Source of the DNA: Candidatus Nanohaloarchaea archaeon | GTDB lineage: Archaea; Nanohalarchaeota; Nanosalinia; Nanosalinales; Nanosalinaceae | DNA: 64,000 bases | NCBI GenBank assembly: GCA_042218075.1 | Contig: JBDGRK010000018.1 | Coordinates: 32,001-96,000, forward strand | Direction of reading: 5' to 3' | Shown: positions 1 through 64,000 of the stretch, one piece after another | Numbering within the stretch: position 1 is the first letter of the stretch | How the letters are laid out: the number at the start of each line of letters is the position of its first letter | Notes under the pieces: model-generated | Database searches by the model: none | Seen by the model: only the letters and a program-made list of their open reading frames with translations | What the model was told of the DNA's origin: nothing | Made by a program: the position numbers and the translations under genes

Positions 1-176
1 GGAGTTATAATAACATCTCATGGGCTGGTAAGGAAATTTGACAGTCAACCAACTGTGCGTTCTACCTCCGGACCATACATCTGATTACACTTCTTGTAAC
101 TCAGCGAGTTCGGTTTCAATACTACTTCCAGCAGCCCGGTATCGGATTGATAAAGATTCTTGCACACGAATTCCTT

Positions 177-584
177 ATGGCTGTAAAACTCTGGATGGTT
201 TTCGAAGCTTTAGGACCGACCAAAGAAGCAGTTGAGGAATCCATGGCGGATCATGTGGAAACGCTTGGAGAGGACGAAGGTGTGAAAGTTGTGGAGAGGG
301 AAGAGGGTCAGACGGAAGAGATGGAGGACCCGCATCCAAACATGGAGAAGGGATACTCGAAGGTTGTGGAGCTGAAGGCGGAGTTCGACTCTTTCTCGCT
401 GGCGATAGATACAGTTATCAACTACGGTCCCACCTATGTGCAGTTCGAGCAGCCGGAAACTTACAATCTTGATCTAAAGGAGGCGCAGGAGACCCTCCAG
501 TCGGTGGCAAACATGATGCACAAGTACGCCCAGATGGGAGCCGGCGGCGTGGTGGTTTCCAGAGAGACTGATGAGAGCCCTTAA
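177..584 (+). CDS. Conserved hypothetical protein
   Basis: Acidic ORF; ATG at 177 preferred over the track's TTG at 147. Confidence 0.6.
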   Translation: MAVKLWMVFEALGPTKEAVEESMADHVETLGEDEGVKVVEREEGQTEEMEDPHPNMEKGYSKVVELKAEFDSFSLAIDTVINYGPTYVQFEQPETYNLDLKEAQETLQSVANMMHKYAQMGAGGVVVSRETDESP

Positions 585-603
585 GCATATAATTCTGTAG
601 AAA

Positions 604-1494
604 ATGATGATTTCCATGAGGAAGATTCTGCCGGTTTTTCTGGCGATTTTACTGATCTATGGGGCTGCCGCCACGAGTATAGAGTCCGAGAAAATGGTCA
701 TGGACCTTGAGGACTCAAAGGCGAGTGTGAGGGTGGAAATCTCGGAACTTACCTCCTCCAACTTCCACTACATCACCGGCGCAGACGTGAAATCGGTGAA
801 GTCTTCAAATCCCGGGATGTCCTGCAGGGTGGAGTCACAGTCGATAGGAGATGAGATAATCTGCGAGACAGACAGGAAGAGAAATTTCAGCGTGGAGCTC
901 TCCTTTAAGTTCGAGGATATAGTCGATAAAAATGGAGAAAAAAACGTATTCAAGTATACGCATCCGATCTACAGGCCTACCGATAGGTTCAGGCTGAAGG
1001 TGATACTGCCTGAGGGCTCCGGCCTGATGAACGATGAGAACATCTCGAGATCCATATCTCCGGCAAAGGGAAATATAGGTAGCACGGGGAGGAGGATATT
1101 TGTGGAATGGGATCAGAAGCCGAGAATCGGAGAAACACTGAGCTACGAGGTCAGGTACGAGGAGTTCAAGACCAGGGGTAACGGGCTGAGAATCCTGGCC
1201 GCACTGTTACTCGTCCTGATTATCGCGCCACTAGTCTATCTTTACTGGAAGAGGCTTAATAGGGAGGAGATCGAGAAACTCTACTCAGAGCTTTCAGATG
1301 ACCAGATGAAGATAGTGGAGATGCTGAGGGAAAACGATGGAGAGATGCTCCAGAAGGAAGTGGTTTCGGAATCAGATTACTCGAAGGCGAAGATATCGGG
1401 CCTGGTATCCGATCTTGTCGAAGAGGATATCGTGATAAAGGAGAAAGATGGAAGGAGCAACAAGCTGAAGATTTCAAGCAGCTTCAGCTACTGA
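604..1494 (+). CDS. Membrane protein with C-terminal winged helix-turn-helix
   Basis: Signal peptide, one TM helix, C-terminal MLQKEVVSESDYSKAKISGLVSDL wHTH. Confidence 0.7.
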   Translation: MMISMRKILPVFLAILLIYGAAATSIESEKMVMDLEDSKASVRVEISELTSSNFHYITGADVKSVKSSNPGMSCRVESQSIGDEIICETDRKRNFSVELSFKFEDIVDKNGEKNVFKYTHPIYRPTDRFRLKVILPEGSGLMNDENISRSISPAKGNIGSTGRRIFVEWDQKPRIGETLSYEVRYEEFKTRGNGLRILAALLLVLIIAPLVYLYWKRLNREEIEKLYSELSDDQMKIVEMLRENDGEMLQKEVVSESDYSKAKISGLVSDLVEEDIVIKEKDGRSNKLKISSSFSY

Positions 1495-1769
1495 TCCGAT
1501 ACCGTGACCGGATACAGCGTGCTTCCACTCTCGTCAATCTTCCTGCAGACACATCTCAGTCTGGAGGATTCGTTAACTTTTTCTGAAAGATTGACCTCAA
1601 GAACTCCAGGCGGATAACAACCGATAGATCCGTTAAACTTCTGCTGCTGTCTCGCCTCATCCTCGATCGAGCTGCAGTAGGAGGATCCTGAACTAACCAG
1701 ATTTTGACCCAAGAAACCTGCCCCGAAACCGATAAAGGCCAGAGCAGCCAGAGCAACTTGTTTCTTCAT
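1488..1769 (-). CDS. Small membrane-anchored hypothetical protein
   Basis: N-terminal hydrophobic segment, four Cys; ATGA overlap with upstream gene. Confidence 0.55.
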   Translation of the reverse strand: MKKQVALAALAFIGFGAGFLGQNLVSSGSSYCSSIEDEARQQQKFNGSIGCYPPGVLEVNLSEKVNESSRLRCVCRKIDESGSTLYPVTVSDQ

Positions 1770-2407
1770 TCTATCACACTCCTGAGCCTCTTTAGTGAGA
1801 CATATTCCCTGAAAGTCCTGTTTCCATTCACAACTACTGTAGGTCCATCAGTTACGTTGAAATCCTGCTTCAGTATCTCCATCACGGTGGAGTTTTTCGT
1901 ATCCAGGTTGTAGCTGAAAATGTAGGTTTCATTGTCTACCTCTTCCCTGTACTCCGTGAGAACCGTTCCCTGCCTCTGTGACTGGATTGATTCGTCGAAG
2001 AAGAAAAATATCGTGGTGGTGCTTGCGTTGCACCTTTTGTTGTACCCCTGTATTGTATTGTATAGCCTCAGCTGGTTCACATAGTATTCCTCCTTCAGCA
2101 GCTTGTATCTCGCCCTGTTGCTGACGCTCTTGCTCGAGAAAGACTGTAGATCCCGCCCTATCTGTGCGTTTTTCTCCGCGATGTCGGGGATCTGCCTCGA
2201 CACAACCTCGCAGTAGTTTTTGCTGGATTCGGAGAGATATTTTTCCGTCACCACGAAGGTCTGGGATCTGAGGCTTGATTCCTCAAGCTGCTGCTGTATG
2301 AAATCAGTTCTCATGTCGTCTGCCTGTAGCCCGGCCAGCAGACCAACCAGTAGTATGAGCAGGGTTATACTTCCTGCCTTCAGCATCGATTTCTTGACTA
2401 GTTCCAT
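1766..2407 (-). CDS. Membrane-anchored hypothetical protein, possible thioredoxin-like C-terminus
   Basis: N-terminal TM; C-terminal FNVTDGPTVVVNG resembles the Trx cis-Pro loop; no CxxC. Confidence 0.55.
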   Translation of the reverse strand: MELVKKSMLKAGSITLLILLVGLLAGLQADDMRTDFIQQQLEESSLRSQTFVVTEKYLSESSKNYCEVVSRQIPDIAEKNAQIGRDLQSFSSKSVSNRARYKLLKEEYYVNQLRLYNTIQGYNKRCNASTTTIFFFFDESIQSQRQGTVLTEYREEVDNETYIFSYNLDTKNSTVMEILKQDFNVTDGPTVVVNGNRTFREYVSLKRLRSVIE

Positions 2408-3621
2408 ACTCGTTTACTTCGAAGCATCTCTTTTATAATCGCTGATAGAGTGAAGAAACCCTGGATCGCGAAGAACCAGAGGAAGTAAACCATTACCGCC
2501 AGCGGATTTCTAACTTTCTTTCCTCCCGCCCTGTAAGCAGTCCTGATCATTACAGCCGAGATCACCATCCCGATCAGGAGAGGAACGTATATCTTGAACT
2601 GGAGTCCCAGTAAAATCCTGGATAGACTCATTGCCTCCAGGCTGGGAAGCTGAAACCCGACAGCGGAATAGCTTACAGCCATATTGAAGATGGATTCACC
2701 GAACCCGAATATTACAAGAACTAGTGAGGCTGAGGCCAGAAGGGGTGAGATAACGTGTACAGGTAGCTGCCACCTGCCGAACCATCCATAATCTGAGTCC
2801 AGGAACATCTCCCTGTGCTTTATCGAGTTAACTATAGATCCTCTCTTCCATCGGACTCTCTGCCTGTAAAGGTCTCGAAAGCTCTCCGGGAACTCCGTCC
2901 TGGACTCGGCAGAGTACACCATTTCAAGGTTCCTGCCAAGTTTCCTGAGCCTCCATGCCATCTCGAGGTCTTCAGTAGGATTGCCCTCGTCGAAGCCTCC
3001 AACCTTTTCAAGGTCGGAGGTCCTGTAGAGGGAGAAAGCGCCGGGTGTAACGTCCAGTGTCTCGATCGAGGACATCAGGTTCCTGTAGAAGTTGGTCATC
3101 TGGTACTGGACTCTCTGTAGCTTCCTGACGAAGGTATCGGATTCAAAGTTCTGTATCGCTCCTATAACCGCTCCGAGCTCCGGATCGTGCTGGAATTTCC
3201 TCAACCCTTTTCTCAGAAGATTGGAATGGATCACAGTATCCGCGTCCTGCACAACCGCGTACTCAGAGTCTATCTCTTCAAGTCCCCTGTTCAGTGCCTG
3301 CGCCTTTCCTTCATTTTTCTCCTTCTCGATTATCTCAAGTCTTTCACTCTCCTCGAAGCTTCTAGCCTTTTCAAGAGTTGAGTCAGTCGATCCATCATCT
3401 ATCATTAACACTTTAAGCGGCGAGTAATCGATTTCCAGTGCGCTCTCCAGCGCATCCTCGATAGTCTTCTCCTCGTTGTAAGCCGGTATAAGTATTGAAA
3501 CTGATGGATATGAATCCAGTTCCGGTAAACTCCCCTGCTGCCTGTTCATGAAAATATTCAGGTAGAAAAGCGCAAGGAAAGTTGCCCCGCCTATCAGCAG
3601 CCATGCAAGAAGAAAGAACAT
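2398..3621 (-). CDS. Processive family 2 glycosyltransferase
   Basis: ILIPAYNEE, QDAD, TED and QRVRW motifs plus TM helices. Confidence 0.9.
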   Translation of the reverse strand: MFFLLAWLLIGGATFLALFYLNIFMNRQQGSLPELDSYPSVSILIPAYNEEKTIEDALESALEIDYSPLKVLMIDDGSTDSTLEKARSFEESERLEIIEKEKNEGKAQALNRGLEEIDSEYAVVQDADTVIHSNLLRKGLRKFQHDPELGAVIGAIQNFESDTFVRKLQRVQYQMTNFYRNLMSSIETLDVTPGAFSLYRTSDLEKVGGFDEGNPTEDLEMAWRLRKLGRNLEMVYSAESRTEFPESFRDLYRQRVRWKRGSIVNSIKHREMFLDSDYGWFGRWQLPVHVISPLLASASLVLVIFGFGESIFNMAVSYSAVGFQLPSLEAMSLSRILLGLQFKIYVPLLIGMVISAVMIRTAYRAGGKKVRNPLAVMVYFLWFFAIQGFFTLSAIIKEMLRSKRVWN

Positions 3622-3700
3622 TTTTTTGCACCACTGGAAAATCTTTGATCCCTCTATTTTTTATCATGTTGGTACAGTAGAGCGCATGATGTGAACTAGA

Positions 3701-4858
3701 TCAGCTGTTCTTCATAATCTCTCTAAGGAAAACCGTGGCGTAGGCTCCCTTCGGAAGATCGAACTTTACGGTCATCATGTTCTTGTTCATGTTGAGATTG
3801 TCGTCTCCGATGTCAAGTACCTCAAAGTTCCGGAAGTCTGCGAACGCCCTCCTGTAACTCCCCTCCGACCTCAGTTCCGGGAAGTCCTGAAGCCTGAAAT
3901 CTTCCTGGTCGACCCCCTCCTCCTCAAGCACTTCTTCTATCAGGTTCTCCGGCTTCTCATCCTTCAGCTCAGTCTTGTAACCTACGAGAGGGATCTCGTA
4001 CTTTGGATCAAACCAATCTTCTTCGATCAGCTGCGAAAGCACCCGGTTGTAGACCCATGCCTGGTATGCGTGGATGAAAAGCTGCTGGAGGCCGTCCGGA
4101 AGTCTCTTCAGAGCACCCCTGTAGTCTTCTTCATTCTTTGTCAGGTGGTACAGCAGTGCTTTCTCATACCTGTACTGCTTCGGAAACTTCTCAGCCGCGT
4201 CTTCTACTTCCCTGGTGTCCCAGAGCTCCTGCCTTATCTTCCTTATGCTCTTGTACTCCTGGTCGTATGGCTTCGCGATGTAGGTCCAGACCGCTTCCTC
4301 GAACTCTCCCCTCAGAATGTGTCTTCCGACCTGGTGGGTTATCGGTCGCGAGGAACCGAACCTCTGCCGCCCGAAGTAATTTGGAAACTTTCCCTCAAGC
4401 TCATCCACGATTTTCAGTGTCCTGTCCCTGAGGTCCTCTATAGGCAGAGCCAGCTGCCTGACATTTATCTCGAACCTGTTCGCGTTCAGGTTGCCAAGTC
4501 CGATGTAACCGTTCCTGCCGACGACTTCAAGCTCAAACTCGTCTGTAAAAATCTGGTTGACATCCTCTTGGGAAACTCCCTGTATCGAGATGTACTGCTC
4601 CGTCACCGCTCTCTTATCCTTGTTGCCGGCGTAGCCGATCCTGTCCTTCGAGATGTGTAGCATGTTGGAGAGCTTGTCTATCCCCTCCATCGTGGTCATG
4701 TTCTGCTTCCTCAGTTTCACTATCAGGTGATCGCCTTCTTCGTCCGTCTGATGTGAAGCCAGTTCTGTGACTATGAAGTCGTTTACCTGTTCCTTTATCT
4801 CTCCCTTAATTCCCGGGAGTTCAGTGTAATAGTTCCAGTCCATTATCCTGTTTTCCAT
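3701..4858 (-). CDS. truD: tRNA pseudouridine(13) synthase TruD
   Basis: YAGNKDKRAVTEQ, FPNYFGRQRFG, FDLPKGAYAT; start could be 4858 or 4843. Confidence 0.92.
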   Translation of the reverse strand: MENRIMDWNYYTELPGIKGEIKEQVNDFIVTELASHQTDEEGDHLIVKLRKQNMTTMEGIDKLSNMLHISKDRIGYAGNKDKRAVTEQYISIQGVSQEDVNQIFTDEFELEVVGRNGYIGLGNLNANRFEINVRQLALPIEDLRDRTLKIVDELEGKFPNYFGRQRFGSSRPITHQVGRHILRGEFEEAVWTYIAKPYDQEYKSIRKIRQELWDTREVEDAAEKFPKQYRYEKALLYHLTKNEEDYRGALKRLPDGLQQLFIHAYQAWVYNRVLSQLIEEDWFDPKYEIPLVGYKTELKDEKPENLIEEVLEEEGVDQEDFRLQDFPELRSEGSYRRAFADFRNFEVLDIGDDNLNMNKNMMTVKFDLPKGAYATVFLREIMKNS

Positions 4859-4904
4859 CGTTCCACCCTGAAATATTGCAACCCAACTTTTGAAACACCC
4901 CGGG

Positions 4905-5252
4905 TCACTCCAGTAGCTGGAGTTCACCGGTGATTTGATCTATTTTTCCCGATTTTGCCGGCCCTATCGCCACCGCCGTTTTACTTCCCTCGTCGATTTC
5001 CGTCCTGCCCGCGTCCCTGACCTTATGAGCGGATAAATTGTTTCTCTCGGCCTCGGCATATAAATCTTCCATATCTCTGCCACCCGAAGAGAGTACTACT
5101 TTCGGAGAACCCTTTACCTCCCACTCCGATTTCACATCTTCGGAAACTTTTTCAACAGCCTTGAGGGAAGCATGGGCTACCTGAGCTGCAGTCTTCCCTC
5201 TTGACATGTTCAGCCGGGAATTCACCACAATAACCTGTTTGATATCTGACAT
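4905..5252 (-). CDS. pth2: Peptidyl-tRNA hydrolase Pth2
   Basis: MSRGKTAAQVAHA, VRDAGRTEI and TAVAIGP motifs. Confidence 0.93.
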   Translation of the reverse strand: MSDIKQVIVVNSRLNMSRGKTAAQVAHASLKAVEKVSEDVKSEWEVKGSPKVVLSSGGRDMEDLYAEAERNNLSAHKVRDAGRTEIDEGSKTAVAIGPAKSGKIDQITGELQLLE

Positions 5253-5330
5253 TTATCTGCCCTATTACATAATAACTCATGAAGTTTTTAATACTTATTG
5301 GTGACAACGGAAATTAACCTTTTTCTGAAA

Positions 5331-5444
5331 TGGGTTCGCCCGGATTCGAACCGGGGATCTTCGCCTTGTAAGGGCGACGTCATGATCCGGATCAGAACTC
5401 GTCTCTTAGACTGATACCCGGATAACCAACTAGACCACGAACCC
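5331..5444 (-). tRNA. tRNA-Val(TAC) with 40-nt D-loop intron (5382-5421)
   Basis: GGGTTCG/CGAACCC acceptor, TCGCC-CTTACAA-GGCGA anticodon arm; splice motif GGTT-AT^C...GATC-AT^G. Confidence 0.92.
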
Positions 5445-6419
5445 AAAGTTTGGTATACTAAAGTCGTCTTCTACTGAATTTTTAATGATTTCCGACCCCG
5501 CTGCTGGTAACCTATCATTTTCCATGTAGAAGATATACCTTTTAATATTACGAGAATTACTGCTTCCTATTTCTCGATAGAAATCTCGTATATTTTCATA
5601 ACCATAAGCCTGAAACTTATTATTTGAGAGTTTTAATGGTAAATCCAATATTTTAATTGCTTCAATCAAGAATTCACGGATCGAAGAATTCATTGATGTT
5701 ATATCAGCCATAATTTCTGAGTTAGGATGCGAGTATATTCCTCCATCGGTATCAAACAACCCTCTAACAACACTGCCAACCAGCCCGCTATTATAAAGAA
5801 CTTCAGGTATTCTAAATTCGGCCTCCTTCTTTTCACCCTTTACAAATCCGGAATTAATCAAAAATTCTGCAACTTTACGGCTATTAATTATAAGTCTAAC
5901 CACATTTTCACCTTCACTAAAATAGAATTTAGGCTCGATATCAAAAATTGAGCGGCATAGATCGGCTAAATACCCTAAATATTCTTCATCCAGGTCTGAA
6001 TTACCCGAAATACAGACTGTATTCATATCGGAATATATACAACCATCCCCTAAAAGAGCACCATAGAACTCCGCCAATTCTGGACTCCATGTTTCAGGTA
6101 TCTCTCCTCTTCTATTTGATATTTTCCCTCCCTTTCTCTGCCCATGCCAAGTTTGTTTGAACTCTTTTTCTACATTTTCCCCAGTTATTTTTTCTAATCT
6201 TCTAACAATAGATAGCGGTAAAGAATCAGATTCTTTCCTCCAAGTTCTCCTTACTGTATATTCGGATACACCAAATTCTTCTCCAAACTCTTTCCAAGTA
6301 CATTCTTTTGCTTTCTTGGCTTCATTAATTAGACTTCTAATTTGTTTTTGGTTATCAAAAAAGACTCTTTGTTCTCTAAAACGGCCATCAGTCGTTCTAT
6401 TCGCTTTTACATCATTCAT
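5430..6419 (-). mobile_element. Free-standing LAGLIDADG homing endonuclease-like gene with N-terminal HTH
   Basis: Motifs LAEFYGALLGDGCI and VVRGLFDTDGGI; visibly AT-rich; stop codon lies inside tRNA-Val. Confidence 0.85.
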
Positions 6420-6455
6420 AAAGTAAACTAATGTTTAAAAATATTATATTTCTTG

Positions 6456-8309
6456 CTAGATCTCTTCTCCCAGGATAGGGTCGAAAACCTTCTCTCCCCT
6501 CGAATAATAGGGATAGTATACAATCCTTTCCGGCTCGATTCCCAGATCCTCCGGTTGCATCTCGATCTCTATCATTTTATCTTTCTCAACTTTCTCAGAA
6601 TCTATACTCCTGTCAAATACCGTTTCAACCGGTTCGTTATCCTCGTCGATCCTCTGCTTCTGCTTCAGCGAATCAAAAACTGACGTCACCTTAGAAATAT
6701 TTAAGTCGAGCTCATCCATCACTCCGCTCTTATCTCTTCCTTCCGATAATAATTCCAGTACCTGTTGCTCCGTTCCCTCCGCTCTTTCGACCTCCGCCTT
6801 TTTCCCTCCCTTTACCGCATCGTAGAGAATTCTCTTTTTACCTCCATCAACCTCGTAAAGTGGATAATAGGCTTGATCGTATTTCTCACCCTTCCTTGAT
6901 TCCAGCTCCTCCAGCGATATCCCGGGTTCGAACACGAACACATCCTTCCTCTCAGAGTAGTTCTCCGCTGTCTGTGTCTCACCTCCATGTTTCGACCTCC
7001 TGATTCTAACGTCGGTCATTACAGGGTACTCGTTGCCTAGAAGAAAACAGACTCCGGGAGGCAGGGACTTGATCATTGATTCAACCTCGGATGTCACGCC
7101 CTCGAAAGATTTGGAAATCGCCTTAAGGTCGTTCGGGTTGGTAACGCGGAGTATAAACTGGGTGTTGCACTGGCTGAGCACGTTTTTATCAATTCTCGCC
7201 GGCCTCTGGGAGATGACTCCAAGGCCGAGGCCGAACTTCCTTCCCTCCGAGGCAATCTTCCTCAGTATCTTGTTGCTCAGTGCCTGTTCAAAACCTTTCT
7301 CAGGCGCAAAGTTGTGGGCTTCCTCAATCACCATCAAGAAGGGGGGTATCCTATCTTTCTTCCTCAGCTCAAACATCCTCTTCGCCAGGAGGAACATCGC
7401 CATCTCCGCGGTTTCCGGCTCCACCGCCTTCAGGTTTACGACCGTGGCCTCCCCCGGCTCCAGCAGATCCTGAAGTTCGATCGCATCTTCGGAGAAAAGC
7501 CCGGAGTTCTCCATCTGCTCCATCGAATTAAGCAGGTTCCACTTGGCCGTCGATTCTTCATGGGAAACCGCCTCCATGATATCCTTCAGGCTGTAATCCT
7601 CATCCTTCTCTCTCAACCTCTTCAGCGAGTTGTATAGAACCCCCATCTGTGAATTCGTCAGGGATTCCGGTATTACTTCCAGGAGCTCCTTTTTCCCCAT
7701 GTTCTTGGAAGAAAAAGACAGTTTCAGAGCCTCTCTATTGATATCAGTGTTTGGCGAGTACTCTGTGATTTCATATCCCTTCGGATCCTCGCTATCCGGG
7801 TTAGGTTCCCTCAGCGATGAATACTCTCCATGCGGATCGATCACCATCACCGGGAGATCCTTCTCCAGCATTTCTTCGATCAAGACCCCTGTGAGATACG
7901 ATTTCCCGGCTCCGGTCTGTGCCAGCACTGCAAAGTGCTTGTAGAAATCCTCCCTGTTGACATGTATGTCAATTTCTCCGTTGGTCTCCAGGTGTCCGAT
8001 CCTCAGGCCTTCATCTTCCAGCCCAAGCGTATCTGAAATCAGTTCCTGGTCAGCCGCGTAGACTATCGATCCCGGCTCAATTACTCGCCTCGGAGCCTTT
8101 GTCAGTCCCTTGTCCCTATAACCGATTATATTGGCATCCGCGAGGGTTTCGCCGTCCGGCTTCTTGGTCACCTGCTCGACCTGGGCCAGTATCCAGTTAT
8201 CGTCGCTCTTCACCGAGACAAAGTCGAACTTCTTCACCTCTTCAGTCGCCCTGAAGGAGAAACTCGACGTATCTACATCTCCCTCAATCGTTCCCAGCTG
8301 CATAGGCAA
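6456..8309 (-). CDS. HerA/DUF87-family ATPase
   Basis: HAS-barrel-like N-terminus, Walker A AQTGAGKS, IDPHGEY, IEEAHNF, EGRKFG, ISQRP. Confidence 0.88.
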   Translation of the reverse strand: MPMQLGTIEGDVDTSSFSFRATEEVKKFDFVSVKSDDNWILAQVEQVTKKPDGETLADANIIGYRDKGLTKAPRRVIEPGSIVYAADQELISDTLGLEDEGLRIGHLETNGEIDIHVNREDFYKHFAVLAQTGAGKSYLTGVLIEEMLEKDLPVMVIDPHGEYSSLREPNPDSEDPKGYEITEYSPNTDINREALKLSFSSKNMGKKELLEVIPESLTNSQMGVLYNSLKRLREKDEDYSLKDIMEAVSHEESTAKWNLLNSMEQMENSGLFSEDAIELQDLLEPGEATVVNLKAVEPETAEMAMFLLAKRMFELRKKDRIPPFLMVIEEAHNFAPEKGFEQALSNKILRKIASEGRKFGLGLGVISQRPARIDKNVLSQCNTQFILRVTNPNDLKAISKSFEGVTSEVESMIKSLPPGVCFLLGNEYPVMTDVRIRRSKHGGETQTAENYSERKDVFVFEPGISLEELESRKGEKYDQAYYPLYEVDGGKKRILYDAVKGGKKAEVERAEGTEQQVLELLSEGRDKSGVMDELDLNISKVTSVFDSLKQKQRIDEDNEPVETVFDRSIDSEKVEKDKMIEIEMQPEDLGIEPERIVYYPYYSRGEKVFDPILGEEI

Positions 8310-8365
8310 AGATTTCCGGTGGAAGATTCATAAATTAAGCTGCAGGATTGCGATAATTTAAGAAG

Positions 8366-8827
8366 GTGAAGCACGACAGGAACTTCATGGAGGCGGAAAT
8401 CAGCGAGGGTCTGAGGCACAACCTGATCTATCTGGGTATAATTCTGGTAATGATAGCAGGATTCGCCGCTACCAAGAACCTTGTAACTCCGGAAGAACCG
8501 GTGAAGGTCGGTTACACTGAAGTCCACACTGACTGTGTAGGGATGGATGCGGGCTTCTGCCTGGGGATGCAGAAGAGGGATCACGTAACCTACAACTACG
8601 ATAATTATACAGAAGTTAAGCCAGGGACTGAAAACTTTTACAGGCGGGTAGAGTCGGAACTGATGATCAGAGCCTACAATACCTGCGATCACTCCATGTC
8701 GGGAATGGAATGGACCTCGGAAGTAAGCTACAGGAACAGGACAGCATCAGAGTGGATGCAGAGCCCTAATGTGCAGCTGCTTCCATGCGAGAAGACTTTC
8801 TACAGGAATCTGACAGCCTCGAGATGA
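8366..8827 (+). CDS. Membrane-anchored hypothetical protein
   Basis: One TM helix and several Cys; start uncertain. Confidence 0.55.
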   Translation: MKHDRNFMEAEISEGLRHNLIYLGIILVMIAGFAATKNLVTPEEPVKVGYTEVHTDCVGMDAGFCLGMQKRDHVTYNYDNYTEVKPGTENFYRRVESELMIRAYNTCDHSMSGMEWTSEVSYRNRTASEWMQSPNVQLLPCEKTFYRNLTASR

Positions 8828-8873
8828 TTTCTTTAAAAATTTTCCTGCTTCATAAGCTTTCAAGGTGCAAAAA

Positions 8874-9365
8874 ATGAACGAGGGAGAATACGTGGAGAGA
8901 ACATTTGTCGCTATCAAACCGGACGCTGTGAAGAGAGGATTGATTGGAGAAATCGTATCAGTGTTAGAGGACGCCGGCTTCAAGATAATGGGTATGAAGA
9001 TGGTCCAGGCTACAGACCAACTTCTGGAGCAGCACTACGCTGAACACGTTGACAAGCCTTTCTACGAGGGACTCGCTGAATACATGAAACAGGGGCCGAT
9101 AGTTGCGATGGTTCTTGAAGGCGTTCACGCACAGGAGAACCTCAGGAAGATCGTGGGAGATACTTCCAACCGGGAGGCGCATCCCGCCACCATCAGGGGA
9201 AGGTTCGCCCACATGTCGATGGAGCACGCTGACGCGGAGGGGAAGAAATACAAGAATATTATACACGCTGCTGAATCTGGAGAAGCGGAGCGCGAGATAG
9301 AGATCTGGTTCGAGGAAGAAGAACTACACGACTACCAAACGGTTCACGAGACAGAAGTACAGTAA
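8874..9365 (+). CDS. ndk: Nucleoside diphosphate kinase
   Basis: ERTFVAIKPDAVKRGLIGEI and NIIHA motifs. Confidence 0.95.
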   Translation: MNEGEYVERTFVAIKPDAVKRGLIGEIVSVLEDAGFKIMGMKMVQATDQLLEQHYAEHVDKPFYEGLAEYMKQGPIVAMVLEGVHAQENLRKIVGDTSNREAHPATIRGRFAHMSMEHADAEGKKYKNIIHAAESGEAEREIEIWFEEEELHDYQTVHETEVQ

Positions 9366-9370
9366 ATAAA

Positions 9371-9481
9371 AAGCGACGGATGATGAGCCCTGCGGGCAAC
9401 TGCAGCGGCAGTTGGCAGCGCTGACCGGCCATGCCGGTCATATGTGAACTGGCAGCAGTTCTTTGAGTGCTGACGTCGCTT
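9371..9481 (+). ncRNA. Candidate structured RNA closed by a box C/D (K-turn) motif
   Basis: 8-bp terminal stem AAGCGACG/CGTCGCTT, ATGATGA at 9380-9386, CTGA at 9470-9473, four internal hairpins. Confidence 0.5.
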
Positions 9482-9494
9482 AAAATCTGTCTTC

Positions 9495-9787
9495 TTAATC
9501 CCGATCTATCTCCTTACCCACTATTTCTTCCTCAAGATCAATCGCTGTCTGTATGAGATAGTCTCCAAGTTCACGTCCTCTTCCCTCCGGTAAATCTCTC
9601 TCGCTGAAGAGACGTTCAAACTCCTCTTTAACCTCTTCCTCCCTTTCCCTATCGATAATATCCATGTCGTTCTGATGCTTGTACTCCGCTACTTTGACCA
9701 CCAGCTCCATCTTTCATCCACGATATCGACGATTTCTTCGTTAAGTTCGTCAAGATCCTCCCTTATCTGATCCAGGTCTAAACTCAT
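9495..9787 (-). pseudogene. Chorismate mutase-like gene split by a 1-nt frameshift
   Basis: MSLDLDQIREDLDELNEEIVDIVDER (9787-9710) continues as MELVVKVAEYK...IIDREREEEV in the -1 frame. Confidence 0.65.
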
Positions 9788-9799
9788 TTTTCTCCTCCT

Positions 9800-11461
9800 C
9801 TAGTCTTTCTTTTCGGTTTTCAGATAATTCTCCAATTTATACACATTTAGTTCGAATCCGGAAACCGGCTGTTCAAGTTCCCAGTCTTCAAGCACTTCCC
9901 CGGATAATTCACCTATTATACCTATCCTCTCTCCTCTACATCTGATCTCGCCCTGTCTTCCCTGCCTGAAACAGTCTTTCCCAACATCTCTTACCTCCAG
10001 CTGAATACCTAAATCCCTTTCCAGAACCTGTAGAACTTCTCTAGCGTCTGTGAAATCTGCATCTCCATGAGATTCGACGTAGGCAAGTTTCCTACAGTTT
10101 CTCACACCGGTGTATGATGATTCTGAGGGTATTGAGACATCATCAACCTCAAAGAACTTCTGCGGGTAACTTCTATGCTTATTTCTCTTCAGCACATTCA
10201 TCATGCTTGGTAACAGCCAGTTCCTCACAACAGTGTAATCCTCGGTTAATGCATTGCTCATCTCGGCAACCTCTTTTTCTTCGACATTCATTCTCTTGAA
10301 AAGTTTCTCTTTGTTCGAGAGTATGTAAGTATTTGTCTCAAGTGCACCTGTTCCCTGAAGTACATCCCTCAAAATATTGCTGAAATCGCTTAATTGGTTT
10401 TCTTCAGCAGTCTGATCAACCTCAGGCAGTTCAGGCTGAATATTATCATACCTGTGCGCGATAACTATATCCTCTATCAGGTCATACTGATGCATTATGT
10501 CGGTCCTGTAAGCCGGTACCTCAACCTTTATCTCATCACCCGCTTCCGCACCGAACTTCATCTGCTTCAGTCTATCCATCATCTCCGATCTGGAAAGTTC
10601 AAGCCCTGAAATTCTATTGGCATATTCGGGATCGATCTTCCATTCCCCTGGGGAAAGCTCCGGCATTTTTTCACCATCTAATTCAACTGACTCGATAACT
10701 CCTCCCCGCTCTTCCAGAGCAGTGACCAGAATGTTAAGCGCCTTTACAACCGATTTCCTATCATTCCCGGTAACATCTATGAAAATCTCACTCGTCCCTG
10801 TATCTACTTCGGTCAGCTGGTTGTTTATTATGGGGGGAAAACTAAGCACCTTGCCCTCCGAATCCTCGATAATTGGATATCTATCATTATCCTCCAGTAT
10901 CCAGGAGTACTTTATCCCTTTCTCGTGCTCGCTCAGGATTTCACCCAGCTGCATATGGCTGTCGTATTCCAGCGGTTTGAAGCTGACCTTTTCGGGCTCG
11001 ACCGCCCTGTAGGTGAAAGGAGGTTCTAAAACTGAGAGATCGTGAAGCCCAATAGCGAGTTTCTCCCTTCTTCTTCCTATCGTCTCGTGCAGCTTTTCCT
11101 GCATCTGGATGAGTCCGTTTATCATCCTGTCTGAAAGTTCTAAATTCCTGACAACAGCCCCGGCTATAACCGGCCTTACTTCATCTACCGATTCATGGAT
11201 ATCTACAGATATATCGCCTCTTTTCACATTGTAACCCTCTATACCTGTATCAACGCCAAAGAATCCTCTGTAGGCTCTTGCCAGACCTTCAACCGATAGA
11301 AGATCTGGCCTGTTTGGATATACTTCTACATCCCATTTTTCACCTTCTACATGGTTCCAGTGGACTCCCAGAAAAGAAGCCTCCTCGTCCAGTCGCTGTT
11401 CCTCTATTTTTTGTCCAACCAGTTCATCGAATTCTCTCTTGTTGATCTTGATGTGCGCCAT
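9800..11461 (-). CDS. pheT: Phenylalanyl-tRNA synthetase beta subunit
   Basis: PNRPDLLSVEGLARA, QEKLH, VLSFPPIIN, VPAYRTDIMH. Confidence 0.96.
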   Translation of the reverse strand: MAHIKINKREFDELVGQKIEEQRLDEEASFLGVHWNHVEGEKWDVEVYPNRPDLLSVEGLARAYRGFFGVDTGIEGYNVKRGDISVDIHESVDEVRPVIAGAVVRNLELSDRMINGLIQMQEKLHETIGRRREKLAIGLHDLSVLEPPFTYRAVEPEKVSFKPLEYDSHMQLGEILSEHEKGIKYSWILEDNDRYPIIEDSEGKVLSFPPIINNQLTEVDTGTSEIFIDVTGNDRKSVVKALNILVTALEERGGVIESVELDGEKMPELSPGEWKIDPEYANRISGLELSRSEMMDRLKQMKFGAEAGDEIKVEVPAYRTDIMHQYDLIEDIVIAHRYDNIQPELPEVDQTAEENQLSDFSNILRDVLQGTGALETNTYILSNKEKLFKRMNVEEKEVAEMSNALTEDYTVVRNWLLPSMMNVLKRNKHRSYPQKFFEVDDVSIPSESSYTGVRNCRKLAYVESHGDADFTDAREVLQVLERDLGIQLEVRDVGKDCFRQGRQGEIRCRGERIGIIGELSGEVLEDWELEQPVSGFELNVYKLENYLKTEKKD

Positions 11462-11472
11462 TCACAATCACC

Positions 11473-12852
11473 TCAGAGATTCGGCCTCCAGACCGACGTG
11501 TTTTCCAGTAGTTCGATATCATTCCTGTAGAGTTCCCTGACATCTTCAAGACCGGCTGATCTCATCGCAATCCTTGGAATTCCAAGTCCCCAAGCCAATA
11601 CCGTAGCCTCGAATCCTAACATGGGTTTTACCACCTCAGGCCGGAACATGCCTGATCCGCCGAGACCTATCCATTCCTTTTCCTGGGAATCCCAGACCTG
11701 GACTTCCACGCTCATCTCGGTGTAGGGGTAATAGCTGGGGATAAGCCTGAATTGATCGTATCCCATCTTTTCAAAGAACTGGCTCAAATAGGCCTTAAGA
11801 TTCACGAAGTTTAGATCTTCTCCCACCACAATACCATCCGACTGGTAGAACTCAGCATTATGATAACGATCAATAGTTTCATTCCTGAAAACTCTTGAAG
11901 TAGTGAAGAACTTGGCCGGAAGATCTTTCTTCTCAAGTTCCGCAAGTTTCTGCGCCGAGACACCTGTAGTATGAGTCCTTAAAACATTTCTTGAAGCCTC
12001 CTTCTCCGACCAATCATATTCCCATCCAGAGCTTCCGGTCTCCCAGCCGTTCTCATGAGTTTGCTTTACTCTTTCAACGTAGTCTCCCTGCTCTGACAGA
12101 TCTGATTTCTCAGGCTTTTTCATAAAGAATGTGTCCTGCAACTCTCTTGCCGGGTGATCCTGCGGTATGTAGAGCGAATCAAAGCACCAGAAGCCCGGCT
12201 GAATGAAGGATCCTTCCATTTCTTTGAATCCCATTTCCCTCCATGTTTTGTTTGCATATTCTATTATCTGCTTGTAGAAGTGCTTCTTTCCCGTCCTGGG
12301 CGTCTTAGTCCTCGCCTCAACGTTGAAATCTTCTTCTATCTCATCCGGTTCTATCTCGTCTCCTCTCTCCGAAAGCAGAAGCTCTCTCCTGGTGGCTTTC
12401 TCAACCTCAACTAGCCCTCTTTCCTGAATCTCTTCATCAAATTCTCCTTCCTCCAGCCTCTGCCGGGTAACATCTTCAGCATCTTCACCTGGTTCAGTCA
12501 GGTAAACTTCTCCTTGGTCGACTTCCACCCAATTCTTCTCACGGGCCTTCCCGAGCGCAACGTCCAGTTCGAGATTTTCAAGCTCCGAGAGTTGTTTCTC
12601 GCCTCTGCTGACCCTCTCCACCAGCCTGTACTCCGGCGACCCTTCTTCAACTATCTCCTCTCCCTCACCTGTTAGTTCGTAGCCGATAACCTCTTCTTCC
12701 TCGACTTCTACAAGATCTTTCTCCTCCAGTTCTAAAGCCGCCCTGTTAACCATGCTCTGGTCGTATCCCATTGCTTCAAGGTCCTCTACCGTAAGTTCGG
12801 AGTGATCCTTGAGCTCTTCCAGGATCTGGATGGCCTGGGAGGAAAGCCTCAT
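11473..12852 (-). CDS. pheS: Phenylalanyl-tRNA synthetase alpha subunit
   Basis: PQDHPARELQDTF, LRTHTT, FRNETID, GMFRPE; ATG 12852 follows SD GGAGGTG. Confidence 0.96.
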   Translation of the reverse strand: MRLSSQAIQILEELKDHSELTVEDLEAMGYDQSMVNRAALELEEKDLVEVEEEEVIGYELTGEGEEIVEEGSPEYRLVERVSRGEKQLSELENLELDVALGKAREKNWVEVDQGEVYLTEPGEDAEDVTRQRLEEGEFDEEIQERGLVEVEKATRRELLLSERGDEIEPDEIEEDFNVEARTKTPRTGKKHFYKQIIEYANKTWREMGFKEMEGSFIQPGFWCFDSLYIPQDHPARELQDTFFMKKPEKSDLSEQGDYVERVKQTHENGWETGSSGWEYDWSEKEASRNVLRTHTTGVSAQKLAELEKKDLPAKFFTTSRVFRNETIDRYHNAEFYQSDGIVVGEDLNFVNLKAYLSQFFEKMGYDQFRLIPSYYPYTEMSVEVQVWDSQEKEWIGLGGSGMFRPEVVKPMLGFEATVLAWGLGIPRIAMRSAGLEDVRELYRNDIELLENTSVWRPNL

Positions 12853-12972
12853 GCGTGCACACCTCCGGAGTGAAGCTTTAATAACCCGGCCTGTATCCAA
12901 AAATCTATAGCTGAGTCCGAATAGAAATTTTCAATACTCGAAAAAACGTCCACCCTTCAAAGACAGACTCAT
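12849..12972 (-). promoter_or_regulatory. pheS leader: uORF MSLSLKGGRFFEY* with candidate +1 shift site CGT-TTT-TTC
   Basis: uORF 12972-12931; +1 frame open 30 codons to a TGA overlapping the pheS ATG; TATA-like CTTAAG at 12995-13000. Confidence 0.7.
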
Positions 12973-13010
12973 GAAATACTTATGAAAACAAAAACTTAAG
13001 TAGATTGGCT

Positions 13011-13772
13011 CTATGCAGTCTCGATTACCGCCGCAAGTAGTATAAGGCCTAGACCCAGGGACACCAGCTTTAGATAGTCGATCCAGGTGTCTCTCTCGAA
13101 GTGCTTTCTGTAGACCGCTGCGGAGATCAGAGATCCTGAAACACCCGCAACTATGAACCCTAACATCTCAAGTGTAGCATGTGGGATATAAACCACGGAA
13201 TGGGCTGCAGACAGTTTCTTGGCTAAGAATCCCATGAATGTTCCTAGAACCGATGCGTTCCATACAAGTATGAAGGCTCCTGAAGAGCTTATTACGGCTG
13301 AAACAACGAGGATTATTCCAAAGACCAGTAAATTATTGATCAAAACCGATAGAAAAGCTGAAGGCGATGCTGCAGACCCGGTCACGACTGCCTGGATACT
13401 TGAACCTCCAATAGTAGAAACTCCTAGCGACTCTAACTGGGCTGCATACTGTGAGACCTGTATTGAAAGGTTCTCCGGCGAAACCAGTATCGCTAGAAGG
13501 AAGAAAGCCGCTACCTCACCCAGGAACAGCGAGCCGTATATCCTGATCTCCTCAAAATGAGGTCTGCCATCCTCCCTTTCATCCTCCAGGAAAGTTCTGG
13601 TGAGGGGATAAAGGAGAGGAATAGATGCGAAAACTACAGCGAGAATCGATACATCCGAGGGAAAAGCAACGGTCGCGGCAATGTATCCCAACAGTCCGGA
13701 TGAAAGTCCGAGCAGTGCCAGCAAAATGTAATTGTCCTGCTTTCCCTCCCTGTAGATCAGCTCCGGAAGCAT
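13011..13772 (-). CDS. SpoIIM/DUF95-family membrane protein
   Basis: Multi-TM; INN, WNASVLG, PHATLE and AAVIE motifs. Confidence 0.8.
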   Translation of the reverse strand: MLPELIYREGKQDNYILLALLGLSSGLLGYIAATVAFPSDVSILAVVFASIPLLYPLTRTFLEDEREDGRPHFEEIRIYGSLFLGEVAAFFLLAILVSPENLSIQVSQYAAQLESLGVSTIGGSSIQAVVTGSAASPSAFLSVLINNLLVFGIILVVSAVISSSGAFILVWNASVLGTFMGFLAKKLSAAHSVVYIPHATLEMLGFIVAGVSGSLISAAVYRKHFERDTWIDYLKLVSLGLGLILLAAVIETA

Positions 13773-13850
13773 GTACAGGTTATAAATTGCTAATTTAAAG
13801 GAGTTCAGACCAGAGTATTTTTATGTTTTAAATCCAATACATTATAACAC

Positions 13851-14165
13851 GTGATCGGAATGGGAAGCACTCTCACCGCCAGAGTATCGGACGAGTTGAA
13901 CGAAGCCCTCGACAAGATCAGCGAAAAGGAAAAACTTGAGAAGAGCGCTGTAGCCAGGAGATTTCTGGAGAAGGCGGTTAAAGATTACCGTATGGATAGA
14001 GCACTTGAAGAGTACAGTGGAGGAGAAGCAACACTTAGAAAGGCGGCTGATACAGCTGGCGTCAGCCTGTGGGAGTTCATGGAGAGAGTGAAGCAGGAGG
14101 GAATCAAGCTTAACTACACGGAAAGAGACCTGGAAGAAGACTTGCAGGCTGTAAAGAATGAATAA
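13851..14165 (+). CDS. UPF0175-family putative antitoxin
   Basis: RHH-like N-terminus, ATLRKAADTAGVSLWEF; overlaps PIN gene. Confidence 0.8.
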   Translation: MIGMGSTLTARVSDELNEALDKISEKEKLEKSAVARRFLEKAVKDYRMDRALEEYSGGEATLRKAADTAGVSLWEFMERVKQEGIKLNYTERDLEEDLQAVKNE

Positions 14166-14673
14166 AGCTGTAGCCGATGCCACGGTGCTGATCTACCTCG
14201 CGAAGTTGGACAGGCTAGAAGTTCTGCTGGACGAATTTGAGAGAATACTTGTGCCGGAAAAGGTGGAGGAAGAAGTTATTGATGGAGGCAGAAAGGCAGG
14301 GAGGGAAGACTACCTGAAGATAGACAGCTTCATGGAAAATGACGAAGTGGAGCTAAATGAAGCAGAAATACCTGAAAAGGCGGAAAGACTTGGTATGGAG
14401 CCGGGAGAGAGATCTGTCCTGTCTCTGGCCCTGAATATGGATGTGAATGTCGTACTCGTTGATGAAAGCAGTGTCAGGGAGGCGGCTAAAAGTCTTGATC
14501 TAGAGCCCAGGGGCACCCTATACCTTCTGCTGAAACTGGTTAGAAGAGGAGAGATAGATTTCGAGGGTTTCCTGGATATCATGGACAGGCTAACCGAATC
14601 AGGTTTTTACCTGGATGAAAGAGTTTACTCGAAAGCAGTGAGAGAAGCCAGCAAACTGGACTCTACAACATGA
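14158..14673 (+). CDS. DUF3368-like PIN-domain protein (putative toxin)
   Basis: VADATVLIYL, GERSVLSLA, VLVDE, PRGTL. Confidence 0.8.
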   Translation: MNKAVADATVLIYLAKLDRLEVLLDEFERILVPEKVEEEVIDGGRKAGREDYLKIDSFMENDEVELNEAEIPEKAERLGMEPGERSVLSLALNMDVNVVLVDESSVREAAKSLDLEPRGTLYLLLKLVRRGEIDFEGFLDIMDRLTESGFYLDERVYSKAVREASKLDSTT

Positions 14674-14674
14674 T

Positions 14675-15778
14675 TTAAACCGAAAACTCCAGCTCTTCCT
14701 CCACGTACTGCTCGACTCTCGGCGCTTTTTCTTCTCTTTTCTGCTGGTGTTCATTCAGGAACTCCTCCATTTTCTGCCTGGCGATCTGCTTGAGTTCACC
14801 GGAAAGCATTTTCCCGCTCGAGTACTCCTGCTTGATTCTCTGGAGCTCTGAATCATCCTCTACCAGGTGGAATGTCAGAAGCTCGAAAACCATATCTTCA
14901 GATAGATCGGCTCCCTTTTTCCTGTGTTCTTCAACGGAATCCTGTCCCCCGGTCTTTGCTTCATCGATCTTCTGCTTCGCCTCCTCGATCGAATCCGTGA
15001 GCGCGATATAGCTCTTTGGGTCGCTGCTCGACATCTTGCCTCCCTGAAGGCCTCTCATGAACTTGTTGTAGGTGGAGGAAGGCTTCACGAAATCCTGCCT
15101 TCTGTACTTCGATGCGACCTCCCTTGTCAGCCTGATATGCGGATCCTGGTCCAGACCGACCGGAACAACTGTAGGTTTCGGACCTCCGTTCTCCGGGAAC
15201 TGTGGCCTCAGGATGTCAGCATACTGCGTGAGGGCCGAGGCTATCTTGCCGGGTTCCGCGTTTCCGTATGTTGCCTCCATTTCATTCTGCGTCAGGTGCT
15301 TGGCAAACATTTTGGATCTCGCAAGGTGGTCGTTTCCAGCCTGGCTCTGGAAGTAGAAATCCACGCTCTCAATATCAATCCCCAGAGCCGCATAATTCTT
15401 CAGGTACTGCTCCACCACCATCTCTCTCGCCTCTTCAAACGATATGTCTCGAGTATTATAGGATTCAATGTCCGCCGCCGCGATCGTGACCTCTGCACCC
15501 ATCTGCTGGTACATCTTGATCTGGTCGACCACGCACTTGTGGCCGAAGTGGAAGATTCCGGAGGGCATTATACCGGTGATCATCGCAAAGTCCTCTCCAT
15601 CCTCTTTCGCATCGAGAAGCACATCCAGGTCCCGGTGGCCGAAGACAATATTCCTCCTGATGAACCTGTGGTCCGGCATCCGGTCCTCTACTTCCTCTAT
15701 AGGCTCGATACCAAACTTCTCCATCTTCTCTCGATAGTTTCCAATCTCAACATCTCCCCAAGGATCGATCTCAGGCAT
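14675..15778 (-). CDS. trpS: Tryptophanyl-tRNA synthetase
   Basis: TGIMPSGIFHFGH, VPVGLDQDPH, KMSSS. Confidence 0.96.
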   Translation of the reverse strand: MPEIDPWGDVEIGNYREKMEKFGIEPIEEVEDRMPDHRFIRRNIVFGHRDLDVLLDAKEDGEDFAMITGIMPSGIFHFGHKCVVDQIKMYQQMGAEVTIAAADIESYNTRDISFEEAREMVVEQYLKNYAALGIDIESVDFYFQSQAGNDHLARSKMFAKHLTQNEMEATYGNAEPGKIASALTQYADILRPQFPENGGPKPTVVPVGLDQDPHIRLTREVASKYRRQDFVKPSSTYNKFMRGLQGGKMSSSDPKSYIALTDSIEEAKQKIDEAKTGGQDSVEEHRKKGADLSEDMVFELLTFHLVEDDSELQRIKQEYSSGKMLSGELKQIARQKMEEFLNEHQQKREEKAPRVEQYVEEELEFSV

Positions 15779-15782
15779 TTTG

Positions 15783-16880
15783 TCAACCTCTTACTTCGAT
15801 TTTCTTCTCTGTAAACTTTTCAAGCTTCTTATGATTGATTTTTGACTCAAATTCTGGATTTGAAGGTATCTCGATATGGCCATTCTTCATCTCTGGCTTA
15901 TCCATAATAGTTTCTCTGAAGTATCTCGACTGCGGAGCTATATCCGAAGGATGTGCAACCTGGCTCATGCTTGCAGCAGCTAATTGGTACATGGCGCCGA
16001 TACCTGATTCAACCAAGCCCCCTATCCATAGATCAATATCTTTCTCTTCGCATATGGAGTTTATCTCCTTCGAGGCTTGAATGCCTCCTACTCTCTGAGG
16101 CTTCAGATTGATTATACTACAGGCATCAAGCTTAGAAGCTCTTCTTACATCCTCAGGACTTCTTATACTTTCATCCAGACAGATAGGAGTATCTAAATCC
16201 TGAGAAAGAATGGAGTGATTCACGATATCTCTGTGGCCGAGAGGCTGTTCAATCATCTGAAGATTAAACTCGTCAAATTTCTGAATCCTCTCTCTATCTT
16301 CAAGATTGTAGTTCGAGTTCGCATCCACCATCAGATCATAGTCAGGAAATTCGTCCCTCACAGCTTTGACATACTTGACATCGTTACCAGACCTGATTTT
16401 TATTTTAGCCCTAGAATACCCCTTTTTCCTGTATTTTCGAACCTTATCAACGAGTTGTTCAGGATTTTCCTGTATTCCTATACTTACACCACATTCAGCT
16501 CTTTCTTCCTCTCCTTCAAACAGTTCAGAGAGATTTTTCTCTTCCTCGATCATTTTCCTGTTATGAAGAAGCATTTCACCTGCAGACTTAGCCATCAGAT
16601 TGCCTTTATACCCGGAAATTGATTCTCGATATTCCTCTATAGATTCAGCATTTCTTATAGCAGGTATAGCGAATCTTTCCATAAACTCAATTACAGCTTC
16701 CGTATATTCATGGTTATAGAGAGGAGCGAACTGAGCAGAAGCCTCACCATAGTAAAATCTCTCATCGTCAAAACACATCAAAATCACTACTTCTCTGTTC
16801 CTAATCTCTCCAAAACCAGTCTCAAAAGGATTCTTCAAGGGAAGCTGGACCTTTCTAATCTCGAATTTCTCAAAATCCAT
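15783..16880 (-). CDS. OSBS/N-succinylamino acid racemase (enolase superfamily)
   Basis: PFETGFG, KIK, DANS, EQPL, LDES, NLKPQRVGG. Confidence 0.85.
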   Translation of the reverse strand: MDFEKFEIRKVQLPLKNPFETGFGEIRNREVVILMCFDDERFYYGEASAQFAPLYNHEYTEAVIEFMERFAIPAIRNAESIEEYRESISGYKGNLMAKSAGEMLLHNRKMIEEEKNLSELFEGEEERAECGVSIGIQENPEQLVDKVRKYRKKGYSRAKIKIRSGNDVKYVKAVRDEFPDYDLMVDANSNYNLEDRERIQKFDEFNLQMIEQPLGHRDIVNHSILSQDLDTPICLDESIRSPEDVRRASKLDACSIINLKPQRVGGIQASKEINSICEEKDIDLWIGGLVESGIGAMYQLAAASMSQVAHPSDIAPQSRYFRETIMDKPEMKNGHIEIPSNPEFESKINHKKLEKFTEKKIEVRG

Positions 16881-17931
16881 CAGAGACCTCCTCCAAGAAG
16901 GTTTGCAAGATTTTACAGTACTGTTCCATACTCTCTATCTCAACGTATTCATTCTCGCCGTGGAGATCGTATCCTTCAGGGCCGAAACAGACCGCAGGTA
17001 TTCCTCTCTCCGTGAAGAACCTCATGTCACTGGCAAAGTTTTCTCTTCTGAAACCTGCTTGACCTGAAACCTCTTCAGCAGAGCTCCTCAGACCCTGTAC
17101 AAAGACATTATCTTCATCCGCCTCCATCATCGGAGCTTCTTTCAGGATCTCTGTATCAATTCCTTCTATACCTTCAATGTCCTCCAATACCTGATCTCTC
17201 GGATATTGATTTGAGAAACGTATATCGAGCTGTACAGACGCCTTATTCGGAATTTTGTTTACAGGACCTTCTGAAGAAATTTTTCCAAGGTTGATAGTGG
17301 TTGAAAAATTTTTTTCGTGGTCGAAGTTTTCCCTGATTTCCTGGTATTTTTCCAAAAGTTTTTCTGCCGCGTTTTCACCTTTCTCCGGTTTTGATGAGTG
17401 CGCTGATTTTCCTTCAGTCGAGATTTCCAGCTGTAGCACTCCCTTCTGCCTGGTTACTATGGAGGGAAAGCTTCCTGAATCATCAGGCTCACCGGATACA
17501 ACGAACTCGGGCTCGAGATCGGCCTCATCGATCACATAGCCTGTGCCGTTAAATCCTCCTCTCTCCTCATCTGAGGTCAAGAGAAGTGCGACATCTTCAT
17601 CCTCTAACCCCTCCAAAACTTTCATCATGCAGGCCACGCCCGACTTCATGTCAGCAGCACCTCTCCCATAGATTCTGCCGTTTTCTACCTCTGGTTCGAA
17701 AATTTCGTCTTCTGCTCCGATCACATCAAGGTGGCCATGAAGAAGTATCCGGGGGTTTTCACCCCTTGAGATCAGAACAGATTTCTCATCATTTTTCTCG
17801 AATCGCTGAAAATCTAGCCCGGAATCAAGCTGTCCTTCTATGTAGTTCAGACAGTTTCCGAGTTCCTGAGCGTTTCCTTCAACGGTTTTGAACCGGATAA
17901 GATCTTTCGTGGTTTCCTCAACGGTTTTCAT
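16870..17931 (-). CDS. M20 metallo-amidohydrolase (ArgE/DapE family)
   Basis: HGHLDV, YGRGAADMK, DEE, GEP, C-terminal HGENE. Confidence 0.9.
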   Translation of the reverse strand: MKTVEETTKDLIRFKTVEGNAQELGNCLNYIEGQLDSGLDFQRFEKNDEKSVLISRGENPRILLHGHLDVIGAEDEIFEPEVENGRIYGRGAADMKSGVACMMKVLEGLEDEDVALLLTSDEERGGFNGTGYVIDEADLEPEFVVSGEPDDSGSFPSIVTRQKGVLQLEISTEGKSAHSSKPEKGENAAEKLLEKYQEIRENFDHEKNFSTTINLGKISSEGPVNKIPNKASVQLDIRFSNQYPRDQVLEDIEGIEGIDTEILKEAPMMEADEDNVFVQGLRSSAEEVSGQAGFRRENFASDMRFFTERGIPAVCFGPEGYDLHGENEYVEIESMEQYCKILQTFLEEVSDGF

Positions 17932-18705
17932 GCTACTCTCTCACCGTTTTCCCGGAACTCGTAGTCTGAGGCTCGGGCTGCTTTTGCTAGGCTTTGTGCA
18001 GCATCTACTTCGGAAACTTCTCCTGCCACTACTATTGCATCTCCATCTTCGAAGGACATATCTAGGCCTTCTTCTCCATACATGAATTCTTCAAATTTAT
18101 CGTTGGGAGGAACTTCCGAGTACATACCTCCGTCGTATATATCCGCGTAGGCTTCCCTCATTACTGCTCCATCCATTTCCTTGCTTGGATTAATCTCATT
18201 TCCCAAAGCCTGAATTTCCTCCATAATTTCATCGTCTTCTCTTTCAGGATGCGGGTAAAACTCGAAACAGTTGTCGGCGCACTGGACCATATCGGGATTC
18301 TGAGTCCTGTAACCTACCAATTCCTCTCCATCAGCCAACTCCATTACTCCCCTACTCAGCAGTGTGCTTCCTACACATCTGCCCTGTAAATGATCACTTA
18401 CGGCTAGTCCCTCCTCATAGATCGCATCAGCCTTCTTGGAGACACCTGAAAAGGCCACATACTCGCCGCTCTCATCCTTCGCAGTGATTAAGAGAGGAAC
18501 ACGCAGATGAGCCTCGGCATCCTCTTCAGTAGGAACACCTTCCTTGGAGAAAGCATCCTGCGCCACATCAACAAGCTGGGACTCAGCCTCAGGATTCTCA
18601 TCCAGAAAACTTTCAGGATTTTGATAAACCTCTATCTCAAGGCTGTTTCCAAAAGCGTCCACCCTTCGGGGCTTCCGCTGTACCGTAGTCTTCTTGTGCT
18701 TTCAT
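17928..18705 (-). CDS. GNAT-like acyltransferase, probably expressed via a +1 frameshift near 18652
   Basis: LAVSDHLQGRCVGSTLL acetyl-CoA motif; ATG 18705 frame (MKAQEDYGTAEAPKGGRFWKQP*) joins the main ORF by +1 at TTT-TGG; GTG 18662 is the alternative start. Confidence 0.65.
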
Positions 18706-18803
18706 AATCAAATCACGTAACCAAACATAGTCACAAAAACCTTAAAAAGGTTCTCAGATGGTAAAAGAAAAATTGGTTATAGCTGAGTCTATTTCAGCGT
18801 AAA

Positions 18804-18951
18804 TTAAAAGTTTAGATTCAGTCTTGGATCCAGAAAAATCTTGAGAACTAAATACCATGAGAAATTCTTGATGGAAGAAATTCGGACGTAACTACGACTG
18901 ATTAAATCAATAGATACAGCGGGTCCAAAAACATCCACCTTTCAGCCGCAT
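18804..18951 (-). promoter_or_regulatory. Upstream Trp leader: uORF MRLKGGCFWTRCIY* with shift motif TGT-TTT-TGG
   Basis: uORF 18951-18907 after TATA-like TTTTTAAG (18973-18980); +1 frame open 40 codons to TAA at 18804. Confidence 0.6.
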
Positions 18952-18981
18952 ATTAAATATTCCAAGAGAAAGCTTAAAAAT

Positions 18982-19743
18982 TCACTCCCATTCCATCTTC
19001 TTGGCCTTGTGACCCAGCATGCCATCGTAGCCTGAAGTCGACATCAGGACAGGATAGAATTCCTTCTCAGCTCTCATCTCTTCACTCTCTCCTCTCGCGA
19101 AAACTTCTCCTTTATCGACCTTCTCAAAGTTCTCCGCTACAAACTCCCAGTCGCCCATCACTGTTCCTATCCTCTTGAAATGTTCTGGAGAGGAAGTCTC
19201 GAACTCCTGTTCTATCACACCCTCGGATGCTAGAAAGTTCTTCATCACCCTATAGGCGTTCTCCGCAGCTTTTCCGGTTCCCTGCTCACCGGCTTCAAGA
19301 GTAACTCCATCTACTTGCTCATTCAAAGCTCCTACACTCACAGGAAAATGGCACGAATAATCAACCCCTGTCGATTCAATAAGCGATCTGACCTCAGTAT
19401 TCTTCCTGCTGTGGTTTGCAAACGGTCTATCAAACGATTTTGTCGAATGGACGTCGAGAACCTTCGTGCCTTTGACTTTTTCTAGTATTTTCGCCGCGAG
19501 CCTCTCCTCGTAATTTTCAGAATCTAAATTGCCGGGAAAAGACCTGTTAAGATCCACTTCAGTGAACCTCTCTCCCTTTTCTAGAGCTCTTTGATTCGCT
19601 ACCAGGAACTGGACGGGTTTCCTGAACTCCCACTCCTTGTCGAGGAATCTTTCAATCGCCTCCTTGCCGCAGGGCTCGTCACCATGTATGCATCCCGATA
19701 CCGTGTACTCTGGATTTTCTTCTCCCCTTCTTTCTACTCTCAC
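18982..19743 (-). CDS. Succinylglutamate desuccinylase/aspartoacylase family protein
   Basis: IHGDEPCG, DLNRSFPG, LDVHST, TLEAG. Confidence 0.88.
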   Translation of the reverse strand: MRVERRGEENPEYTVSGCIHGDEPCGKEAIERFLDKEWEFRKPVQFLVANQRALEKGERFTEVDLNRSFPGNLDSENYEERLAAKILEKVKGTKVLDVHSTKSFDRPFANHSRKNTEVRSLIESTGVDYSCHFPVSVGALNEQVDGVTLEAGEQGTGKAAENAYRVMKNFLASEGVIEQEFETSSPEHFKRIGTVMGDWEFVAENFEKVDKGEVFARGESEEMRAEKEFYPVLMSTSGYDGMLGHKAKKMEWE

Positions 19744-19767
19744 AGCTTAAGAATACTAAGACGGCAT

Positions 19768-20940
19768 TTAAGAATTCTTCTCGAGTGCCTGGATCGCTGG
19801 AAGATCCTCTCCGCTCATGAATCTCACGAAAGCTCCACCCGCAATCGAAACGTGTGAGAACTCGTCCAGTTCGTGATCGAAGCGGTGCACAAGCGAGGAA
19901 GTGTGGCCGCCTCCCAGCACGGTGAAGCAATCTGTCTCCGCTATGGCTTCAACTATTTTCCTCGTTCCTTCAGGGTGTTCCTCGAATGCTCCCATCGGAC
20001 CCTTCATCAGGATATCATCCGCCTCTCTTATCTCTGATACAAATTTTTTTGTAGTTCCCTCGCCGATGTCCCAGGTCATCTCTCCCCCGGGCACTTCCCC
20101 AACCTCGTAATCGCCAGAATCAGTCCTTACATCTGCGGGAAGAACAATCTTCTCGCCATGTTTATCCAGTATCTGTCTCAACTCTTCCTCCCTTGAGGAA
20201 AAGCTCTGCTCCTCTATCCACTCGCTCTTCTCACCCAGATCGTGCCCCTTGATCTTCAGCGCCAGTTCTCCGGGGATCCCGCCCAGAAGCACCTTATCCA
20301 CGTCTTCAATCATTTCGTTCATAATCCCTATCAGATCTGAAGGTTTTTCTCCCCCTAAAACCATCAATCCGTCGTGGAATTCCTCACTGACTCTGGAGCA
20401 GTTCTCATACTCCTTCTGCATTATGGGTCCGGCACAGGATTCCAGCCTTTCCGTAAACCCGACCATCGAGCCGTGGGATCTATGTGCGGCGGAGAAGGCA
20501 TCATCGACATAGATATCGAAGTACTGGGATATCTTCTCAACAAAAAAGTCGTGAGCGTGGACCTGTGCGGGAGCGTTCTGGAGCTCTTCGGACAGGAACC
20601 GTATGTTCTCCAGCATCGCCACCTCACCATTATCCATCCTCGCAACTTTCTCCCCGAGTTCGGGACCGAAGAAACTTGGTACGAACTCAACTTCTCTTTC
20701 CATGGATTCTTCGAGTATTTCCGAATGTTTCTCCAAGGACAGGAAATCCTTCCTTGCCGGCCTCCCCTGGTGCGCGACTATCACCACTTTCGCATCTTTT
20801 CCACTCAGTTCCTCGATAGTTTCCAGGTATCTCTCGAACCTCACAGTCTTCCTGGGTTCGCCATCCTCTATAGGAAGGTTCAGGTCCGTCCTGAGAAGTA
20901 CTCTCCTTCCCTCTAACTCCACATCTTCAAAAGTCCGCAT
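19768..20940 (-). CDS. pgk: Phosphoglycerate kinase
   Basis: RTDLNLP, HQGRP, LENIRF, DAFSAAHRSH, GGGHT. Confidence 0.95.
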   Translation of the reverse strand: MRTFEDVELEGRRVLLRTDLNLPIEDGEPRKTVRFERYLETIEELSGKDAKVVIVAHQGRPARKDFLSLEKHSEILEESMEREVEFVPSFFGPELGEKVARMDNGEVAMLENIRFLSEELQNAPAQVHAHDFFVEKISQYFDIYVDDAFSAAHRSHGSMVGFTERLESCAGPIMQKEYENCSRVSEEFHDGLMVLGGEKPSDLIGIMNEMIEDVDKVLLGGIPGELALKIKGHDLGEKSEWIEEQSFSSREEELRQILDKHGEKIVLPADVRTDSGDYEVGEVPGGEMTWDIGEGTTKKFVSEIREADDILMKGPMGAFEEHPEGTRKIVEAIAETDCFTVLGGGHTSSLVHRFDHELDEFSHVSIAGGAFVRFMSGEDLPAIQALEKNS

Positions 20941-20998
20941 CAGTATTACGTTGTATTACCTCGATCGTTTTTAAGGCTTAACCGGGAAAAAACCAGAT

Positions 20999-21454
20999 AT
21001 GACAGAAGAACTGAAAATCAGGGTAGAGGACGAAAGTCGGGCCAAAAACAGGATTAAAGAGGTTGGAGCCGATCTAGAGAAAAAAGTTTCGGTGAAAGAC
21101 ACTTACTTCCAGGGACAGGGAGAAGACGAACTCAAAATAACGGAAACTGGTGAAGGAGAGTTTCTAAGGAAGTATGAGAAAAAAGATTCCGGCTTTCAGC
21201 AGGTAAAAAATGATGAAGTTGAAAATCCTGATGAAAAGAAACAGCAACTGGAGCAGCAATTCGGCATAAAGACAGTACAGCAGAAAGAGATAAGCTACTA
21301 TTCACTGGGAGACAAGACCATAATTCTGAACAGGATACGGAATACAGGAGTCTTCCTAATTCAGGGAGAAAACGTTAGGAAAGAGTTTCTGGAAGAAGAA
21401 CTTGGTTTTGAGAACTCTGAGTATATTGAAGCACCGTTCAGCGATCTTGAATGA
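20999..21454 (+). CDS. CYTH-domain protein
   Basis: N-terminal EELKIRV and DTYF motifs. Confidence 0.7.
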   Translation: MTEELKIRVEDESRAKNRIKEVGADLEKKVSVKDTYFQGQGEDELKITETGEGEFLRKYEKKDSGFQQVKNDEVENPDEKKQQLEQQFGIKTVQQKEISYYSLGDKTIILNRIRNTGVFLIQGENVRKEFLEEELGFENSEYIEAPFSDLE

Positions 21455-21733
21455 CTATGCCTCAACTTTCCTAGAATTCTCAATCTCCTCATCCATAATT
21501 TTGCCAAGATAGTTCACGATCTCTGAATCCGGGTTCAGCCTGTAGAGGGTTGTTCCAACGTACTTCTTTTTCTCCATAACTATGCGGTTTTGTTCCAGTT
21601 TATCCCATATTTTGTAAAGTGTGGAGCGTGAAATCTCTGCTTTATCCGCCAGTTCTGTTTTGGAGTATCCTACGTTCGGATGATCGAGTAAAACATCCAA
21701 AACTTTTTCTATCCTGTCATCAATCAGAGTCAT
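21455..21733 (-). CDS. Winged-helix DNA-binding protein
   Basis: YSKTELADKAEISRSTLY HTH. Confidence 0.75.
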   Translation of the reverse strand: MTLIDDRIEKVLDVLLDHPNVGYSKTELADKAEISRSTLYKIWDKLEQNRIVMEKKKYVGTTLYRLNPDSEIVNYLGKIMDEEIENSRKVEA

Positions 21734-21814
21734 ATAAGGTAGGAAGAATCAAGATATATAATTGTTTTGATTTTCCAACACTGAACGTCCAGAAATATAC
21801 ACACAAGGGAAAAT

Positions 21815-22093
21815 ATGGACTCAGAGGAAAAGAAAATAGCCATTCTGGCGAAACTTGCGAGGAAGAAAAAGTTAGGCATGAACTACATCCCTAAAGAAAA
21901 GGCTTTCAGCAAGATTCCATCTCACGACCGCGGAAATCTTGACAGTATTCTCAAAGAAATGCGTAGAAACGGACTGATCGAATTTCACAAGAACCGGAAA
22001 TGTATTTCCATCAATCCCGGAGCAGTGCCTGAAGTTATCGAACCAATTGGCGAGGAAGTTCCTGATTATATCATCGAGAGACTGGAGAGCTAG
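21815..22093 (+). CDS. Small hypothetical protein, possibly winged-helix
   Basis: 92-aa ORF divergent from the wHTH gene. Confidence 0.55.
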   Translation: MDSEEKKIAILAKLARKKKLGMNYIPKEKAFSKIPSHDRGNLDSILKEMRRNGLIEFHKNRKCISINPGAVPEVIEPIGEEVPDYIIERLES

Positions 22094-22135
22094 TCAAACC
22101 ATATTTAACTTCTTCCTCGTAAAACTTCAACACTA

Positions 22136-22283
22136 ATGAAAGGTGAATATTTTGGATTGTCGCAGGTTCCATCTGGAAGCTGCGTTGAGAAGCAGAATTC
22201 CTGCTTCGAATCGGCGATCAAGTAAAGTTTCTATAAAACCAGCTGTAGCTATAAAAACTTCTTCTCCGAGTGATTCTGCATGA
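22136..22283 (+). promoter_or_regulatory. glyS leader: 29-aa uORF MKGEYFG... with candidate +1 shift site TAT-TTT-GGA
   Basis: uORF 22136-22225; +1 frame open 42 codons to TGA 22281-22283 overlapping glyS ATG 22280; TATA-like ATTTAA at 22103-22108. Confidence 0.68.
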
Positions 22284-23989
22284 GGCTAGGCGAGAAAGTC
22301 ACCGAGCTTTCGAAGAGAAGAGGCTTCTATTTCCATACCTCCGGGGCTTATGGTGGAGTCGGAGGCTTCCAGACTTTCGGTCCAGAGGGAGCAGAACTGA
22401 AGAGAAATATTGAAGACTCCTGGAGAGATAAGTTCTCGCGCGAGCTTGGAAACAGGGAGATTGAAGCTCCGACAATCATGCAGGAAGACGTTTTCCGGGC
22501 TTCTGGCCACCTGGAGACTTTCGATGATATGATCATCGAGTGCCCGGAATGCGGAGAGTCCATCAGGGCAGACCACCTGGTCGAAGACAACACCGGTATA
22601 GAGGAAGCGGAGAGCCTTTCGACGGAGAGAATAGAAGAGCTGATCTCCGGGCACGACATCAAGTGCGGCTCATGCGGCAATGAACTCTCGGAAATCGAGG
22701 TGGAAGACTTCAACCTGATGTTCGAGACTTCTATCGGTCCGGGAGATTCACAGCCCGGATACCTGAGGCCAGAGACAGCGCAGGGCATCTTCGTTGAGTT
22801 TCCGCAGCTGAAAGAATACGAGAGAAACCAGCTCCCGTTTGGTATAACCCAGATAGGTAAGGCGTACAGGAACGAGATATCTCCGAGGAAAGGGCTTGTC
22901 AGGGTCAGGGAGCTGACTCAGGCAGAACTGGAAAAGTTCATCGATCCGGTGGAGGATGAACCGCCGCTTGAGGAGGTAGATGACGTGGAGCTTAAGCTCT
23001 ATCCGCGTGAAAGACAGGGAGAAGGAGAACAGGATTACCTCAGGCTCACCGTTAGAGAGGCAGTCGAAGAGGAAGTTGTTGAGTCTGAGTGGATAGCCTA
23101 CTACCTCGCTCACGCCAAGCTCTGGTTCGAGTCGATTGGAGTCGACATGGAAAGGTTCAGGTTCCGCCAGCACCTGGAGGACGAGCTCTCCCACTACTCG
23201 ACGGACTGCTGGGACGCTGAATCACAGGTGGATGGAGACTGGATAGAGATCGCGGGATTCTCATACAGGGGGTGCTACGACCTTTCAAAGCACGAAAAGT
23301 ATTCCCAAGATGACTTCAAAGTCTTCAAAGAATATGAAGAGCCGAGGGTCGAGAAAAGAGCGAAGGTGGATCCCGACATGGGCTGGCTTGGTCCAACTTA
23401 CGGAGACCACGCTTCAGAGATAAGTGAAGAGCTAGAGAGGATGGTGGAGGAAGAGCCAGAAGTCTTCGAGAGGAATGAAGAGCTGAGGCTGGAGATTGAC
23501 GGAAAGATGTTTGAAGTTCCGGTTGAGAAGACAGGCTTCAAGATAGAAGAAGTTAAGAAGAACGGCGAGCACATTCTGCCACACGTCGCGGAGCCTTCCT
23601 TCGGCATCGACAGGGCAGTCTACACTGTGCTTGGCCACGCCTACGACGAGGACGAGGTTGATGGAGAAGAACGGAAGGTGCTCAGGATGTCGAATGATGT
23701 TGTGCCGACGCAAGTAGCTGTCTTTCCACTAATGGACAAGCCGGAGCTGAGTGAAAAAGCCAGAGAGGTCGAGCAAAAGCTGAGGAATGCTGGATTCTCT
23801 GTGAAGTACGATGAGTCGGGAAGCATCGGAAAGCGCTACAGGAGGCAGGACGAGATCGGGACTCCTTTCTGCATCACCGTTGACTACGAAACCCTTGAAG
23901 AGGAGCCGGAGACAGTCACTGTAAGGTACAGGGATTCGACAGAGCAGGAAAGAATAGACATCAGTAAACTCAAAGAATACCTGGAGTAA
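22280..23989 (+). CDS. glyS: Glycyl-tRNA synthetase (alpha2 type)
   Basis: YLRPETAQGIF, YRNEISPR, EPSFGIDR, RYRRQDEIGTP. Confidence 0.96.
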   Translation: MRLGEKVTELSKRRGFYFHTSGAYGGVGGFQTFGPEGAELKRNIEDSWRDKFSRELGNREIEAPTIMQEDVFRASGHLETFDDMIIECPECGESIRADHLVEDNTGIEEAESLSTERIEELISGHDIKCGSCGNELSEIEVEDFNLMFETSIGPGDSQPGYLRPETAQGIFVEFPQLKEYERNQLPFGITQIGKAYRNEISPRKGLVRVRELTQAELEKFIDPVEDEPPLEEVDDVELKLYPRERQGEGEQDYLRLTVREAVEEEVVESEWIAYYLAHAKLWFESIGVDMERFRFRQHLEDELSHYSTDCWDAESQVDGDWIEIAGFSYRGCYDLSKHEKYSQDDFKVFKEYEEPRVEKRAKVDPDMGWLGPTYGDHASEISEELERMVEEEPEVFERNEELRLEIDGKMFEVPVEKTGFKIEEVKKNGEHILPHVAEPSFGIDRAVYTVLGHAYDEDEVDGEERKVLRMSNDVVPTQVAVFPLMDKPELSEKAREVEQKLRNAGFSVKYDESGSIGKRYRRQDEIGTPFCITVDYETLEEEPETVTVRYRDSTEQERIDISKLKEYLE

Positions 23990-24016
23990 AGGCTCTGAAT
24001 ACTTTTTCCCTTTCTT

Positions 24017-24775
24017 ATGAAGCCAGAAAACATCGCTCCCTTCTTGAAGGAAATCCTGAGATCGGGACGTGAACTTGAAGGAGGCCTGTATTCGAACCCA
24101 GAACTCTACGATGCAGTATATACTCTGGATGCGGATTACCCGATCCTGGAAAGTAAAGTCAGGCAGAATATTGAGAAGGGTTCTTCTATTCTTTACATCG
24201 GCTGTGGTACGGGAAACCTGATAAGGAGGCTGGAGAACGACTACGAGATATTAGGAATTGACAGGAGCAGTCAGATGACAGATTACGCTTCAGAGAAAGT
24301 TGACTCTGAGATCAGAAATAAGAGTTCTTTCGAGATGGATTTTCATGAAGAATTCGACGCTGTGATACAGTTCGGTCTTTCTCTCAACTATATACTTTCG
24401 GAAAGAGAGATGGAGAGTCACTTCAGAAAGATAGGGGAGGCACTGAAGGAAGGAGGAGTATATCTGGCGGATTTCTGGACTTTGCTTGATAAGGGATCAG
24501 GATGGAAGACAGAATACGAGCTGGAAGGAGTTGATCTAGTTGTAGGATACAGCTTTGAAGAACTTGAGCATTGCATGGAGATGGAGATCAAGTTCAGGAT
24601 TTCCTCCGATTTAGGTTCAGAGAAATTTAACAACACCCACAGGATAAGGAGCTGGGAGGTCGCGGAAATCAAGCAAATTCTGGAGCTTGGTGGGCTTGAG
24701 GCCGTTGGTTCCGAAAAACTGTACGATCACCATAACTTCAGACTCGTAGAGGCAACCAGAGATAAAACAGGTTGA
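24017..24775 (+). CDS. Class I SAM-dependent methyltransferase
   Basis: ILYIGCGTG, GID, LKEGGVYLAD. Confidence 0.85.
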   Translation: MKPENIAPFLKEILRSGRELEGGLYSNPELYDAVYTLDADYPILESKVRQNIEKGSSILYIGCGTGNLIRRLENDYEILGIDRSSQMTDYASEKVDSEIRNKSSFEMDFHEEFDAVIQFGLSLNYILSEREMESHFRKIGEALKEGGVYLADFWTLLDKGSGWKTEYELEGVDLVVGYSFEELEHCMEMEIKFRISSDLGSEKFNNTHRIRSWEVAEIKQILELGGLEAVGSEKLYDHHNFRLVEATRDKTG

Positions 24776-24801
24776 TAAAGAAGGGAGTCGTAGATTCTGG
24801 T

Positions 24802-25761
24802 ATGGCTGAATGCTCAAAATGCGGGAAGGAATCGATGAGCTTCACCTGCAAGTACTGCGGTGAAAAATACTGCTCGGAGCACCGTCTTCCCGAGAAGCAT
24901 GATTGCGATGGGCTGGAGGAAAAGCTGGAGGAGGAAAAAGAAAAAGAGGAAGACCAGTGGTTCCAGGAGAATAAGGTGAAGAATCCCGCTCCCTCCCGGA
25001 CGGAAAGAGAGTTCAGGAAGCCCTCTATCAAGCGTGATCTCAAGGAAATAATCACGAGTAATGTAACACTGTCTATAATCGGCTTCACTACTCTTGTTTT
25101 CGCGGTCCAGTCGATAATAAGCTCTTCACCGGGTTCACAGGCCTACAGTGCATTCTACAGTCTGCTGATTCTTGACCCGGCACTTTCGAGTGTCCTCGCG
25201 AAACCATGGACGCTTCTGACTGTAATGATACTCCACGGAGGGCTCTTCCACCTCTTCGCCAACATGGTAACATTCTACTTCTTCGGTTCGCCGATTGAAA
25301 GACTGGTGGGAGGTAAAAAGCTGCTGAAGTTTTACGCCGGAGCTGGACTTGCAGCCAGCCTTGGATTCGTGTTTTTCAGAAACCTGCTTTTCCTTCTACA
25401 CGGTGAGGCACTGAGATGTATTGTACCGGGAGCCTGCGGAGGCATGGGCGTTCTGGGTCCGGCAGTAGGAGCTTCAGGTGCGGTGGTCGCGTGCTTTGCA
25501 GCGGTCTCAAGGCTTTATCCGGACGCAGAGGTGCTGCTCTACTTCATCATTCCACTGAAGATCAGGACAGCTTTCCTGCTTTTCGCCGGTTTCGAGGGAA
25601 TAAACATGCTTGTGATGCTTCTCGGTTACACTGTTCCGATTGTAGGCGGTCTTGCTTTCTCAGCACATTTCACTGGTCTGATAGTCGGACTCTGGTTCGG
25701 AGAGAGGATAAAGAAGAAGGTGAATACAAGGAGTTCAAGGTTCGAGCTACTGGCGAGATAA
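24802..25761 (+). CDS. Rhomboid intramembrane protease with AN1 zinc finger
   Basis: CKYCGEKYCSEHRLPEKHDC; HLFANM, GASG, AHFTG. Confidence 0.9.
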   Translation: MAECSKCGKESMSFTCKYCGEKYCSEHRLPEKHDCDGLEEKLEEEKEKEEDQWFQENKVKNPAPSRTEREFRKPSIKRDLKEIITSNVTLSIIGFTTLVFAVQSIISSSPGSQAYSAFYSLLILDPALSSVLAKPWTLLTVMILHGGLFHLFANMVTFYFFGSPIERLVGGKKLLKFYAGAGLAASLGFVFFRNLLFLLHGEALRCIVPGACGGMGVLGPAVGASGAVVACFAAVSRLYPDAEVLLYFIIPLKIRTAFLLFAGFEGINMLVMLLGYTVPIVGGLAFSAHFTGLIVGLWFGERIKKKVNTRSSRFELLAR

Positions 25762-25791
25762 ACTTAATAGATTTCATGTCACTGAATATCT

Positions 25792-26238
25792 GTGGGAAAA
25801 AGATTCGAAAATGCCGCTGCCGATGGCATCGAGAGTGTCGAAAACCCGGAGATAGAAGGAGTAAACGCAAATATAAGCTCTGGTTATAATATTCTGGATG
25901 CTTATATTTCGATCTCCACTTTACTCAATGAGTTTAATTCTCCGACAATGGTAGTTGAGGCTAAAAATAATACATGCTACGAAGCGGGAGATAGAGCAAT
26001 CGCAGAAATAAAGGGATATGAAGATTGTGGATTGTTCAATCTTATTTTCAAAAATTCAGAGGAACTTCCAGGTCTTTACAGTGGTGAAGAGCCTGAAGCA
26101 GTGGTTGAAGATCGAGATGGAGATATACAAAGCGGCCAGGTAGTATATTACCAGATTTTACCATATGAAATGGTTGAAAATGATCCAGTTCAAATCACAG
26201 GCGAAAATCCAATAGTCCAGAGATTTTTCTCGGATTAG
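25792..26238 (+). CDS. Hypothetical protein
   Basis: AT-rich acidic ORF filling the gap; start uncertain. Confidence 0.45.
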   Translation: MGKRFENAAADGIESVENPEIEGVNANISSGYNILDAYISISTLLNEFNSPTMVVEAKNNTCYEAGDRAIAEIKGYEDCGLFNLIFKNSEELPGLYSGEEPEAVVEDRDGDIQSGQVVYYQILPYEMVENDPVQITGENPIVQRFFSD

Positions 26239-26780
26239 GGAGTTACCCTTTCCACCTCGTAATAAGTCACCTGCCTCTCCGCGTCGACCACCGCCCAGAG
26301 CATCGTTGCTCGAATATTGTGTGCGAGCCTCACCGCCCTTGACATCTCTTGGAAGCTGGTGTTGTAATCCTCAGGTACTGCATGCACAATCCACTTGGTA
26401 TGCTCGTGGTCTTCCTTCGGCCCGTCCTTGTAAGGATTGACTCCCCTTGGATAGACCCTGAAGTGGGCTCCGAACTTGAAACCTGTCTTCACAATAAAAC
26501 CTCTCTCCCTGAGATCAGAGTAGGCAGCGTACTTGTGGTCGAACTCGTCATCCTCGCTCGAAAAACGGTGGTAAATCTCCTCCCTCTCCAGTTTTTCACC
26601 ATCCTCAACTATCTCAAGCTCCTCCCTATCGACGAGGTGGAGCGCTTCAACGAACGAAAGCTCCAGGTATTCCTCATCGTCAATAAACTTCCCGTAGTAA
26701 ACCTCATCGTGTATCTTCTCCGCTTCTTCCTCGTCCCAGACCTTGACCTTGGTGTCAGAAATTTTGCCTTCTGCAGTCAT
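26235..26780 (-). CDS. endA: tRNA splicing endonuclease (single catalytic unit, 181 aa)
   Basis: LELSFVEALHL, YSDLRERGFIVKTGFKFGAHFRVY; TATA-like TTTAAAA about 25 nt upstream of ATG 26780. Confidence 0.93.
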   Translation of the reverse strand: MTAEGKISDTKVKVWDEEEAEKIHDEVYYGKFIDDEEYLELSFVEALHLVDREELEIVEDGEKLEREEIYHRFSSEDDEFDHKYAAYSDLRERGFIVKTGFKFGAHFRVYPRGVNPYKDGPKEDHEHTKWIVHAVPEDYNTSFQEMSRAVRLAHNIRATMLWAVVDAERQVTYYEVERVTP

Positions 26781-26811
26781 AGCAGAAAAAACACAGTGAA
26801 CTTTTAAATTG

Positions 26812-27509
26812 TCAGAACTCTCCGAGCCCGCTCTGCTCAGACTCATCGATCAGGTCCTGTGAGGTACTCCAGCTCAACCTTGCCTCCGGCGGGAGTTCGC
26901 CTTTCTCTTTCAGGTATTTCTTCAGGAATTCTCTCGTCGGCTTGTCATGCGGGTAGCCCGACTTGAAGTCGTAGCCGTACTTTTTCTGAAGTTTTTCTAC
27001 ATGCTCCTCCCTTGCCGACTTTGCCACTATGGAAGCTGCTGATACTATATCATATTCTTCATCTGCCCCGTGCTCCGCCACAAACTTCATATCCTTGAAC
27101 TTAACCGGCAACTGGTCTTTCAGCTTCCGGATGAATCGGTCTCCATCCGGCTCCGGCAGATCCACAAATACTTCATCCGCATCCGACCTCCTTATGACGT
27201 CAACAAAACCTTTAACCTCGATCTCGTTCAGGTTCATCACCTGGCTGAGCTCATCTATCTCCGAGGCCTCTATCTCTTTCAGGAAAGTCCTTCCAAGACC
27301 ATCAAGCTGCTCTCTCAGTCTTTCCCTTTTCGAATCAGAAAGCTTCTTCGAATCTTTAACTCCAAGTTCGTCCAGTTCGTCCATTCGGGCCTCATCAACC
27401 ATGAAGCCTCCAATAAACATCGAGCCGATGACGGGGCCTTTAGGCCAAACAAGACCGGAGATCCCGTTTATCTGCCTGCCTCGTCAACGCCCATGATCTT
27501 TTTAGTCAC
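26812..27509 (-). CDS. rnhB: Ribonuclease HII, interrupted by a 32-nt intron
   Basis: Exon 1 27509-27472 plus exon 2 27439-26812 gives 221 aa MTKKIMGVDEAGRGPVIGSM...VKDSKKLS...VSAASIVAK...SGYPHD. Confidence 0.9.
27440..27471 (-). other. Bulge-helix-bulge intron in rnhB mRNA
   Basis: AGGC-AG^A...GCCT-AA^A: 4-bp helix, two 3-nt bulges, inner stem TAAACGGGA/TCTTGTTTG; removal restores frame and DEAGRGP. Confidence 0.85.
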
Positions 27510-28561
27510 AAAACGATCACCCTTTTATCAGTCTCAACAGTTTCCCATTCGTGATTCTGTTTTTTTATAAGCCCTAGTTCCTCCAGACGATATAGGTTTT
27601 TGTACGCAGATTTCTTTCTGACAGAGAAATATTCAGCTATTTCACTCACTTTAAGCGGATTATCTCTAAGGAGATCGAGGTAATCTGACTTAACTTCAGA
27701 AATGATTATCGCATTTTGATCTTCTCTTATCCAGTATGTAGATCCCTCAGTTTTGTAGTTCATCGCTTTTCCTTCTTCCTTTAGAAGCATTAAGACATCG
27801 CATAACCGGGCCTGAGATCTATCAAATTTTTCAGCCAACTCTCTGGTTTGCCATGGCGTATCCAGAAGTTCGAGGACTTCTTCCTTTAATTGACCTTTCT
27901 GATAGTGTGTCTCCTGAAAGCTCTCATAAATTCTCCAAAACTTATTTCTCTTTCTTAGATGTAGTTTAACAAGATCTAAATCAGCAAATATGTCCCAGTT
28001 TCTCTTCCTAGTTATTACGTAGGATCTGCTCTCGGCTTTGAAATTATAGTCCAATTCAAAATGATCTAACATAGTTTCTAAGAACTGGTTCTGCGCTCCT
28101 TGAGATATCCTTAATCTCCGACTATTTCTGGCTCCTTCATAGATGCTTCCCTCACCAGCAAAGAAACCCTGAAGAATATATTGATACAGTTCAGAATCAG
28201 ATTTTCCCTTTTCAACCGTATTCTTCCACTTTTTAACAAAATCAGTTGAAGCAAGCCGCAGCAGATAATATGTCTGAGTAGCTCTCTCATCAAAGTAAAA
28301 TTTAGTTTTAGCTTTTTCCAGAGAGTTGTAATCAGATCCTTCATTAGGTCTATAGACATACAGTCTGAATCTATCAAGACCGGAAAAATCCCGAATAGTT
28401 CTATAGAATAGCTCAACTAGTTCAAAGCAATTATTTGTGAAAGTAACCTCTCTTTCAGTTTTTGTATCTCCTTCAGCTAACCGAAGTCCTATACATCTAG
28501 CTGAATCTTTTTTCATGCCTGAAAATTCTTTAAACAGCTTAAAAAGACTATTTAATATCAT
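27506..28561 (-). mobile_element. Free-standing LAGLIDADG-like gene with C-terminal wHTH domains
   Basis: CIGLRLAEGD and ILQGFFAGEGSI motifs; AT-rich; TGA overlaps rnhB GTG. Confidence 0.75.
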
Positions 28562-28702
28562 TCCACTAGTTCCGTGAGAAAAACTACTGTCTCAGAATAA
28601 TGGCCTAACAAGTTCGAAAATGATAGGAAGATGTCTTAGCTTTTAGTTCGGCCAAGTGATAGTTTAAAAGAATAAACACCGACTCTATTTTTTACACTCT
28701 AA

Positions 28703-28777
28703 AGCGGGGTGGAGCAGCCAGGAGTGCTCGTCGGGCTCATAACCCGGAGGTCCCAGGTTCAAATCCTGGCCCCGCTA
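28703..28777 (+). tRNA. Initiator tRNA-Met(CAT)
   Basis: A1-T72 pair, GGG/CCC anticodon stem, CTCATAA loop. Confidence 0.95.
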
Positions 28778-28788
28778 TTTCAATATAT

Positions 28789-29328
28789 TCATTTTACTTT
28801 AGGCTTGTTGCGGGCAATCTCGTAGAGTTTTGAATACCTGTCAATTAAAGAAACATTCAAATAATAAGATTCATCACAGTTCGGCCCTGTAATATTTGTA
28901 TTAATATTTAGAGATTCCATCATAAGTTTAACATCCTTTAAACCGAGTTTATTAACAGATTTAATCCTCATTCTATTGTATTTCTGTTCGAAATGTCCTT
29001 CATCTCTAATAAAGGCTCTTAACCATTAGTATTTCTTTTCTTCAGGTAAATCTAGAATTTGCTCCGATATTCTCCAACAATTCGACAAAAATCTTTCAAA
29101 TTTCTCCTGAATCTGTTTAACTATTCCTACAGATTTCACCTTTACTTCATTCCGGTGTCGATACATATCAACACCGTACATTTCCTTCATATCTTTCCTG
29201 AACTCTCTCAGATTTGTCTCATCTTTATTTGTATATATTACAATTGCTCTTCTTTTTCTATCATCTTCATTAGTTTTGTAGAATGAAATATAACCGTCTC
29301 CACAAAGCCTTGCGTGTATTCCTACCAT
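28789..29328 (-). pseudogene. LAGLIDADG endonuclease pseudogene
   Basis: IHARLCGDGYI, in-frame TAA at 29026-29028, then WLRAFIRDEGHF continuing in frame into the 28789-28971 ORF. Confidence 0.7.
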
Positions 29329-29642
29329 TTATTCTTTCGTAAAGTAGAAAATGTAGATAAATTTTATAACTTGATTTTGCGGCTTTCCACTTGTTCCGGT
29401 AACTTTAAGCTATCTTCCAGGTAAAATAATCTATGAAACTTATATTTAGAACGAATTAAGAATGAAAATCATCTTTTCAATTGAAATAGCATTTTTAAGC
29501 ATATTATAATGGCTATGAAATTGATCTGAACATTCGAAGGATTGAGCGCTTGTATCCGTTAGTTTAAATAAAGGTTGTGATCGAGTATAATGTTGTAGGG
29601 GAATGATTCTTGAGGGGAGTGAAAAATGAAAAATGATCGATC

Positions 29643-29999
29643 ATGAAGAAGCTAGGAAACATCTTAATTGAGGTAATGCAGGATCTCTCCAGGATTTCTA
29701 CAAACGGTTCAGCCTATGTTAAAGTCAACAATCACATATGCGACCCCGAGAGATTTGAGCAGCTATTCAATTATTTTTCCAGAGGGACGATACTGGAAAG
29801 ACTTGAGATTGAAGTAGATTCTCTCGAAACCAAGATGGAGTGTGCGTGCGGTTTCGAAGAGAAAGTGGAGGAAGCCGACCACAACGGATACGATCGATGT
29901 CCTTCATGCGGAAGGTTCGCGGACATCAAGCAGGAAAACTATCGGCTGGAGAAACCCAACCCGGAAAGAGCGGGGAGAAGGGATAGCATCCGTTTCTAG
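29643..29999 (+). CDS. HypA-like zinc-ribbon protein
   Basis: CDPERFEQLFNYFSRGT, CxC and CPSC motifs. Confidence 0.5.
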   Translation: MKKLGNILIEVMQDLSRISTNGSAYVKVNNHICDPERFEQLFNYFSRGTILERLEIEVDSLETKMECACGFEEKVEEADHNGYDRCPSCGRFADIKQENYRLEKPNPERAGRRDSIRF

Positions 30000-30034
30000 G
30001 GATTAAAGATTTCGGAAACCTGATAGTAATTAAA

Positions 30035-30331
30035 ATGGTTCAGGCCTGGAGTCAGCAGGATCAAGATTCTGGAGGAATGACCGGTTCTAGATGGGAGGAT
30101 TATGATGTTATTCTGGTGAAACTGGAAAACGGAAGCAACTTGGAAATAATAGAAGCTCTGGAACAGACTAGTATGCCTGAATACTTTATAGGGGAAGCGG
30201 AAACAGATGATTATGACAGCAGGGTGGCCCTGAAGGGAAGATACACGGATGATTTAATCGATGAACTTGCTGCCAGGGAAGAAGTTCTGGATGCGAGGGA
30301 ATTCTCCCTGCTCGAGGGAAATACTGTTTAA
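30035..30331 (+). CDS. Hypothetical protein
   Basis: Acidic 98-aa ORF. Confidence 0.5.
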   Translation: MVQAWSQQDQDSGGMTGSRWEDYDVILVKLENGSNLEIIEALEQTSMPEYFIGEAETDDYDSRVALKGRYTDDLIDELAAREEVLDAREFSLLEGNTV

Positions 30332-30372
30332 AAGAGTTGGAAAGCCCAATTTATTTATCCTGATGAAACTTT

Positions 30373-30553
30373 GGGCCGGTAGCTCAGCCTGGCAGAGCAC
30401 TAGGCTCTTACGCCTCATAGTGCGGATGAGCATCGCATTCGATTATTCTGGGACTCGAGCCGAAGGGCGAGAGTGGACCGCAGTTGACCCAGAAGTCGAA
30501 GCGAACTGGCTTAGGATACCTAGCCGTCGCGGGTTCAAATCCCGTCCGGCCCA
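30373..30553 (+). tRNA. tRNA-Lys(CTT) with ~107-nt anticodon-loop intron (~30411-30517)
   Basis: GGGCCGG/CCGGCCC acceptor, CTAGG-CTCTTA...A-CCTAG, GGTTCAAATCC. Confidence 0.88.
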
Positions 30554-30641
30554 ACTCCAGTTGAATCGGCGCCCAAACCATGCTCCGCATCGCTTCCAGT
30601 TACTTCCAACTTGAAAAGTCAAGAGTTCCAATTTTTATCTC

Positions 30642-31511
30642 ATGAAAATTTACGTTACCGGAGGTACTGGCTTCGTAGGTTCACACTTAACCCGGAAACT
30701 TCTCGAACAGGATCATGAAGTGACCGTTGGAGGATTGAATCCTGAAAATTCCGTACTGGAACTACCTGAAGAAATTGGAAGAGAAGGGATTGATGTTACT
30801 GATCCCGCCAGTCTTGACTTTGAGGGATACGACTGCGTAATTCATCTAGTGGCGCTCTCCCCGCTGAGGAAACCTCCTGCATCCTACAGAGAGGTTCACG
30901 TCGAGGGAACCAGAAATGTCGTGGAGGAGGCCGAGAGATCAGGAGTCGACAAATTGGTTCACGTGAGTGCTATAGGTGCGGATCCTGAAGCAGAAACAGA
31001 GTACCTCAGGACGAAAGGAAAGGCGCAGGAAATTGTCGAGGAATCTGAACTTTCTTGGAGGATTTTCAGGCCCTCTATAATGTTTGGGGAAGGCGGAGAA
31101 TTCATGGAATTCGTATCTAAGCTTGCGACCCCTTTCTTCACTGTACAGCCAGGCAGAGACACCCTATTCCAGCCTCTCTACGTGGAAGATATGGTCGAAA
31201 TGGTTGAAGGGTCTCTACAAGATAAATACAATGGGAAGGTATTCGAGGTCGGAGGACCCGAGAAGCTTTCGCTTGGAAATATTGTAAGTATGGTTAAGAG
31301 GTCAGAGGGAAAGCCTGTGATGGTAGCGAAGCTTCCGGACACTTTCTTCAGGTTGGGAATGGAAGTCTCCGAGAGAATCCCGGTCTCACCTTTCGGAATG
31401 GACCAGTACAGGTCTCTCCAGTCTCAAAACATAGTGGAGAACAACGACGCAGAAAGACTCGGGAAGAAAGAATCCGAGTTAAAAACACTCCGAGAATATC
31501 TCGAAGTTTAA
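30642..31511 (+). CDS. NAD-dependent epimerase / NDUFA9-like SDR
   Basis: VTGGTGFVG, HVSAIGAD, YLRTK, RPSIMFG. Confidence 0.88.
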   Translation: MKIYVTGGTGFVGSHLTRKLLEQDHEVTVGGLNPENSVLELPEEIGREGIDVTDPASLDFEGYDCVIHLVALSPLRKPPASYREVHVEGTRNVVEEAERSGVDKLVHVSAIGADPEAETEYLRTKGKAQEIVEESELSWRIFRPSIMFGEGGEFMEFVSKLATPFFTVQPGRDTLFQPLYVEDMVEMVEGSLQDKYNGKVFEVGGPEKLSLGNIVSMVKRSEGKPVMVAKLPDTFFRLGMEVSERIPVSPFGMDQYRSLQSQNIVENNDAERLGKKESELKTLREYLEV

Positions 31512-33454
31512 AACCTTTTCCACGGGAAACCGACAACCCTGGTCTCGTATTCTCCTCCCTCTCCAGCAGGATTAAAGCCGTATTCCCGCGACAATTCGAT
31601 CAGTTCCTCGACAGATTCTTCATCAAGCTTTCTGCCCACCCAGCTTTCATTTAGACCCCTCGCCGTTACATCAGTGATCTCTATCTTGAAGCCCTCATTC
31701 ACAAGCCACTTCATGTAGTTCTCCTGGTCCTCGCTCCAGAGAGGCGTGAAAACTTTAAGCCCGAGTTCATCGGCTACTCTGTCAACCCTGTCTCTCTGGT
31801 AGGTAGAGGCCAGCGCTCCCGCGACAACTCCCTCAACACTGTATTCTTCAACAGCTCTCCTGAGACCCTCTCTCAGATCTTCCAGCTCCTCCTCCTTGAC
31901 TCCTTCAGTCTCCCGAACTATGAGAGGCAACCCCAGCTTATCTGCCTGGTTTTCTATCGCTGATTTGCTCTTCTTCGAATCAAACATGTAGCTGTCCTCA
32001 TTTTCAGATCTCAGGGTCAGGAGGCAGGATATCTGATTGTTCCTCCTCCACATCCTGTAGAGAGCTGCGTTGGAATCCTTCCCGCCTGATGTCAGCGCAA
32101 CCAACCGCTTGTTCGGTTCTTCTCTCATCGAGTTTAAGTATTCCTGCTTGTGTTCAAACCCTGCATTTTTTGCTAGCCTGGATATCGCCTTGTCGAAGTT
32201 GGAGCCGTACTGGGCCGCGGTCTTCTCCCTCCAGGCCACCTTCTCCGGAACACCAAGTTTCTCCGCTGCTTTCCTCAGCACGTACTTCCTGTACTCATTC
32301 TCGACCTTCATATCTTCAGGTAGATTGAGTGCGTGCTCCACCAGATCATGGTCCAGGAAGGGAACTCTCAGCTCATAGCCGTTCCTGAAGCTGATCACGT
32401 TATCCCTGTAGAGATCCCTCTCGAACAATGATCGTAGACCAGAGAGACATTCCCTGTTCAGGTAACCCTGGTGTCGATGATAACCCGCGTATAACTGCTC
32501 AGAGCCTAAACCGCTGATCACCACTTTCTCACTTCCATTCAGCGCAAGATGGAAAGGTAGGGCGACACCGTTCTTAACCACTGAAGTGGAGGAAATCCAG
32601 TCAGAGATTTGTGGAAGAGTATCCTCGACTTCCTCGAGATCTGACTCGTGAACCTCAAGATTGATATCCATTTCTTCCGCAACTTCTCTCGCCCACTCCA
32701 CATCTCTAGGAGCATTGACGTTTCCATGCTGGATTCCCGAGGTGTAGGCTGTGAAATCTTTACCGAGTTCATGGAGCGATGCAGCTATCATGGTGGAGTC
32801 AAGTCCGCCAGAGAAAAGAAGAGCAAGATCCTGATCCGGAATTCTCTTTTCCACCGCTTCAAGAAATCTCTGCTTTACTTCTTCCGCTGCCTCTTCTAGC
32901 TGCTTATCCTCATCTACATCAATTTCTAAAAACTCCCTATTCTCCAAACTGATCTCGCCTTCCTCAATATCATACTTCAGTACCTGCCTCGGATGAAGTT
33001 CTCTTATATCCTCAAAACCGGCCTTCTCAAGCGCCTTTTTCTCAGAGGCAAAGGCGAAAGGATTCTCAGAATACCAGACAGGGTTAACACCCAGGATATC
33101 CCGGGCAAGTACCAATTCTCCCTTTCTTAGATATGTAAAGGCGTAGATTCCGTCCAGTTCCTCAAGAGCATCTAGGCCTTTCCTTTCAAGTAACTTCAGG
33201 AGTAGTTCAGCATCGTTCGCCACTTCCCATCCATACTTATTCGCCAGCTCTCTCCAGTTGTATATCTCGCAGTTGGCTGTTAGAGCACCATCCTCCTCCA
33301 CAGGCTGTTCAACATGACCGACTATAGAGTGTAGAACGTTTCCGAGCGTGAAGTCTTCTTTCTCCCTGAAATTAGAACTCTCTCCACGATGATCCAGGTA
33401 GTCAAGCAACTCCTCAACTACTTCCCTTTCATGACTTCCCGCTATCCCGCACAT
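31508..33454 (-). CDS. Asparagine synthetase-like protein fused to diphthine-ammonia ligase (Dph6) domain
   Basis: MCGIAG Ntn start, SGGLDS, ELRVPFLD; C-terminal SGGKDS, EDSYMF, PAGEGGEYET. Confidence 0.85.
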   Translation of the reverse strand: MCGIAGSHEREVVEELLDYLDHRGESSNFREKEDFTLGNVLHSIVGHVEQPVEEDGALTANCEIYNWRELANKYGWEVANDAELLLKLLERKGLDALEELDGIYAFTYLRKGELVLARDILGVNPVWYSENPFAFASEKKALEKAGFEDIRELHPRQVLKYDIEEGEISLENREFLEIDVDEDKQLEEAAEEVKQRFLEAVEKRIPDQDLALLFSGGLDSTMIAASLHELGKDFTAYTSGIQHGNVNAPRDVEWAREVAEEMDINLEVHESDLEEVEDTLPQISDWISSTSVVKNGVALPFHLALNGSEKVVISGLGSEQLYAGYHRHQGYLNRECLSGLRSLFERDLYRDNVISFRNGYELRVPFLDHDLVEHALNLPEDMKVENEYRKYVLRKAAEKLGVPEKVAWREKTAAQYGSNFDKAISRLAKNAGFEHKQEYLNSMREEPNKRLVALTSGGKDSNAALYRMWRRNNQISCLLTLRSENEDSYMFDSKKSKSAIENQADKLGLPLIVRETEGVKEEELEDLREGLRRAVEEYSVEGVVAGALASTYQRDRVDRVADELGLKVFTPLWSEDQENYMKWLVNEGFKIEITDVTARGLNESWVGRKLDEESVEELIELSREYGFNPAGEGGEYETRVVGFPWKRF

Positions 33455-33627
33455 GGAAAAACAGTCTTTTCTGAAGTTTTTTGACTCTATTAAAAACTGG
33501 CTCTCCTTCCGATTCAGTACATCTTATTACCGGGATGAAGTGAGAGGTGAGTACCAGGATACATTATTGAGGTTTTCATAGAGAACGTAGAGATAAGTGA
33601 AACACTGGATTACAGCGATATCTACAA

Positions 33628-34407
33628 TCAGACTGTGTAATCTGCTCCAAAGTCACTCAGTCCTTTCTGCGAATTGTCTACAGCTTCATAGGATGCGATA
33701 ACGTCCTCCATCTCTACTTCCACGAATTCGAGGTTCCGCTCCTCCAGGTAATCCAGGATGCTGTCCGTCATCTTGGGAGCCACGAGTATGCCTCGAACTT
33801 CTCCCTTGAACTCTTCCTCTATCTCCTCCACGTAGCGCTGCAACTGCAAAACAGTGTTGTAATCAGGATTCCTCTTCACCTCCACAACCACATATCTATT
33901 GTCTGAATCCCTTGCAAATACATCGATGAAACCTGCTGGAGTCTCCCTTTCCCTCTCAATTACCTTCAGCTCTTCCTCGACTATCTCGGGATTATCTTCT
34001 ATCGAATCGTGGATATCCACCTCGTGTCCAGCCACCTTGAGATCGGACTTGTCAACCAGCTGGGAGACAGTTACCAGTTCAATTTCTTCAAAGAATATCT
34101 CCACCAGCTCATCCGGATTTTTTCTCGAGGCCTCCATCAGCAGTCCTTCAGCTGTAACCTCCAGGTTCCAGGAATCAACCTCCGGCTGCCAGTTCTTGGG
34201 CTGGTAGTTTTCTGGGCCATGGACAAGCAGAGCGGAATCCTGCTTCTTGATCACCAGTCTCTCGCCCCTGTCCAGCTTCGACTTCGCCCTTCCCTGGTAA
34301 TTCACTGAGCAGAGACCATTCACCTGGACAGTAAAATTGCGGTGTAGATACTCAGACAATACTGATTCCGCATCAGAAATACTAGGTTTCTCCACCAGTT
34401 CCTCCAT
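33628..34407 (-). CDS. nucS: Endonuclease NucS/EndoMS
   Basis: CSVNYQGRA, PKNWQP, IDVFARD, VVEVKR, QLQRY. Confidence 0.92.
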   Translation of the reverse strand: MEELVEKPSISDAESVLSEYLHRNFTVQVNGLCSVNYQGRAKSKLDRGERLVIKKQDSALLVHGPENYQPKNWQPEVDSWNLEVTAEGLLMEASRKNPDELVEIFFEEIELVTVSQLVDKSDLKVAGHEVDIHDSIEDNPEIVEEELKVIERERETPAGFIDVFARDSDNRYVVVEVKRNPDYNTVLQLQRYVEEIEEEFKGEVRGILVAPKMTDSILDYLEERNLEFVEVEMEDVIASYEAVDNSQKGLSDFGADYTV

Positions 34408-34421
34408 GCACGAGCTTTAAA

Positions 34422-34877
34422 CTAAATTTTCAAGTAAACTTCTGCTCCAGCCTCATATTCTTCGGTATCTGACCGGATATATTTTCCCTCCATTCTCTCC
34501 AGTAATTCTTCTGCCCCCGGATTTAGCCTATCCATTATATCTTCATCCAGTTCAATCCTGGGAAAGAGGTCACTTTCTGAGATAATTACTTCTCCTTCTT
34601 CCTTGAGCACTTTATATGCTTCGCTCGCTGTTAAAATATAATCATCTACTTCTATTTCCTCTGAACTAGAATCACTATCTGAAATGCTAGTCGTTATATC
34701 TTTCAATAGAGCCTTTGTGGCCGCCTCATGTGATGCCGCTGACTTATGGATTGAAGTTGGATAGACCTCTAGGCGTTCATAATTTTCAAACTCTATCCCG
34801 TCCTCCTCGAATTTGTTTATAAATTCAGATATATTCCAAAATAATCCATGAAGATGTAATAACTTCTGTTTCTTCAT
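34422..34877 (-). CDS. UPF0058-family protein with C-terminal extension
   Basis: MKKQKLLHLH...YERLEVYPTSIHKS. Confidence 0.7.
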   Translation of the reverse strand: MKKQKLLHLHGLFWNISEFINKFEEDGIEFENYERLEVYPTSIHKSAASHEAATKALLKDITTSISDSDSSSEEIEVDDYILTASEAYKVLKEEGEVIISESDLFPRIELDEDIMDRLNPGAEELLERMEGKYIRSDTEEYEAGAEVYLKI

Positions 34878-34958
34878 GTATCGAGGCGGTAGCGTAAATT
34901 TCAAATATTTCACGGTAACTGGAAAGTTTTTAATTCCATAATATTGCAAGATAAATTT

Positions 34959-35633
34959 ATGGATTACAGCATAAAAGACCTGCCTCAGAGCGAGCGTCCA
35001 AGAGAGAAACTTGAGGAAAACGGAGTTTCCTCTCTCACAGAGGTTGAGCTTCTTTCACTTATACTTAGAACCGGAAGTTCAGGAAAGAATGTGAATGAAC
35101 TGAGCGGAGAGATACTGAACTCATACTCACTTTCCAGCATAGCTGATAGACCTGTTGAAGAACTTCAGAACTTTCATGGGGTTTCAGATGTGAAGGCCGG
35201 GCAGCTGAAGGCCCTAAGCGAGCTCGGACGGAGGATGCAGAAGGAAGAAAGGGAAGAGATAGAAAGCTTCTCAGATGTGAAACATAGGGTTGAAGATATG
35301 AAATTTTTGGATGAAGAAGTTCTCAGGGTTATCGTACTTAACTCTGGCAATCAACTTTTAAGGGAGGAACAGATCCAGGGGGATGTAGACTCACTCAGTT
35401 TTTCTCCCAGAAAAATACTGCGTCCAGCAGTCAAGGAAAACGGATCTGCGATAATTATCGCCCACAACCATCCCTCCGGAAGACCTGAACCGACAGAAAA
35501 GGATATCCAGACAACTCAAGAGTTGGTGAATGCGGCGGATTCTCTCGGGATCGATCTTCTGGACCACGTCATAGTCGGAGATAAGATACTGAGCATGAAG
35601 GCAGATTCGGATAGAGGGCTTTTCGAGCCCTGA
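34959..35633 (+). CDS. radC: RadC (JAB domain) protein
   Basis: ERPREKL, AHNHPSG, LLDHVIVG. Confidence 0.92.
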   Translation: MDYSIKDLPQSERPREKLEENGVSSLTEVELLSLILRTGSSGKNVNELSGEILNSYSLSSIADRPVEELQNFHGVSDVKAGQLKALSELGRRMQKEEREEIESFSDVKHRVEDMKFLDEEVLRVIVLNSGNQLLREEQIQGDVDSLSFSPRKILRPAVKENGSAIIIAHNHPSGRPEPTEKDIQTTQELVNAADSLGIDLLDHVIVGDKILSMKADSDRGLFEP

Positions 35634-35759
35634 AAACCAATCAATAGAACCCCATTAAATACGTTTCGGTTGATCCGGACCACCTATTTAAAATTTACCT
35701 GAACCCTTCATGATTGTAGCTTCTCGAAAATAGACTTCACCCGCGAGGATCATCAAAAC

Positions 35760-35996
35760 ATGGCAATGGACATAACCGACCACGAGGCAGTTCCCGAACA
35801 CAGGAGACTGGAAGAAGACGAAGTTGAAGAAGTTCTGGAGCAGTACGATGCTGAAAAGGGAGACCTGCCGAAGATAGAGAGGACAGACGCGGCCCTGAAG
35901 CAGATGGAAGCTGAAGTCGGGGACGTGATCGAAATCAGGAGGCATTCGCCGACCGCGGGGAAGACAACCTACTACAGGACGGTAATAGAGGCATAG
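35760..35996 (+). CDS. rpoH: RNA polymerase subunit Rpo5/H
   Basis: VPEH, LPKI, GDVIEIRRHSPTAG. Confidence 0.95.
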   Translation: MAMDITDHEAVPEHRRLEEDEVEEVLEQYDAEKGDLPKIERTDAALKQMEAEVGDVIEIRRHSPTAGKTTYYRTVIEA

Positions 35997-35997
35997 T

Positions 35998-36099
35998 ATG
36001 AAAATCAGAGATTTTCTGGAACTCGAAAAACGCAGTTTTTCTGCGTTCACAAAGACGCGGAGCGTCTTTGAATCGAACAACCAAGAGGTAGTTCGATAA
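35998..36099 (+). other. 33-aa linker mini-ORF between rpoH and rpoB2
   Basis: ATG 1 nt after the rpoH stop; TAA abuts the rpoB2 ATG; hairpin-rich. Confidence 0.45.
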
Positions 36100-37557
36100 A
36101 TGCAGAGAGAGTTTCTGGACCAGCTGATAGAGCGCAACCTGGTAAAGCACCAGATCGACTCTTACAACCGATTTGTCGAGGAGAGAGTACAGGCGATTCT
36201 CAATGAAGTAGGAGAAATTGAGCCAGAATTACCGGATGGAGAAGAACTTGTTATCAAGATAGTGGACGTTGACATCGAGAGGCCCAAGCTTAACGAGGCA
36301 GATGGCTCCGTCAGGCAGATAACTCCCAAGGAGGCCAGAATGAGAGACCTGACATACTCCTCCGAGATCAGGGTCACGATGACACCTATATTCGAGGGCG
36401 TGCAGCAGGAGAGCGAAGAGGTTACAATCGGGGAAATACCCGTTATGGTGGGATCTGATCTCTGCTGGAGCTCCGAATGGGACGAGGAGGAAAGAAGAGA
36501 AAATGGAGAAGACCCCAAAGATCCGGGAGGATACTTCATAGTCAACGGATCTGAAAAGATAATAATCGCGATGGAGGAGATGGCGAACAACAAGCCTGTA
36601 TACCAGGACGATGACGGAGAACAGGTCTGCAGAATCAACTCCGAAAGCCAGGGATACGTCCAGAGACATGTTCTCAGGAGAGACGATGATATTGTCAACA
36701 TCAGCTTTGCGAACGTGAAGAAGACTCCAGCGGTTTCCCTGATTCGGGCACTAGGACTTGAAACGGATAAGGAGATAGTTGAAGCGATCGGAGAAGACTA
36801 CGCATCCGATGTCTACCTGAATATATACGAGACAGGCGCCTCAAACCAGGAAGAAGCCTACGAGTACGTTGCGAACCAGGCAGGGATAACAAACGATATC
36901 CAGGAAAGAGTTGACTCGATACTCGACGAATATTTACTACCGCATTTAGGGCAGGAACCAGACGCCAGGGATGACAAGGCAGAGTTCCTGGCCAACCTCA
37001 TCAGAAATACAATAGCGCTCGGGAAGGGAGATATCAAGGAGGACGACATGGACCACTACGCCAACAAGAGGATCAACCTTGCGGGAGAGCTGCTTGAGAT
37101 GCAGTTCAGGAGCGTTTTCCTAGGAAAATGGGGTCTTCTTGCGAGAATGAAATACAACTTCAGGAAGAGCGCGAAGAGAGGAAGGCTTCCCTCACTTCAG
37201 TCAACGATCGTCGCTGACACCCTGACAAAACAGATAATGGGGGCTATGGCAACAGGCAACTGGGTGGGCGGAAGGACTGGAATCTGCCAGAGAATGAACA
37301 GAGGAAACAGGATAAAGACCCTGGCCCACCTGAGACAGGTTAACTCTCCGCTCAGCTCGGAGAGACAGCACTTCGAGGCACGTGATCTGCACCCGACCCA
37401 GTGGGGCAGGATAGGACCTATCAAAACTCCTGAAGGAATGAACATCGGACTCAGAACTCACCTGGCTATGGCAGCCAACGTATCAACAGGGATGAATGAT
37501 ATGCAGAGAAACTCACTAAAGGCCAAGCTGGAAGAAGAGGGGATTGACGCAAGATGA
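36100..37557 (+). CDS. rpoB2: RNA polymerase subunit B'' (Rpo2N)
   Basis: HQIDSYN, DPGGYFIVNGSE, ARDLHPTQWG, TPEG. Confidence 0.96.
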   Translation: MQREFLDQLIERNLVKHQIDSYNRFVEERVQAILNEVGEIEPELPDGEELVIKIVDVDIERPKLNEADGSVRQITPKEARMRDLTYSSEIRVTMTPIFEGVQQESEEVTIGEIPVMVGSDLCWSSEWDEEERRENGEDPKDPGGYFIVNGSEKIIIAMEEMANNKPVYQDDDGEQVCRINSESQGYVQRHVLRRDDDIVNISFANVKKTPAVSLIRALGLETDKEIVEAIGEDYASDVYLNIYETGASNQEEAYEYVANQAGITNDIQERVDSILDEYLLPHLGQEPDARDDKAEFLANLIRNTIALGKGDIKEDDMDHYANKRINLAGELLEMQFRSVFLGKWGLLARMKYNFRKSAKRGRLPSLQSTIVADTLTKQIMGAMATGNWVGGRTGICQRMNRGNRIKTLAHLRQVNSPLSSERQHFEARDLHPTQWGRIGPIKTPEGMNIGLRTHLAMAANVSTGMNDMQRNSLKAKLEEEGIDAR

Positions 37558-37673
37558 TGAAAGGCAACATTAACTTGAAGGAAGACCGGGGAGAAAAATC
37601 TCTAAAGAAAAAAGCGAGAGCTATTGAGAGCGAAGCTCGAATGCAGCTCAGGATGCTGAAACTCTCGAGGTGA
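37554..37673 (+). other. 39-aa linker mini-ORF between rpoB2 and rpoB1
   Basis: ATGA overlap with the rpoB2 stop; its TGA lies in the GAGGTGA SD of rpoB1. Confidence 0.45.
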
Positions 37674-37678
37674 GTTTC

Positions 37679-39472
37679 ATGACGAAGGTATTTCTTGATG
37701 GAGAACTGGTGGACGAGATAGAAGAGCCTGAAGAGATAAAAGATTCTGTTATGGAAAGAAGAAGGAGCGGTGAACTGGATAAAGAAGTCTCAGTATACTA
37801 TGCTGAAGACAAGGACGAGCTGAGGATAAACTCCGATGCGGGAAGGGTCCAGAGACCTGTAATTATAGTTGAAGATGGAGAGCCGCAGCTGACGGACGAC
37901 CAGAGAGAAAAGCTCTCCGAGGGGAAAATTACACTAGAAGACCTGGAAGAGAAGGGAGTTATAGAGTATATTGACGCGGAGGAAGAGGAGAACGCGTATG
38001 TGGCTATGGATGAGGAAGAAGTGACCGAGGAGCACACTCACATGGAGATCGACCCGGCGATCACCCACGGCCTATCCGCCTCACTCGTGGTCTTTCCCGA
38101 ACACAACAGGGGAGACAGGGTCAACTTCGGAGCAAAAATGTCGGGACAGGGAATTGGAATGTATTCGCGCGAATATCCGCAGAGGTTCGACACCAACGCT
38201 AACGTACTGACATACGCGCAGCAGCCTGTAGTCGAGACGCAGACGTACGATACGCTTCTACACGACCACCCGATAGGCCAGAACATGATAATCGCACTTG
38301 GTTCTTTCGACGGCTACAATATTGAGGACGCTGTTATAATGAACAAGGCGAGTATTGAGAGAGGGCTCGCGAGATCAGCCTACATGAGAACCTACAAGAC
38401 AGAGGCACAGAGGTTCTGGGGCGGACAGCAGGATGAAATTGGAGTACCGGACAAGGATGTAAGAGGATACAGGAGCGAGGAAGCATACGCTCACCTGGAT
38501 GAGGATGGAATAGTCAACCCCGAGACAGAGGTCGATTCAGATGACGTACTGGTCGGGAAGACCTCGCCTCCGAAGTTCTTGGGATCCGGAGGAGAAGACG
38601 TCAAGATGGGGCTTGCAGACAGGAGGGAGACCAGTCTCACGGTCAGACACGGAGAGCAGGGCAAGATCGATACTGTGATGGTCTCCGAGACAGGAGAAGG
38701 AGACAAACTCATCAAGATGAAACTTCGCGAGTACAGAATTCCGGAGCTCGGCGACAAGTTCGCGACCAGACATGGCCAGAAGGGAGTCATAGGGATGATT
38801 GCATCCGAGGAAGACATGCCTTTCACCAGGCAGGGAATCACACCGGACATGATCCTTTCAACCCACGCCATCCCCAGCCGCATGACAGTGTCACAGATAA
38901 TCGAACTGATCGGCGGAAAGGTAGGTGCGATGAGAGGAGAGCCTGTAGACGGTACCGCCTTCCACTCCGAAGACAAGGACGAACTCAAGGAGGAGCTGGA
39001 AGAACTTGGATTCAGGTCCTCAGGAAAGGAAGTGATGTACGACGGAGTAACGGGAGAGGAAATGGAGGCGGAGATACTGATTGGGCCAGGATACTACCTG
39101 AAACTGGATCATCAGGTCGGCGACAAGATTCACGCAAGAGCCAGAGGACCGGTCACCCTCCTGACAAAACAGCCTACCGAGGGAAGATCCCAGGAGGGAG
39201 GTCTAAGGCTGGGAGAGATGGAAAAAGATGTCTTCGTAGGACACGGAGCTTCCCTGCTACTCAAGGAGAGATTCGGGGCTGACGCCACCGAGATCAAGGT
39301 ATGTGAGAAGTGTGGAGAAGTAGGTATGCTTGACCGCGAGGAAAACGCTGAATACTGTCCAAACTGCGAATCAGGCGACCTCGAAGAGACAGAAGTACCT
39401 CATGCATTCCTGCTGCTCCTGAACGAGCTAAAATCACTTATGATCGACTCCGAGATAGAACTCGAAAGCTGA
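37679..39472 (+). CDS. rpoB1: RNA polymerase subunit B' (Rpo2C)
   Basis: GYNIEDA, GDKFATRHGQKG, GLRLGEME. Confidence 0.96.
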   Translation: MTKVFLDGELVDEIEEPEEIKDSVMERRRSGELDKEVSVYYAEDKDELRINSDAGRVQRPVIIVEDGEPQLTDDQREKLSEGKITLEDLEEKGVIEYIDAEEEENAYVAMDEEEVTEEHTHMEIDPAITHGLSASLVVFPEHNRGDRVNFGAKMSGQGIGMYSREYPQRFDTNANVLTYAQQPVVETQTYDTLLHDHPIGQNMIIALGSFDGYNIEDAVIMNKASIERGLARSAYMRTYKTEAQRFWGGQQDEIGVPDKDVRGYRSEEAYAHLDEDGIVNPETEVDSDDVLVGKTSPPKFLGSGGEDVKMGLADRRETSLTVRHGEQGKIDTVMVSETGEGDKLIKMKLREYRIPELGDKFATRHGQKGVIGMIASEEDMPFTRQGITPDMILSTHAIPSRMTVSQIIELIGGKVGAMRGEPVDGTAFHSEDKDELKEELEELGFRSSGKEVMYDGVTGEEMEAEILIGPGYYLKLDHQVGDKIHARARGPVTLLTKQPTEGRSQEGGLRLGEMEKDVFVGHGASLLLKERFGADATEIKVCEKCGEVGMLDREENAEYCPNCESGDLEETEVPHAFLLLLNELKSLMIDSEIELES

Positions 39473-39477
39473 TAATC

Positions 39478-41943
39478 ATGAAAGAGATAGAAAAGATAGA
39501 ATTCGGAATTGTTGACGCGGAGAAAATCCAGAATATTGCGGTAAAGGAGATTGATAAAGCAGAAGTCTACGATGCGGACGGATTTCCCGTTGAAGACGGT
39601 GTCATGGATCCAGCGCTGGGAGTGATCGATCCGGGTATGACATGCCAGACCTGCGGCGGAAAGATTCGGGAGTGCAAGGGCCACTTCGGAAAGATTACTT
39701 TAAGCCGCCCGGTTGTACATGTACTACACAACAAGAAGGTGAGAAACCTTCTGAGGTTCACCTGCCACGAATGCCATACGCTGTGCATAAAGAATGAGGA
39801 TAAATCGCTCAGGAAGTCCAACATGATGAACGAGTGCCCGGAATGCGGGGAAGAAGTTATGGACGTGAGACTTGACAAACCGTATTCATACTACGAGGAT
39901 GGCGAAGAGCTAAAGCCACAGGACATACAGGAAAGATTTGAAGAGGTAAGCGACGAGACCGCTGCAACTCTGGGAGTCGAAGGCGGGAGGCCTGAAGATC
40001 TTATCATAACTCACGTTCCGGTGCCCCCTGTGACAATGAGACCGAGCATCACGCTGGAGACAGGGGAGAGGTCCGAGGACGATATCACTCACAAGCTTGT
40101 AGATGTTATCAGGATAAACAAGAGGCTTCAAAACAATATAGAAATCGAGGCTCCCGACTTTATTATCGACGATCTTCACGAACTGCTGCAGTACCACGTT
40201 TCAACGCTGTTCTACAACGACATGAGTAATGTTCCGCCTGCAAGACACAGATCCGGAAGATCGCTCAAGTCGCTGATTGAGAGAGTTCAGGGTAAAGAGG
40301 GGCGTTTCAGGCAGAACCTGATCGGCAAGAGGGTCAACTTTTCCTCTAGAACAGTCATATCCCCCGATCCAAACATCGGCATCAACGAGGTAGGAGTACC
40401 GAAGCAGGTGGCCAGAAAGCTTACTATCAAGGTGAAGATAGATGAAGAGAATATGGATCGGGTGAAGAAATGGATTGAGAATGGAAGAGAGGAACACCCC
40501 GGGGCGAACTACGTTTTCCAGCCTGACGGAAGAAGGAGAAGAATCACTGAAGAGAACAAGGAAGATATGATCGAAGCCGTGGAGCCTGGAGAGGGATGGG
40601 AAATCGAGAGACATCTCCAGGACGGCGACATCTCACTGTTCAACAGGCAACCCTCACTACACAGGATGTCGATCATGGCACACCACGTGAGAGTTCTTCC
40701 ATACCGAACATTCCGCATCAACCCGAACGTCTGCGCTCCCTACAACGCCGACTTCGACGGTGACGAGATGAACCTGCATATCCCACAGACAGAGGAAGCA
40801 AGGGCGGAGGCAGAGGAACTGCTCAAGGTGCAGGAGCACGCCAAGTCTCCAAAGATGGGAGGACCGATCCTCGGCATGCTACAGGACTACGTGTCCGGAC
40901 TATACCTTCTTACGCAGGAGGACATGGAACTCTCCAGGGAGAAAGCTTTCAACCTTCTCGCAGAGGCGGGAGAGCACGAGAAAAGTCTACCTGACAAGGA
41001 TACCATAACCGGCAAGGAAATGGTTTCGATGTTCATACCGGACGACATCTCTCTTACCATAAACGAGGGAGAGGAAAACGAGGTAGTTATTGAAGACGGA
41101 GAACTGGCTGAAGGAGTGCTGGACGAGGACGCACTCGGGGACTACGGGGGCGAGATCATCCAGCAGCTAAATATTGAATACGGGAGCGAAAAGGTAGCGG
41201 AGTTCCTGAACAGGGTTTCCAGAATCGGCGCCGTCTACCTGACAAGGAGAGGTTTCTCCATCAGTCTGGACGACCTTGAAGTACCTGAGGAAGCCACGGA
41301 TGAAATCCACGAACTAATAGAACAAACTATTAACGACGCTGAAGAAGTCATCGAAGGGTACAGGTCGGGAGAGATGGAACCGATTACAGGCAAGACACTG
41401 GACGAGACACGCGAGATAAGGATCACACAGACCCTGAACAACGTGTTTACCGATATTGGAGAAATAATAAGAGAAAACGTTGAAGATGATAGCTCAGCAT
41501 ACATCATGGCCGACTCCGGTGCGAGAGGCTCCATGGAGAACGTTACAACCATGGCAGGACTGATGGGGCAGAACTCGGTCCGAGACCAGAGGATAAACAG
41601 GGGATACAAGGACAGGACCACATCCCACTTCAAGCCCGGAGAACTGTCTCCGAAGGCTAAAGGATTCGTATCCTCATCGATCCTGGAAGGACTTGACGCA
41701 CAGGAAATGTTCTTCCACCAGATGTCGCAGAGAAAGGCTCTGATGGACAAGTCGTTGAGAACCAAGACATCCGGATACATGTACCGTCGACTGTCCAACT
41801 CCCTCCAGGACCTTACTGTGAGAGAAGACCAGACGGTGAGGAACGCGCAGGACGATATAATCCAGTTCAGAGCTGGAGAAGACGGAGTTGACCCACAAAA
41901 ATCCGACAGAGGAATAATATCCACGGAAATAGAGACCAGCTAG
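39478..41943 (+). CDS. rpoA1: RNA polymerase subunit A' (Rpo1N)
   Basis: Catalytic YNADFDGDEMN; FNRQPSLH. Confidence 0.97.
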   Translation: MKEIEKIEFGIVDAEKIQNIAVKEIDKAEVYDADGFPVEDGVMDPALGVIDPGMTCQTCGGKIRECKGHFGKITLSRPVVHVLHNKKVRNLLRFTCHECHTLCIKNEDKSLRKSNMMNECPECGEEVMDVRLDKPYSYYEDGEELKPQDIQERFEEVSDETAATLGVEGGRPEDLIITHVPVPPVTMRPSITLETGERSEDDITHKLVDVIRINKRLQNNIEIEAPDFIIDDLHELLQYHVSTLFYNDMSNVPPARHRSGRSLKSLIERVQGKEGRFRQNLIGKRVNFSSRTVISPDPNIGINEVGVPKQVARKLTIKVKIDEENMDRVKKWIENGREEHPGANYVFQPDGRRRRITEENKEDMIEAVEPGEGWEIERHLQDGDISLFNRQPSLHRMSIMAHHVRVLPYRTFRINPNVCAPYNADFDGDEMNLHIPQTEEARAEAEELLKVQEHAKSPKMGGPILGMLQDYVSGLYLLTQEDMELSREKAFNLLAEAGEHEKSLPDKDTITGKEMVSMFIPDDISLTINEGEENEVVIEDGELAEGVLDEDALGDYGGEIIQQLNIEYGSEKVAEFLNRVSRIGAVYLTRRGFSISLDDLEVPEEATDEIHELIEQTINDAEEVIEGYRSGEMEPITGKTLDETREIRITQTLNNVFTDIGEIIRENVEDDSSAYIMADSGARGSMENVTTMAGLMGQNSVRDQRINRGYKDRTTSHFKPGELSPKAKGFVSSSILEGLDAQEMFFHQMSQRKALMDKSLRTKTSGYMYRRLSNSLQDLTVREDQTVRNAQDDIIQFRAGEDGVDPQKSDRGIISTEIETS

Positions 41944-41953
41944 GTGATCAGGC

Positions 41954-43063
41954 ATGAATGACATACTTGAATGGCGTGAAAGGGCTGAACGGCTTCCTGA
42001 AAAGTACGATAACCTAGATCTTACTGAGGAACAGAAGGAAACTCTTAAAGAGCGCTACCAGAAGATGCAGTACGAGCCCGGAGAATCGATCGGTCTGGTC
42101 GCCGCTCAGTCTTTGGGAGAACCGGCGACACAGCTGACGATGGAAACATACCACGCAGCAGGAGCCGCCCAGGTGAGTCTTACCGCGGGGCTTCCGAGGC
42201 TGGAGGAAATAGTTGACGCGAGGAGAAACCCTGATACGCCTTCAATGGATGTATACCTGCATGAAGACTACGATAATGAGGAAGACGCGAAGCAGGTGGC
42301 TAGAAAGCTCCGGGAGGTAACTTTCGGGGACCTGATCCGGAAGGATACTCTCGATATAATGCAACTTGAGGTCGAATACGAACTTAATGAAGACCTGATG
42401 GAAGACTATGATGTTGACGCGGAGGACATAAAGTCAAGGATCAAGGACTCCGTGAAGAAAGTTAAGGTGGAGATCGACGGGAATACCCTTACACTGACTT
42501 CTTCTGAAGACGACTACGATCTAAGAGATCTGAAGGACCTGAAGAATGATGCGGAAGAGGCAAGGATCAAGGGCATAAAGGGAATAGAACAGGTTGTTGT
42601 CAACCAGCAGAACGGTGAGTGGAGGCTCCAGACCGCGGGCACCTCTCTGAGAAAAACACTGAAAATTGAAGAGGTTGACGAGACACGCACCATCTCAAAT
42701 GATCTCTACGAAGTTAAGAAAGTGGTTGGGGTGGAAGCACTGAGGCAGAGGATCGTGGAGGAGATCAACGACACGCTGGACGCGCAGGGAATCGGAGTCG
42801 ACGACAGGCACATCATGTTACTCGCAGATATGATGACAAAGGAAGGAGAACTCAACGGAACCACAAGGTACGGTATAGTCGGAAACAAGGAATCGGTACT
42901 GGCAAGATCAGCATACGAGGAGACCAAGAAACATCTCACGAACGCCTCACTCTGGGGAGAGAGCGACGAGCTTGAAGGTATCGTCGAGAACCTGATGGTT
43001 GGCCAGGCAGTACCCACAGGAACAGGAGTTGTAGAGCTCAAACCGGGATTCGGCGATGACTAG
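41954..43063 (+). CDS. rpoA2: RNA polymerase subunit A'' (Rpo1C)
   Basis: AAQSLGEPATQLTM, GLPRLEEI, RHIMLLADMMT. Confidence 0.96.
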   Translation: MNDILEWRERAERLPEKYDNLDLTEEQKETLKERYQKMQYEPGESIGLVAAQSLGEPATQLTMETYHAAGAAQVSLTAGLPRLEEIVDARRNPDTPSMDVYLHEDYDNEEDAKQVARKLREVTFGDLIRKDTLDIMQLEVEYELNEDLMEDYDVDAEDIKSRIKDSVKKVKVEIDGNTLTLTSSEDDYDLRDLKDLKNDAEEARIKGIKGIEQVVVNQQNGEWRLQTAGTSLRKTLKIEEVDETRTISNDLYEVKKVVGVEALRQRIVEEINDTLDAQGIGVDDRHIMLLADMMTKEGELNGTTRYGIVGNKESVLARSAYEETKKHLTNASLWGESDELEGIVENLMVGQAVPTGTGVVELKPGFGDD

Positions 43064-43144
43064 AGAACAGAGGTTTATAAAATATGGGTCTAAATTTGAT
43101 GGTACAGAAGCTGTAAACAGAATATTGTTCTCAGAGGATAATAC

Positions 43145-43567
43145 ATGTCAACAGTAACCTACGACACGGAAAACATCCGCGCGATGAACATGTTTGAATC
43201 GGTGAGCGGTGTAGAAGCTATCGACGTTATTCTGAAGGACAGTGAGGCCTACTTCGTTGTTCCCGAGGGAAAGGCAGGCATGGCGATTGGAAAGGGAGGA
43301 AAGGTTGTCAACAAGATACAGGACAAGCTGGACAAGGATGTGAAGATCTACGAGTACAGCGACAACCTCGGCAAGTTCCTGAACAACCTTGTGCCCACAG
43401 ACCTGAGAGGAGTGGATATCGAGAATGGGGAAGAAGAGAAGAAGGTCGAAATTTCTGTCGCCCCGGACAACAAGGGAAGGGTTGTCGGAAAGAACGGAAA
43501 CAAGATCGACTCAATCAGAAAGGTTTTACAGAGAACACACGGAGTCGACGAAGTAGTGGTGGATTAA
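43145..43567 (+). CDS. nusA: Archaeal NusA
   Basis: Two KH motifs AIGKGG and VVGKNG; conserved position. Confidence 0.92.
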   Translation: MSTVTYDTENIRAMNMFESVSGVEAIDVILKDSEAYFVVPEGKAGMAIGKGGKVVNKIQDKLDKDVKIYEYSDNLGKFLNNLVPTDLRGVDIENGEEEKKVEISVAPDNKGRVVGKNGNKIDSIRKVLQRTHGVDEVVVD

Positions 43568-43588
43568 AGCTTTGAAGCTTGAGTTCGA

Positions 43589-43909
43589 ATGAACTCTATG
43601 GCTGACGAAATCCATTTCTGTCCAAACTGCGGTTCGCTGAACGTGGAACCTGATACCTCTAACAGGGCCGAGATATACTTTTCAGGCGGTAACCCGAACA
43701 AGTGGATGTGTAATGAGTGCAAGTACAATGGCTTAATGCCGGAGGGAGACCCTGAAGAGGATTTCGGGGATGAAATGGATCAAGCGGAGTTTGATACCGA
43801 CCAAGAATACGTGAGAATTGACACAGGTTTTGGCGAAGGATACCTCAAATTTGTGATTTACATTATTATTCCGGCAACTTTTATCTACCTCGTTCTGCTC
43901 TACATCTGA
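43589..43909 (+). CDS. Zinc-ribbon protein with C-terminal TM
   Basis: CPNC and CNEC motifs; hydrophobic tail. Confidence 0.6.
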   Translation: MNSMADEIHFCPNCGSLNVEPDTSNRAEIYFSGGNPNKWMCNECKYNGLMPEGDPEEDFGDEMDQAEFDTDQEYVRIDTGFGEGYLKFVIYIIIPATFIYLVLLYI

Positions 43910-43944
43910 GTAACCTTATTTTTAACCCTGCCAAATTCAGTTGT

Positions 43945-45510
43945 ATGAAGAATCCGAAAAAGGATCTGGAAGACTTTAACCGGTTCAGGAAAGTTCTCAC
44001 AATTATAACTGAAGAAGGATTCAAGTACCTGCTTGACCGCATCAATCTCTCTGAACACGTCCCGCTCACGAAGAGAGTGGTGAACAGGAAGAGGGAGACC
44101 AGGCCGGAGAGGGTCAGGGAGACGGTCGAAAAGCTCGGAACCACCTACATAAAGTTCGGCCAAATACTCGCGGAGAGGCCCGACATAGTATCAGAAAAGT
44201 ACTGCGAGGAGCTGGAAAAGCTTGAGGACTCGGCACCTGAATTCCCGATTGAAAAAGCCAGGAATGTAGTGGATGAAGAAATAGGTCTTGATGAGATCGA
44301 GGAATTTGAGGAGGAAGCCATAGCGGCAGCCTCAATAGCCCAGGTCCACAGGGGAAAATTGAAGAATGGCGATGAAGTCATCTTCAAGATCAGGAGGCCT
44401 GGAGTGGTGGAACAGGTCGAGAAAGACCTTGACATACTTCTCTATATTGCGAGCAAGGTTGACGGGCACGTGGGGATTGGAAAAAACTTCATCTACAAGG
44501 AGGCGGAGGAATTCGCCAGGTGGACCAGAAACGAGCTTGATTTCGAGAAAGAGGCCAGGAACGCAAGGGTTTTCAGGGAAAACATGGAAGACGAGGAAAA
44601 TGTCAGGGTGCCGAAAATATACCCTGAACTCAGTTCCGAAAGGCTGCTGGTGATGGAGTACATCGATGCATTCAAGTGTGACAACGTTGAAAAAATCCGT
44701 GAGGCAGGCGTTGATGAGAAAGAGATAGCGCGCTCCGGTATAAGAGCGGTCCTGAAACAGATTCTCAGGGATGGACTTCTCCACGCGGACCCTCATCCAT
44801 CCAACTTCATGGTGGATAAAGACGGTAATCTTGTTTTCCTGGATTTCGGGATGATGACAAGGATCTCAGAGGAAACTCAGAGGGAACTAGGGATGATGAT
44901 GCTCCAGATTGGAAACCAGGATGTGGAAGGCCTCCTCGAAACGATCAGGCGTATAGCAGAAGTAAAAGAAGACGCTGATATAGAGAGCTTCAAGAAAGAG
45001 CTCGAGAGAGAAACACTCAAACTCCGGGACACTTCGATAGAAGAGCAGAGCGTTAGCAGGGTTCTGATAAGGCTCTCCCAGCAGGCCGCTACTCACAGAA
45101 TATACCTTCCAACAAAGATCACGCTGATAGGGAAGGGGATACTGACAATAGAAGGCATAGGCCTCAAAATATACCCGGAATTCGAGGTTGGAGACGAGTT
45201 CCAGGATCAGGTTGAAAAACTTCTGCTCAAGCAGAACAGCCCGGACGATATGGCGAAGGATTTCCTGTTCAACATGATACAGAACAGGGAGCTGATCACG
45301 AAGATGCCGGAGAAATTGAACAAGAAGATCGACGAGGTAGAAAGGAAGCAGAAGATAGAGATCAGACAGAAGAAGAGACAAAAGTTTCTGCCAATCATTC
45401 TGATCATCAGTTCAACCATTCTGGTGGCTGCCTCACTTTACGACCGCATGTTCCTCTACATAGGTTTGCTGGAGCTTCTGTATGGTCTGCATCTTTTCGA
45501 GAAAAACTGA
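43945..45510 (+). CDS. ABC1/UbiB (AarF) family atypical kinase
   Basis: [27 protein letters not shown]. Confidence 0.92.
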
Positions 45511-45551
45511 TCATCTCATATAAAAAACTTCACTCCGTTTTTCAGGTTACG

Positions 45552-45974
45552 ATGGGGCTCTACAACGCTCGAAAAATGAGGAAGAAGCGCCAGCAGTACC
45601 GCTGGAGCGACATCGATTACAAGCGGAGGATGAAGAACCTGAAGGAGAAGGCCGATCCCCTGGAAGGATCACCTCAGGGAAGAGGCATTGTCCTGGAGAA
45701 AAGGATTATCGAGGCAAAGCAGCCGAACTCCGCGCTGAGAAAATGCGTTCGAGTCCAGCTAATCAAAAACGGGAAACAGCTGACAGCCTTCGTTCCCGGA
45801 GACGGAGCCATCGATCACATAGACGAGCACGACGAGGTACTGATCGAGGGAATCGGAGGGGCAGACGCCGGACCGAAGGGAGACATCCCGACAGTAAGGT
45901 ACCAGGTTGTGAAGGTCAACGGAGTATCGCTGATCGAACTGGTCAGAGGCAACCAGCAGAAACCGACGAGGTAA
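45552..45974 (+). CDS. rps12: 30S ribosomal protein S12
   Basis: [17 protein letters not shown]. Confidence 0.97.
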
Positions 45975-45987
45975 GGTGAATAATAAA

Positions 45988-46614
45988 ATGACGAGTGCAA
46001 CCAAGATTGAAGTCGAGGACGAACTCCTCACGATGGGAAGATGGGACGCGGGAGAAGCGGATATAGATGACGATGGACTCGTGAGATACATCAACCTGGA
46101 GAATATTCTGGCTCCCAGATCAAGGGGAAGGCACAGCGAAAAGCAGTTCTACAAAGCTGATGTCCCAATCGTTGAGAGGCTTTTGAACCGGCTTTACGTA
46201 GCCGGGCACCGCGGATCGAAGCATTACATCGACTCGGGACACAACACGGGAAAGAGCCAGAAGCTCTGGAAGATGATCGAGGAAACCTTCGAGATAATCG
46301 AAGAAGAAACTGGAGAGAATCCCGTGCAGGTTCTTGTTGATGCGATTGAAAACTCTTCACCAGCTGAAGAGGTAGTCACATACCAGAGAGGAGGAGTCAG
46401 GGCAAGAAAAGCAGTTATCGTTTCCCCGCAGAGGAGAGTCGATCTCGCACTCAGACTACTGATCCAGGGCTCCTACGAGAAAAGGAGAAACGACCCGGAT
46501 ACAGCTGCGGAGACGCTCGCCAACGAACTGATCATCGCCGCCAACGGGAACGACGATGCGAGAGCAGTGAGAGAGAAAGAGAGGAGAGAGAAGGAAGCAG
46601 AAGGTGCGAGGTAG
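45988..46614 (+). CDS. rps7: 30S ribosomal protein S7
   Basis: NPVQVLVDAIEN, SPQRRVDLALR. Confidence 0.96.
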   Translation: MTSATKIEVEDELLTMGRWDAGEADIDDDGLVRYINLENILAPRSRGRHSEKQFYKADVPIVERLLNRLYVAGHRGSKHYIDSGHNTGKSQKLWKMIEETFEIIEEETGENPVQVLVDAIENSSPAEEVVTYQRGGVRARKAVIVSPQRRVDLALRLLIQGSYEKRRNDPDTAAETLANELIIAANGNDDARAVREKERREKEAEGAR

Positions 46615-46664
46615 GCAGATTGCCTTTTAGAGAATCAGCAAGATTTTCGCGAATGTGAGATTTT

Positions 46665-47069
46665 ATGGCTATCCTGAAAAAATGGGTAAGAAAGAAATAT
46701 TTCGAAGACATTCTAGAAGGAGATAAGACAGTTGAAGTGAGATCGCCGGACTCAAGAGATAATGATTACAGGAATTTTGCGGAAGGAGATATTCTGAAGC
46801 TGAAGAACGAGGAAAGAGGAACTGCCTGCTTTGAGTTAACAGGTGTTGCCAATTATAATTCTGCACAAGAACTTCTATATGAAGAAGGAGTAGAGAGTGT
46901 TCTACCTGAAGCAGATCGTATTGAGGAAGCAGAAGAGGAAATCCATGGAGTATATGAACCTGATAGAATTAATAAAAATGGAATCTACGCTATCAGGCTT
47001 GGAGACCTTCTGCGTTCAAATCCTTGGCCTTTCCTATCAGAGTACGAAGAAGCCGCAATGCCCTTTTAA
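46665..47069 (+). CDS. ASCH-domain protein
   Basis: YFEDILEGDKTVEVR and EGD motifs. Confidence 0.8.
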   Translation: MAILKKWVRKKYFEDILEGDKTVEVRSPDSRDNDYRNFAEGDILKLKNEERGTACFELTGVANYNSAQELLYEEGVESVLPEADRIEEAEEEIHGVYEPDRINKNGIYAIRLGDLLRSNPWPFLSEYEEAAMPF

Positions 47070-47111
47070 ATCTTGCAACTGCTTCTTACTACATAATTCG
47101 AGGTATAACTG

Positions 47112-47172
47112 AAAATGAACGAAATTCAAAGAATTTCTGGGCATCCAGAAAATAACCTACGGTGATTTTCGA
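47112..47172 (+). repeat. Leader repeat copy 1 (u[19 protein letters not shown]) before fus
   Basis: 41/42 nt identical to 52806-52847; uORF 47115-47165 ends in the GGTGA SD. Confidence 0.8.
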
Positions 47173-50100
47173 ATGTCAGACGAGCTTGACGCCATTAAAG
47201 AGGTAATCAACGATCCCGAACACATCCGAAATATTGCTATCGCCGCTCATATAGACCACGGCAAATGCGTATCTCCGGACCAGCGGATCGCGCTTTCCGG
47301 CGGAAAACAGGTAAAAGCGGAAGAACTTTTTGAAGAATTCAGCGATAAAGGTGAAATTGTATCGAAAGGAGAAGAGACACAGATAAAGGTAGATTCTGGA
47401 GATGTTAGGGTCAAATCTCTCGATAAGAGAACGGGAGAAGTTGTAGACGGCGAAGTAACTGATCTGTGGAAGATGGAGAATAAAGACTCGATCTATAGAG
47501 TAGAACTTGAAGATGGAAAAAAAGTTGAGACAACTCCGGAACACGAATTTCTAACTCTAAGGCAGAATGGAAGCTTTGACTTCGTGGAGGCGAGAAACCT
47601 ATCTGAAAACCACACAGTAGTGGGTTCAAGGCTTCTGGAGGCCGATTCGCTAAGCGAGTCTGAACTGAAAGTGGAAATACTTGAAAGACTTTCAGAGGAC
47701 GCCAATTACTATATCAGGCTTGAAGAAGAGTTTGCGGAAAAGCTACAGTCTGATATGAAGGAATTAGGGATGGAAAAAACATATGAACAGATTAGACCTG
47801 TTCTCGAGTTCGAATCTTTCAGGCATTGCAGCTGGAGGGGAGAGTACAGGCTGAAGACAGTTCTACAACTTGCGGAAAAGTTCTCCAGTAAAGCAGAACT
47901 CTACGATAGTATTGAAACAGTTAATAGGAGAGGAACAGATAGCAAGGGAGTTCAGTCTTCGATCGAGGTAGAACTTCCAGACGATCTCTCCGGACTTTTC
48001 TACCTTGCAGGCATGTTCTTCGGAGACGGAGACCTTGAAGGGAACATTACTAATGACAACGAAGAGATCCAAAAGATTGTAGGGCGGAAGGCAGCAGATC
48101 TTGGGCTTGAACCTATTGCAAGAGAGTTTGAAGAAAGAGCTACAAGAATTGAGATAGGAGGAAAGACTCTCAGGAGAATTCTTGAAGATCTATTTGACTA
48201 TCCTGAAGAAGATAAATCAGCGAGCATCAAAATTTCAGATCTTGTATTCCGGTCGCCTGAAAGATACATTAGCGAGTTCATCAGGGGCTACATGGACGCG
48301 GACGGGACTGTAGAAGATTCCAGATCAGCGGTATCCGTAGGTTCAAAGAGCCTTAAAATGCTGGAAGACCTGCAGTTATTGCTCCAGAGGTTCGATATCG
48401 CTTCAAAGCTTAACAGGGAGAATAAAACCCTATACATCTCGGGAAGTCTATCTCTTGAGAACTACCTTGAGATCGGTTTCGAGCACCCGGTTAAACAGCA
48501 GAAGCTGGAGGAACTGGTTAAAGAAGCGGAAAGCTCAAAGGCTGATAGAGTTCCTATTGATGGAGAAGAGGTCAGAGAAGTAAGGAAGAAAGCCGAACTA
48601 ACGCAGAGCGATATGATCACCTCTTACACTAATTATGAGAACAATCATGTAGGTCTTACCAAGAAATCACTCAGAAAAATAACGGAGAGATTCGAGGAAG
48701 AAGGATTTGAAGGGCAGAAACTCAGAAGGCTGGAAAGACTCGCAGTCGCAGATACAACCTTCTCAAAGGTCAAAAATATAGAGAAGATGGAGAATACAGA
48801 GACTGTCTACGACTTCACGGTAGAGGATCACCACAACTTCATATCGGAGGGAATAGTTGTACATAACACTACTCTCACAGATAATTTACTGGCCAGAGCA
48901 GGCATGATTTCGGACAAGCTGGCAGGAGATCAAAGATTCATGGACTTCGACGACCAGGAGGCTGAGAGAGGGATCACGATCTACTCCGCCAACATCTCGA
49001 TGGTCCACGAGTTTGACGGCGACGATTACCTGATCAACCTTATCGACACTCCAGGCCACGTCGACTTCGGGGGAGACGTTACAAGAGCGATGAGGGCTGT
49101 CGACGGCGTTGTTGTCCTGGTTGACGCGGTTGATGGTGTCATGCCCCAGACCGAGACAGTCATGAAGCAGGCGCTGCAGGAAGGCGTCAAGCCTGTACTG
49201 TTCATCAACAAGGTAGACCGCCTGATAGAAGAGATGCAGCTGACTCCGGAGGAGATGCAGGAGCGGTTCAAGAAGATAATCAGAGAGGTCAACACCGCTC
49301 TTAGAAAGTATGCGGACGACGAGACCGCGGAGAACTGGAAGATGAAGGTGGATGATGGAACTGTAGCGTTTGGATCAGCGCTGATGAACTGGGCGATCTC
49401 GGTTCCATTTATGAAGGAGACCGGCATCTCGTTCGGGGAAATAATCGAAAGAGTAAACGAAGACGATCACGAAGGACTCGCGGAGGATGCACCGATCGAG
49501 GAAGTGGTGCTGGACATGGTTGTAAAGCACCTTATAGATCCCCATACCTCCGCGGAGTGGAGGATTCCAGCTGTATGGCCCGGCGACGTTGACTCGGAAG
49601 TAGGAAAGGACATGATGCAGCACGACCAGGATGGAAGACTGGTAGGTGTCGTAACGAATGTTGAAGACGATGAGCACGCGGGAACTATAGCCACCGCGAG
49701 ACTCTTTTCAGGAACAGTGAACGAGGGAGACGAGCTCTACGGTATAGGATCGCAGAAGACAGAGCGCGCCCAGCAGGTTGGAATTTACTCAGGACCCAGA
49801 AAGCTCACAGTTGACTCCGTTCCATGCGGAAATATCGCCGCGATCACCGGTCCTGACTTCTCAACGGGAGAGACTTTCATTCTGGATGGAGAGGAGGAGA
49901 TCCAGCCGTTCGAGCAGATCGAGCACGTCTTCGAGCCTGTTGTTACCAAGTCGATCGAGCCGAAGAGAACCTCCGATCTCCCCAAGCTTATCGAGGCGCT
50001 GAGGAAGCGCTCAAAGGAAGACAATACTATCGAAGTCGATATTGACGAGGAGACCGGCGAGACACTGGTCTCGGGACTCGGAGAACTCCACATAGAAGCC

Positions 50101-50958
50101 AAAGTTGAAAGACACCTGGAAGAGAAGGGAATCGATATTGAGGTTTCTGAACCCATCGTGGTATTCAGGGAAGGCATCGATGACTCCTCACCAGAGATGA
50201 TGGGCAAGTCGCCCAATCGCCACAACAAGCTGGAAATCTCGGTCGAGCCTCTGGATGAATCTGTAAGGAAGTTTTTGAAGGAGGATTTGCAGGAAGTTAA
50301 AATGGAGGCGGATGAAGACAGGGAGATTACGGATGCGATGATCGAGGCAGGGCTCGATAAGGAAGACGCGGAGAACGTGATGGATGTGTTTGAGGAGAAC
50401 CTGTTTATCAACGCCTCAAGAGGTATCAAGAACCTAAGAGAGATCAAAGAGTATCTTGTGGATGCGTTCCACGAGTTCTGCGAGGAAGGACCTCTCGCGG
50501 GAGAACCTGTGATTGGTCTAAAGGTAAAGCTTCACGACGCACAGCTCCACGAGGACGCAATTCATAGAGGTCCCGCACAGATGATACCCGCTACCAAAGA
50601 TGCGATGAAGAGAGGATTCCTAGAGGCGACTCCAAGACTGATCGAGCCTAAACAGGTGCTCAGGATCGACACACCTAGCGATACAATGGGAGATGCGATG
50701 ACCGAAGTCTCCAACAGAAGAGGAGACGTAATAAACATGGAGGAAGAGGGCGACTCATCTGTGATCAAATGCAAATTACCCGTAGAAGAGCTTTTCGGGT
50801 TTGAAGCAGATCTAAAGGGAGCCACGAATGGAAAGGGGTTCTTCTCGCTGATCGACCTGATCTTCGAGCCGCTGCCTAGAAACCTCCAGGAGGAGAAGAT
50901 CATGGATATTAGAGAGCGGAAGGGAATGAAGCAAGAGATGCCAAGCGTGGAGGAGTAG
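47173..50958 (+). CDS. fus: Elongation factor EF-2 containing an intein
   Basis: AHIDHGK|TT, ERGITI, DTPGHVDF, diphthamide loop HEDAIHRG. Confidence 0.96.
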   Translation: MSDELDAIKEVINDPEHIRNIAIAAHIDHGKCVSPDQRIALSGGKQVKAEELFEEFSDKGEIVSKGEETQIKVDSGDVRVKSLDKRTGEVVDGEVTDLWKMENKDSIYRVELEDGKKVETTPEHEFLTLRQNGSFDFVEARNLSENHTVVGSRLLEADSLSESELKVEILERLSEDANYYIRLEEEFAEKLQSDMKELGMEKTYEQIRPVLEFESFRHCSWRGEYRLKTVLQLAEKFSSKAELYDSIETVNRRGTDSKGVQSSIEVELPDDLSGLFYLAGMFFGDGDLEGNITNDNEEIQKIVGRKAADLGLEPIAREFEERATRIEIGGKTLRRILEDLFDYPEEDKSASIKISDLVFRSPERYISEFIRGYMDADGTVEDSRSAVSVGSKSLKMLEDLQLLLQRFDIASKLNRENKTLYISGSLSLENYLEIGFEHPVKQQKLEELVKEAESSKADRVPIDGEEVREVRKKAELTQSDMITSYTNYENNHVGLTKKSLRKITERFEEEGFEGQKLRRLERLAVADTTFSKVKNIEKMENTETVYDFTVEDHHNFISEGIVVHNTTLTDNLLARAGMISDKLAGDQRFMDFDDQEAERGITIYSANISMVHEFDGDDYLINLIDTPGHVDFGGDVTRAMRAVDGVVVLVDAVDGVMPQTETVMKQALQEGVKPVLFINKVDRLIEEMQLTPEEMQERFKKIIREVNTALRKYADDETAENWKMKVDDGTVAFGSALMNWAISVPFMKETGISFGEIIERVNEDDHEGLAEDAPIEEVVLDMVVKHLIDPHTSAEWRIPAVWPGDVDSEVGKDMMQHDQDGRLVGVVTNVEDDEHAGTIATARLFSGTVNEGDELYGIGSQKTERAQQVGIYSGPRKLTVDSVPCGNIAAITGPDFSTGETFILDGEEEIQPFEQIEHVFEPVVTKSIEPKRTSDLPKLIEALRKRSKEDNTIEVDIDEETGETLVSGLGELHIEAKVERHLEEKGIDIEVSEPIVVFREGIDDSSPEMMGKSPNRHNKLEISVEPLDESVRKFLKEDLQEVKMEADEDREITDAMIEAGLDKEDAENVMDVFEENLFINASRGIKNLREIKEYLVDAFHEFCEEGPLAGEPVIGLKVKLHDAQLHEDAIHRGPAQMIPATKDAMKRGFLEATPRLIEPKQVLRIDTPSDTMGDAMTEVSNRRGDVINMEEEGDSSVIKCKLPVEELFGFEADLKGATNGKGFFSLIDLIFEPLPRNLQEEKIMDIRERKGMKQEMPSVEE
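47266..48867 (+). mobile_element. 534-aa intein with LAGLIDADG endonuclease in the EF-2 P-loop
   Basis: Starts Cys after GK, TTPEHEF block B, LAGMFFGDG and IRGYMDADG, ends VYDFTVEDHHNF...VHN before Thr. Confidence 0.95.
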
Positions 50959-50966
50959 AACTTTCT

Positions 50967-51290
50967 CTATCCCTGCTTCCCTTCCGCTATCCTATCCAGA
51001 AGGTTGTATAACTCTTCTTCCTCGTAGTCGAGTTCTTCTCTGTGGAATATGTCCAGAATGTAAACTTTTGACTCAATTTTAGCGAAGAAAACTCTATAGT
51101 TAAGCTCGCCTTCTTTAAAATCCAGTTTGTCCCAAGGATTGCCGTGATGATCATAAACATAGCTGTAAGATTCATGGTTAAAGAACTCTTCAGCGGATGC
51201 TTCCTCTATCTTATCTCTAATCTTTTCCCTTGTTTCTATTGAAAAATTGGATAGAGATTCAAACGCCTTCTCTGTATACTCATATTTCAT
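50967..51290 (-). CDS. RelE/ParE-family toxin-like protein
   Basis: YTEKAFESL, YRVFF, VYILDIFHRE; ATGA overlap with RHH gene. Confidence 0.75.
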   Translation of the reverse strand: MKYEYTEKAFESLSNFSIETREKIRDKIEEASAEEFFNHESYSYVYDHHGNPWDKLDFKEGELNYRVFFAKIESKVYILDIFHREELDYEEEELYNLLDRIAEGKQG

Positions 51291-51532
51291 CCCGAAAGCC
51301 TTCGCTCAACTTCTTCAGGCGTTAGAGTATTGCCTCTCTCAACATCTCTCAGTGCCTTTTCCAGTCTTTCAACTGTGCTACCCTTAATTACATCTGTATC
51401 AAGCTTTCTATTCTCCATCTTCATTCTCAATGCATCTCTAATAAGCTCTGACTTCGAATTGTACCTGCCTCTCTCAACTTCTTCCTCTACAAAGCGTTCA
51501 AGTTCATCCGGCAGATCCGTGCTTACAGCCAT
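51287..51532 (-). CDS. Ribbon-helix-helix antitoxin
   Basis: LPDELERFVEEEVERGRYNSKSELIRDALR. Confidence 0.85.
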   Translation of the reverse strand: MAVSTDLPDELERFVEEEVERGRYNSKSELIRDALRMKMENRKLDTDVIKGSTVERLEKALRDVERGNTLTPEEVERRLSG

Positions 51533-51617
51533 AACCAATAATAGTTATTGTTAAATTTTTATTTCTTCCTCCGGGAGATGAAACCAACTAAAAAGAGTTT
51601 TAATCAGAATAATCGCC

Positions 51618-52736
51618 ATGAAGATAGCCATCTACCAGCCCTACCTGAAGGAGAGAGGAGGTATGGAGAAAGTTGTCCTGGAGTACGCGAAGAATTCAGA
51701 ACACAAGATAGAAATTCTTACCATGAATTACGACAGGGAGGGTACTTTCGACGAATTTGAAGAAGCTGAAGTGAGAGAGATAGGAAATTATGGTTCACCG
51801 GGTTCTTTCCTTGAACAGGCAATAAACTTCGGCATTAGACCGCTCTTCAGGAAAGTGGGCCTAGAAGATTATGACGTTCTGGTTGTATCTGAAGCAGGTT
51901 TCGGATCTCCGATCACTGTTAGGAACGATGAATTACCAATTATAGCTTATGTACATACTCCTCTCAGAGCCGCCTTACCCAAATTCAGGCAGAGATACAG
52001 GCAGGAGTTTGCACTACCTCTTCGGCCTTTCTTCCCGATGTTCATTCTTGGATACAATATTCTGGAGAGGCTGGGCTGGAGCAACTTTGAGAAGGTGATC
52101 GCGAACAGCGAACTGACCAAAAATAGGATGGATTCTAAAGGTCTAAGAAGAAAGGAGGAAGTCGAAGTAATTAACCCGGGAGTTGAAGTTGAAGGAAAAT
52201 CATCCTCTAATTATGAGAAATACTTTTTCTACCCGAGCAGGTTCGAGCCCTACAAGAGGCAGGAAATGGCAATAGAGGCGTTTAAACAGGCGGAGCTAGA
52301 GGATTTCGAGCTAGTACTGGCAGGAGCCTCGGCCGACGAGAATTACGTTGAAGAGCTGAGAGTTATGGCTGGAGAAAACGTCAGGATTGAGGTAGATGTG
52401 CCGGGAGATAAATGGGAGGAACTGTATTCAGACTCCTACTCTGTACTGTTCTGCGCAGAGAAGGAGGACTGGGGCATAATTCCGCTTGAAGCAGGAAGTT
52501 TCGGGAAACCGGTTGTAGCGGTTGATGAGGGGAGTACAAGCGAGACAGTAGAGGATAACGAGACAGGTTTTCTTGTGGAGGCGAATGCTTCTGAAATAGC
52601 TGAGAAAATGGAGCGCCTGGCGAAAAATCCGGAACAGGTCAGAGAGATTGGAGAGAAAGGGAGGGAACACTCGCAAGAATACAGCTGGGAAAAGTTTGCA
52701 GCAAGGCTGGATGAAGAGATTGAGGATATGAAGTAA
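51618..52736 (+). CDS. Family 4 glycosyltransferase
   Basis: GGMEKV, IANS, EDWGIIPLEAGSFGKPVV. Confidence 0.9.
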   Translation: MKIAIYQPYLKERGGMEKVVLEYAKNSEHKIEILTMNYDREGTFDEFEEAEVREIGNYGSPGSFLEQAINFGIRPLFRKVGLEDYDVLVVSEAGFGSPITVRNDELPIIAYVHTPLRAALPKFRQRYRQEFALPLRPFFPMFILGYNILERLGWSNFEKVIANSELTKNRMDSKGLRRKEEVEVINPGVEVEGKSSSNYEKYFFYPSRFEPYKRQEMAIEAFKQAELEDFELVLAGASADENYVEELRVMAGENVRIEVDVPGDKWEELYSDSYSVLFCAEKEDWGIIPLEAGSFGKPVVAVDEGSTSETVEDNETGFLVEANASEIAEKMERLAKNPEQVREIGEKGREHSQEYSWEKFAARLDEEIEDMK

Positions 52737-52805
52737 TCTGGCTGTTTCAATTCCTTTTTAAAGTTTAACCGGTCAATTCCAGAATATACGCAAAAGGTGA
52801 AATCT

Positions 52806-52863
52806 AAAATGAACGAAATTCAAAGAATTTCTGGGCAACCAGAAAATCACGGGTGATTTTCGG
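52806..52863 (+). repeat. Leader repeat copy 2 (u[18 protein letters not shown]) before tuf
   Basis: Near-identical to 47112-47153; uORF 52809-52856 has its own AGGTGA SD and ends in the tuf SD. Confidence 0.8.
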
Positions 52864-54147
52864 ATGGCAGATAAACCACACGTTAACCTGGTGTTCATAG
52901 GACACGTTGACCACGGGAAGTCCACCACTATCGGCAGGCTTCTCTGGGACACTGAAAACCTACCGGAAGAAGAGATGCGAAAGCTTGAAGATGCGGCAGA
53001 AGAGAAAGGGAAGGAAACGTTCGGATTCGCTTTCGCAATGGACACTATCGAAGAGGAGAGGGAGAGAGGTGTAACAATCGACCTCGCCCACAAGGATTTT
53101 GACTCTGATAATTACTTCTTCACGATTATCGACGCTCCCGGCCACCGGGACTTCATTAAAAACATGATCACAGGAGCCTCGCAGGCAGACGCAGGAGTTC
53201 TGACGGTCGCGGCTGACGACGGAATCCAGCCACAGACCAAGGAACATGCGTACCTGGCGAAGACACTCGGAATCGACCAGCTGATCGTTTCAGTCAACAA
53301 GATGGACGTGGAAGACTACGACGAGAGCAGGTTTGAAGAGCTTAAAGACGAAGTATCCGACCTGCTACAGGGAGTCGGTTACGATCCAAGCGAGATCGAC
53401 TTCGTCCCGATCTCCGCATTCGAGGGAGACAACGTAGTTGAAGAGTCAGACGAAATGGGATGGTACGATGGACCTACACTGCTCGACGCCCTAGACGACC
53501 TTGAAGAGCCGGAGAAGCCGGAAGACCTTCCAACCAGAATCCCGGTACAGGACGTATACTCGATCTCAGGGATCGGAGCTGTGACAGTTGGAAGAGTTGA
53601 GACAGGAGATATATCCGGAGGAGACGACATCGTCTTCCAGCCAGCTTCCGAGAGACTCAACCAGAACATAGGTGGAGAAGTGAAGACCATCGAGATGCAT
53701 CACGAGGAAGTTGACGAAGCCAATCCGGGAGACAACATCGGATGGAACACCAGAGGAGTAGGAGAAGACGACGTCAAGAAGGGAGATGTCGCAGGACCTG
53801 CCGACAATCCTCCGACAGTTGTCGATTCGTTCGAGGCACAGGTAATCGTCCTCAACCACCCCAACGTGGTTTCCGAAGGATACACCCCGGTATTCCACGT
53901 AAACACTGCACAGGTCTCATGCACATTCACAGACCTGAAGAAGACGATGGATCCGAAGACAGGAGAGACACTGGAAGAAGATCCAGACTACATCAAGCAG
54001 GGACAGGCAGCAATCGTGGAGATCACACCCCAGCAGCCTCTTGTCATTGAGGAGAACGACGACATTCCCCAGCTTGCGAGGTTTGCTGTCAGGGATATGG
54101 GGCAGACAGTCGGCGCAGGACAGTGCCTCGAAGTCAACGAGAAGTAG
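52864..54147 (+). CDS. tuf: Elongation factor EF-1alpha
   Basis: [28 protein letters not shown]. Confidence 0.97.
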
Positions 54148-54152
54148 AGTTA

Positions 54153-54229
54153 CGCTCAGGTCGAAACTCCACTTCGGAGTTTCTGGCTATACACAAACTC
54201 GCTGTGAAGCGAGTTTGGAATACTGAGCG
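54153..54229. repeat. Branched palindromic element after tuf
   Basis: CGCTCAG/CTGAGCG enclosing GAAACTCC/GGAGTTTC and CAAACTCGC/GCGAGTTTG hairpins. Confidence 0.6.
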
Positions 54230-54302
54230 ACAGCGCATTCAGCCTGACGGCTCAATCCACTTTTCTCCTTTCTAATTTCTATTATTTATAAAAACTAACA
54301 GC

Positions 54303-54734
54303 TTACCTGAAATCCCAGAATGTATGCAACTCAAAATCATGTTTTTCCCTAAGATATCTCTTAGAAGGTTTTCCAAAAGCTGCAGTCCCCGGCTGAATAT
54401 CTTCATCAGAGATATTATCGATCTCTTCCAAGCCATCCTCACTCATTTTGTAAAGATAGACATTTGACACGACATCAGATGTATCATCTGAGTGCGATAA
54501 AGCTACTCTCTTCCCATTTAAAATATCCAAATTTGATAAAAATTCTAGAAATCCGGGTCTAGTTTGTATAGGCCCTTGACCATCATGAAACCTGTCCAGC
54601 ATCTCATTGGAATCTAGAAGAATTGAGAAGTAACTACTCGATTTAATACTCTCTCTTACGAGATTACCGAAAAGATGAATAATTTGCTCTTCAGAGCTAT
54701 AATCTTCGATCGTAAGTATATCGTAGCCTGCCAT
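54303..54734 (-). CDS. Hypothetical protein
   Basis: AT-rich ORF antisense between tuf and rps10. Confidence 0.5.
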   Translation of the reverse strand: MAGYDILTIEDYSSEEQIIHLFGNLVRESIKSSSYFSILLDSNEMLDRFHDGQGPIQTRPGFLEFLSNLDILNGKRVALSHSDDTSDVVSNVYLYKMSEDGLEEIDNISDEDIQPGTAAFGKPSKRYLREKHDFELHTFWDFR

Positions 54735-54803
54735 GAAGAACAATTACTAAGGGTTACTTGAAAGTATTTGCCATTTATAAGAATTAAGTTAGTAGCTGAT
54801 AGT

Positions 54804-55112
54804 ATGCAAAAGGCACGTGTAAAGCTGAAGTCGACGAGCCAGGAGAAGATTGACGAGCTGGCGGAAGAAGTCATCGAGATCGGAGAAGAGTACAACGCGG
54901 AGATCTCAGGACCTGTACCTCTACCGACGGAGACACTGACGATCCCGACCAGAAAGGCTCCGGACGGGGAGGGAAGCGAGACCATCGAACGCTACGAGAT
55001 GCACATCCACAAGAGACTCATCGACCTGAAAGACTCGGAGAGAGCACTGAGACAGGTCATGAGAGTTCACGTCCCGGAAGGAGTCGACATCGAGATCGAG
55101 CTCGAGGAGTAA
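54804..55112 (+). CDS. rps10: 30S ribosomal protein S10
   Basis: GPVPLPT, RKAPDGEG, IHKRLID. Confidence 0.96.
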   Translation: MQKARVKLKSTSQEKIDELAEEVIEIGEEYNAEISGPVPLPTETLTIPTRKAPDGEGSETIERYEMHIHKRLIDLKDSERALRQVMRVHVPEGVDIEIELEE

Positions 55113-55143
55113 GAACTTAATTTTTGGATTTCCAAAAGGTTTC

Positions 55144-55620
55144 ATGGAAAACTGTTTTTTCTGTAAAGAGGCGCTTGAAAGAGGAATCGTGATAACCGAA
55201 ACAGATAATTTCTATGCTAGGCTCTCGGATGTTCCACTGAATCCCGGATCATTTCATATCATAACAAAAGAGCACAAGGAATCATTCTTTGAACTAGATT
55301 CTAAGGAATGGAGCGAACTCAGAGATATAATCGAGAAGGGAATAGAGGAAATTAAAAGTATGGATCTGGAGAGGAAATATCAAAAGCTAAGAGATGACGT
55401 ACCTAAACAGAAGTTTGTTAATTTTATAGAAGACGCTCTTGAAAGCGAATTTCTGGATAGCGACCCGGACGGATATAACCTAGGAATAAATGAGGGAAGA
55501 GCTGCAGGAAGAAGCATAGATCACTTCCACTTGCATGTAATCCCTAGATTCGAAGGAGACGTGGATGAAAAGAGATACGGCATAAGAAACATATTTCCGG
55601 AAAAAGCAGATTACGAATAG
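55144..55620 (+). CDS. HIT-family hydrolase
   Basis: CFFC, YNLGINEGRAAG, HFHLHVIPR. Confidence 0.9.
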   Translation: MENCFFCKEALERGIVITETDNFYARLSDVPLNPGSFHIITKEHKESFFELDSKEWSELRDIIEKGIEEIKSMDLERKYQKLRDDVPKQKFVNFIEDALESEFLDSDPDGYNLGINEGRAAGRSIDHFHLHVIPRFEGDVDEKRYGIRNIFPEKADYE

Positions 55621-55784
55621 AAAATTCCGATCTAATTTAAAGATTCTACGATCAACTTCCTCTACAGAGACTTCCGAAAGCCATTCACAGAATGGCTTCT
55701 TGCGATGTAAGAGCGTAACCTTACTGCCGGAGGTCGAAAACTCCGATGGAGTTTTCTCGGCCCCGGTCAAATCCAAAAGGATTT

Positions 55785-56009
55785 GCCGGAGTGACTGAGT
55801 GGCTAACGCGGGCGAAAACCCTTAACGGGTTTTCTAAAGCGAGGCTTCCTTCGCCGACTGCTCGTAAGGCTCGCTGGCTAAAGGTGCCACCTTGGAGACA
55901 ACAGCTTCTCATCTCGTTGAGAAGCCGGTTTGAGAAAATCTCTGATTTTCGAATCCTGATAGGTGGTGGGCCATCTGCGCCCTCCTGGGTTCAAATCCCA
56001 GCTCCGGCG
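55785..56009 (+). tRNA. tRNA-Ser(GGA) with two introns (D-loop 55807-55881; anticodon loop ~55898-55960)
   Basis: GCCGGAG/CTCCGGC acceptor, G73, CCACC-TTGGAG...A-GGTGG, long variable arm. Confidence 0.85.
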
Positions 56010-56067
56010 ATATCATCGCCTATGCTGGCATTTGATAAGAGAAGCTCCAACTTCTGCGAGCTTCGGA

Positions 56068-56386
56068 TTCAAATCCCAGCTCCGGCGCTATGCTTTTTGC
56101 CAAACGATGCAAAAAGTAGAAGGTTTACAAAAAGATCTGCCAAACTGCTCCAAAATCCCAGAGGAGTTTGTGCGAACACAGAAACCGCAAAACGGTTTCG
56201 ACTGGATCGCCTGCCAGTTGCGGTACAAATCCCAGCTTTGGCGCAACTCCTATCACAGAGTTGGCATGCGACAAGCCATGCAACAGGCATGGCTCTCAGA
56301 AGATTAAGTTTCCCAAAAAAATCAAGTTCATTGAAAGGATGAACGAGGAAAGAGAAAATACCTGATTTTCGACTCCAGCTCCGGCG
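56068..56386 (+). repeat. Three extra copies of the tRNA-Ser 3' end
   Basis: TTCAAATCCCAGCTCCGGCG exact at 56068-56087; degenerate at 56222-56243 and 56368-56386. Confidence 0.8.
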
Positions 56387-56428
56387 CTTACTTTATATTT
56401 TATTAACAGAGTAAGGCAAAGATTCTTC

Positions 56429-56842
56429 ATGACCAAAACCGCCGGGGAATTAATGGATGATCCTGTATTCGTGGATGTAGATGCTCCTGTTGAAGAGGTA
56501 AAGGACATAGTTAAGGGATCGGAGAACACCGTGATAGTGAGGAAGGAAGGAGAGGTTGTGGGAGAGATACATGAAAACTCCCTCCTCAAACTTCTGATAC
56601 CTCAGGAAAGGATAGATGAGGAGAAAGTGATTGGAATACTCGGCCTTTCCTTCGACAGGAGCTACGTCGCTGAGAAGGCGGAGGACCTGATGAATCACCA
56701 TGAAATTACCGTCGAACCGGGAGAGGAAATAGGTGAGATAGCTTTTCTTATGGAGAGGGAAGATGTTAGGGCTATCCCGGTGGAAGATAATGGAGAAATA
56801 GTCGGCGTGGTACACGAAAACAGTCTAGTGGAGGAGATCTGA
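56429..56842 (+). CDS. CBS-domain protein
   Basis: TAGELMDD, AEDLM, AIPVEDNGEIVGVV. Confidence 0.85.
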   Translation: MTKTAGELMDDPVFVDVDAPVEEVKDIVKGSENTVIVRKEGEVVGEIHENSLLKLLIPQERIDEEKVIGILGLSFDRSYVAEKAEDLMNHHEITVEPGEEIGEIAFLMEREDVRAIPVEDNGEIVGVVHENSLVEEI

Positions 56843-58011
56843 TGGCAGGAATAAGCGGCGAAGTGCTTTTCAACGTTTCAGTGCTTCTTGCATCTTCCTT
56901 TCTAGTTGGTGAAGTCTTCGAAAGGATCGGGCTGGAATCTATAATAGGCTACATTGTAACAGGCCTGATACTGGGTCCTGCGCTGCTGAACGTGATGACT
57001 CCTAAATCAGTTGCGGCATTCGGCTCCATCGGAGCGACATTGATACTTTTCCAGGCAGGACTTAGAGAGGAAAACGCTATCGACATTTTCAGGCACGAGG
57101 AAGGACTCGATCTCGGATTGAGCGTTCTTATAGGATCATTCACGTTCATACTTGCATTCCTCGTATTTTTCGGACCCTCTGTTCTTCCATACACCGAAAT
57201 ACAGGCCTTCGTGCTGATTGCTCTCTCCTACGCTATCGTGGATATAGGAGTACCATCTAAACTGATGCTTTCCAGAAATATGCTTAGAGATGAAGTCGGT
57301 ACGTACACGATTAAATCATGCGTAATAAATGTTACCGCAGGACTGGCAGTTCTGACAGTTATCGCGCTTATGGCATCTGCCGGGGCGAAAGACCTTGTAC
57401 TGAAAGTCGGCAGCATACTGGGTTTTACAGCTGTGTTCTTTCTTCTCCACGAATTCATACATCGTCTGGACGACTATATAGTGATGTTCGAAGAGACTGA
57501 GGCACAGTTCGCGATAACTTTCGCGCTACTTCTCTTCATGGCCTACCTGACAGAAGCTATAGGGTTATCTAGCGTACTAGGTGCGTTCTTTGCAGGCATC
57601 ATAGTTTCAAGAAGCGAATTCTCCGAATCAAGGGCTTTCAGAGAAAAGATCAGCGCTATAGGAGAGGGACTTTTCATACCGATCTTCTTCGCATGGTTCG
57701 GTCTTACACTCAAAATATTTGGTCCTGCAGGTATGCTGGCAAACCTTGAAGCTGCTGTATTCCTATTTGCTCTCTCAACAGTATCAAAGTTCGGTATTGG
57801 CTATTTCATGAGCAGAAGACATGATATGGAACCTTTTACGGTAGCTTCATCGCTTCTCAGCCTGGACATCGAATCTCTAGTTGTACTTCTTATCGGAATA
57901 GATCTAGGTCTCCTATCAGAACAGATTTTACAGATATTCGCTCCATCCGTGCTTTTCACTACGACAACGATAGTGGTACTTTTCTCAGTGAAGCAGAGAA
58001 TGGATCTTTGA
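56842..58011 (+). CDS. Cation:proton antiporter (CPA2-like)
   Basis: Multi-TM; GYIVTGLILGP, LGAFFAG, FIPIFF. Confidence 0.88.
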   Translation: MAGISGEVLFNVSVLLASSFLVGEVFERIGLESIIGYIVTGLILGPALLNVMTPKSVAAFGSIGATLILFQAGLREENAIDIFRHEEGLDLGLSVLIGSFTFILAFLVFFGPSVLPYTEIQAFVLIALSYAIVDIGVPSKLMLSRNMLRDEVGTYTIKSCVINVTAGLAVLTVIALMASAGAKDLVLKVGSILGFTAVFFLLHEFIHRLDDYIVMFEETEAQFAITFALLLFMAYLTEAIGLSSVLGAFFAGIIVSRSEFSESRAFREKISAIGEGLFIPIFFAWFGLTLKIFGPAGMLANLEAAVFLFALSTVSKFGIGYFMSRRHDMEPFTVASSLLSLDIESLVVLLIGIDLGLLSEQILQIFAPSVLFTTTTIVVLFSVKQRMDL

Positions 58012-58054
58012 ACACTGTTTATAAATTTCGGAGTGAGAACCTTAATCATCTCTC

Positions 58055-58196
58055 AGCCCCCTGGTGTAGCGGTCAAACCGTTTCACGGTTTTCCCACCGA
58101 CCAACTCTATCGAGTAAGTCGGAGGGTCAAAGCCCGCGGGACAATTCATGAGAGGCCCTGGCCCTCTCGACGCAGGTTCGAATCCTGCGGGGGCTA
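58055..58196 (+). tRNA. tRNA-Gln(CTG) with ~69-nt D-loop insert and atypical C33
   Basis: AGCCCCC/GGGGGCT acceptor, AGAGG-CCCTGGC-CCTCT anticodon arm. Confidence 0.7.
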
Positions 58197-58246
58197 ACTC
58201 TACTCTTTTTTAAGAATTCGATCCTTTTTTAGACGTGTAAGGCGTC

Positions 58247-58371
58247 AGCCCCCTGGTGTAGCGGTCAAAGTCGAAAATGTAATTTCTCGACATTTATTTA
58301 ATGTCGAGGACGGCGATCATACATAGTGGCCTTTGGAGCCGCTGACCCAGGTTCGAATCCTGGGGGGGCTA
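58247..58371 (+). tRNA. tRNA-Gln(TTG) with 52-nt D-loop intron (58269-58320)
   Basis: GTGGC-CTTTGGA-GCCGC arm; splice motif GGTC-AA^A...GATC-AT^A. Confidence 0.9.
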
Positions 58372-58373
58372 TT

Positions 58374-58655
58374 ATGACGGAAGTCAGAGCATCACACATA
58401 CTTGTTGAAAACGAGGAACACGCAAAACAGATCAAGCTCGAGCTGGAGAGAAGTGACAAGACTTTCTCAGACCTGGCGGAAGAGAAGTCCGAAGGTCCTT
58501 CAGCGGATAACGGCGGAGACCTCGGATGGTTCGGCAGAGGAGATATGGTGAAGCCGTTCGAGAAAAAAGCTTTCGAACTGGATGAGGGCGAGGTCAGTGA
58601 TCCTGTGGAGACCAGGTTCGGATGGCACCTGATCAAGAAAGAAGACGAAAAATAG
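58374..58655 (+). CDS. Parvulin-type peptidyl-prolyl isomerase
   Basis: VRASHILV, GGDLGWF, TRFGWHLI. Confidence 0.93.
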   Translation: MTEVRASHILVENEEHAKQIKLELERSDKTFSDLAEEKSEGPSADNGGDLGWFGRGDMVKPFEKKAFELDEGEVSDPVETRFGWHLIKKEDEK

Positions 58656-58718
58656 AGCCAGAAGCATCTTCTCACCTTTATAAAATTTAATCGAACTCTG
58701 GTTGGATACGGGTATAAA

Positions 58719-59210
58719 ATGGCCGAGACAGAGCAGATAATAAGGATTGCGAGAACCGGGGTGGATGGAACCCAGCCTATCTCCAAGGCTCTCACGGGAT
58801 TGAAGGGGGTTGGAGATATGTACGCCAACGCAGTTGCGAAGGAACTGGAGGTAGACAAGGATAAAACTCTCGGCGACCTTGAAGAGGACAGGATCGATGA
58901 GATCGAGGAGATAGTCAAGAACCCTGACATGATCGATCTCCCGGAATGGCTGAGGAACAGGAGAAAGGATCGCGATACTGGAGAAGACCAGCATCTGATA
59001 GAATCGGATCTTGAACTACAGGAAGAATTCGATATCAGGAGACTGAAAGAGATTGAATCCTACAAGGGATGGAGGCACGAGATTGGCCTGCCTGTTAGAG
59101 GTCAAAAGACAAAATCCTCATTCAGGTCGGGCGCCAAGATAGGAGTATCCAGGGCGAGACTCCGTGAGGAAGCCGCGGAGGATACGGGAGAGGATGAAAC
59201 TGAAGAATGA
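58719..59210 (+). CDS. rps13: 30S ribosomal protein S13
   Basis: ALTGLKGVG, YKGWRHEIGLPVRGQ. Confidence 0.96.
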   Translation: MAETEQIIRIARTGVDGTQPISKALTGLKGVGDMYANAVAKELEVDKDKTLGDLEEDRIDEIEEIVKNPDMIDLPEWLRNRRKDRDTGEDQHLIESDLELQEEFDIRRLKEIESYKGWRHEIGLPVRGQKTKSSFRSGAKIGVSRARLREEAAEDTGEDETEE

Positions 59211-59231
59211 TTTTAAACAAAGGTGATCTTG

Positions 59232-59819
59232 ATGGTTAAGAAGCTGAAGCAGCAGTTCGAAACCCCGAATGAGGCATGGAGCGAGGACAGGATGCAGAGA
59301 GAGGAGGAACTGATAGAGGAATTCGGGCTGAAAAACAAGGAAGAAGTCTACAAGGCTGAGAGCACCCTCAGAGGGCTCAGGAGAGAGGCCAGGAAACTGG
59401 TGGCGGAAGAGGACGAGTCTCAGAAAGAAGCCCTGATCAACAAAGCCCACGAGACGGGACTTGTGAGGGAAGACGCAGAACTCGAGGATATCCTGACCCT
59501 GAACACGACCGACATACTTGAAAGAAGGCTCCAGACAGTTGTCAACAGGAGAGGTTACTCGGACACTGTTAGGCAGGCGAGACAGATGGTAACGCACGGA
59601 CACGTCTACATTGATGGAGAGAGAGTAACGATTCCCGGCTACCTTCTGACGCAGGAGGAGGAAAAACAGATCGGGGTTAGAATGCCGGAGCCGGACGAAG
59701 AGGCCTCCGGAACTGAAAGCGAGGAAGAAAATGAAGAAGGGAATGAGGAGATTGAGGAAACAGAAGAAGGAGAAGAATCCGAAACTCAGGAGAACGATGA
59801 AGAAGGTGAACAAGAATGA
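59232..59819 (+). CDS. rps4: 30S ribosomal protein S4
   Basis: [26 protein letters not shown]; acidic tail. Confidence 0.96.
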
Positions 59820-60196
59820 AAAAGGGTATCGTGAATATCTACTCCAGCTTTAACAACACAATAATTCACATAACCGATGCCACGGGAGCAGAGACCATCT
59901 CCAGGATTTCTGCAGGTATGGTAACCGACAAGGGAAGGCTACAGGGTTCTCCGTTCCCGGCGATGAAGGCGGCGAAGAAGGCTGTGGATGAAGCCCAGGA
60001 AAAAGGTATTGAGAAGGTAGATATTCAGGTAAGGGCTCCAGGAGGACAGGGGCAGAAGATGCCGGGAAAAGGAGCTCAGCCCGCTATCAGGGCGATCTCA
60101 AGATCAGACCTGGAGGTCGGAAATATTGAAGACGTCACTCCCGTACCGCACGACGGTTGCAGGGAGAAAGGAGGAAAGAGAGGTAGAAGAGTATGA
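59816..60196 (+). CDS. rps11: 30S ribosomal protein S11
   Basis: [23 protein letters not shown]. Confidence 0.96.
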
Positions 60197-60765
60197 AGCT
60201 TGAAACTGTAGAAGAAAGGGAAGATGTTCTGAAGCTCAAAATTGAAGGTATCAATGAAGTCATTTCAAACTCTCTCAGGAGGGCGATGATGACAAAGGTA
60301 CCGACACTGGCTGTAAAGAATCTCGAGATCAGGAAGAACGAGTCCGCGCTGTTCGACGAAGTGCTCGCAAACAGGATAGGTCAGGTTCCACTGAGTGTGC
60401 CTGATAACGTGGATAAAGAAGATACAGTTCACGTTGCACTGAAGCAGGAAGGTCCGGGAGAAGTTCTAGCGGAAGACCTCCAGATGGATAATGAGGAAGC
60501 AGAGCCTGTCAACCCGGAAGCGATACTTGTTACCCTGAAAGAAGATCAGGAAGTTGACCTGGAGGCTGAAGCAGTTCTTGATAGAGGAGAGACTCACGCA
60601 AAGCATCAGGGAGGAACGATAGGGTACGAAAAAGCAGATGAAGGAGAGTTCGTCTTCAGGATAGAGTCGACATCCGGCTACGGGAACGAGGAGCTCCTGG
60701 AGGAAGCAGTTGAGCAGATAAAGATGGAGCTTGACGAGTTTGAGGAAGCGGTCGAGGACTTATAG
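60193..60765 (+). CDS. rpoD: RNA polymerase subunit Rpo3/D (short form)
   Basis: [30 protein letters not shown]. Confidence 0.93.
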
Positions 60766-60813
60766 AACACGTTTCTACTTTAAACAGATTTCTACAATTC
60801 TATCTTAACTTAT

Positions 60814-60896
<83 letters not shown>

Positions 60897-61154
60897 ATAT
60901 ATTTTCTCAATCGGTCAAATCTCTGATCCAATAAGCGGAAAAGATAGGCCCGACCAGAAAATCTGACAGATCAGCGTATTGGCGAAAATATCGGATGAAG
61001 AGTGATATCGAATTCGAGAGGAAGTCATCTGGAACGAAAACTTGAGTAAGAGTGTAATCTGTTCTTGAAAGTAAAAGTAGCTCCCCCTTTATAAAATTCA
61101 GCTTAATTCTTTACTATACGCCATCAGTGGCGAGAGCCGCGAGGTAGATTAATT

Positions 61155-61505
61155 ATGGACGCTAAAGCAGACCCTACCAATCCGGTACTACTGGAAACTA
61201 TCGAGCAACTTCAGGAAAAGGATGCAGGGATATGGAACCAAGTAGCTGAAAATCTTGGAAAGGTAAACAGGAGAAGACCTGAAGTGAATATTTCTGATAT
61301 TGAGAGAAATTCGGAAGAAGGGGATACGGTCGTGGTTCCGGGAAAGGTGTTGGGAGCAGGAAGACTGACCAAGGAAGTTAAAGTTGCGGCTTTCAAGGCC
61401 TCTGGATCTGCAAAACAGCATATAGATGAGAAGGGGGAATTCATGTTGATCGAGGAACTTGTCGAGGAAAACCCGGAGGGAAGCGAGGTGAAGCTAATCA
61501 AATGA
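61155..61505 (+). CDS. rpl18e: 50S ribosomal protein L18e
   Basis: TNPVL, RPEVNIS, VVVPGKVLG. Confidence 0.95.
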   Translation: MDAKADPTNPVLLETIEQLQEKDAGIWNQVAENLGKVNRRRPEVNISDIERNSEEGDTVVVPGKVLGAGRLTKEVKVAAFKASGSAKQHIDEKGEFMLIEELVEENPEGSEVKLIK

Positions 61506-61558
61506 TGAAAATCGGATATTCTGGTGAAGCAGAAAGTAACAGAGGTGTTTTAGAATGA
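61502..61558 (+). other. 18-aa linker mini-ORF between rpl18e and rpl13
   Basis: ATGA overlaps at both ends. Confidence 0.5.
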
Positions 61559-61962
61559 CGGTTCTCGACGCAGGGAACAAGATAGTTGGAAGACTTGCCA
61601 CGGAAGTGGCCAGAAGAGTGAAAGAAGGAGAGCAGATAGATATAGTCAACTCGGAGAAAGCGGTGATTTCGGGCGAACGGGAAGAAGTGGTCGCCGACTA
61701 CAGGCAGAAGTACGAGAGAGGATCGAAGTACACCGGACCCCATTACCCGAAAAGGCCCGACAGAATACTGAAGAGGATTGTAAAAGGAATGCTTCCGGAC
61801 GACCAGGAGTTAAAATCAAATGTAAAGACTTACCTCGGGAATCCTGAAGGAGAGGCTGAAAATCCTGGAACGAAAGAGGGCAGTGATCTCAGGACCAAGA
61901 ACTATGTAAAACTTGGCGAAGTTTCCAAATCATTGGGCTGGAGCCCGGAGATCGAGGTGTAA
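61555..61962 (+). CDS. rpl13: 50S ribosomal protein L13
   Basis: VGRLAT, NSEKAVISG, VKGMLP. Confidence 0.95.
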   Translation: MTVLDAGNKIVGRLATEVARRVKEGEQIDIVNSEKAVISGEREEVVADYRQKYERGSKYTGPHYPKRPDRILKRIVKGMLPDDQELKSNVKTYLGNPEGEAENPGTKEGSDLRTKNYVKLGEVSKSLGWSPEIEV

Positions 61963-61965
61963 AAC

Positions 61966-62367
61966 ATGGCTACACACAGGGAAGGAAAGAGAAAGACGGC
62001 GAAGGCAAGAGCAACGGTCAGAGAGGGAGAGGGAACGCTGAGGATAAATTCACGACCTCTGAACACGTGGCAGGAGACAGCCGCGAAGAGGATTAAAGAA
62101 CCTCTGGTGATCGCGGGAGAAGATATAATCGGAGACCTCGAGATCGAGGTCAATACTGAAGGCGGAGGTATCCAGGGACAGGCAGAGGCAATAAGGATGG
62201 CGATTGCCAGAGCGCTTGTAGACCATACTGGAAGCGACGATCTAGAGAGAGATTTCCGCGACTACGACAGGAGCATGATGGTTGAAGACCCAAGGAGAAC
62301 TGAGACAAGAAAACCCTCACAGTCTAGCAAGGGAGCTAGACACAAACAGCAGAAATCCTACCGTTAG
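61966..62367 (+). CDS. rps9: 30S ribosomal protein S9
   Basis: GKRKTAKARA, GGGIQGQAEA, QKSYR. Confidence 0.96.
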   Translation: MATHREGKRKTAKARATVREGEGTLRINSRPLNTWQETAAKRIKEPLVIAGEDIIGDLEIEVNTEGGGIQGQAEAIRMAIARALVDHTGSDDLERDFRDYDRSMMVEDPRRTETRKPSQSSKGARHKQQKSYR

Positions 62368-62381
62368 GAGGTATTCAAATA

Positions 62382-62579
62382 ATGCAAGTACCAGTCAGAT
62401 GTATGTCTTGTGGAAAAGTCATCAGCGATAAATGGAACGAGTTCAACGAAAGAGTTGAAAATGGAGAGGAGAAGGGAGAAGTTCTCGACGATCTCGGGCT
62501 CGAAAAGTACTGCTGCAGGACAATCTTCCTGACCCACGTCGATACAGTGGAAGAAGTCGCAGAGCACGAGATTACCTGA
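62382..62579 (+). CDS. rpoN: RNA polymerase subunit Rpo10/N
   Basis: PVRCMSCGK, YCCR. Confidence 0.95.
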   Translation: MQVPVRCMSCGKVISDKWNEFNERVENGEEKGEVLDDLGLEKYCCRTIFLTHVDTVEEVAEHEIT

Positions 62580-62582
62580 TTA

Positions 62583-62960
62583 TTAGTTCAGGTTTCTCAG
62601 AGCAGGAAGTATCAACTCGATGTTAGGAGCTAACTCAATACTATCAAGTTCATCAGGACTTAACCATTCCATTCTCTCAAACTTATCCTCCTGCAGTTGG
62701 GGTTCACCTTCTATAATTTGAGCGAGGTATCCGTTCCAGAGAAATATATCTCCGTCATGCTGGAACTCGCCCGTGTAAAAGGGCTTCTCCAGCTCTACTT
62801 CGACCCCTATCTCCTCTTTGGCTTCCCTCCTTGCGGCCTCTGTAGGAGATTCATCTTCCTCCACCTTCCCACCGGGCACTTCCCAGTGCCCCTCATCTTT
62901 ACTGTAGAGAAGCAGTATTTTCCCGTCCTCAACTATCAGGTTTCCGGCGAGTTCTATCAT
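62583..62960 (-). CDS. NUDIX hydrolase
   Basis: PGGKVEEDESPTEAARREAKEEIG Nudix box. Confidence 0.92.
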   Translation of the reverse strand: MIELAGNLIVEDGKILLLYSKDEGHWEVPGGKVEEDESPTEAARREAKEEIGVEVELEKPFYTGEFQHDGDIFLWNGYLAQIIEGEPQLQEDKFERMEWLSPDELDSIELAPNIELILPALRNLN

Positions 62961-62996
62961 AAAATATCTTAAGATCTGAAGCCTTTTAGCTTAAAG

Positions 62997-63794
62997 CTAG
63001 AGGAACACGAAAAGGGGCAACATAATTCCGAGTCCCGCCAAAATGCCTAAGGTGAATGCCTTTCTCCAGTCATCTAGCTCCTCACCCTGCTCCCTTGCCT
63101 CCTCTATGAATTCCGTAATAACTAGATAGATCATTGCTCCCGCCGCAAAGCCGAAGCCTATAGGCATGAACTGCTTCGCCTGGCGAACAAAGATGAAGGC
63201 TATCACCGCTCCTATAGGCTGGGGAACACTCGAGAATATCGTGGCTCCCAGCATCTTCCACCTGTTCATTCCCATCGCCCGGAAAGGAATCGATATGGCG
63301 ATTCCCTCCGGTATGTTGTGGATGGAGATAGCGACTGTCATCAGTATGGCGAGCGGAGGTATCACGAATCCAAGCAATGGAACTCCTCCCTCGAAGCCAA
63401 GCTCCGCAAATGCAACACCTATCGCAACTCCCTCCGGGAACGAATGAACTGTAAGGACGCCGAGGATCAATACCATCTTCCGGAAGGTGGCTTGCTCGAA
63501 AGTTCCAGGATCCAGCTCGTGCTCGTCAAGGAGTCGTGAAGCACCTTCGACAAGGACAACCCCTACGAGAAGACCGATCGAAACCTCCAGAATAGTTCCC
63601 GACGCCAGACCCTCGGGAATCAATCCGAATACCGAGGCGAAAAACATGATACCTGAGGCTAGACCCCACAGAGCGACGAGCCAGCTGTCGCTGAAGTCTT
63701 GCTTGAAGAAGAAAGGTAAAGCTCCTATCCCGGTCGCAAGATCGGTAATCAGCCCAGCTACAAGTACCAGCAGAAGGTTTTCGAGTAGAGCCAT
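62997..63794 (-). CDS. ZIP (GufA/ZupT) metal transporter
   Basis: HSFPEGVA, HNIPEGIA, FAAGAM. Confidence 0.92.
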   Translation of the reverse strand: MALLENLLLVLVAGLITDLATGIGALPFFFKQDFSDSWLVALWGLASGIMFFASVFGLIPEGLASGTILEVSIGLLVGVVLVEGASRLLDEHELDPGTFEQATFRKMVLILGVLTVHSFPEGVAIGVAFAELGFEGGVPLLGFVIPPLAILMTVAISIHNIPEGIAISIPFRAMGMNRWKMLGATIFSSVPQPIGAVIAFIFVRQAKQFMPIGFGFAAGAMIYLVITEFIEEAREQGEELDDWRKAFTLGILAGLGIMLPLFVFL

Positions 63795-63816
63795 ACCAGG
63801 AAATACTCTGCTAGGC

Positions 63817-63999
63817 TTAAGTCATCTGCGATCCGATCCTCTCCGCTATTTCATCTCCATCCTCAAGCTCCGATCTATCGTAATCTATCTCAAGCTCGTC
63901 GCCAGTGTACCTTGGAGTCACATGGAAATGGAGATGTTTCACCTCCTGTCCCGCTACTTCACCATTATTCTGATCTACATTGATTCCTCCAGGTTCAAA
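63817..63999 (-). CDS. HIT-family protein, 3' part only (truncated by window edge)
   Basis: Translates as FEPGGINVDQNNGEVAGQEVKHLHFHVTPRY...; stop at 63817. Confidence 0.8.
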   Translation of the reverse strand, partial: FEPGGINVDQNNGEVAGQEVKHLHFHVTPRYTGDELEIDYDRSELEDGDEIAERIGSQMT

Positions 64000-64000
64000 A

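Follow-up and report, generated by a model that had tools for sequence, protein, structure and literature searches.

Why should a free-standing LAGLIDADG endonuclease gene lie, twice in one small genome region, directly in front of a gene that is split by a tiny BHB intron? This question was raised by a 64,000-nt stretch of DNA (the window) from a tiny salt-loving archaeon, in which the original prediction had noticed that an AT-rich LAGLIDADG ORF overlaps the 5' end of the next gene at two places, with a mini-intron just beyond. The layout was recovered at both places, with some corrections, and the two cases proved to stand for two widespread families, each associated with a single host gene.

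Anatomy of the two loci

The first locus comprises the following features.

5430-6419, minus strand: ORF1, a free-standing, double-motif LAGLIDADG endonuclease gene (329 aa)
5331-5444, minus strand: tRNA-Val(UAC) gene, of 114 nt including the intron (mature tRNA, 74 nt)
5382-5421, minus strand: tRNA-Val intron, 40 nt, in the D-arm between tRNA positions 22 and 23

The GC content of ORF1 was 0.355, compared with 0.472 for the whole window. Its product contains an N-terminal helix-turn-helix region, and was matched by the Pfam profile LAGLIDADG_3 at 28.3 bits (cut-off, 22.5). When 17 homologues were aligned, residues G124, D125 and G126 and residues D223, T224, D225 and G226 of its two motifs (LLGDGC and LFDTDGG) were invariant. 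The AF2 model of ORF1 (pLDDT 85.1) gave the TliVMA intein endonuclease, I-Tsp061I, I-SceI and I-DmoI as top fold matches. The TAG stop of ORF1 (5430-5432) lies inside the tRNA-Val(UAC) gene, the 5' end of which encodes this stop and the five last codons of ORF1; given the full extent of the tRNA gene, the overlap is 15 nt. ARAGORN (5331-5400) and Rfam (5331-5389) called only the 3' part of this tRNA, and the 5' exon was read from the sequence. The BHB core of the intron consists of a 4-bp helix (GGUU/GAUC), two 3-nt bulges (AUC and AUG) and an inner hairpin. Cutting after the second bulge base yields GGUUAU^GACG and a 74-nt tRNA-Val identical to the uninterrupted alleles of relatives. In the introns of relatives the helix reads GGUU/GACU, with the G-C and G-U pairs swapped.

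The second locus comprises the following features.

27506-28561, minus strand: ORF2, gene for a free-standing LAGLIDADG endonuclease with two motifs and, at the C-terminus, two winged helices
27515-27522, minus strand: Shine-Dalgarno-like GGGTGATC, within the last codons of ORF2 and 6-13 nt before the rnhB GTG
27472-27509, minus strand: rnhB exon 1, with a GTG start, MTKKIMGVDEAG and the first two bases of an Arg codon
27440-27471, minus strand: rnhB intron, a BHB intron of 32 nt that interrupts the DEAGRGP motif within the Arg codon (AG|A)
26812-27439, minus strand: rnhB exon 2 (RNase HII), Pfam RNase_HII E 8.6e-37, matched from profile position 15

ORF2 (GC 0.365) encodes 351 aa when counted from the first ATG, and 336 aa in one source's call; the ATG at 28516 is its probable start. 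LAGLIDADG_3 scored ORF2 at 16.9 bits, below the cut-off; as judged by its motifs (GLRLAEGD and GFFAGEGS) and predicted fold, ORF2 is a LAGLIDADG protein despite this score. In the AF2 model (pLDDT 90.5), helices end at residues 30 and 137, and in an alignment of 17 homologues E137 was invariant and E30 nearly so. Fold matches included E-DreI, WhiA (3hyi, ranked second), I-DmoI and also the bI3 maturase, and the C-terminus gave winged-helix matches, with TrmB/HTH Pfam matches at residues 281-343. The possibility that these proteins are catalytically dead was raised with the original prediction; judged by their sequences they appear not to be, inasmuch as acidic active-site residues are kept in both LAGLIDADG motifs, and ORF1 and ORF2 look like active free-standing LAGLIDADG nucleases.

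At the junction with rnhB, the TGA of ORF2 (27506-27508) overlaps the GTG of rnhB (27507-27509) in the sequence GTGA. The genome's 16S 3' end is GGATCACCTCC, and the ending GAGGTGAT..TTGTGA/TTATGA is common to many members of the ORF2 family. The Shine-Dalgarno-like site, together with the GTGA overlap, suggests that translation of the two genes may be coupled. Exon 1 of rnhB spans 13 codons and ends in ..DEAGR; the insert introduces a TAA stop and a frame shift, and its removal restores the reading frame, which resumes in exon 2 with GPVIGSM. The insert can be folded into an outer helix (GGC/GCC and UGACG/CGUCA), a central helix (AGGC/GCCU), a 3' bulge AAAG, a 5' bulge AGA and an 11-bp inner hairpin.

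Three further genes adjoin the second locus.

26235-26846, minus strand: EndA, tRNA-splicing endonuclease, 203 aa (Pfam tRNA_int_endo and tRNA_int_endo_N)
28703-28777, plus strand: intronless tRNA-Met(CAU), called by ARAGORN/Rfam, between ORF2 and the third endonuclease gene
28789-29328, minus strand: third LAGLIDADG gene, broken (PF14528 match with one TAA)

The EndA gene, which overlaps the end of rnhB, gave the single EndA match in the whole genome, and excision of both introns is expected to fall to this enzyme. The third LAGLIDADG gene (motifs ARLCGDG and AFIRDEG; GC 0.319) was correctly described at the outset as a broken copy beside an intronless tRNA: it contains a single in-frame stop (29026-29028), lies tail to tail with tRNA-Met at a distance of 12 nt, and shares 51% identity over 187 aa with an intact homologue of that length, found next to tRNA-Met in genome G066. 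The genome holds one further LAGLIDADG endonuclease gene, within a 16S rRNA intron.

Intron geometry and distribution of the pairing

Introns of this arrangement are 22-52 nt long. The BHB scan covered 58 of the 59 insert-bearing rnhB loci (L154, found later, was left out). Strict hBHBh' geometry that also restores the reading frame at the DEAGR codon was found at 37 of the 58 loci, and at 46 under relaxed rules for the geometry; among shuffled inserts, 0-3 of 58 showed the strict geometry (20 shuffles). The six Nanohaloarchaeota rnhB inserts (29-33 nt) share this structure while the sequences of their inner hairpins are unrelated, and the central helix covaries (AGGC/GCCU versus GGGC/GCCC in G028). 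Both rnhB exons are open and conserved in all six of these genomes. Two independent DNA runs carry the window sequence over this stretch. The layout is more than a chance one, given that the same arrangement recurs in other genomes and that the BHB geometry exceeds that of shuffled controls; the endonuclease and host-gene layout is a conserved unit.

Among 70 genomes of the phylum, ORF2 was present in five, which belong to five different genera, and an insert at the same rnhB site was found in five other genomes of the phylum. When rnhB was classified (67 genomes; of the 70, two were indeterminate and one had no rnhB match), both ORF2 and the intron were present in five genomes, ORF2 only in none, the intron only in one (G055, in which no ORF2 remnant was found) and neither in 61. 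The association of ORF2 with its neighboring intron across related genomes, which the original prediction had proposed to test, was borne out, and the endonuclease gene and the adjacent mini-intron co-occur far more often than independent distribution would allow. Across many archaeal phyla, rnhB lies directly downstream of ORF2-family genes at 71 of 72 loci, the 72nd being at a contig end. An insert occupies the same rnhB codon at 59 of these 71 loci; the other 12 are intronless with both ORF2 motifs intact, and the intron is therefore not required for persistence of an endonuclease-bearing allele. In a sample from another archaeal order, all 29 ORF2-less rnhB loci were uninterrupted, and ORF2 was present at 1 of 30 loci. 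A single rnhB was found in 66 of 69 genomes.

For the tRNA-Val intron, the co-occurrence was one-sided. ORF1 was found in 4 of 70 phylum genomes, in each case directly 5' of an intron-bearing tRNA-Val; however, the intron was present in 10 genomes, and no ORF1 remnant was found in the six that lack ORF1. Because the four ORF1 cases fall in two genera, they represent few independent events. The tRNA-Val pairing is less well supported than that of rnhB. ORF1 relatives abut tRNA 5' ends, and by our reading roughly half of the metagenomic relatives that abut tRNA-Val do so at an intronless tRNA.

Both families carry signs of selfish elements, namely the AT-rich composition of the endonuclease genes and presence or absence inside genera with clean empty sites. 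The HerA-PTH2 spacing illustrates such empty sites: G000 and G004 have about 1.2 kb there, compared with 214-551 nt at 21 other loci. Decayed endonuclease copies with the intron kept were observed in G045 (TAG), G028 (internal deletion), G066 (frameshift) and G067 (stops), as well as at about 9 of 63 ORF2-family loci, where the gene is interrupted; broken copies beside a retained intron fit the homing-endonuclease life cycle. When rnhB of G066 was compared with that of its genus-mate G051, identity was 76% in the 5' quarter, against 98% and 92% in the two quarters that follow toward the middle of the gene, a divergence that would fit a co-conversion tract. The ORF2 tree follows host taxonomy, so that the gene may have been inherited vertically over long periods, with losses.

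Proposed collaborative homing and its alternatives

The best reading of these data, to which we assign about an even chance, is collaborative homing in which the intron splits the nuclease target. ORF1 and ORF2 would represent two homing-endonuclease families, each inserted exactly between the promoter and the first bases of its host gene. The ORF2 family stands before rnhB with a GTGA or ATGA stop-start overlap and the putative rnhB ribosome-binding site in its last codons; the ORF1 family precedes tRNA-Val(UAC), and more distant relatives other tRNAs, with a stop codon borrowed from tRNA U13-A14-G15 or from positions 8-10. A small intron, 9-35 nt past the endonuclease stop in the most conserved stretch of the host gene, would be removed by the tRNA-splicing endonuclease. 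The nuclease is predicted to cut alleles that lack the intron, at or close to the position where it inserts, and repair from the endonuclease-bearing allele would copy endonuclease gene and intron jointly. In DNA the intron would split the recognition sequence and thereby protect its carrier, and RNA splicing in vivo would restore the product; the endonuclease gene may decay later, leaving the intron behind. Cleavage site, immunity, homing and splicing in vivo are all inferred in this scheme. The partnership first proposed is partly supported: it is favored by the nuclease features and the linkage, and is weakened by the 12 intronless ORF2 loci, by the tRNA-Val intron being more widespread than ORF1, by the rnhB intron of G055 and by the ORF1 relatives at intronless tRNAs. 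In a Pacearchaeota-like order, moreover, an intronless ORF2-bearing allele has DDSGRGP, as do its ORF2-less relatives, a comparison that shows no compensating target change. If correct, a pairing repeated in many archaea may explain the origin and spread of such introns. No published description of the pairing was found.

The 12 intronless ORF2 loci, with both motifs intact, also lend some weight to the view that the intron is a passenger, which we consider possible but doubtful. The mobile endonuclease would then have its target elsewhere in the vicinity, for instance where it is itself inserted at the 5' end of the gene, and the intron, having arisen once in an endonuclease-bearing allele or predating it, would confer no immunity and would co-travel only by lying within the co-conversion tract. 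At 9-35 nt from the endonuclease gene, it would be co-converted in any homing event. Intronless states are nested within intron-bearing clades of the ORF2 tree, indicating that an allele can shed the intron and still keep its endonuclease, and the tRNA-Val intron persists in six genomes without ORF1. However, the insert occupies one and the same codon across many phyla, within the best-conserved motif of rnhB, a stretch resembling a homing target, whereas the alternative target, the rnhB start region, is not conserved among relatives; moreover, the same design occurs independently at a tRNA.

It is also conceivable, albeit unlikely, that ORF2 and perhaps ORF1 are domesticated DNA- or RNA-binding factors (WhiA- or maturase-like) and no longer mobile nucleases, a LAGLIDADG-plus-winged-helix protein regulating rnhB or aiding transcript processing. 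The WhiA and bI3 maturase fold matches and the two winged helices of ORF2 would accord with such a role, as would the conservation of the family in length and many residues across phyla, its host-like tree, its constant placement and the apparent translational coupling. Against this stand the acidic residues kept in both motifs, the sporadic occurrence (5 of 70 phylum genomes; 1 of 30 loci in the other order), the interrupted copies and the foreign, AT-rich composition. Moreover, G045, G028 and G055 keep the intron although their ORF2 is broken or absent, and splicing therefore cannot depend on ORF2. Finally, damage, that is, an rnhB pseudogene with a junk insert and a disrupted tRNA-Val, or assembly errors, could account for the failure of ARAGORN and Rfam to call the full tRNA-Val, and a search for RNA runs yielded none, but this reading is highly improbable given BHB geometry well above shuffled controls, open and conserved exons, occupancy of the same rnhB site in independent assemblies from many phyla, agreement of two DNA runs and the single rnhB of most genomes.

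Comparison with known systems

The psbA/F-CphI pair of cyanophage is an example of collaborative homing. In the phage systems described in the review PMC3984707, a free-standing endonuclease gene adjoins a gene with an ORF-less intron; the enzyme is aimed at the point where the intron inserts, so that an allele already carrying the intron escapes. In both settings the two elements are inherited together. However, the phage intron is a self-splicing group I ribozyme, whereas here a 22-52 nt BHB intron would be removed by a host protein enzyme; the hosts here are cellular archaea, the enzyme is of the LAGLIDADG type and its cleavage site is a predicted one. The archaeal endonucleases I-DmoI and I-Tsp061I, encoded in rRNA BHB introns, share with the present proteins the fold, motif type, intron class and splicing machinery, but their genes lie inside the intron, whereas the genes described here lie outside it, upstream of their host genes, which are a protein-coding gene and a tRNA, and the introns are tiny and contain no ORF.

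WhiA, a bacterial transcription factor, likewise combines a LAGLIDADG domain with a following DNA-binding helix-turn-helix. WhiA is encoded by a housekeeping gene and is not known to carry the catalytic acidic residues, whereas ORF2 keeps these residues and occurs sporadically.

A precedent for a BHB intron in a protein-coding gene of archaea is cbf5 in Crenarchaeota (PMC2738675): a short BHB intron interrupts the mRNA, the tRNA-splicing endonuclease is needed, and gain and loss occur among relatives. Here, by contrast, the gene is rnhB, the hosts include DPANN, Nitrososphaerota and others, and a dedicated endonuclease gene adjoins; the abstract makes no mention of an endonuclease partner for the cbf5 intron. 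A protective role of disruption in archaeal tRNA genes was put forward by Randau and Soll (cited in PMC4390854): once the tRNA gene is interrupted, a site-specific mobile element no longer has its target. In that proposal, as cited there, the attackers are integrating plasmids and viruses, whereas here the candidate attacker is the adjacent homing endonuclease, which would carry the intron along.

The ORF1 and ORF2 loci

Three LAGLIDADG genes in the window, all of them AT-rich, are considered here.

5430-6419, minus strand: ORF1, 329 aa; LAGLIDADG_3 match at 28.3 bits (cut-off 22.5)
27506-28561, minus strand: ORF2; LAGLIDADG_3 match at 16.9 bits (sub-threshold) and winged-helix matches at residues 281-343
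28789-29328, minus strand: third LAGLIDADG gene, with one in-frame stop; 51% identity over 187 aa to an intact homologue in genome G066

The GC content of ORF1 is 0.355, compared with 0.50 for the neighbouring HerA gene. ORF1 runs into tRNA-Val(UAC) (5331-5444): on the minus strand, the last codons of ORF1 (..FGFVV) and its TAG stop coincide with bases 1-15 of the tRNA, GGGUUCGUGGUCUAG. ARAGORN and Rfam reported no more than the 3′ portion of the tRNA, because a 40-nt insert follows ..GGUUAU. Given that relatives carry the uninterrupted gene GGUUAUGACGUCGCC, the intron was assigned to 5382-5421; the splice register was set by this comparison, as ARAGORN accepts several registers. In intron mode, ARAGORN missed the D-arm intron and lost tRNA-Met. 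Under the bulge-helix-bulge (BHB) rules the insert has a single parse, with a 4-bp helix (GGUU/GAUC), 3-nt bulges (AUC and AUG) and an inner hairpin, and cutting after the second bulge base gives a product identical to the uninterrupted alleles. The helix reads GGUU/GACU in nine relatives, where the G-C and G-U pairs have traded places. The structure is a BHB core and not the full hBHBh′ motif: it has the 4-bp helix, two 3-nt bulges and an inner helix, with an outer helix that is weak or missing.

At the second locus, the TGA of ORF2 overlaps the GTG that opens MTKKIMGVDEAGR, exon 1 of rnhB. The following 32 nt start with TAA and shift the frame, after which GPVIGSMFIGG.. continues as the ORF of RNase HII. 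The Pfam match of this ORF begins at profile position 15; standard tools call the rnhB ORF 19 codons late, at an internal ATG. The RNA folds into an outer helix (UGACG/CGUCA plus GGC/GCC), a central helix (AGGC/GCCU) and an 11-bp inner hairpin, with a 4-nt 3′ bulge (AAAG) and a 5′ bulge (AGA). Excision of 27440-27471, with the cut after the second bulge base, yields GGC AGA GGC CCC, which completes the DEAGRGP motif and restores the frame. Moreover, the conserved ORF2 ending, GAGGTGATTGTnTTGTGA, holds a Shine-Dalgarno-like GGTGAT, complementary to the 16S rRNA 3′ end, ahead of the stop/start overlap; ORF2 thus overlaps the next gene, and we infer that ORF2 and rnhB are translationally coupled. 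The genome's only tRNA-splicing endonuclease gene, EndA (26235-26846, minus strand), lies directly downstream of rnhB with a 35-nt overlap, and the two genes are also adjacent in genomes G045 and G066. If rnhB and EndA are co-transcribed, the message for EndA itself would hold a substrate intron. A search of sequencing runs for 26200-28600 brought up no RNA run. Among the contigs from four DNA runs, joints linking 27439 to 28658 and 28703 came from related organisms, and nothing was drawn from them.

Both proteins resemble active enzymes. ORF2 had 47 homologues at E <= 0.001, aligning over its whole length, and PF14528 is present in the precomputed annotations of several close ones. Its motifs GLWLAEGD and LQGFFAGEG are conserved, A-E30-G being nearly invariant and G-E137-G invariant in 17 sequences; among 17 ORF1 homologues, LGDG and DTDG (G-D125-G and T-D225-G) are invariant. 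In the AlphaFold models, the LAGLIDADG helices end at residues 30 and 137 of ORF2 and at 125 and 225 of ORF1, and both models have the doubled alpha-beta-beta-alpha-beta-beta-alpha fold of solved enzymes. Foldseek matched the ORF2 model (pLDDT 90.5) to E-DreI and I-DmoI (E about 1e-5, TM on target 0.59-0.64) and to WhiA, and the ORF1 model (pLDDT 85.1) to the TliVMA intein endonuclease (1e-10), the archaeal intron enzyme I-Tsp061I (TM on target 0.73), I-SceI and I-DmoI. ORF1 and ORF2 are therefore predicted, from sequence and modelled structure, to be double-motif monomeric LAGLIDADG endonucleases that retain the active site. That the proteins might be catalytically dead regulators, the outcome against which the original prediction was set, is not what their sequences indicate, since the acidic residues are kept.

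Distribution of the endonuclease genes and introns

Among 70 searchable genomes of the phylum, ORF2 relatives were detected in five, representing five genera and three families: the present genome (G000), G066 (63% identity), G038 (56%), G045 (56%, with one TAG) and G028, in which about residues 72-171 are deleted. In all five, ORF2 ends in ..V(I/L)VL, and its stop overlaps the rnhB start as GTGA or ATGA. An rnhB insert after DEAGR was found in exactly these five genomes and in G055 (30 nt), where a search to E 10 recovered no ORF2 remnant upstream of rnhB. Accordingly, ORF2 and intron occurred together in five genomes, ORF2 alone in none, the intron alone in one and neither in 61, after setting aside G013 and G006 (contig ends) and G037 (without an rnhB match). 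The rnhB 5′ ends were read at 52 loci and taken from the match start at the others, with G055 and G066 read separately. The six inserts, of 29-33 nt, have a similar fold and differing hairpin sequences, and in G028 an exon change of GCA to GCG is paired with an intron change of GCCU to GCCC.

A wider scan, using one genome per species, returned 72 ORF2-family loci, with labels that include Woese-, Pace-, Nano-, Aenigm-, Micr-, Iain- and Altiarchaeota, Nitrososphaerota and Thermoplasmatota. By tblastn, rnhB lay 38-130 nt past the ORF2 stop on the same strand at 70 loci; the same layout was read directly at locus L154, and at L176 the contig ends before the rnhB position. An insert at the DEAGR codon was present at 59 loci, and rnhB was uninterrupted at 12; in this family, the mini-intron usually sits in the most conserved codons of rnhB. 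The original prediction called for the endonuclease and its neighbouring intron to occur together; in the phylum this was so in five of the six genomes with the rnhB intron, whereas across phyla 12 of 71 ORF2 loci were intronless. When the 58 insert-bearing loci then in hand (L154 was found afterwards) were scanned for BHB structures, 37 showed a strict hBHBh′ motif with in-frame restoration at the DEAGR codon, and 46 did so under relaxed rules; in twenty rounds with shuffled inserts, a strict BHB appeared in 0-3 of 58. Insert length was about 21-52 nt, a range taken from the 37 strictly parsing loci. Where the third position of the Ala or Gly codon differs, the central helix changes with it, as in L131 (UGGG/CCCA) and, by eye, in L145 (CGGU/GCCG).

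The motifs of ORF2 are intact at all 12 intronless loci. In a 30-locus sample from the order of one such case, genome G074, ORF2 was found in G074 only, and all 29 ORF2-less rnhB alleles were uninterrupted. Comparison of intronless ORF2-bearing alleles with ORF2-less relatives gave no signal of a compensating target change, because DDSGRGP and DDAGRGP are lineage-typical; Ser codons were AGY in 4 of 5 ORF2-bearing alleles and TCN in 3 of 3 ORF2-less ones, numbers too small to use. A quick tree of ORF2 follows host taxonomy, and its 11 intronless rows, reflecting at least 3-5 changes, are nested in intron-bearing clades, which argues that the intron is old in its association with ORF2 and has been lost on several occasions with ORF2 retained. 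As a separate observation, the intronless locus L170 is nested among close relatives with a 22-nt intron, and its rnhB motif is DEARRGPIISVM instead of DEAGRGPIIGPL, which could be the result of imprecise intron loss or of a decaying rnhB.

ORF1 orthologues were found in four of the 70 genomes, intact in G000 and G004, frameshifted in G066 and with stops in G067. All four lie directly 5′ of a tRNA-Val with a D-arm intron, and ORF1 is thus always accompanied by the intron; the intron occurs without ORF1 in six further genomes (G001, G002, G003, G019, G047 and G051) among 63 examined. In those six, the spacing between HerA and PTH2 is 242-319 nt, compared with about 1.2 kb in G000 and G004, and there is thus no room for ORF1. 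The tRNA-Val intron therefore outlives or predates ORF1. Because the four ORF1 cases fall in two genera, they represent few independent events. The tRNA-Val of G066 was also seen to have two introns, one in the D-arm and one after position 37.

In metagenomes, a scan with ORF1 alone as query found no relative, and an alignment-based query recovered 80 ORF1-family loci. The nearest 20 or so relatives are all just 5′ of tRNA-Val(UAC). Read by eye, about half of these extend into the tRNA with the ending ..G(P/L/F)(V/M)V* and carry the D-arm insert; in about half the gene terminates 6-30 nt before a tRNA-Val that is uninterrupted. More distant members have other tRNAs downstream. With a crude T-arm/acceptor test, of which L193 is an obvious miss, a same-strand tRNA was found to start from -25 to +45 nt of the stop at 50 of the 75 loci with enough downstream DNA. 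The tRNA typically begins 12 or 7 nt ahead of the stop, which is therefore drawn from tRNA positions 13-15 or 8-10.

Decay of the elements and other endonuclease genes

A selfish element should show a patchy distribution and copies in decay, and both were observed. Broken copies of ORF1 or ORF2 occur in G045, G028, G066 and G067, and across the ORF2 family about 9 of 63 loci read have an interrupted ORF2 frame with the insert kept. When rnhB of G066 was compared with that of its genus-mate G051, identity was 76% in the first quarter and 98% and 92% in the middle quarters, and the blastn alignment begins only about 130 nt into the G066 gene. This 5′ divergence suggests, though not decisively, a co-conversion tract.

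The end of the third LAGLIDADG gene lies 12 nt from an intronless tRNA-Met, and its in-frame stop bears out the earlier description of a broken gene flanking an intronless tRNA. In G066, unlike in the window, the tRNA-Met next to the intact 187-aa LAGLIDADG gene is also interrupted.

The genome, of 1.10 Mb in 40 contigs, groups with the Nanohaloarchaeota by the source names of close homologues; the window is 32001-96000 of its contig C10. It has 43 Pfam LAGLIDADG_3 matches (e.g., 48265-48471 in the window). Most belong to open frames 900-2300 aa long, which marks them as inteins; the genome is unusually intein-rich. ARAGORN found only 23 tRNA genes in it, many with introns. Three further LAGLIDADG genes were noted outside the window. 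At 10370-10777 of contig C28, a 188-aa ORF is followed by the 16S rRNA 3′ end GGATCACCTCC, an arrangement that looks like a classical endonuclease-bearing rRNA intron. At 3625-3960 of C23, just 3 nt separate the end of a broken gene from the 3′ end of a tRNA on the opposite strand; this tRNA was missed by ARAGORN and by eye is a tRNA-Gly(GCC) whose intron follows position 37. At 62574-62792 of C36, a free-standing 506-aa ORF has the motifs AGLAAGDGG and RGLFDADGA and no adjacent tRNA or rnhB.

Possible mobility of the introns and comparison with known systems

The origin of introns at odd positions in archaeal tRNA genes and in a few protein genes is an old question, and we know of no means by which an enzyme-spliced BHB intron could move without an endonuclease gene inside it. 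The best-supported reading of our analysis is that each endonuclease gene and the adjacent intron may form a composite mobile unit, resembling phage collaborative homing. The nuclease would cut the uninterrupted conserved sequence of the host gene, repair would copy nuclease gene and intron together, the intron would shield the allele that carries it, and the RNA would be mended by the host splicing endonuclease, EndA, encoded directly downstream of rnhB. Against collaborative homing stand the 12 intronless ORF2 loci with intact motifs, the finding of no target change in one intronless ORF2 lineage, and the intron-only genomes for rnhB and tRNA-Val alike. The main rival to a composite unit is that the intron is a passenger, carried by co-conversion. 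Less likely is that ORF2 is a domesticated WhiA-like factor, given its sporadic distribution (5 of 70 genomes), decaying copies and retained acidic residues; a regulator of that kind would be expected to have lost the acidic residues and to be kept universally in its lineage.

A composite unit would offer the intron a concrete benefit, target-site immunity, and the rnhB-tethered and tRNA-abutting families together offer a concrete way, open to testing, for introns to be gained, to spread and to persist. The layout also points to site-specific nucleases with guessable targets. A bolder extension, which we consider rather unlikely, is that the BHB introns of archaea are quite generally created and spread by homing endonucleases lodged next to conserved genes. 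Every non-canonical mini-intron of a tRNA or protein gene would then descend from a spliceable insert that interrupted the target of an adjacent free-standing LAGLIDADG nuclease and travelled with it; in DPANN, as in other archaea, the many orphan introns would be fossils of nuclease genes that had decayed. Annotators should be aware that both rnhB and tRNA-Val are called wrongly in these genomes.

A literature search, with most subscription journals outside its scope, found no description of an rnhB BHB intron or of endonuclease genes parked beside BHB mini-introns, and its one match for BHB with RNase HII was unrelated. BHB introns in protein genes have been published for crenarchaeal cbf5 (PMC2738675), and the rnhB inserts extend such introns well past that gene. 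An older idea (PMC4390854) holds that interruption protects tRNA genes from mobile elements, and a composite unit would supply a mechanism for it. Collaborative homing between a free-standing endonuclease and an ORF-less intron is described for phage in a review (PMC3984707). As in those pairs, the endonuclease genes studied here lie beside, and not inside, an ORF-less intron of a conserved gene. In contrast to the self-splicing group I introns of the described cases, however, the inserts are short BHB hairpins, too short for a ribozyme and therefore not group I introns.

What the first reader, a model, noticed from the sequence alone, without database searches (positions are those of the whole stretch)
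12849..22283. Candidate amino-acid-sensing +1 ribosomal frameshift system controlling aminoacyl-tRNA synthetase genes
Seen: four short upstream ORFs carry the same in-frame motif AAR-GGT-GRA-YRY-TTT-NNN, and NNN is the codon served by the downstream synthetase. Before pheST: AAG GGT GGA CGT TTT TTC (12957-12940, -). Before the operon ending in trpS: AAG GGT GGA CGC TTT TGG (18666-18649, -) and AAA GGT GGA TGT TTT TGG (18942-18925, -). Before glyS: AAA GGT GAA TAT TTT GGA (22139-22156, +). The zero frame stops early in all four. The +1 frame runs to an ATGA overlap with pheS and with glyS, or is the body of the first gene of the trpS operon. Established: bacterial prfB uses an internal SD, a short spacer, a slippery P-site codon and a slowly decoded A-site codon for +1 shifting; GGTG(A) is the archaeal SD core. 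Inference: when the charged cognate tRNA is scarce, the ribosome slips +1 and switches on the synthetase by translational coupling and/or by covering the mRNA against termination. This would be a functional counterpart of T-boxes or attenuators. I do not know of a description of this in archaea.
Basis: partly seen in the sequence, partly recalled or inferred. Interest (0 to 1): 0.96.

Follow-up and report, generated by a model that had tools for sequence, protein, structure and literature searches.

The report
Codon-matched frameshift leaders before synthetase genes
Tiny salt-lake archaea put a very short upstream reading frame, with a slippery site followed by one codon for the matching amino acid, in front of many tRNA-synthetase genes; it looks like a built-in gauge that switches the gene on when that charged tRNA runs low.

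Summary
The motif AARGGTGRAYRYTTT occurs 4 times in the window (0.01 expected), 9 times in the 1.1-Mb genome, and 180 times in 54 of 70 genomes of the phylum, against 7 hits for the reversed-pattern control. Named records carrying it are Nanohaloarchaea.

I analysed 101 sites. In 99 the motif sits in a short ATG-started uORF behind a leaderless-type TATA box. In 62 sites the first long downstream gene is a synthetase, and the codon after TTT matches it in 62 of 62 (Thr, Ser, Gly, Tyr, Val, Phe, Cys, Trp). No non-cognate case was found.

The zero frame always stops early. The +1 frame stays open and stops within -15..+12 nt of the synthetase start in 59 of 61 leaders (zero frame 0 of 61; +2 frame 4 of 60). 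ATGA is the commonest arrangement.

The cassette copies the E. coli prfB layout: an anti-SD-complementary hexamer, a YRY codon, a slippery codon, then the sensor. The +1 ORFs are depleted of the cognate amino acid.

The best reading is a prfB-like +1 frameshift sensor feeding termination-reinitiation. Frameshifting itself is inferred, not shown. I found no published description.

The parts
12931..12972 (-). Phe leader uORF in the zero frame, MSLSLKGGRFFEY*. A TATA-like TTAAGTTTTT lies at 12990-12999, about 27 nt upstream of its ATG.
   Evidence: TATA-like k-mers peak at -31..-27 before uORF ATGs, as they do before ordinary genes.
12940..12957 (-). Phe cassette AAG GGT GGA CGT TTT TTC: SD-like hexamer, YRY codon, slippery TTT, sensor TTC (12940-12942).
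   Evidence: Same layout as E. coli prfB.
12849..12941 (-). +1 frame ORF of the Phe leader. It is open for 30 codons and its TGA overlaps the pheS ATG (ATGA). GGAGGTG lies 7 nt before that ATG.
9800..12852 (-). pheS (11473-12852) and pheT (9800-11461).
   Evidence: Pfam tRNA-synt_2d 252.7 bits; tRNA_synthFbeta and B5 domains.
18907..18951 (-). Trp leader A uORF MRLKGGCFWTRCIY*. Cassette 18925-18942, sensor TGG.
18804..18926 (-). +1 ORF of Trp leader A. It encodes the conserved block ISSIKNFSW and ends at TAA with no gene start nearby. T-runs follow.
   Evidence: The block shows third-position variation (codon-position entropy 8.5/7.7/15.1) and synonymous/non-synonymous counts of 108/193, against 36/245 and 23/264 in the other two frames.
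18637..18705 (-). Trp leader B uORF MKAQEDYGTAEAPKGGRFWKQP*. Cassette 18649-18666, sensor TGG.
   Evidence: The same two-leader layout is seen in relatives.
17928..18650 (-). The +1 frame of leader B is the body of a 244-aa GNAT-like protein. Its TGA overlaps the ATG of the next gene (ATGA).
   Evidence: GNAT-like fold and features are a lead only; the Pfam Acetyltransf_1 hit is weak (E 0.0057).
14675..17931 (-). Rest of the operon: M20 peptidase (16870-17931), enolase-superfamily MR_MLE (15783-16880), trpS (14675-15778).
   Evidence: Pfam. trpS NF008926 scored 381.5 bits against a cut-off of 320.
22136..22225 (+). Gly leader uORF MKGEYFGLSQVPSGSCVEKQNSCFESAIK*. Cassette 22139-22156, sensor GGA (22154-22156).
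22155..22283 (+). +1 ORF of the Gly leader. Its TGA at 22281-22283 overlaps the glyS ATG (ATGA).
22280..23989 (+). glyS.
   Evidence: Pfam HGTP_anticodon and tRNA-synt_2b. It clusters with 13 GlyRS genes, all with a GGA sensor.

Best explanation
Each leader is a short leaderless cistron that acts as a gauge for one charged tRNA.

Proposed sequence of events:
1. A ribosome starts at the 5' ATG and reads [K/Q]-G-G-x-[F/P/V/L].
2. It arrives with a slippery codon (UUU; less often CCC/CCU, GUU, CUU) in the P site and the sensor codon in the A site.
3. At that point the hexamer GGUGRA (or CGUGGU), one codon upstream, can pair with the 3' tail of 16S rRNA.
4. If the cognate aminoacyl-tRNA is plentiful, the sensor is decoded. 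The ribosome then stops 3-27 codons later, too far from the gene to reinitiate.
5. If it is scarce, the peptidyl-tRNA slips +1, as at the E. coli prfB site.
6. The +1 frame is open, poor in the scarce amino acid, and stops on or next to the synthetase start codon (ATGA, NTGNNTGA, TGATG, or a few nt before it). The terminating ribosome therefore reinitiates and makes synthetase.

In some Trp-linked genes the +1 frame is the gene body itself. In Trp leader A and the Ile/Val/Leu leaders the +1 ORF instead ends in a cluster of cognate codons. That suggests a second, attenuator-like stage whose output is unknown.

Shown: the motif, the codon-gene match, the frame geometry, the rRNA complementarity, and the conservation patterns.

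Inferred: the shift itself, its dependence on charging, and the coupling.
For: 1. Enrichment. 4 hits against 0.01 expected in the window. 9 hits and 0 control hits in the genome. 180 hits against 7 control hits in 70 genomes.

2. Codon-gene match over 101 sites in 29 genomes. ThrRS 15/15 T, SerRS 15/15 S, GlyRS 13/13 G, TyrRS 7/7 Y, ValRS 6/6 V, PheRS 2/2 F, TrpRS 1/1 W. CysRS is 3/3 C, counting one site where a 152-aa ORF in another frame precedes the gene. There was no non-cognate synthetase. Further matches: a variant Pro cassette before ProRS and a His sensor two genes before HisRS; Trp sensors before TrpB-like and TrpD-like genes; an Ile sensor before a threonine-dehydratase-like gene.

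3. The zero frame is set up to be translated. 99 of 101 sites have an in-frame ATG 3-42 nt upstream, and in 48 it is directly adjacent. TATA-like k-mers peak at -31..-27 from that ATG (67 hits in 98 sequences), as they do for ordinary genes (369 hits in 1112).

4. Frame geometry. The +1 stop lies within -15..+12 nt of the synthetase start in 59/61 leaders; the zero frame does so in 0/61 and the +2 frame in 4/60. A test with no gene annotation looked for an ATG opening at least 20 codons beside the stop: +1 frame 63/100, zero frame 3/100, +2 frame 10/99. Exact ATGA overlaps were 26, 5 and 2. Out of sample, 8/8 variant thrS leaders found through the protein have the +1 stop at -3..+1.

5. Established coupling. 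ATGA/TGATG pairs are strictly coupled in Haloferax volcanii, and a gap of about 20 nt abolishes coupling (abstracts of PMC6728339 and PMC10666635).

6. Cassette anatomy equals prfB. E. coli K-12 reads AGGGGG-TAT-CTT-TGA; here it is GGTGRA-YRY-TTT-NNN. The review PMC5009743 (passages) supports each element: a 5' SD stimulator, the CUU_U shift site (UUU_U in a minority), UUU_Ynn being prone to +1 shifts, weak E-site pairing helping, and hungry A-site codons favouring +1.

7. The hexamer is constrained at the RNA level. The genome's 16S rRNA ends in GGATCACCTCC, and RGGUGR can form 6 pairs with UCACCU. The motif uses GGT (22% of Gly codons), CGY (9% of Arg codons) and TTT (32% of Phe codons). The x position codes R, C, Y or H but is always YRY. 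The alternative hexamer CGTGGT keeps the same rRNA register.

8. Spacing. GGTG-to-ATG spacing at genes peaks at 7 nt; GGTG-to-TTT in the cassette is 5 nt.

9. The +1 ORFs of synthetase leaders are depleted of the cognate residue: Ser 22/426 against 75 expected, Thr 12/496 against 25, Gly 14/452 against 26, Tyr 0/240 against 6.5.

10. The +1 frame shows coding-type conservation in Trp leader A.

11. Tandem 18-nt units (Val-Ile-Leu) share one zero frame and feed into one +1 frame.
Against: - There are no expression, ribosome-profiling or proteomic data of any kind. The shift is an inference.
- The hexamer contains GTG in the +1 frame, in both the GGTGGA and CGTGGT forms, so the +1 ORF could in principle start there on its own.
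- Synthetase genes keep their own TATA-like box at -30..-27 (33 k-mer hits in 61 leaders). 8 of 29 thrS genes have no leader at all, including three genomes of the same genus. The leader is therefore an add-on and may control only part of expression.
- The 5-nt spacing still lies inside the 5-10 nt range seen at ordinary starts.
- One thrS leader has GGCGGA, with no GGTG, yet keeps K-G-G-Y-F-T. Some peptide-level constraint therefore cannot be excluded.
- GUU and CCU re-pair poorly in the +1 frame.
- 37 of 100 sites have no start codon at the +1 stop. Their output is unexplained.
- The two ValRS paralogues in this genome (presumably IleRS and LeuRS; not confirmed by a family search) have no leader.
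- No sensor for Asp, Glu, Lys, Arg, Ala, Asn, Gln or Met was seen.
- Related genomes are not independent, so the P values overstate significance.
Confidence: 0.65

Rival explanations
1. Stall-only leader peptide. The ribosome pauses at the sensor codon but stays in frame. The paused ribosome changes RNA folding, transcript survival or termination, as in bacterial attenuators or ermC-type control.
For: - The uORF and the single cognate codon are real.
- In Trp leader A and the Ile/Val leaders there are classical clusters of regulatory codons.
- K-G-G-x-F is kept in one leader that has lost GGTG.
- The uORF sits at the extreme 5' end, so a paused ribosome could shield it (inference).
Against: - It gives no reason for the +1 frame to stay open and stop at the start codon (59/61 against 0/61 and 4/60; 8/8).
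- It gives no reason for the +1 ORF to avoid the cognate residue.
- It does not explain the synonymous-site choice GGT/CGY/TTT, or P-site codons limited to UUU, CCC/CCU, CUU and GUU.
- No conserved alternative hairpins were seen: mean z was -0.31 downstream of the sensor, against 0.00 and -0.07 in control windows.
Confidence: 0.12
2. Two overlapping leader ORFs. The +1 ORF starts independently at the GTG inside the hexamer and is coupled to the gene. The ATG uORF only competes with it or modulates it.
For: - GTG lies in the +1 frame in both hexamer types.
- ORF listing calls the 244-aa gene from that GTG.
- In one relative the M20 peptidase has no other start codon upstream of its conserved N-terminus.
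Against: - In this reading the sensor codon is not read in the +1 frame, so the 62/62 codon match has no role.
- A ribosome stalled at codon 7 would cover the GTG and lower expression when the amino acid is scarce, which is the wrong sign (inference).
- In 48 of 101 leaders the GTG lies 7 nt inside a leaderless-type transcript with no SD of its own.
- One thrS leader lacks the GTG but keeps the ATGA geometry.
Confidence: 0.1
3. The motif works on DNA, or as a protein- or tRNA-binding RNA: a transcription-factor site, or a T-box-like specifier that pairs directly with the tRNA anticodon.
For: - Conservation is at the nucleotide level.
- A second conserved box, AAAACC, lies next to the gene's own TATA box: 37/61 leaders against 74/1104 genes.
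Against: - A factor site would not change one triplet to match each synthetase.
- There is an in-frame ATG in 99/101 sites, with frame-specific stops.
- No Rfam family, T-box included, matched up to E = 1.
- No acceptor-binding element or conserved fold was found.
- The AAAACC box persists at thrS genes that have no leader, so it belongs to the gene's promoter region.
Confidence: 0.04
4. Chance, assembly error, or a repeated or mobile sequence with no function.
For: The genomes are mostly metagenome bins. Leaders are gained and lost between close relatives.
Against: - 180 hits against 7 for the control.
- The layout recurs before eight non-homologous synthetase families.
- Contigs from a second study cover the region with no inserted or deleted letters listed.
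- Flanking leader sequence differs between genes.
Confidence: 0.01

Closest known systems
Bacterial prfB (release factor 2) autoregulatory +1 frameshift
   Same: - Same linear layout: an SD-like hexamer, a YRY codon, an NUU slippery codon, then a slowly decoded A-site codon. E. coli reads AGGGGG-TAT-CTT-TGA.
- The zero frame ends early.
- The sensor codon is the one whose decoding depends on the regulated gene's product.
- There is no obligatory 3' structure.
   Different: - The sensor is a sense codon, swapped per gene for at least 13 amino acids, not a stop codon.
- The output is mostly termination-reinitiation onto a separate gene, not a fused product.
- It sits in a 6-30 codon leaderless uORF.
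- It occurs in Archaea and forms a regulon rather than one gene.
- The shift is not demonstrated.
Leader-peptide transcription attenuation (trp, ilv, leu and his leaders; the leader of E. coli pheST; names recalled)
   Same: - A short upstream ORF whose translation speed at cognate codons reports tRNA charging.
- It controls amino-acid and synthetase genes.
- The Ile/Val and Trp-A +1 ORFs end in cognate-codon clusters.
   Different: - Synthetase leaders have a single sensor codon.
- No terminator/antiterminator pair was found.
- A change of frame and a stop-start overlap replace RNA refolding.
T-box riboswitches
   Same: The same regulon logic: one cis element per synthetase gene, with one triplet that specifies the amino acid.
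   Different: The triplet here lies in a translated ORF. There was no Rfam T-box match, no tRNA acceptor-binding element, and the lineage is different.
Hungry-codon +1 frameshifting (yeast Ty1 CUU_AGG_C; starvation-induced shifts in E. coli)
   Same: A slow A-site codon next to a slippery P-site codon drives +1 (PMC5009743 passages).
   Different: Those cases are constitutive or incidental. Here the slow codon is matched to the regulated gene.
Termination-reinitiation coupling at ATGA/TGATG overlaps in haloarchaea
   Same: The +1 stop lies in the distance window reported to allow coupling (abstracts).
   Different: The upstream ORF becomes available only after a change of frame.

Membership tests
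prfB-type programmed +1 frameshift cassette | Internal SD-like sequence complementary to the 16S 3' tail, one codon upstream of the shift codon | tested here: met
   - RGGUGR is complementary to UCACCU of the genome's own 16S tail, GGATCACCTCC.
- It sits at the same position as AGGGGG in E. coli prfB.
- Synonymous sites are fixed against codon usage.
prfB-type programmed +1 frameshift cassette | Slippery P-site codon able to re-pair in the +1 frame | tested here: met
   - The strict pattern requires TTT. Among those 100 sites the base that follows is T in 48 and C in 2.
- Variants have CCC_A, CCT_A, GTT and CTT.
- GUU and CCU re-pair only partly.
prfB-type programmed +1 frameshift cassette | The A-site codon is a stop codon read by the encoded factor | tested here: not met
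   The A-site codon is a sense codon matching the downstream synthetase. So this is not a prfB homologue. It works like one.
prfB-type programmed +1 frameshift cassette | The functional product is encoded in the +1 frame as a trans-frame fusion | tested here: inconclusive
   - True for Trp leader B (GNAT-like gene, M20, TrpD-like).
- In most leaders the +1 ORF only ends at the start of the gene.
prfB-type programmed +1 frameshift cassette | Frameshifting shown, and raised when the A-site ligand is scarce | not testable with these tools
   Needs proteomics, ribosome profiling or reporters.
Leader-peptide transcription attenuator | Short translated leader ORF carrying cognate codons | tested here: met
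   - 99/101 sites have an in-frame ATG.
- 62/62 sensors match the downstream synthetase.
Leader-peptide transcription attenuator | Mutually exclusive terminator and antiterminator structures | tested here: not met
   - There is no excess folding after the sensor: mean z -0.31, against 0.00 and -0.07 in control windows.
- Single-sequence folds show no common structure.
T-box riboswitch | Stem I specifier loop plus a T-box sequence that pairs with the tRNA 3' end | tested here: not met
   No Rfam match at E up to 1 in window 12000-23000.
Termination-reinitiation coupled gene pair | Stop and start overlap or lie within a few nt | tested here: met
   For the +1 frame: 21 of 61 are ATGA/GTGA, 12 are NTGNNTGA, and 59 of 61 lie within -15..+12 nt. 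Actual coupling was not tested.

The most novel reading that the evidence does not exclude
Nanohaloarchaeota carry a modular 18-nt 'frameshift gauge' in which one swappable sense codon is all that sets amino-acid specificity. Plugged upstream of a gene together with its own promoter, the gauge makes expression depend on the charging of one tRNA. This would be the first sense-codon autoregulatory +1 frameshift regulon in any domain, and an archaeal counterpart of T-boxes and attenuators. It would have two outputs:
- reinitiation at a stop-start overlap;
- entry into a conserved second-stage leader peptide (ISSxKxxSW for Trp; Ile/Leu/Val runs).
Probability: 0.55. Interest if true: 0.95.

Novelty: new variant of a known kind. 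Interest (0 to 1): 0.9.

Why it matters
- How archaea match synthetase levels to tRNA charging is largely unknown. I found no archaeal counterpart of T-boxes or leader-peptide attenuators in seven literature searches.
- A 2021 review abstract (PMC8211752) states that only one programmed frameshift, a -1 event, has been reported in Archaea.
- If right, this is a whole regulon: at least 13 amino acids, covering synthetases plus amino-acid salvage and biosynthesis genes. It would run on a prfB-like +1 shift that reads sense codons.
- It gives a compact, portable sensor for the charging of a chosen tRNA.
- It shows that reduced symbiotic archaea still regulate translation capacity finely.
- It is directly testable with existing nanohaloarchaeon-host co-cultures and with Haloferax reporters.

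Tried and rejected
- **Known RNA families.** Rfam at E up to 1 on window 12000-23000 returned nothing.
- **A general 3' stimulatory hairpin.** Rejected. The 42 nt from the sensor onward have mean z -0.31, against 0.00 and -0.07 in control windows. Gly leaders often have a hairpin starting at the sensor, but this is not general.
- **Sequencing or assembly error at the T-run.** Rejected. The same layout recurs in many genomes. Contigs of two further runs from a second study list no inserted or deleted letters across 12500-22500. The pieces shown cover the Phe cassette and Trp leader A; I cannot state piece-level cover for 18649-18666.
- **Transcriptional slippage.** Rejected by reasoning. The T-runs are only 3-5 long and would not sense an amino acid.
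- **RNA evidence.** No RNA holder was listed for this DNA, so nothing can be said about transcripts.
- **Peptide-only motif.** A six-frame search of the genome for [KQRT]G[GE][RCYH][FLV] gave 116 hits. The recognisable leader units among them carry GGTGRA. One short ORF encodes KGEYF-F with other codons (contig C23, 62094); it has no sensible target and I judged it chance.
- **Other loose-motif hits.** Hits inside ordinary ORFs were judged chance.
- **Wyosine pathway.** The Wyosine_form family was not found in this 92%-complete genome, and there is one weak Trm5-family hit. This is permissive at most, because the same search also found no Wyosine_form match in the Haloferax volcanii control genome.
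- **tRNA census.** Aragorn found 12 tRNAs, or 37 when introns are allowed. Decoders for the sensor codons are present; nothing more was learned.
- **Literature.** Searches found no description. What I read of each paper:
  - PMC5009743: passages only.
  - PMC8211752: abstract and passages.
  - PMC6728339 and PMC10666635: abstracts.
  - Supplements were not opened and may hold relevant lists.
- **Recalled from memory, from no call.** The Curran-Yarus use of the RF2 site to time sense-codon decoding; the optimal SD spacing in E. coli; the E. coli pheST leader; and the D-to-L N-succinyl-amino-acid pathway.

Full report
**Observation.** The four sites are in the sequence exactly as described. The pattern AARGGTGRAYRYTTT gives 4 matches in the window against 0.01 expected, and 0 of 100 shuffles reached 4. 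The genes behind them are pheS/pheT, glyS, and an operon of a 244-aa protein, an M20 peptidase, an enolase-superfamily enzyme and trpS. One detail needs correcting. The +1 frame of the 18942 motif ends at TAA 18804-18806 with no gene start nearby. Only the 18666 motif runs into a gene body.

**Scale.**
- The window lies in a 1.10-Mb, 40-contig genome with 46.9% G+C. The strict motif occurs 9 times there, and the reversed-pattern control 0 times.
- The five sites outside the window have the sensors ACC, GTT, TAC, TCC and ATC. They precede thrS, valS, tyrS, serS and a threonine-dehydratase-like gene. That last gene scored 361.9 bits on the ilvA model, just under its cut-off.
- Looser scans of the genome add further units:
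  - a Leu unit;
  - a triple Val-Ile-Leu array of exactly 18-nt units in one uORF;
  - two Pro units, the second of which has a +1 frame ending in ATGA at a confirmed ProRS.
- Across the phylum the motif is in 54 of 70 genomes and in 47 of 49 genomes of the window's own family. That is 180 matches against 7 for the control.
The archaeal records it named were Nanohaloarchaea, Nanohalobium, Nanosalina and Asbonarchaeaceae, or unnamed 'uncultured archaeon' bins. The rest were scattered single bacterial hits, about as many as chance predicts.

**Codon-gene match.** I fetched all 101 strict sites from 29 genomes. I clustered the first downstream ORF of at least 120 codons and named the clusters with family searches.
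- ThrRS 15/15 Thr, SerRS 15/15 Ser, GlyRS 13/13 Gly, TyrRS 7/7 Tyr, ValRS 6/6 Val, PheRS 2/2 Phe, TrpRS 1/1 Trp, CysRS 3/3 Cys. That is 62 of 62. No synthetase stood behind a non-cognate sensor.
- The other 39 sites precede:
  - Trp-linked operons, or TrpB-like and TrpD-like genes;
  - dehydratase-like genes (Ile);
  - an operon with HisRS as its second gene (His);
  - GNAT-like/M20 peptidase operons;
  - small unknown proteins.

**The zero frame.**
- 99 of 101 sites have an in-frame ATG 3-42 nt upstream with no stop between, and 48 read M-K-G-G-x-F directly. The two exceptions are explained. One lies in the +1 frame of a preceding motif. The other lies next to a run of N.
- In this genome TATA-like k-mers peak at -31..-27 before ordinary gene starts (369 hits in 1112 genes), which is the signature of leaderless transcripts. 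The uORF ATGs show the same peak (67 hits in 98).
- The zero frame stops 24-96 nt after the start of the motif.

**The +1 frame.**
- In 61 synthetase leaders the first +1 stop lies within -15..+12 nt of the start codon in 59. There are 21 ATGA/GTGA overlaps and 12 of the NTGNNTGA type. The two outliers fit if a GTG or TTG start is used. The zero frame meets the criterion in 0 of 61 and the +2 frame in 4 of 60. I chose starts as the ATG nearest the +1 stop. The conserved N-termini listed agree with those choices.
- A test free of that choice gave the same picture. An ATG opening at least 20 codons lies beside the stop in 63/100 (+1), 3/100 (zero) and 10/99 (+2) sites. Exact ATGA overlaps number 26, 5 and 2.
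- Out of sample, I located thrS by protein in the phylum and read the upstream DNA of 29 genes.
  - 13 have the GGTGRA cassette with ACC or ACT.
  - 8 have variants. Two keep TTT-ACC with GGTGGC or GGCGGA. Six have the P-site codon CCC or CCT followed by ACT, behind GGTGGA or CGTGGT.
  - 8 have no leader.
  - In all 8 variants the +1 stop is at -3..+1 of the thrS ATG, and 6 of them are ATGA.
- In Haloferax volcanii, stop-start overlaps are strictly coupled, and a gap of about 20 nt abolishes coupling (abstracts). Zero-frame stops here lie 45 nt or more upstream of the gene. Only +1-frame ribosomes would therefore be placed to reinitiate.

**Cassette anatomy.**
- E. coli K-12 prfB reads AGGGGG-TAT-CTT-TGA. 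The archaeal cassette reads GGTGRA-YRY-TTT-NNN. Both consist of a hexamer, a YRY codon, an NUU codon and a sensor, in the same register.
- The genome's 16S rRNA ends in GGATCACCTCC. RGGUGR can form six pairs with UCACCU. The alternative hexamer CGUGGU pairs in the same register.
- The constraint is on RNA, not peptide.
  - The motif uses GGT (22% of Gly codons), CGY (9% of Arg codons) and TTT (32% of Phe codons).
  - The variable residue is R, C, Y or H, but the codon is always YRY.
- GGTG-to-ATG spacing at ordinary genes peaks at 7 nt. GGTG-to-TTT in the cassette is 5 nt. From memory, prfB is likewise about 2 nt tighter than the E. coli initiation optimum.
- Passages of PMC5009743 support each element: the SD stimulator, the CUU_U and UUU_U shift sites, UUU_Ynn being shift-prone, weak E-site pairing, and hungry A-site codons.

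**Composition of the +1 ORFs.**
- Behind synthetase leaders they are depleted of the sensed residue: Ser 22/426 against 75 expected, Thr 12/496 against 25, Gly 14/452 against 26, Tyr 0/240 against 6.5. That is what a frame meant to be read during scarcity should look like.
- In non-synthetase leaders they instead end in cognate clusters.
  - Ile, Leu and Val together make up 67% of the last 12 residues in Ile leaders and 49% in Val leaders, against a 19% background.
  - Trp leader A carries a conserved ISS[IVL]K[ND]xSW block.
  - That block varies mainly at third positions (entropy 8.5/7.7/15.1), and includes a TCN-to-AGC serine switch.
  - Its synonymous/non-synonymous counts are 108/193, against 36/245 and 23/264 in the other frames.
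- So the +1 frame is under coding selection, and a second attenuator-like stage probably exists. I cannot say what its output is.
- In one relative a second Trp cassette lies in the +1 frame of the first, which would require two successive shifts.

**Caveats.**
- There are no transcript or translation data.
- The synthetase genes keep their own TATA-like box at -30..-27, with a conserved AAAACC box upstream of it (37/61 leaders against 74/1104 genes). That box persists where the leader is absent. The leader therefore looks like an add-on module with its own promoter, and may govern only part of expression.
- GTG lies in the +1 frame of the hexamer.
- 37 of 100 sites lack a start codon at the +1 stop.
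- Two ValRS paralogues in this genome have no leader.
- Relatives are not independent samples.

**Literature.** Seven searches found no description. The abstract of a 2021 review states that only one programmed -1 frameshift had been reported in Archaea.

**Verdict.** The frameshift-sensor reading is the best supported (about 0.65), with stall-only and GTG-start readings as the live rivals.

Noticed in passing
Own genome contig C28, locus L255 702-1488 (-): The 16S rRNA gene appears to carry a group I intron (RF00028, 57.9 bits) just before its last exon, which holds helix 45 and the anti-SD tail. The SSU model match ends at L255 1430, and the tail sequence lies near L255 618-660.
   Followed up: partly
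Window 14675-19743 (-): The trpS operon is GNAT-like (244 aa), M20 peptidase, enolase-superfamily MR_MLE, then trpS, with an AstE/AspA-type deacylase gene upstream (18982-19743). From memory this set resembles N-acyl-amino-acid (D-to-L) salvage pathways. An Ile/Leu-sensed operon in a relative is GNAT-like, M20, then M29 (L257).
   Followed up: partly
About 36-50 nt upstream of synthetase start codons, e.g. window about 22235-22245: A conserved AAAACC box sits just upstream of the gene-proximal TATA-like box: 37 of 61 leaders against 74 of 1104 genes. It is also present at thrS genes that have no leader. Its role is unknown.
   Followed up: partly
Own genome contig C36, 67294 (+): A cassette-like GGTGAATACTTT is followed by TAA in place of a sense codon. 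Its +1 frame ends in ATGA at a 254-aa ORF whose N-terminus resembles the window's AstE/AspA-like gene by eye (no family search was run). There is no ATG upstream. It may be a remnant, chance, or a stop-codon sensor.
   Followed up: no
Own genome contig C36, 64174-64227 (-); locus L253: A triple tandem of 18-nt units with Val, Ile and Leu sensors lies in one uORF. Downstream are a 129-aa unknown ORF and a 499-aa protein with LAGLIDADG and HTH domains.
   Followed up: partly
Relatives, e.g. L040, L050, L054, L097; own genome contig C36 near 64000 and 74250: Ile/Val/Leu leaders are followed by a small CA-rich ORF that begins MT(x)HNHTT. It ends in a TAATG-type or short overlap with the next gene.
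   Followed up: no
thrS loci L228, L232, L251 against L222: Three genomes of the same genus lack the thrS leader that the window's genome has. This genome's ThrRS is closer to that of another genus (82% identity) than to a congener (71%). That hints at exchange or repeated gain and loss of the gene with its leader.
   Followed up: no
Whole own genome: Most genes look leaderless: TATA-like k-mers peak at -31..-27 from the ATG. About 9% of the 1112 first-ATG ORFs (99) have GGTG 5-10 nt upstream of the start.
   Followed up: partly

Follow-up and report, generated by a model that had tools for sequence, protein, structure and literature searches.

Among the systems closest to the locus described here, prfB carries an SD-like element 3 nt upstream of its slip codon and presents the ribosome with a slow A site, and the T-box riboswitch binds uncharged tRNA directly, translation not being needed. 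To our knowledge, T-boxes and classical attenuators are bacterial, and little is known of how archaea match the levels of their aminoacyl-tRNA synthetases (aaRS) to tRNA charging. Ketolide-induced frameshifting within the leader ORF of ermC, as described in one paper, sends ribosomes into the spacer and activates downstream initiation (PMC5009743). Passages of the same paper and of a 2021 review treat hungry-codon frameshifting (Gallant and Lindsley) and the yeast Ty1 site CUU-AGG-C as laboratory starvation effects and as set-ratio retroelement expression, respectively (PMC5009743, PMC8211752), and according to the review just one programmed frameshift, a -1 case, had been reported in Archaea (PMC8211752).

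Upstream of pheS in the window (the whole 64,000-nt stretch of nanohaloarchaeal DNA analysed here), a short ORF was found whose architecture resembles that of prfB. Like prfB it is a short frame-0 ORF, and its motif GGUGGA-YGY-UUU-X, in which X denotes the candidate sensor codon, mirrors the internal SD-like element and slip codon; depending on X, the P-site tRNA may be able to re-pair after slipping by one base, the occupancy of a slow A site would report the level of the regulated factor, and the frameshift would be sensor and effector in one. Unlike in prfB, the A-site codon is a cognate sense codon (TTC here) and not UGA, charged tRNA would be sensed instead of a release factor, and the +1 frame at pheS appears to be a throw-away spacer ending on the start codon, a fused product being expected in some Trp leaders only; moreover, the cassette is modular over at least 11 amino acids and its host is an archaeon. 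A frameshift inside a leader ORF that opens a downstream gene would also recall ermC, but that bacterial system is triggered by an antibiotic rather than an empty A site and has no cognate-codon logic. The cases of Gallant and Lindsley and of Ty1, in contrast, regulate no matching synthetase.

Results

The pheS gene, coding for the alpha subunit of phenylalanine--tRNA ligase, is located at 11473..12852 on the minus strand (459 aa from ATG 12852; NCBIfam NF003210, E 3e-131), beside a probable pheT for the beta subunit (9800..11461, minus strand, 553 aa), which was named from sequence and position alone. Gene callers lengthen pheS to a TTG at 12900. The preliminary description had called this longer start probably wrong, and the comparison agrees, as 29 other PheS loci start at the residue aligned with ATG 12852, with the beginning [M/V][K/R/E]LS....

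The leader ORF occupies 12972..12931 of the minus strand and encodes MSLSLKGGRFFEY. Its ATG (12972-12970) is followed by AGT CTG TCT TTG AAG GGT GGA CGT TTT TTC GAG TAT and by the frame-0 stop TGA (12933-12931). The conserved core AAG GGT GGA CGT TTT (12957-12943, minus strand) comprises an SD-like GGUGG, a spacer of 3-4 nt (A plus YGY) and the putative slip codon UUU (12945-12943), and the Phe codon TTC at 12942-12940, the candidate sensor codon, would stand in the A site once UUU was in the P site. Entered after TTT, the +1 frame reads SSIENFYSDSAIDFWIQAGLLKLHSGGVHA (12941..12849, minus strand), with 30 sense codons (12941..12852) and the final codons CAC GCA TGA, the TGA (12851-12849) overlapping the pheS ATG (12852-12850). 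The other frames close early, -1 after 35 nt and frame 0 after 9 nt. On re-reading, the uORF, the TTT|TTC slip site and the 30-codon +1 frame closing over the pheS ATG matched the preliminary description base for base. Its likening of the tandem Phe codons to pheM did not hold: the first TTT is the proposed slip codon, invariant across all classes of the family described below, which leaves TTC alone as the sensor. The T6 run of the pheS leader (12946-12941, minus strand) is not general to the family either, as seen for example in CGC TTT ACC before thrS.

The same layout is repeated in the homologous pheS leaders of two other genomes, MSPSEAQGTLKGGRFFRL in G020 and ...DYKGGCFFRG in G051, as well as in 153 further leaders with other sensor codons. 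A Shine-Dalgarno sequence, GGAGGTG (12866-12860, minus strand), lies 7 nt upstream of the pheS ATG and is found at all three leader-bearing pheS loci (the window, G020 and G051), compared with an SD-like word in just 3 of 28 leader-less pheS loci, a distribution that fits translation of pheS from a longer transcript.

A TATA-like box above the leader ATG had been proposed, and such a box, TACTTAAGTTTTT, is present at 13002-12990 of the minus strand (P1), starting 27-30 nt upstream of ATG 12972. In 150 leaders of the family, TATA-like pentamers are most frequent at the matching position, -42..-25 from the leader ATG, where three 6-nt bins hold 44, 89 and 62 of them, compared with 2-13 in each of the other twelve bins. 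Little or no untranslated sequence probably precedes the leader ATG on its mRNA. Another box, TTATTAAAGCTT (P2; 12884-12873, minus strand), lies 20 nt upstream of the pheS ATG within the +1 frame, and most relatives that lack the leader have it at equal spacing before a pheS that begins with a leaderless GTG. A gene-proximal promoter likewise occurs in most other leader classes, and a second box, TCAAAACCTTCTAG, was repeatedly found upstream of the gene-proximal TATA box. Against its own reading, the preliminary description had set a pheS promoter downstream of the uORF, combined with indifference of pheS to leader mutations. The first half is borne out by the conserved box at 12884-12873. The position of the conserved P2 box between uORF and pheS argues for some leader-independent expression, and pheS can probably be expressed from P2 without the leader.

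Judged by comparison of the sequences, the window uORF is a member of a family and not a chance occurrence. Of 70 genomes belonging to the class Nanohaloarchaea, 51 together hold about 159 copies of the family core, AAR-GGT-GGA-YGY-TTT-X, a count that exceeds the number of independent events because class members share descent, the independent units being about nine amino-acid classes. The census pattern was AARGGTGGAYGYTTT, and its reversed form, used as a control, gave 3 hits. We fetched 153 leaders from 50 genomes, 145 of them with a downstream ORF in the retrieved stretch; three pattern hits, two in G004 and one in G001, were left out of the analysis. With the synonymous positions freed, 78 hits were obtained against one control hit, and among those 78 GGT was kept in 78, GGA in 77, YG[T/C] in 78 and TTT in 78, never as TTC, an invariance that is partly circular since the census itself is motif-defined and the freed-position count covers synonymous positions only. 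Arg and Cys (CGY/UGY) replace one another within the core. Since GGT-GGA and TTT are fixed even synonymously, the constraint on the core points to the RNA rather than to the peptide.

The leader is rare before pheS: it was present at 2 of the 30 pheS loci read (the window and G020), G051 having been added by the pattern searches, and it was missing from three loci read in the same genus (G001, G002 and G004). A metagenome PheS search returned 44 loci from other archaea, with identities of at most 43%, none of which had GGTGGA-NNN-TTT in the 700 nt upstream. A scan of a genome collection with ATGAARGGTGGAYGYTTT matched at least 119 stretches; among the 80 matches listed, about 30 were nanohaloarchaeal or archaeal MAGs and the rest were single hits in unrelated bacteria, and we estimate that the bacterial matches are at about chance level. 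No earlier account of such leaders was found in the literature searched.

The Phe codon noted at the shift site of the window leader has its equivalent throughout the family. Among the 145 leaders with a downstream ORF, the next gene is an identified aaRS in 98, and in all 98 the triplet after TTT is cognate to it (thrS 22, glyS 26, serS 21, tyrS 11, valS 11, cysS 3, pheS 2, trpS 2). TGG leaders were also found upstream of trpB and trpD, and ilvA is preceded by leaders in which X is ATC or ATT. In total, X takes the form of 18 different sense codons, and inside a class it differs only synonymously (ACC/ACA/ACT, TCC/TCT, TAC/TAT, GTA/GTG/GTT, ATC/ATT), which suggests that the ribosome reads X in frame 0, as a codon. 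As a separate observation, the ilvA leaders contain an Ile-rich run, which lies in the +1 frame.

Coupling of the +1 frame to pheS had been put forward from the window alone, and the family as a whole is consistent with it. The median distance from X to the first stop is 27 nt in frame 0, 103 nt in the +1 frame and 38 nt in the -1 frame; all 153 leaders have a +1 frame that runs for 60 nt or more without a stop, whereas the -1 frame does so in 38 of them and frame 0 in 5. In most leaders the +1 stop lies at or over the downstream start: no more than 15 nt separate it from the next ORF's first start codon in 98 of 145, and the two form an exact NTGA in 32; the corresponding numbers are 12 and 2 for the -1 frame and zero and zero for frame 0. 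All three pheS leaders end in NTGA. The remaining 47 of 145, among them ilvA and many Trp leaders, have the +1 stop more than 15 nt from the first start codon, so that coupling by stop-start overlap is not universal. In addition, the first +1 codon avoids stops: GTA is followed by C or T in all 12 leaders that have it, which avoids TAA and TAG, and so is GTG in all 3, which avoids TGA. On the upstream side, the TGA of aTGA shuts the +1 frame 17 nt before X in 83 of 153 leaders, so that in these no ribosome would enter the +1 frame from further upstream.

The SD-like element near the slip codon, GGUGGA 3-4 nt upstream of UUU, was compared with 16S 3' ends drawn from four relatives, of which L236 was dropped as its extraction was without the 3' end; the 16S rRNA gene was not found in the window's own genome. 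RGGUGG can pair with UCACCU of ...GGAUCACCUCC, the 16S 3' end of the three relatives, in a pairing that is short (6 bp, two of them G-U if R is G). Re-pairing of tRNA(Phe) in the +1 frame would be perfect when X starts with U or C (Phe, Tyr, Ser, Cys, Trp, His, Leu) and would leave a third-base mismatch when it starts with A or G (Thr, Ile, Gly, Val). As for RNA structure, the predicted fold of the window leader (12972..12830; -38 kcal/mol, z = -0.45) is no different from shuffles, the one terminator-like hit in it, against 0.5 expected, is the motif itself, and Rfam searched over 12700-13200 with E up to 10 returned nothing but a chance hit to RF02610, whose 12.2 bits fall below the threshold of 382. 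RNAalifold predicted no pairs in the 26 Gly leaders, because their variable spacer aligned poorly in MAFFT. In local folding the Gly class alone had a hairpin directly after X, with a mean z of -2.16 and 69% of its 26 leaders at z < -1.5; the other large classes were near 0, and a 3' stimulatory hairpin is thus not a feature of the family.

The window holds further leaders. Trp leader A, MRLKGGCFWTRCIY (18951-18907, minus strand; sensor TGG 18927-18925), has a +1 frame open for 121 nt. In Trp leader B, MKAQEDYGTAEAPKGGRFWKQP (18705-18637, minus strand; sensor TGG 18651-18649), the +1 frame is the frame of a 244-aa ORF (18662..17928) leading an operon whose last gene is trpS (15778..14675), and gene callers would begin this ORF at the GTG within the motif. 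A diverged Gly leader, ATG AAA GGT GAA TAT TTT GGA (MKGEYFG...; 22136..22283, plus strand; frame-0 stop 22223-22225), retains GGUG, UUU, GGA and a 42-codon +1 frame whose TGA forms ATGA over the ATG (22280) of glyS; the latter gene (22280..23989, plus strand) has 69% identity to a relative's ORF named glyS by NCBIfam. No leader was seen in the 260 nt upstream of cysS of this genome. Motif variants in this genome, AGA and other Gly-codon ones, lay in coding regions or missed the context and were rejected as chance matches.

Discussion

The comparisons are best fitted by a leader that serves as a Phe-tRNA sensor, and we consider a hungry-codon +1 ribosomal frameshift in a prfB-like layout, coupled to the downstream start, as the best reading and probably the right one. 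A transcript from the leader promoter would start at or near ATG 12972, and the ribosome would read M S L S L K G G R F until peptidyl-tRNA(Phe) sat on UUU in the P site, with UUC in the A site. With ample Phe-tRNA(Phe), frame 0 would continue to the stop three codons on, and pheS on that transcript would be poorly translated. When Phe-tRNA(Phe) is scarce, the A site would stay empty and the P-site tRNA could shift one base forward, helped by the weak UUU pairing and by strain from GGUGG pairing with the 16S 3' end. The shifted ribosome would translate the 30 codons of the +1 frame through the spacer and the Shine-Dalgarno sequence, terminate at the TGA over the pheS ATG, and so be brought to the pheS start; low charging would in this way yield more PheRS. 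For the last step, termination-reinitiation is our first choice, and it would be equally allowed that the Shine-Dalgarno region is opened or that the transcript is shielded from ending prematurely. The cassette is modular, with another X standing before thrS, glyS, serS, tyrS, valS, cysS, trpS and genes of the trp and ile pathways.

Some features of the leader would also suit stalling without any frameshift, in an attenuation-like manner: a pause at the sensor codon would alter RNA structure or transcription termination, and the +1 frame would be open for another reason, for instance as an overlapping small ORF from the GUG inside GGUGGA. The leader is like pheM-pheST and trpL, hisL, thrL and ilvL in its short ORF with cognate codons and in its presumed readout of tRNA charging, and like leader-peptide attenuators in that one device stands before both aaRS and biosynthetic genes; indeed, a cognate codon within a short frame-0 ORF suits any ribosome-based sensor. 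The GUG is invariant in the +1 frame and is the first start of the long ORF in some Trp leaders (the 244-aa ORF of the window, trpD in L101). In the window and in G020 the stretch from leader stop to pheS contains T5 and T6 runs, and archaeal RNA polymerase terminates at runs of this type. Unlike the pheM and trpL attenuators, however, the leader has a single sensor codon and no cognate run, a conserved open +1 frame and its own archaeal TATA box, and no terminator or antiterminator hairpins were found in the window leader, which lacks a significant fold and whose sole terminator-like hit is the motif; the hairpin after X belongs to the Gly class alone. Stalling gives no account of why the +1 frame alone is open to the start codon in all 153 leaders, and leaves unexplained both the use of UUU, never UUC, and the avoidance of +1 stops after GTA and GTG. 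The GUG, moreover, is 7 nt from the probable 5' end in 75 MK-type leaders, with no room for a Shine-Dalgarno sequence, and a ribosome stalled at X would also mask it. Stalling alone is, in our judgement, an unlikely explanation.

Translation would not be involved at all if the RNA sensed tRNA as a T-box does, X pairing with the anticodon of uncharged tRNA and UGG of GGUGGA with the CCA end. The family shares with the T-boxes of Gram-positive bacteria a modular leader, a single specifier-like triplet matched to the gene and a regulon-wide distribution; its core is fixed at the nucleotide level, and AGGGUGGA resembles the T-box core GGGUGGNAC. Yet X follows GGUGGA by 6 nt, too near for both tRNA ends to be touched, the base after UGG is an invariant A in every amino-acid class, and X always shares the frame of an ATG further upstream, itself preceded at about 30 nt by a TATA-like box, as for a triplet read by the ribosome; Rfam gave only the chance hit, and the conserved +1 frame would have no role. 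We give such a sensor very little credence. That the window uORF is a functionless, decayed or chance copy of the cassette, with pheS expressed only from the box at 12884-12873, is improbable as well. The gene-proximal promoter is indeed intact and conserved, and the three pheS loci read in the same genus have no leader, but the core, UUU, the cognate TTC, the short frame-0 tail and the 30-codon +1 frame ending in ATGA are all intact, the features being kept also in two genomes of another genus where the spacers (36 and 22 codons) differ in length and sequence, and the Shine-Dalgarno sequence before pheS marks the leader-bearing loci. If the core were bound as DNA by a transcription factor, or were a promoter-proximal element common to aaRS genes, its nucleotide-level fixation and the recurrence of TCAAAACCTTCTAG upstream of the gene-proximal TATA box could be accounted for; such a site leaves unexplained why the codon differs from one amino acid to the next yet varies only synonymously inside a class, as well as the frame-specific lack of stops, and we find it scarcely credible.

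Beyond the frameshift at pheS, we incline to the view that Nanohaloarchaea possess a regulon-wide, modular, translation-based sensor of tRNA charging, which would act on at least eight synthetase genes and on trp and ile genes via hungry-codon +1 frameshifting. The portable parts of the cassette are its own promoter, GGUGG-N4-UUU, one exchangeable sensor codon and an open +1 frame ending on the gene start. If this is true, hungry-codon frameshifting, hitherto a starvation artefact or a retroelement trick, would serve as a natural sensor and effector, and the four elements (SD-like box, UUU, sensor codon and +1 spacer) would form a compact, testable model that could be moved into Haloferax reporters. 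Archaea would then possess a switch that can be programmed by the choice of codon for at least 11 amino acids, a ribosome-based functional counterpart of the bacterial T-box.

Results

On the minus strand, pheS and a 253-aa membrane-protein gene (13772..13011) flank a stretch where the upstream ORF (uORF) starts at ATG 12972, continues AGT CTG TCT TTG AAG GGT GGA CGT TTT TTC GAG TAT TGA and encodes MSLSLKGGRFFEY, which agreed base by base with the preliminary description. The downstream gene was identified as phenylalanine--tRNA ligase alpha subunit (NCBIfam, E 3e-131). Its start is ATG 12852, preceded at 7 nt by GGAGGTG; N-termini of PheS from 29 other loci align there, so the longer TTG start (12900), already doubted, is not supported. 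Frame 0, that of the leader ATG, stops 9 nt past TTC, and the -1 frame stops at 35 nt. The +1 frame runs for 30 codons after TTT (12945-12943), ends CAC GCA TGA, and its TGA (12851-12849) overlaps the pheS ATG, which bore out the proposal that a slip in the T6 run opens such a frame.

Most relatives carry pheS directly after the same membrane-protein gene, where its GTG start lacks an SD and has the box ATATTAAAGCTT 20 nt upstream; by its sequence, this is a leaderless layout. Among 30 pheS loci read, the only other one with an extra small ORF (MSPSEAQGTLKGGRFFRL) was that of G020, a genome of another genus whose PheS is 63% identical. This ORF and that of the window have 19 identical nucleotides; in G020 the +1 frame comprises 36 codons ending in a TGA over the pheS GTG. 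The pheS leader is rare, occurring at 2 of the 30 loci, plus one in genome G051 found via pattern searches. In all three leader-bearing genomes (the window's and those of leaders L132 and L135), the SD GGAGGTG (12866..12860 in the window) follows the proximal TATA box and precedes the pheS start; an mRNA initiated at the standard spacing from the box would not include it.

A search of 70 genomes of the class for the core common to the window and G020 uORFs returned 32 matches, versus 4 in the reversed control. These were not pheS leaders but copies of the cassette standing in front of other genes (...CGT TTT TAC before tyrS, ...TTT TCC before serS). The pattern AARGGTGGAYGYTTT gave about 159 matches in 51 of the 70 genomes, versus 3 control matches. 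Among the matches listed, carriers in the species-representative genome collection were Nanohaloarchaea, Nanohalobium and Nanosalina, and those in other organisms were scattered singletons at about the estimated chance rate. The census comprised 153 leaders, from the DNA around 148 listed matches outside the window's genome and five within it; three leaders inside the window were analyzed apart, and three further pattern matches were not included. The leader ATG carries a TATA-like box at archaeal distance, and stands directly before AAR in 75 of 151 leaders, giving MKGG[R/C]F-X, where X is the codon after TTT.

The downstream gene was taken as the first ORF of at least 120 aa; 75 were named by NCBIfam and the remainder by BLAST against those. 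Aminoacyl-tRNA synthetase (aaRS) genes follow 98 leaders (glyS 26, thrS 22, serS 21, tyrS 11, valS 11, cysS 3, pheS 2, trpS 2), trpB follows three (in tandem before one gene), trpD one, ilvA-type threonine ammonia-lyase four and an aminotransferase one; the first ORF was not recognized as an aaRS or pathway gene in 38, and eight had no ORF within the stretch examined. X encodes the cognate amino acid in 98/98 aaRS-linked leaders, with none before an aaRS of a non-cognate amino acid, although shared descent within classes reduces the independent evidence to about nine classes rather than 98 events. Only synonymous variation of X was seen within each class, which, together with the codon-gene match, shows X to be read as a codon in frame with the upstream ATG. 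Pfam scanning of 30 of the 38 unrecognized first ORFs and of a 244-aa ORF in the window left most without a family; GNAT-like, M20 and aminotransferase proteins occur among those of Trp type. Sensors for Phe, His (CAT) or Leu (CTG) occur in single leaders (L206, L215, L175, L224) ahead of non-synthetase genes, one encoding a GCS2-like ligase and the others without a Pfam family. Tandem Trp leaders, up to three before one gene, were also observed (L157 at G016:C22, before trpB; L162; L228).

The median distance after X to the first stop is 27 nt in frame 0, 103 nt in +1 and 38 nt in -1. All 153 leaders are open for at least 60 nt in the +1 frame, versus 5 in frame 0 and 38 in -1. Among 145 leaders, the stop falls within 15 nt of the next ORF's first start codon in 98 (+1), 12 (-1) and none (frame 0), and it overlaps that codon as NTGA in 32, 2 and none, respectively. 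The +1 frame ends mostly in aTGA or gTGA in thrS, glyS, cysS, pheS and trpB leaders, in ATGCTTGA in serS leaders, and 3-12 nt upstream of ATG, after SD-like AGGT or GGAGG, in tyrS and valS leaders; in some Trp leaders the next long ORF shares the +1 frame. The first +1 codon avoids stops, with C or T following GTA in 12/12 leaders and GTG in 3/3. In 83 of the 153, the TGA of an aTGA closes the +1 frame 17 nt upstream of X, so that there it cannot be entered from further upstream.

When all synonymous positions of the core were left free (pattern ATGAARGGNGGNYGNTTY, genomes of the class), 78 matches versus 1 control match were obtained, with GGT in 78/78, GGA in 77/78, YG[T/C] in 78/78 and TTT in 78/78. 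Arg and Cys codons are freely swapped in the core (CGT 79, CGC 31, TGT 34, TGC 9). A peptide motif would accept GGC or TTC and would not exchange Arg for Cys, and the constraint therefore acts on nucleotides. RGGUGG is able to pair with UCACCU of the 16S 3' end ...GGAUCACCUCC (three relatives). The window leader showed no significant fold, and a hairpin after X was limited to the Gly class (L110-L229; e.g., L161, L163, L180), where it begins within or just after the GGA sensor codon (mean z = -2.16) and its stem sequence varies among genomes with pairing preserved. Many loci have another conserved box, TCAAAACCTTCTAG (TTGAAAATTTCTATTCGG in the window, about 12934..12917), in the interval from the frame-0 stop to the gene-proximal TATA box. 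It resembles an anti-SD (ACCUUCU vs ACCUCCU), and has stops in two frames, leaving the +1 frame alone open; it may be an RNA partner of SD-like elements, a promoter element or a frame filter.

The window also holds two tandem Trp-type leaders (18951..18907 and 18705..18637, minus strand). In the second, the +1 frame coincides with that of the 244-aa ORF (18662..17928), itself without a Pfam family. Next on the minus strand come genes for an M20 deacylase (17931..16870) and for an o-succinylbenzoate-synthase-like enolase (16880..15783), then trpS (15778..14675). VYQNPE stands just past the Trp shift site; as read by eye from the DNA, the homologous leader L188 also has it in the +1 frame. A diverged Gly leader, MKGEYFG... 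(GGT GAA TAT TTT GGA; 22136..22283, plus strand), precedes glyS (22280..23989) and retains GGUG, UUU, GGA and a 42-codon +1 frame ending ATGA. The motif pattern misses it, and the census is thus an underestimate. In Ile-type leaders before ilvA-like genes (L068 at G000:C36:73356; L140, L145, L177), the +1 frame closes with an Ile-rich run, e.g., SIISIIGIIG, its stop lying 37-66 nt upstream of the gene; such a run could serve as a second, attenuator-like stage of sensing that is encountered only once the shift has occurred. A KGG[R/H/C]VL motif is repeated in frame 0 of several Ile leaders.

Discussion

The preliminary description had interpreted the Phe codon before pheS as a sensor coupled to the gene through the +1 frame, and comparative evidence supports this reading and extends it beyond pheS to a family of modular leaders. 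A +1 frameshift at the leader, sensing tRNA charging, is the likely mechanism. Coupling to the downstream gene could occur by reinitiation, by SD opening or by protecting the transcript against termination. The spacer contains T5 and T6 runs in the window and in G020. A slipped tRNA(Phe) would have a third-base mismatch where X begins with A or G, and the pheS leader is rare; both count against this mechanism.

In prfB, the closest architecture to the leader family, an SD-like element lies 3-4 nt upstream of a P-site codon prone to slippage, and the A site is slow. In logic the family comes closest to leader-peptide attenuation and the T-box, and in output to the frameshift that ketolides induce in the ermC leader (PMC5009743). 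For Archaea, a 2021 review states that a single programmed frameshift, a -1 case, had been reported (PMC8211752). Our full-text literature search on aaRS leader peptides, attenuation, archaeal or nanohaloarchaeal frameshifting and hungry codons found no report of such leaders; regulatory +1 frameshifting itself is known, and for its putative use as a tRNA-charging sensor we found no precedent.

Inside the +1 frame, pheS keeps its proximal promoter box (12884-12873), as is the case in most classes. Retention of this box makes basal, leader-independent expression likely, to which the leader would supply a conditional component.
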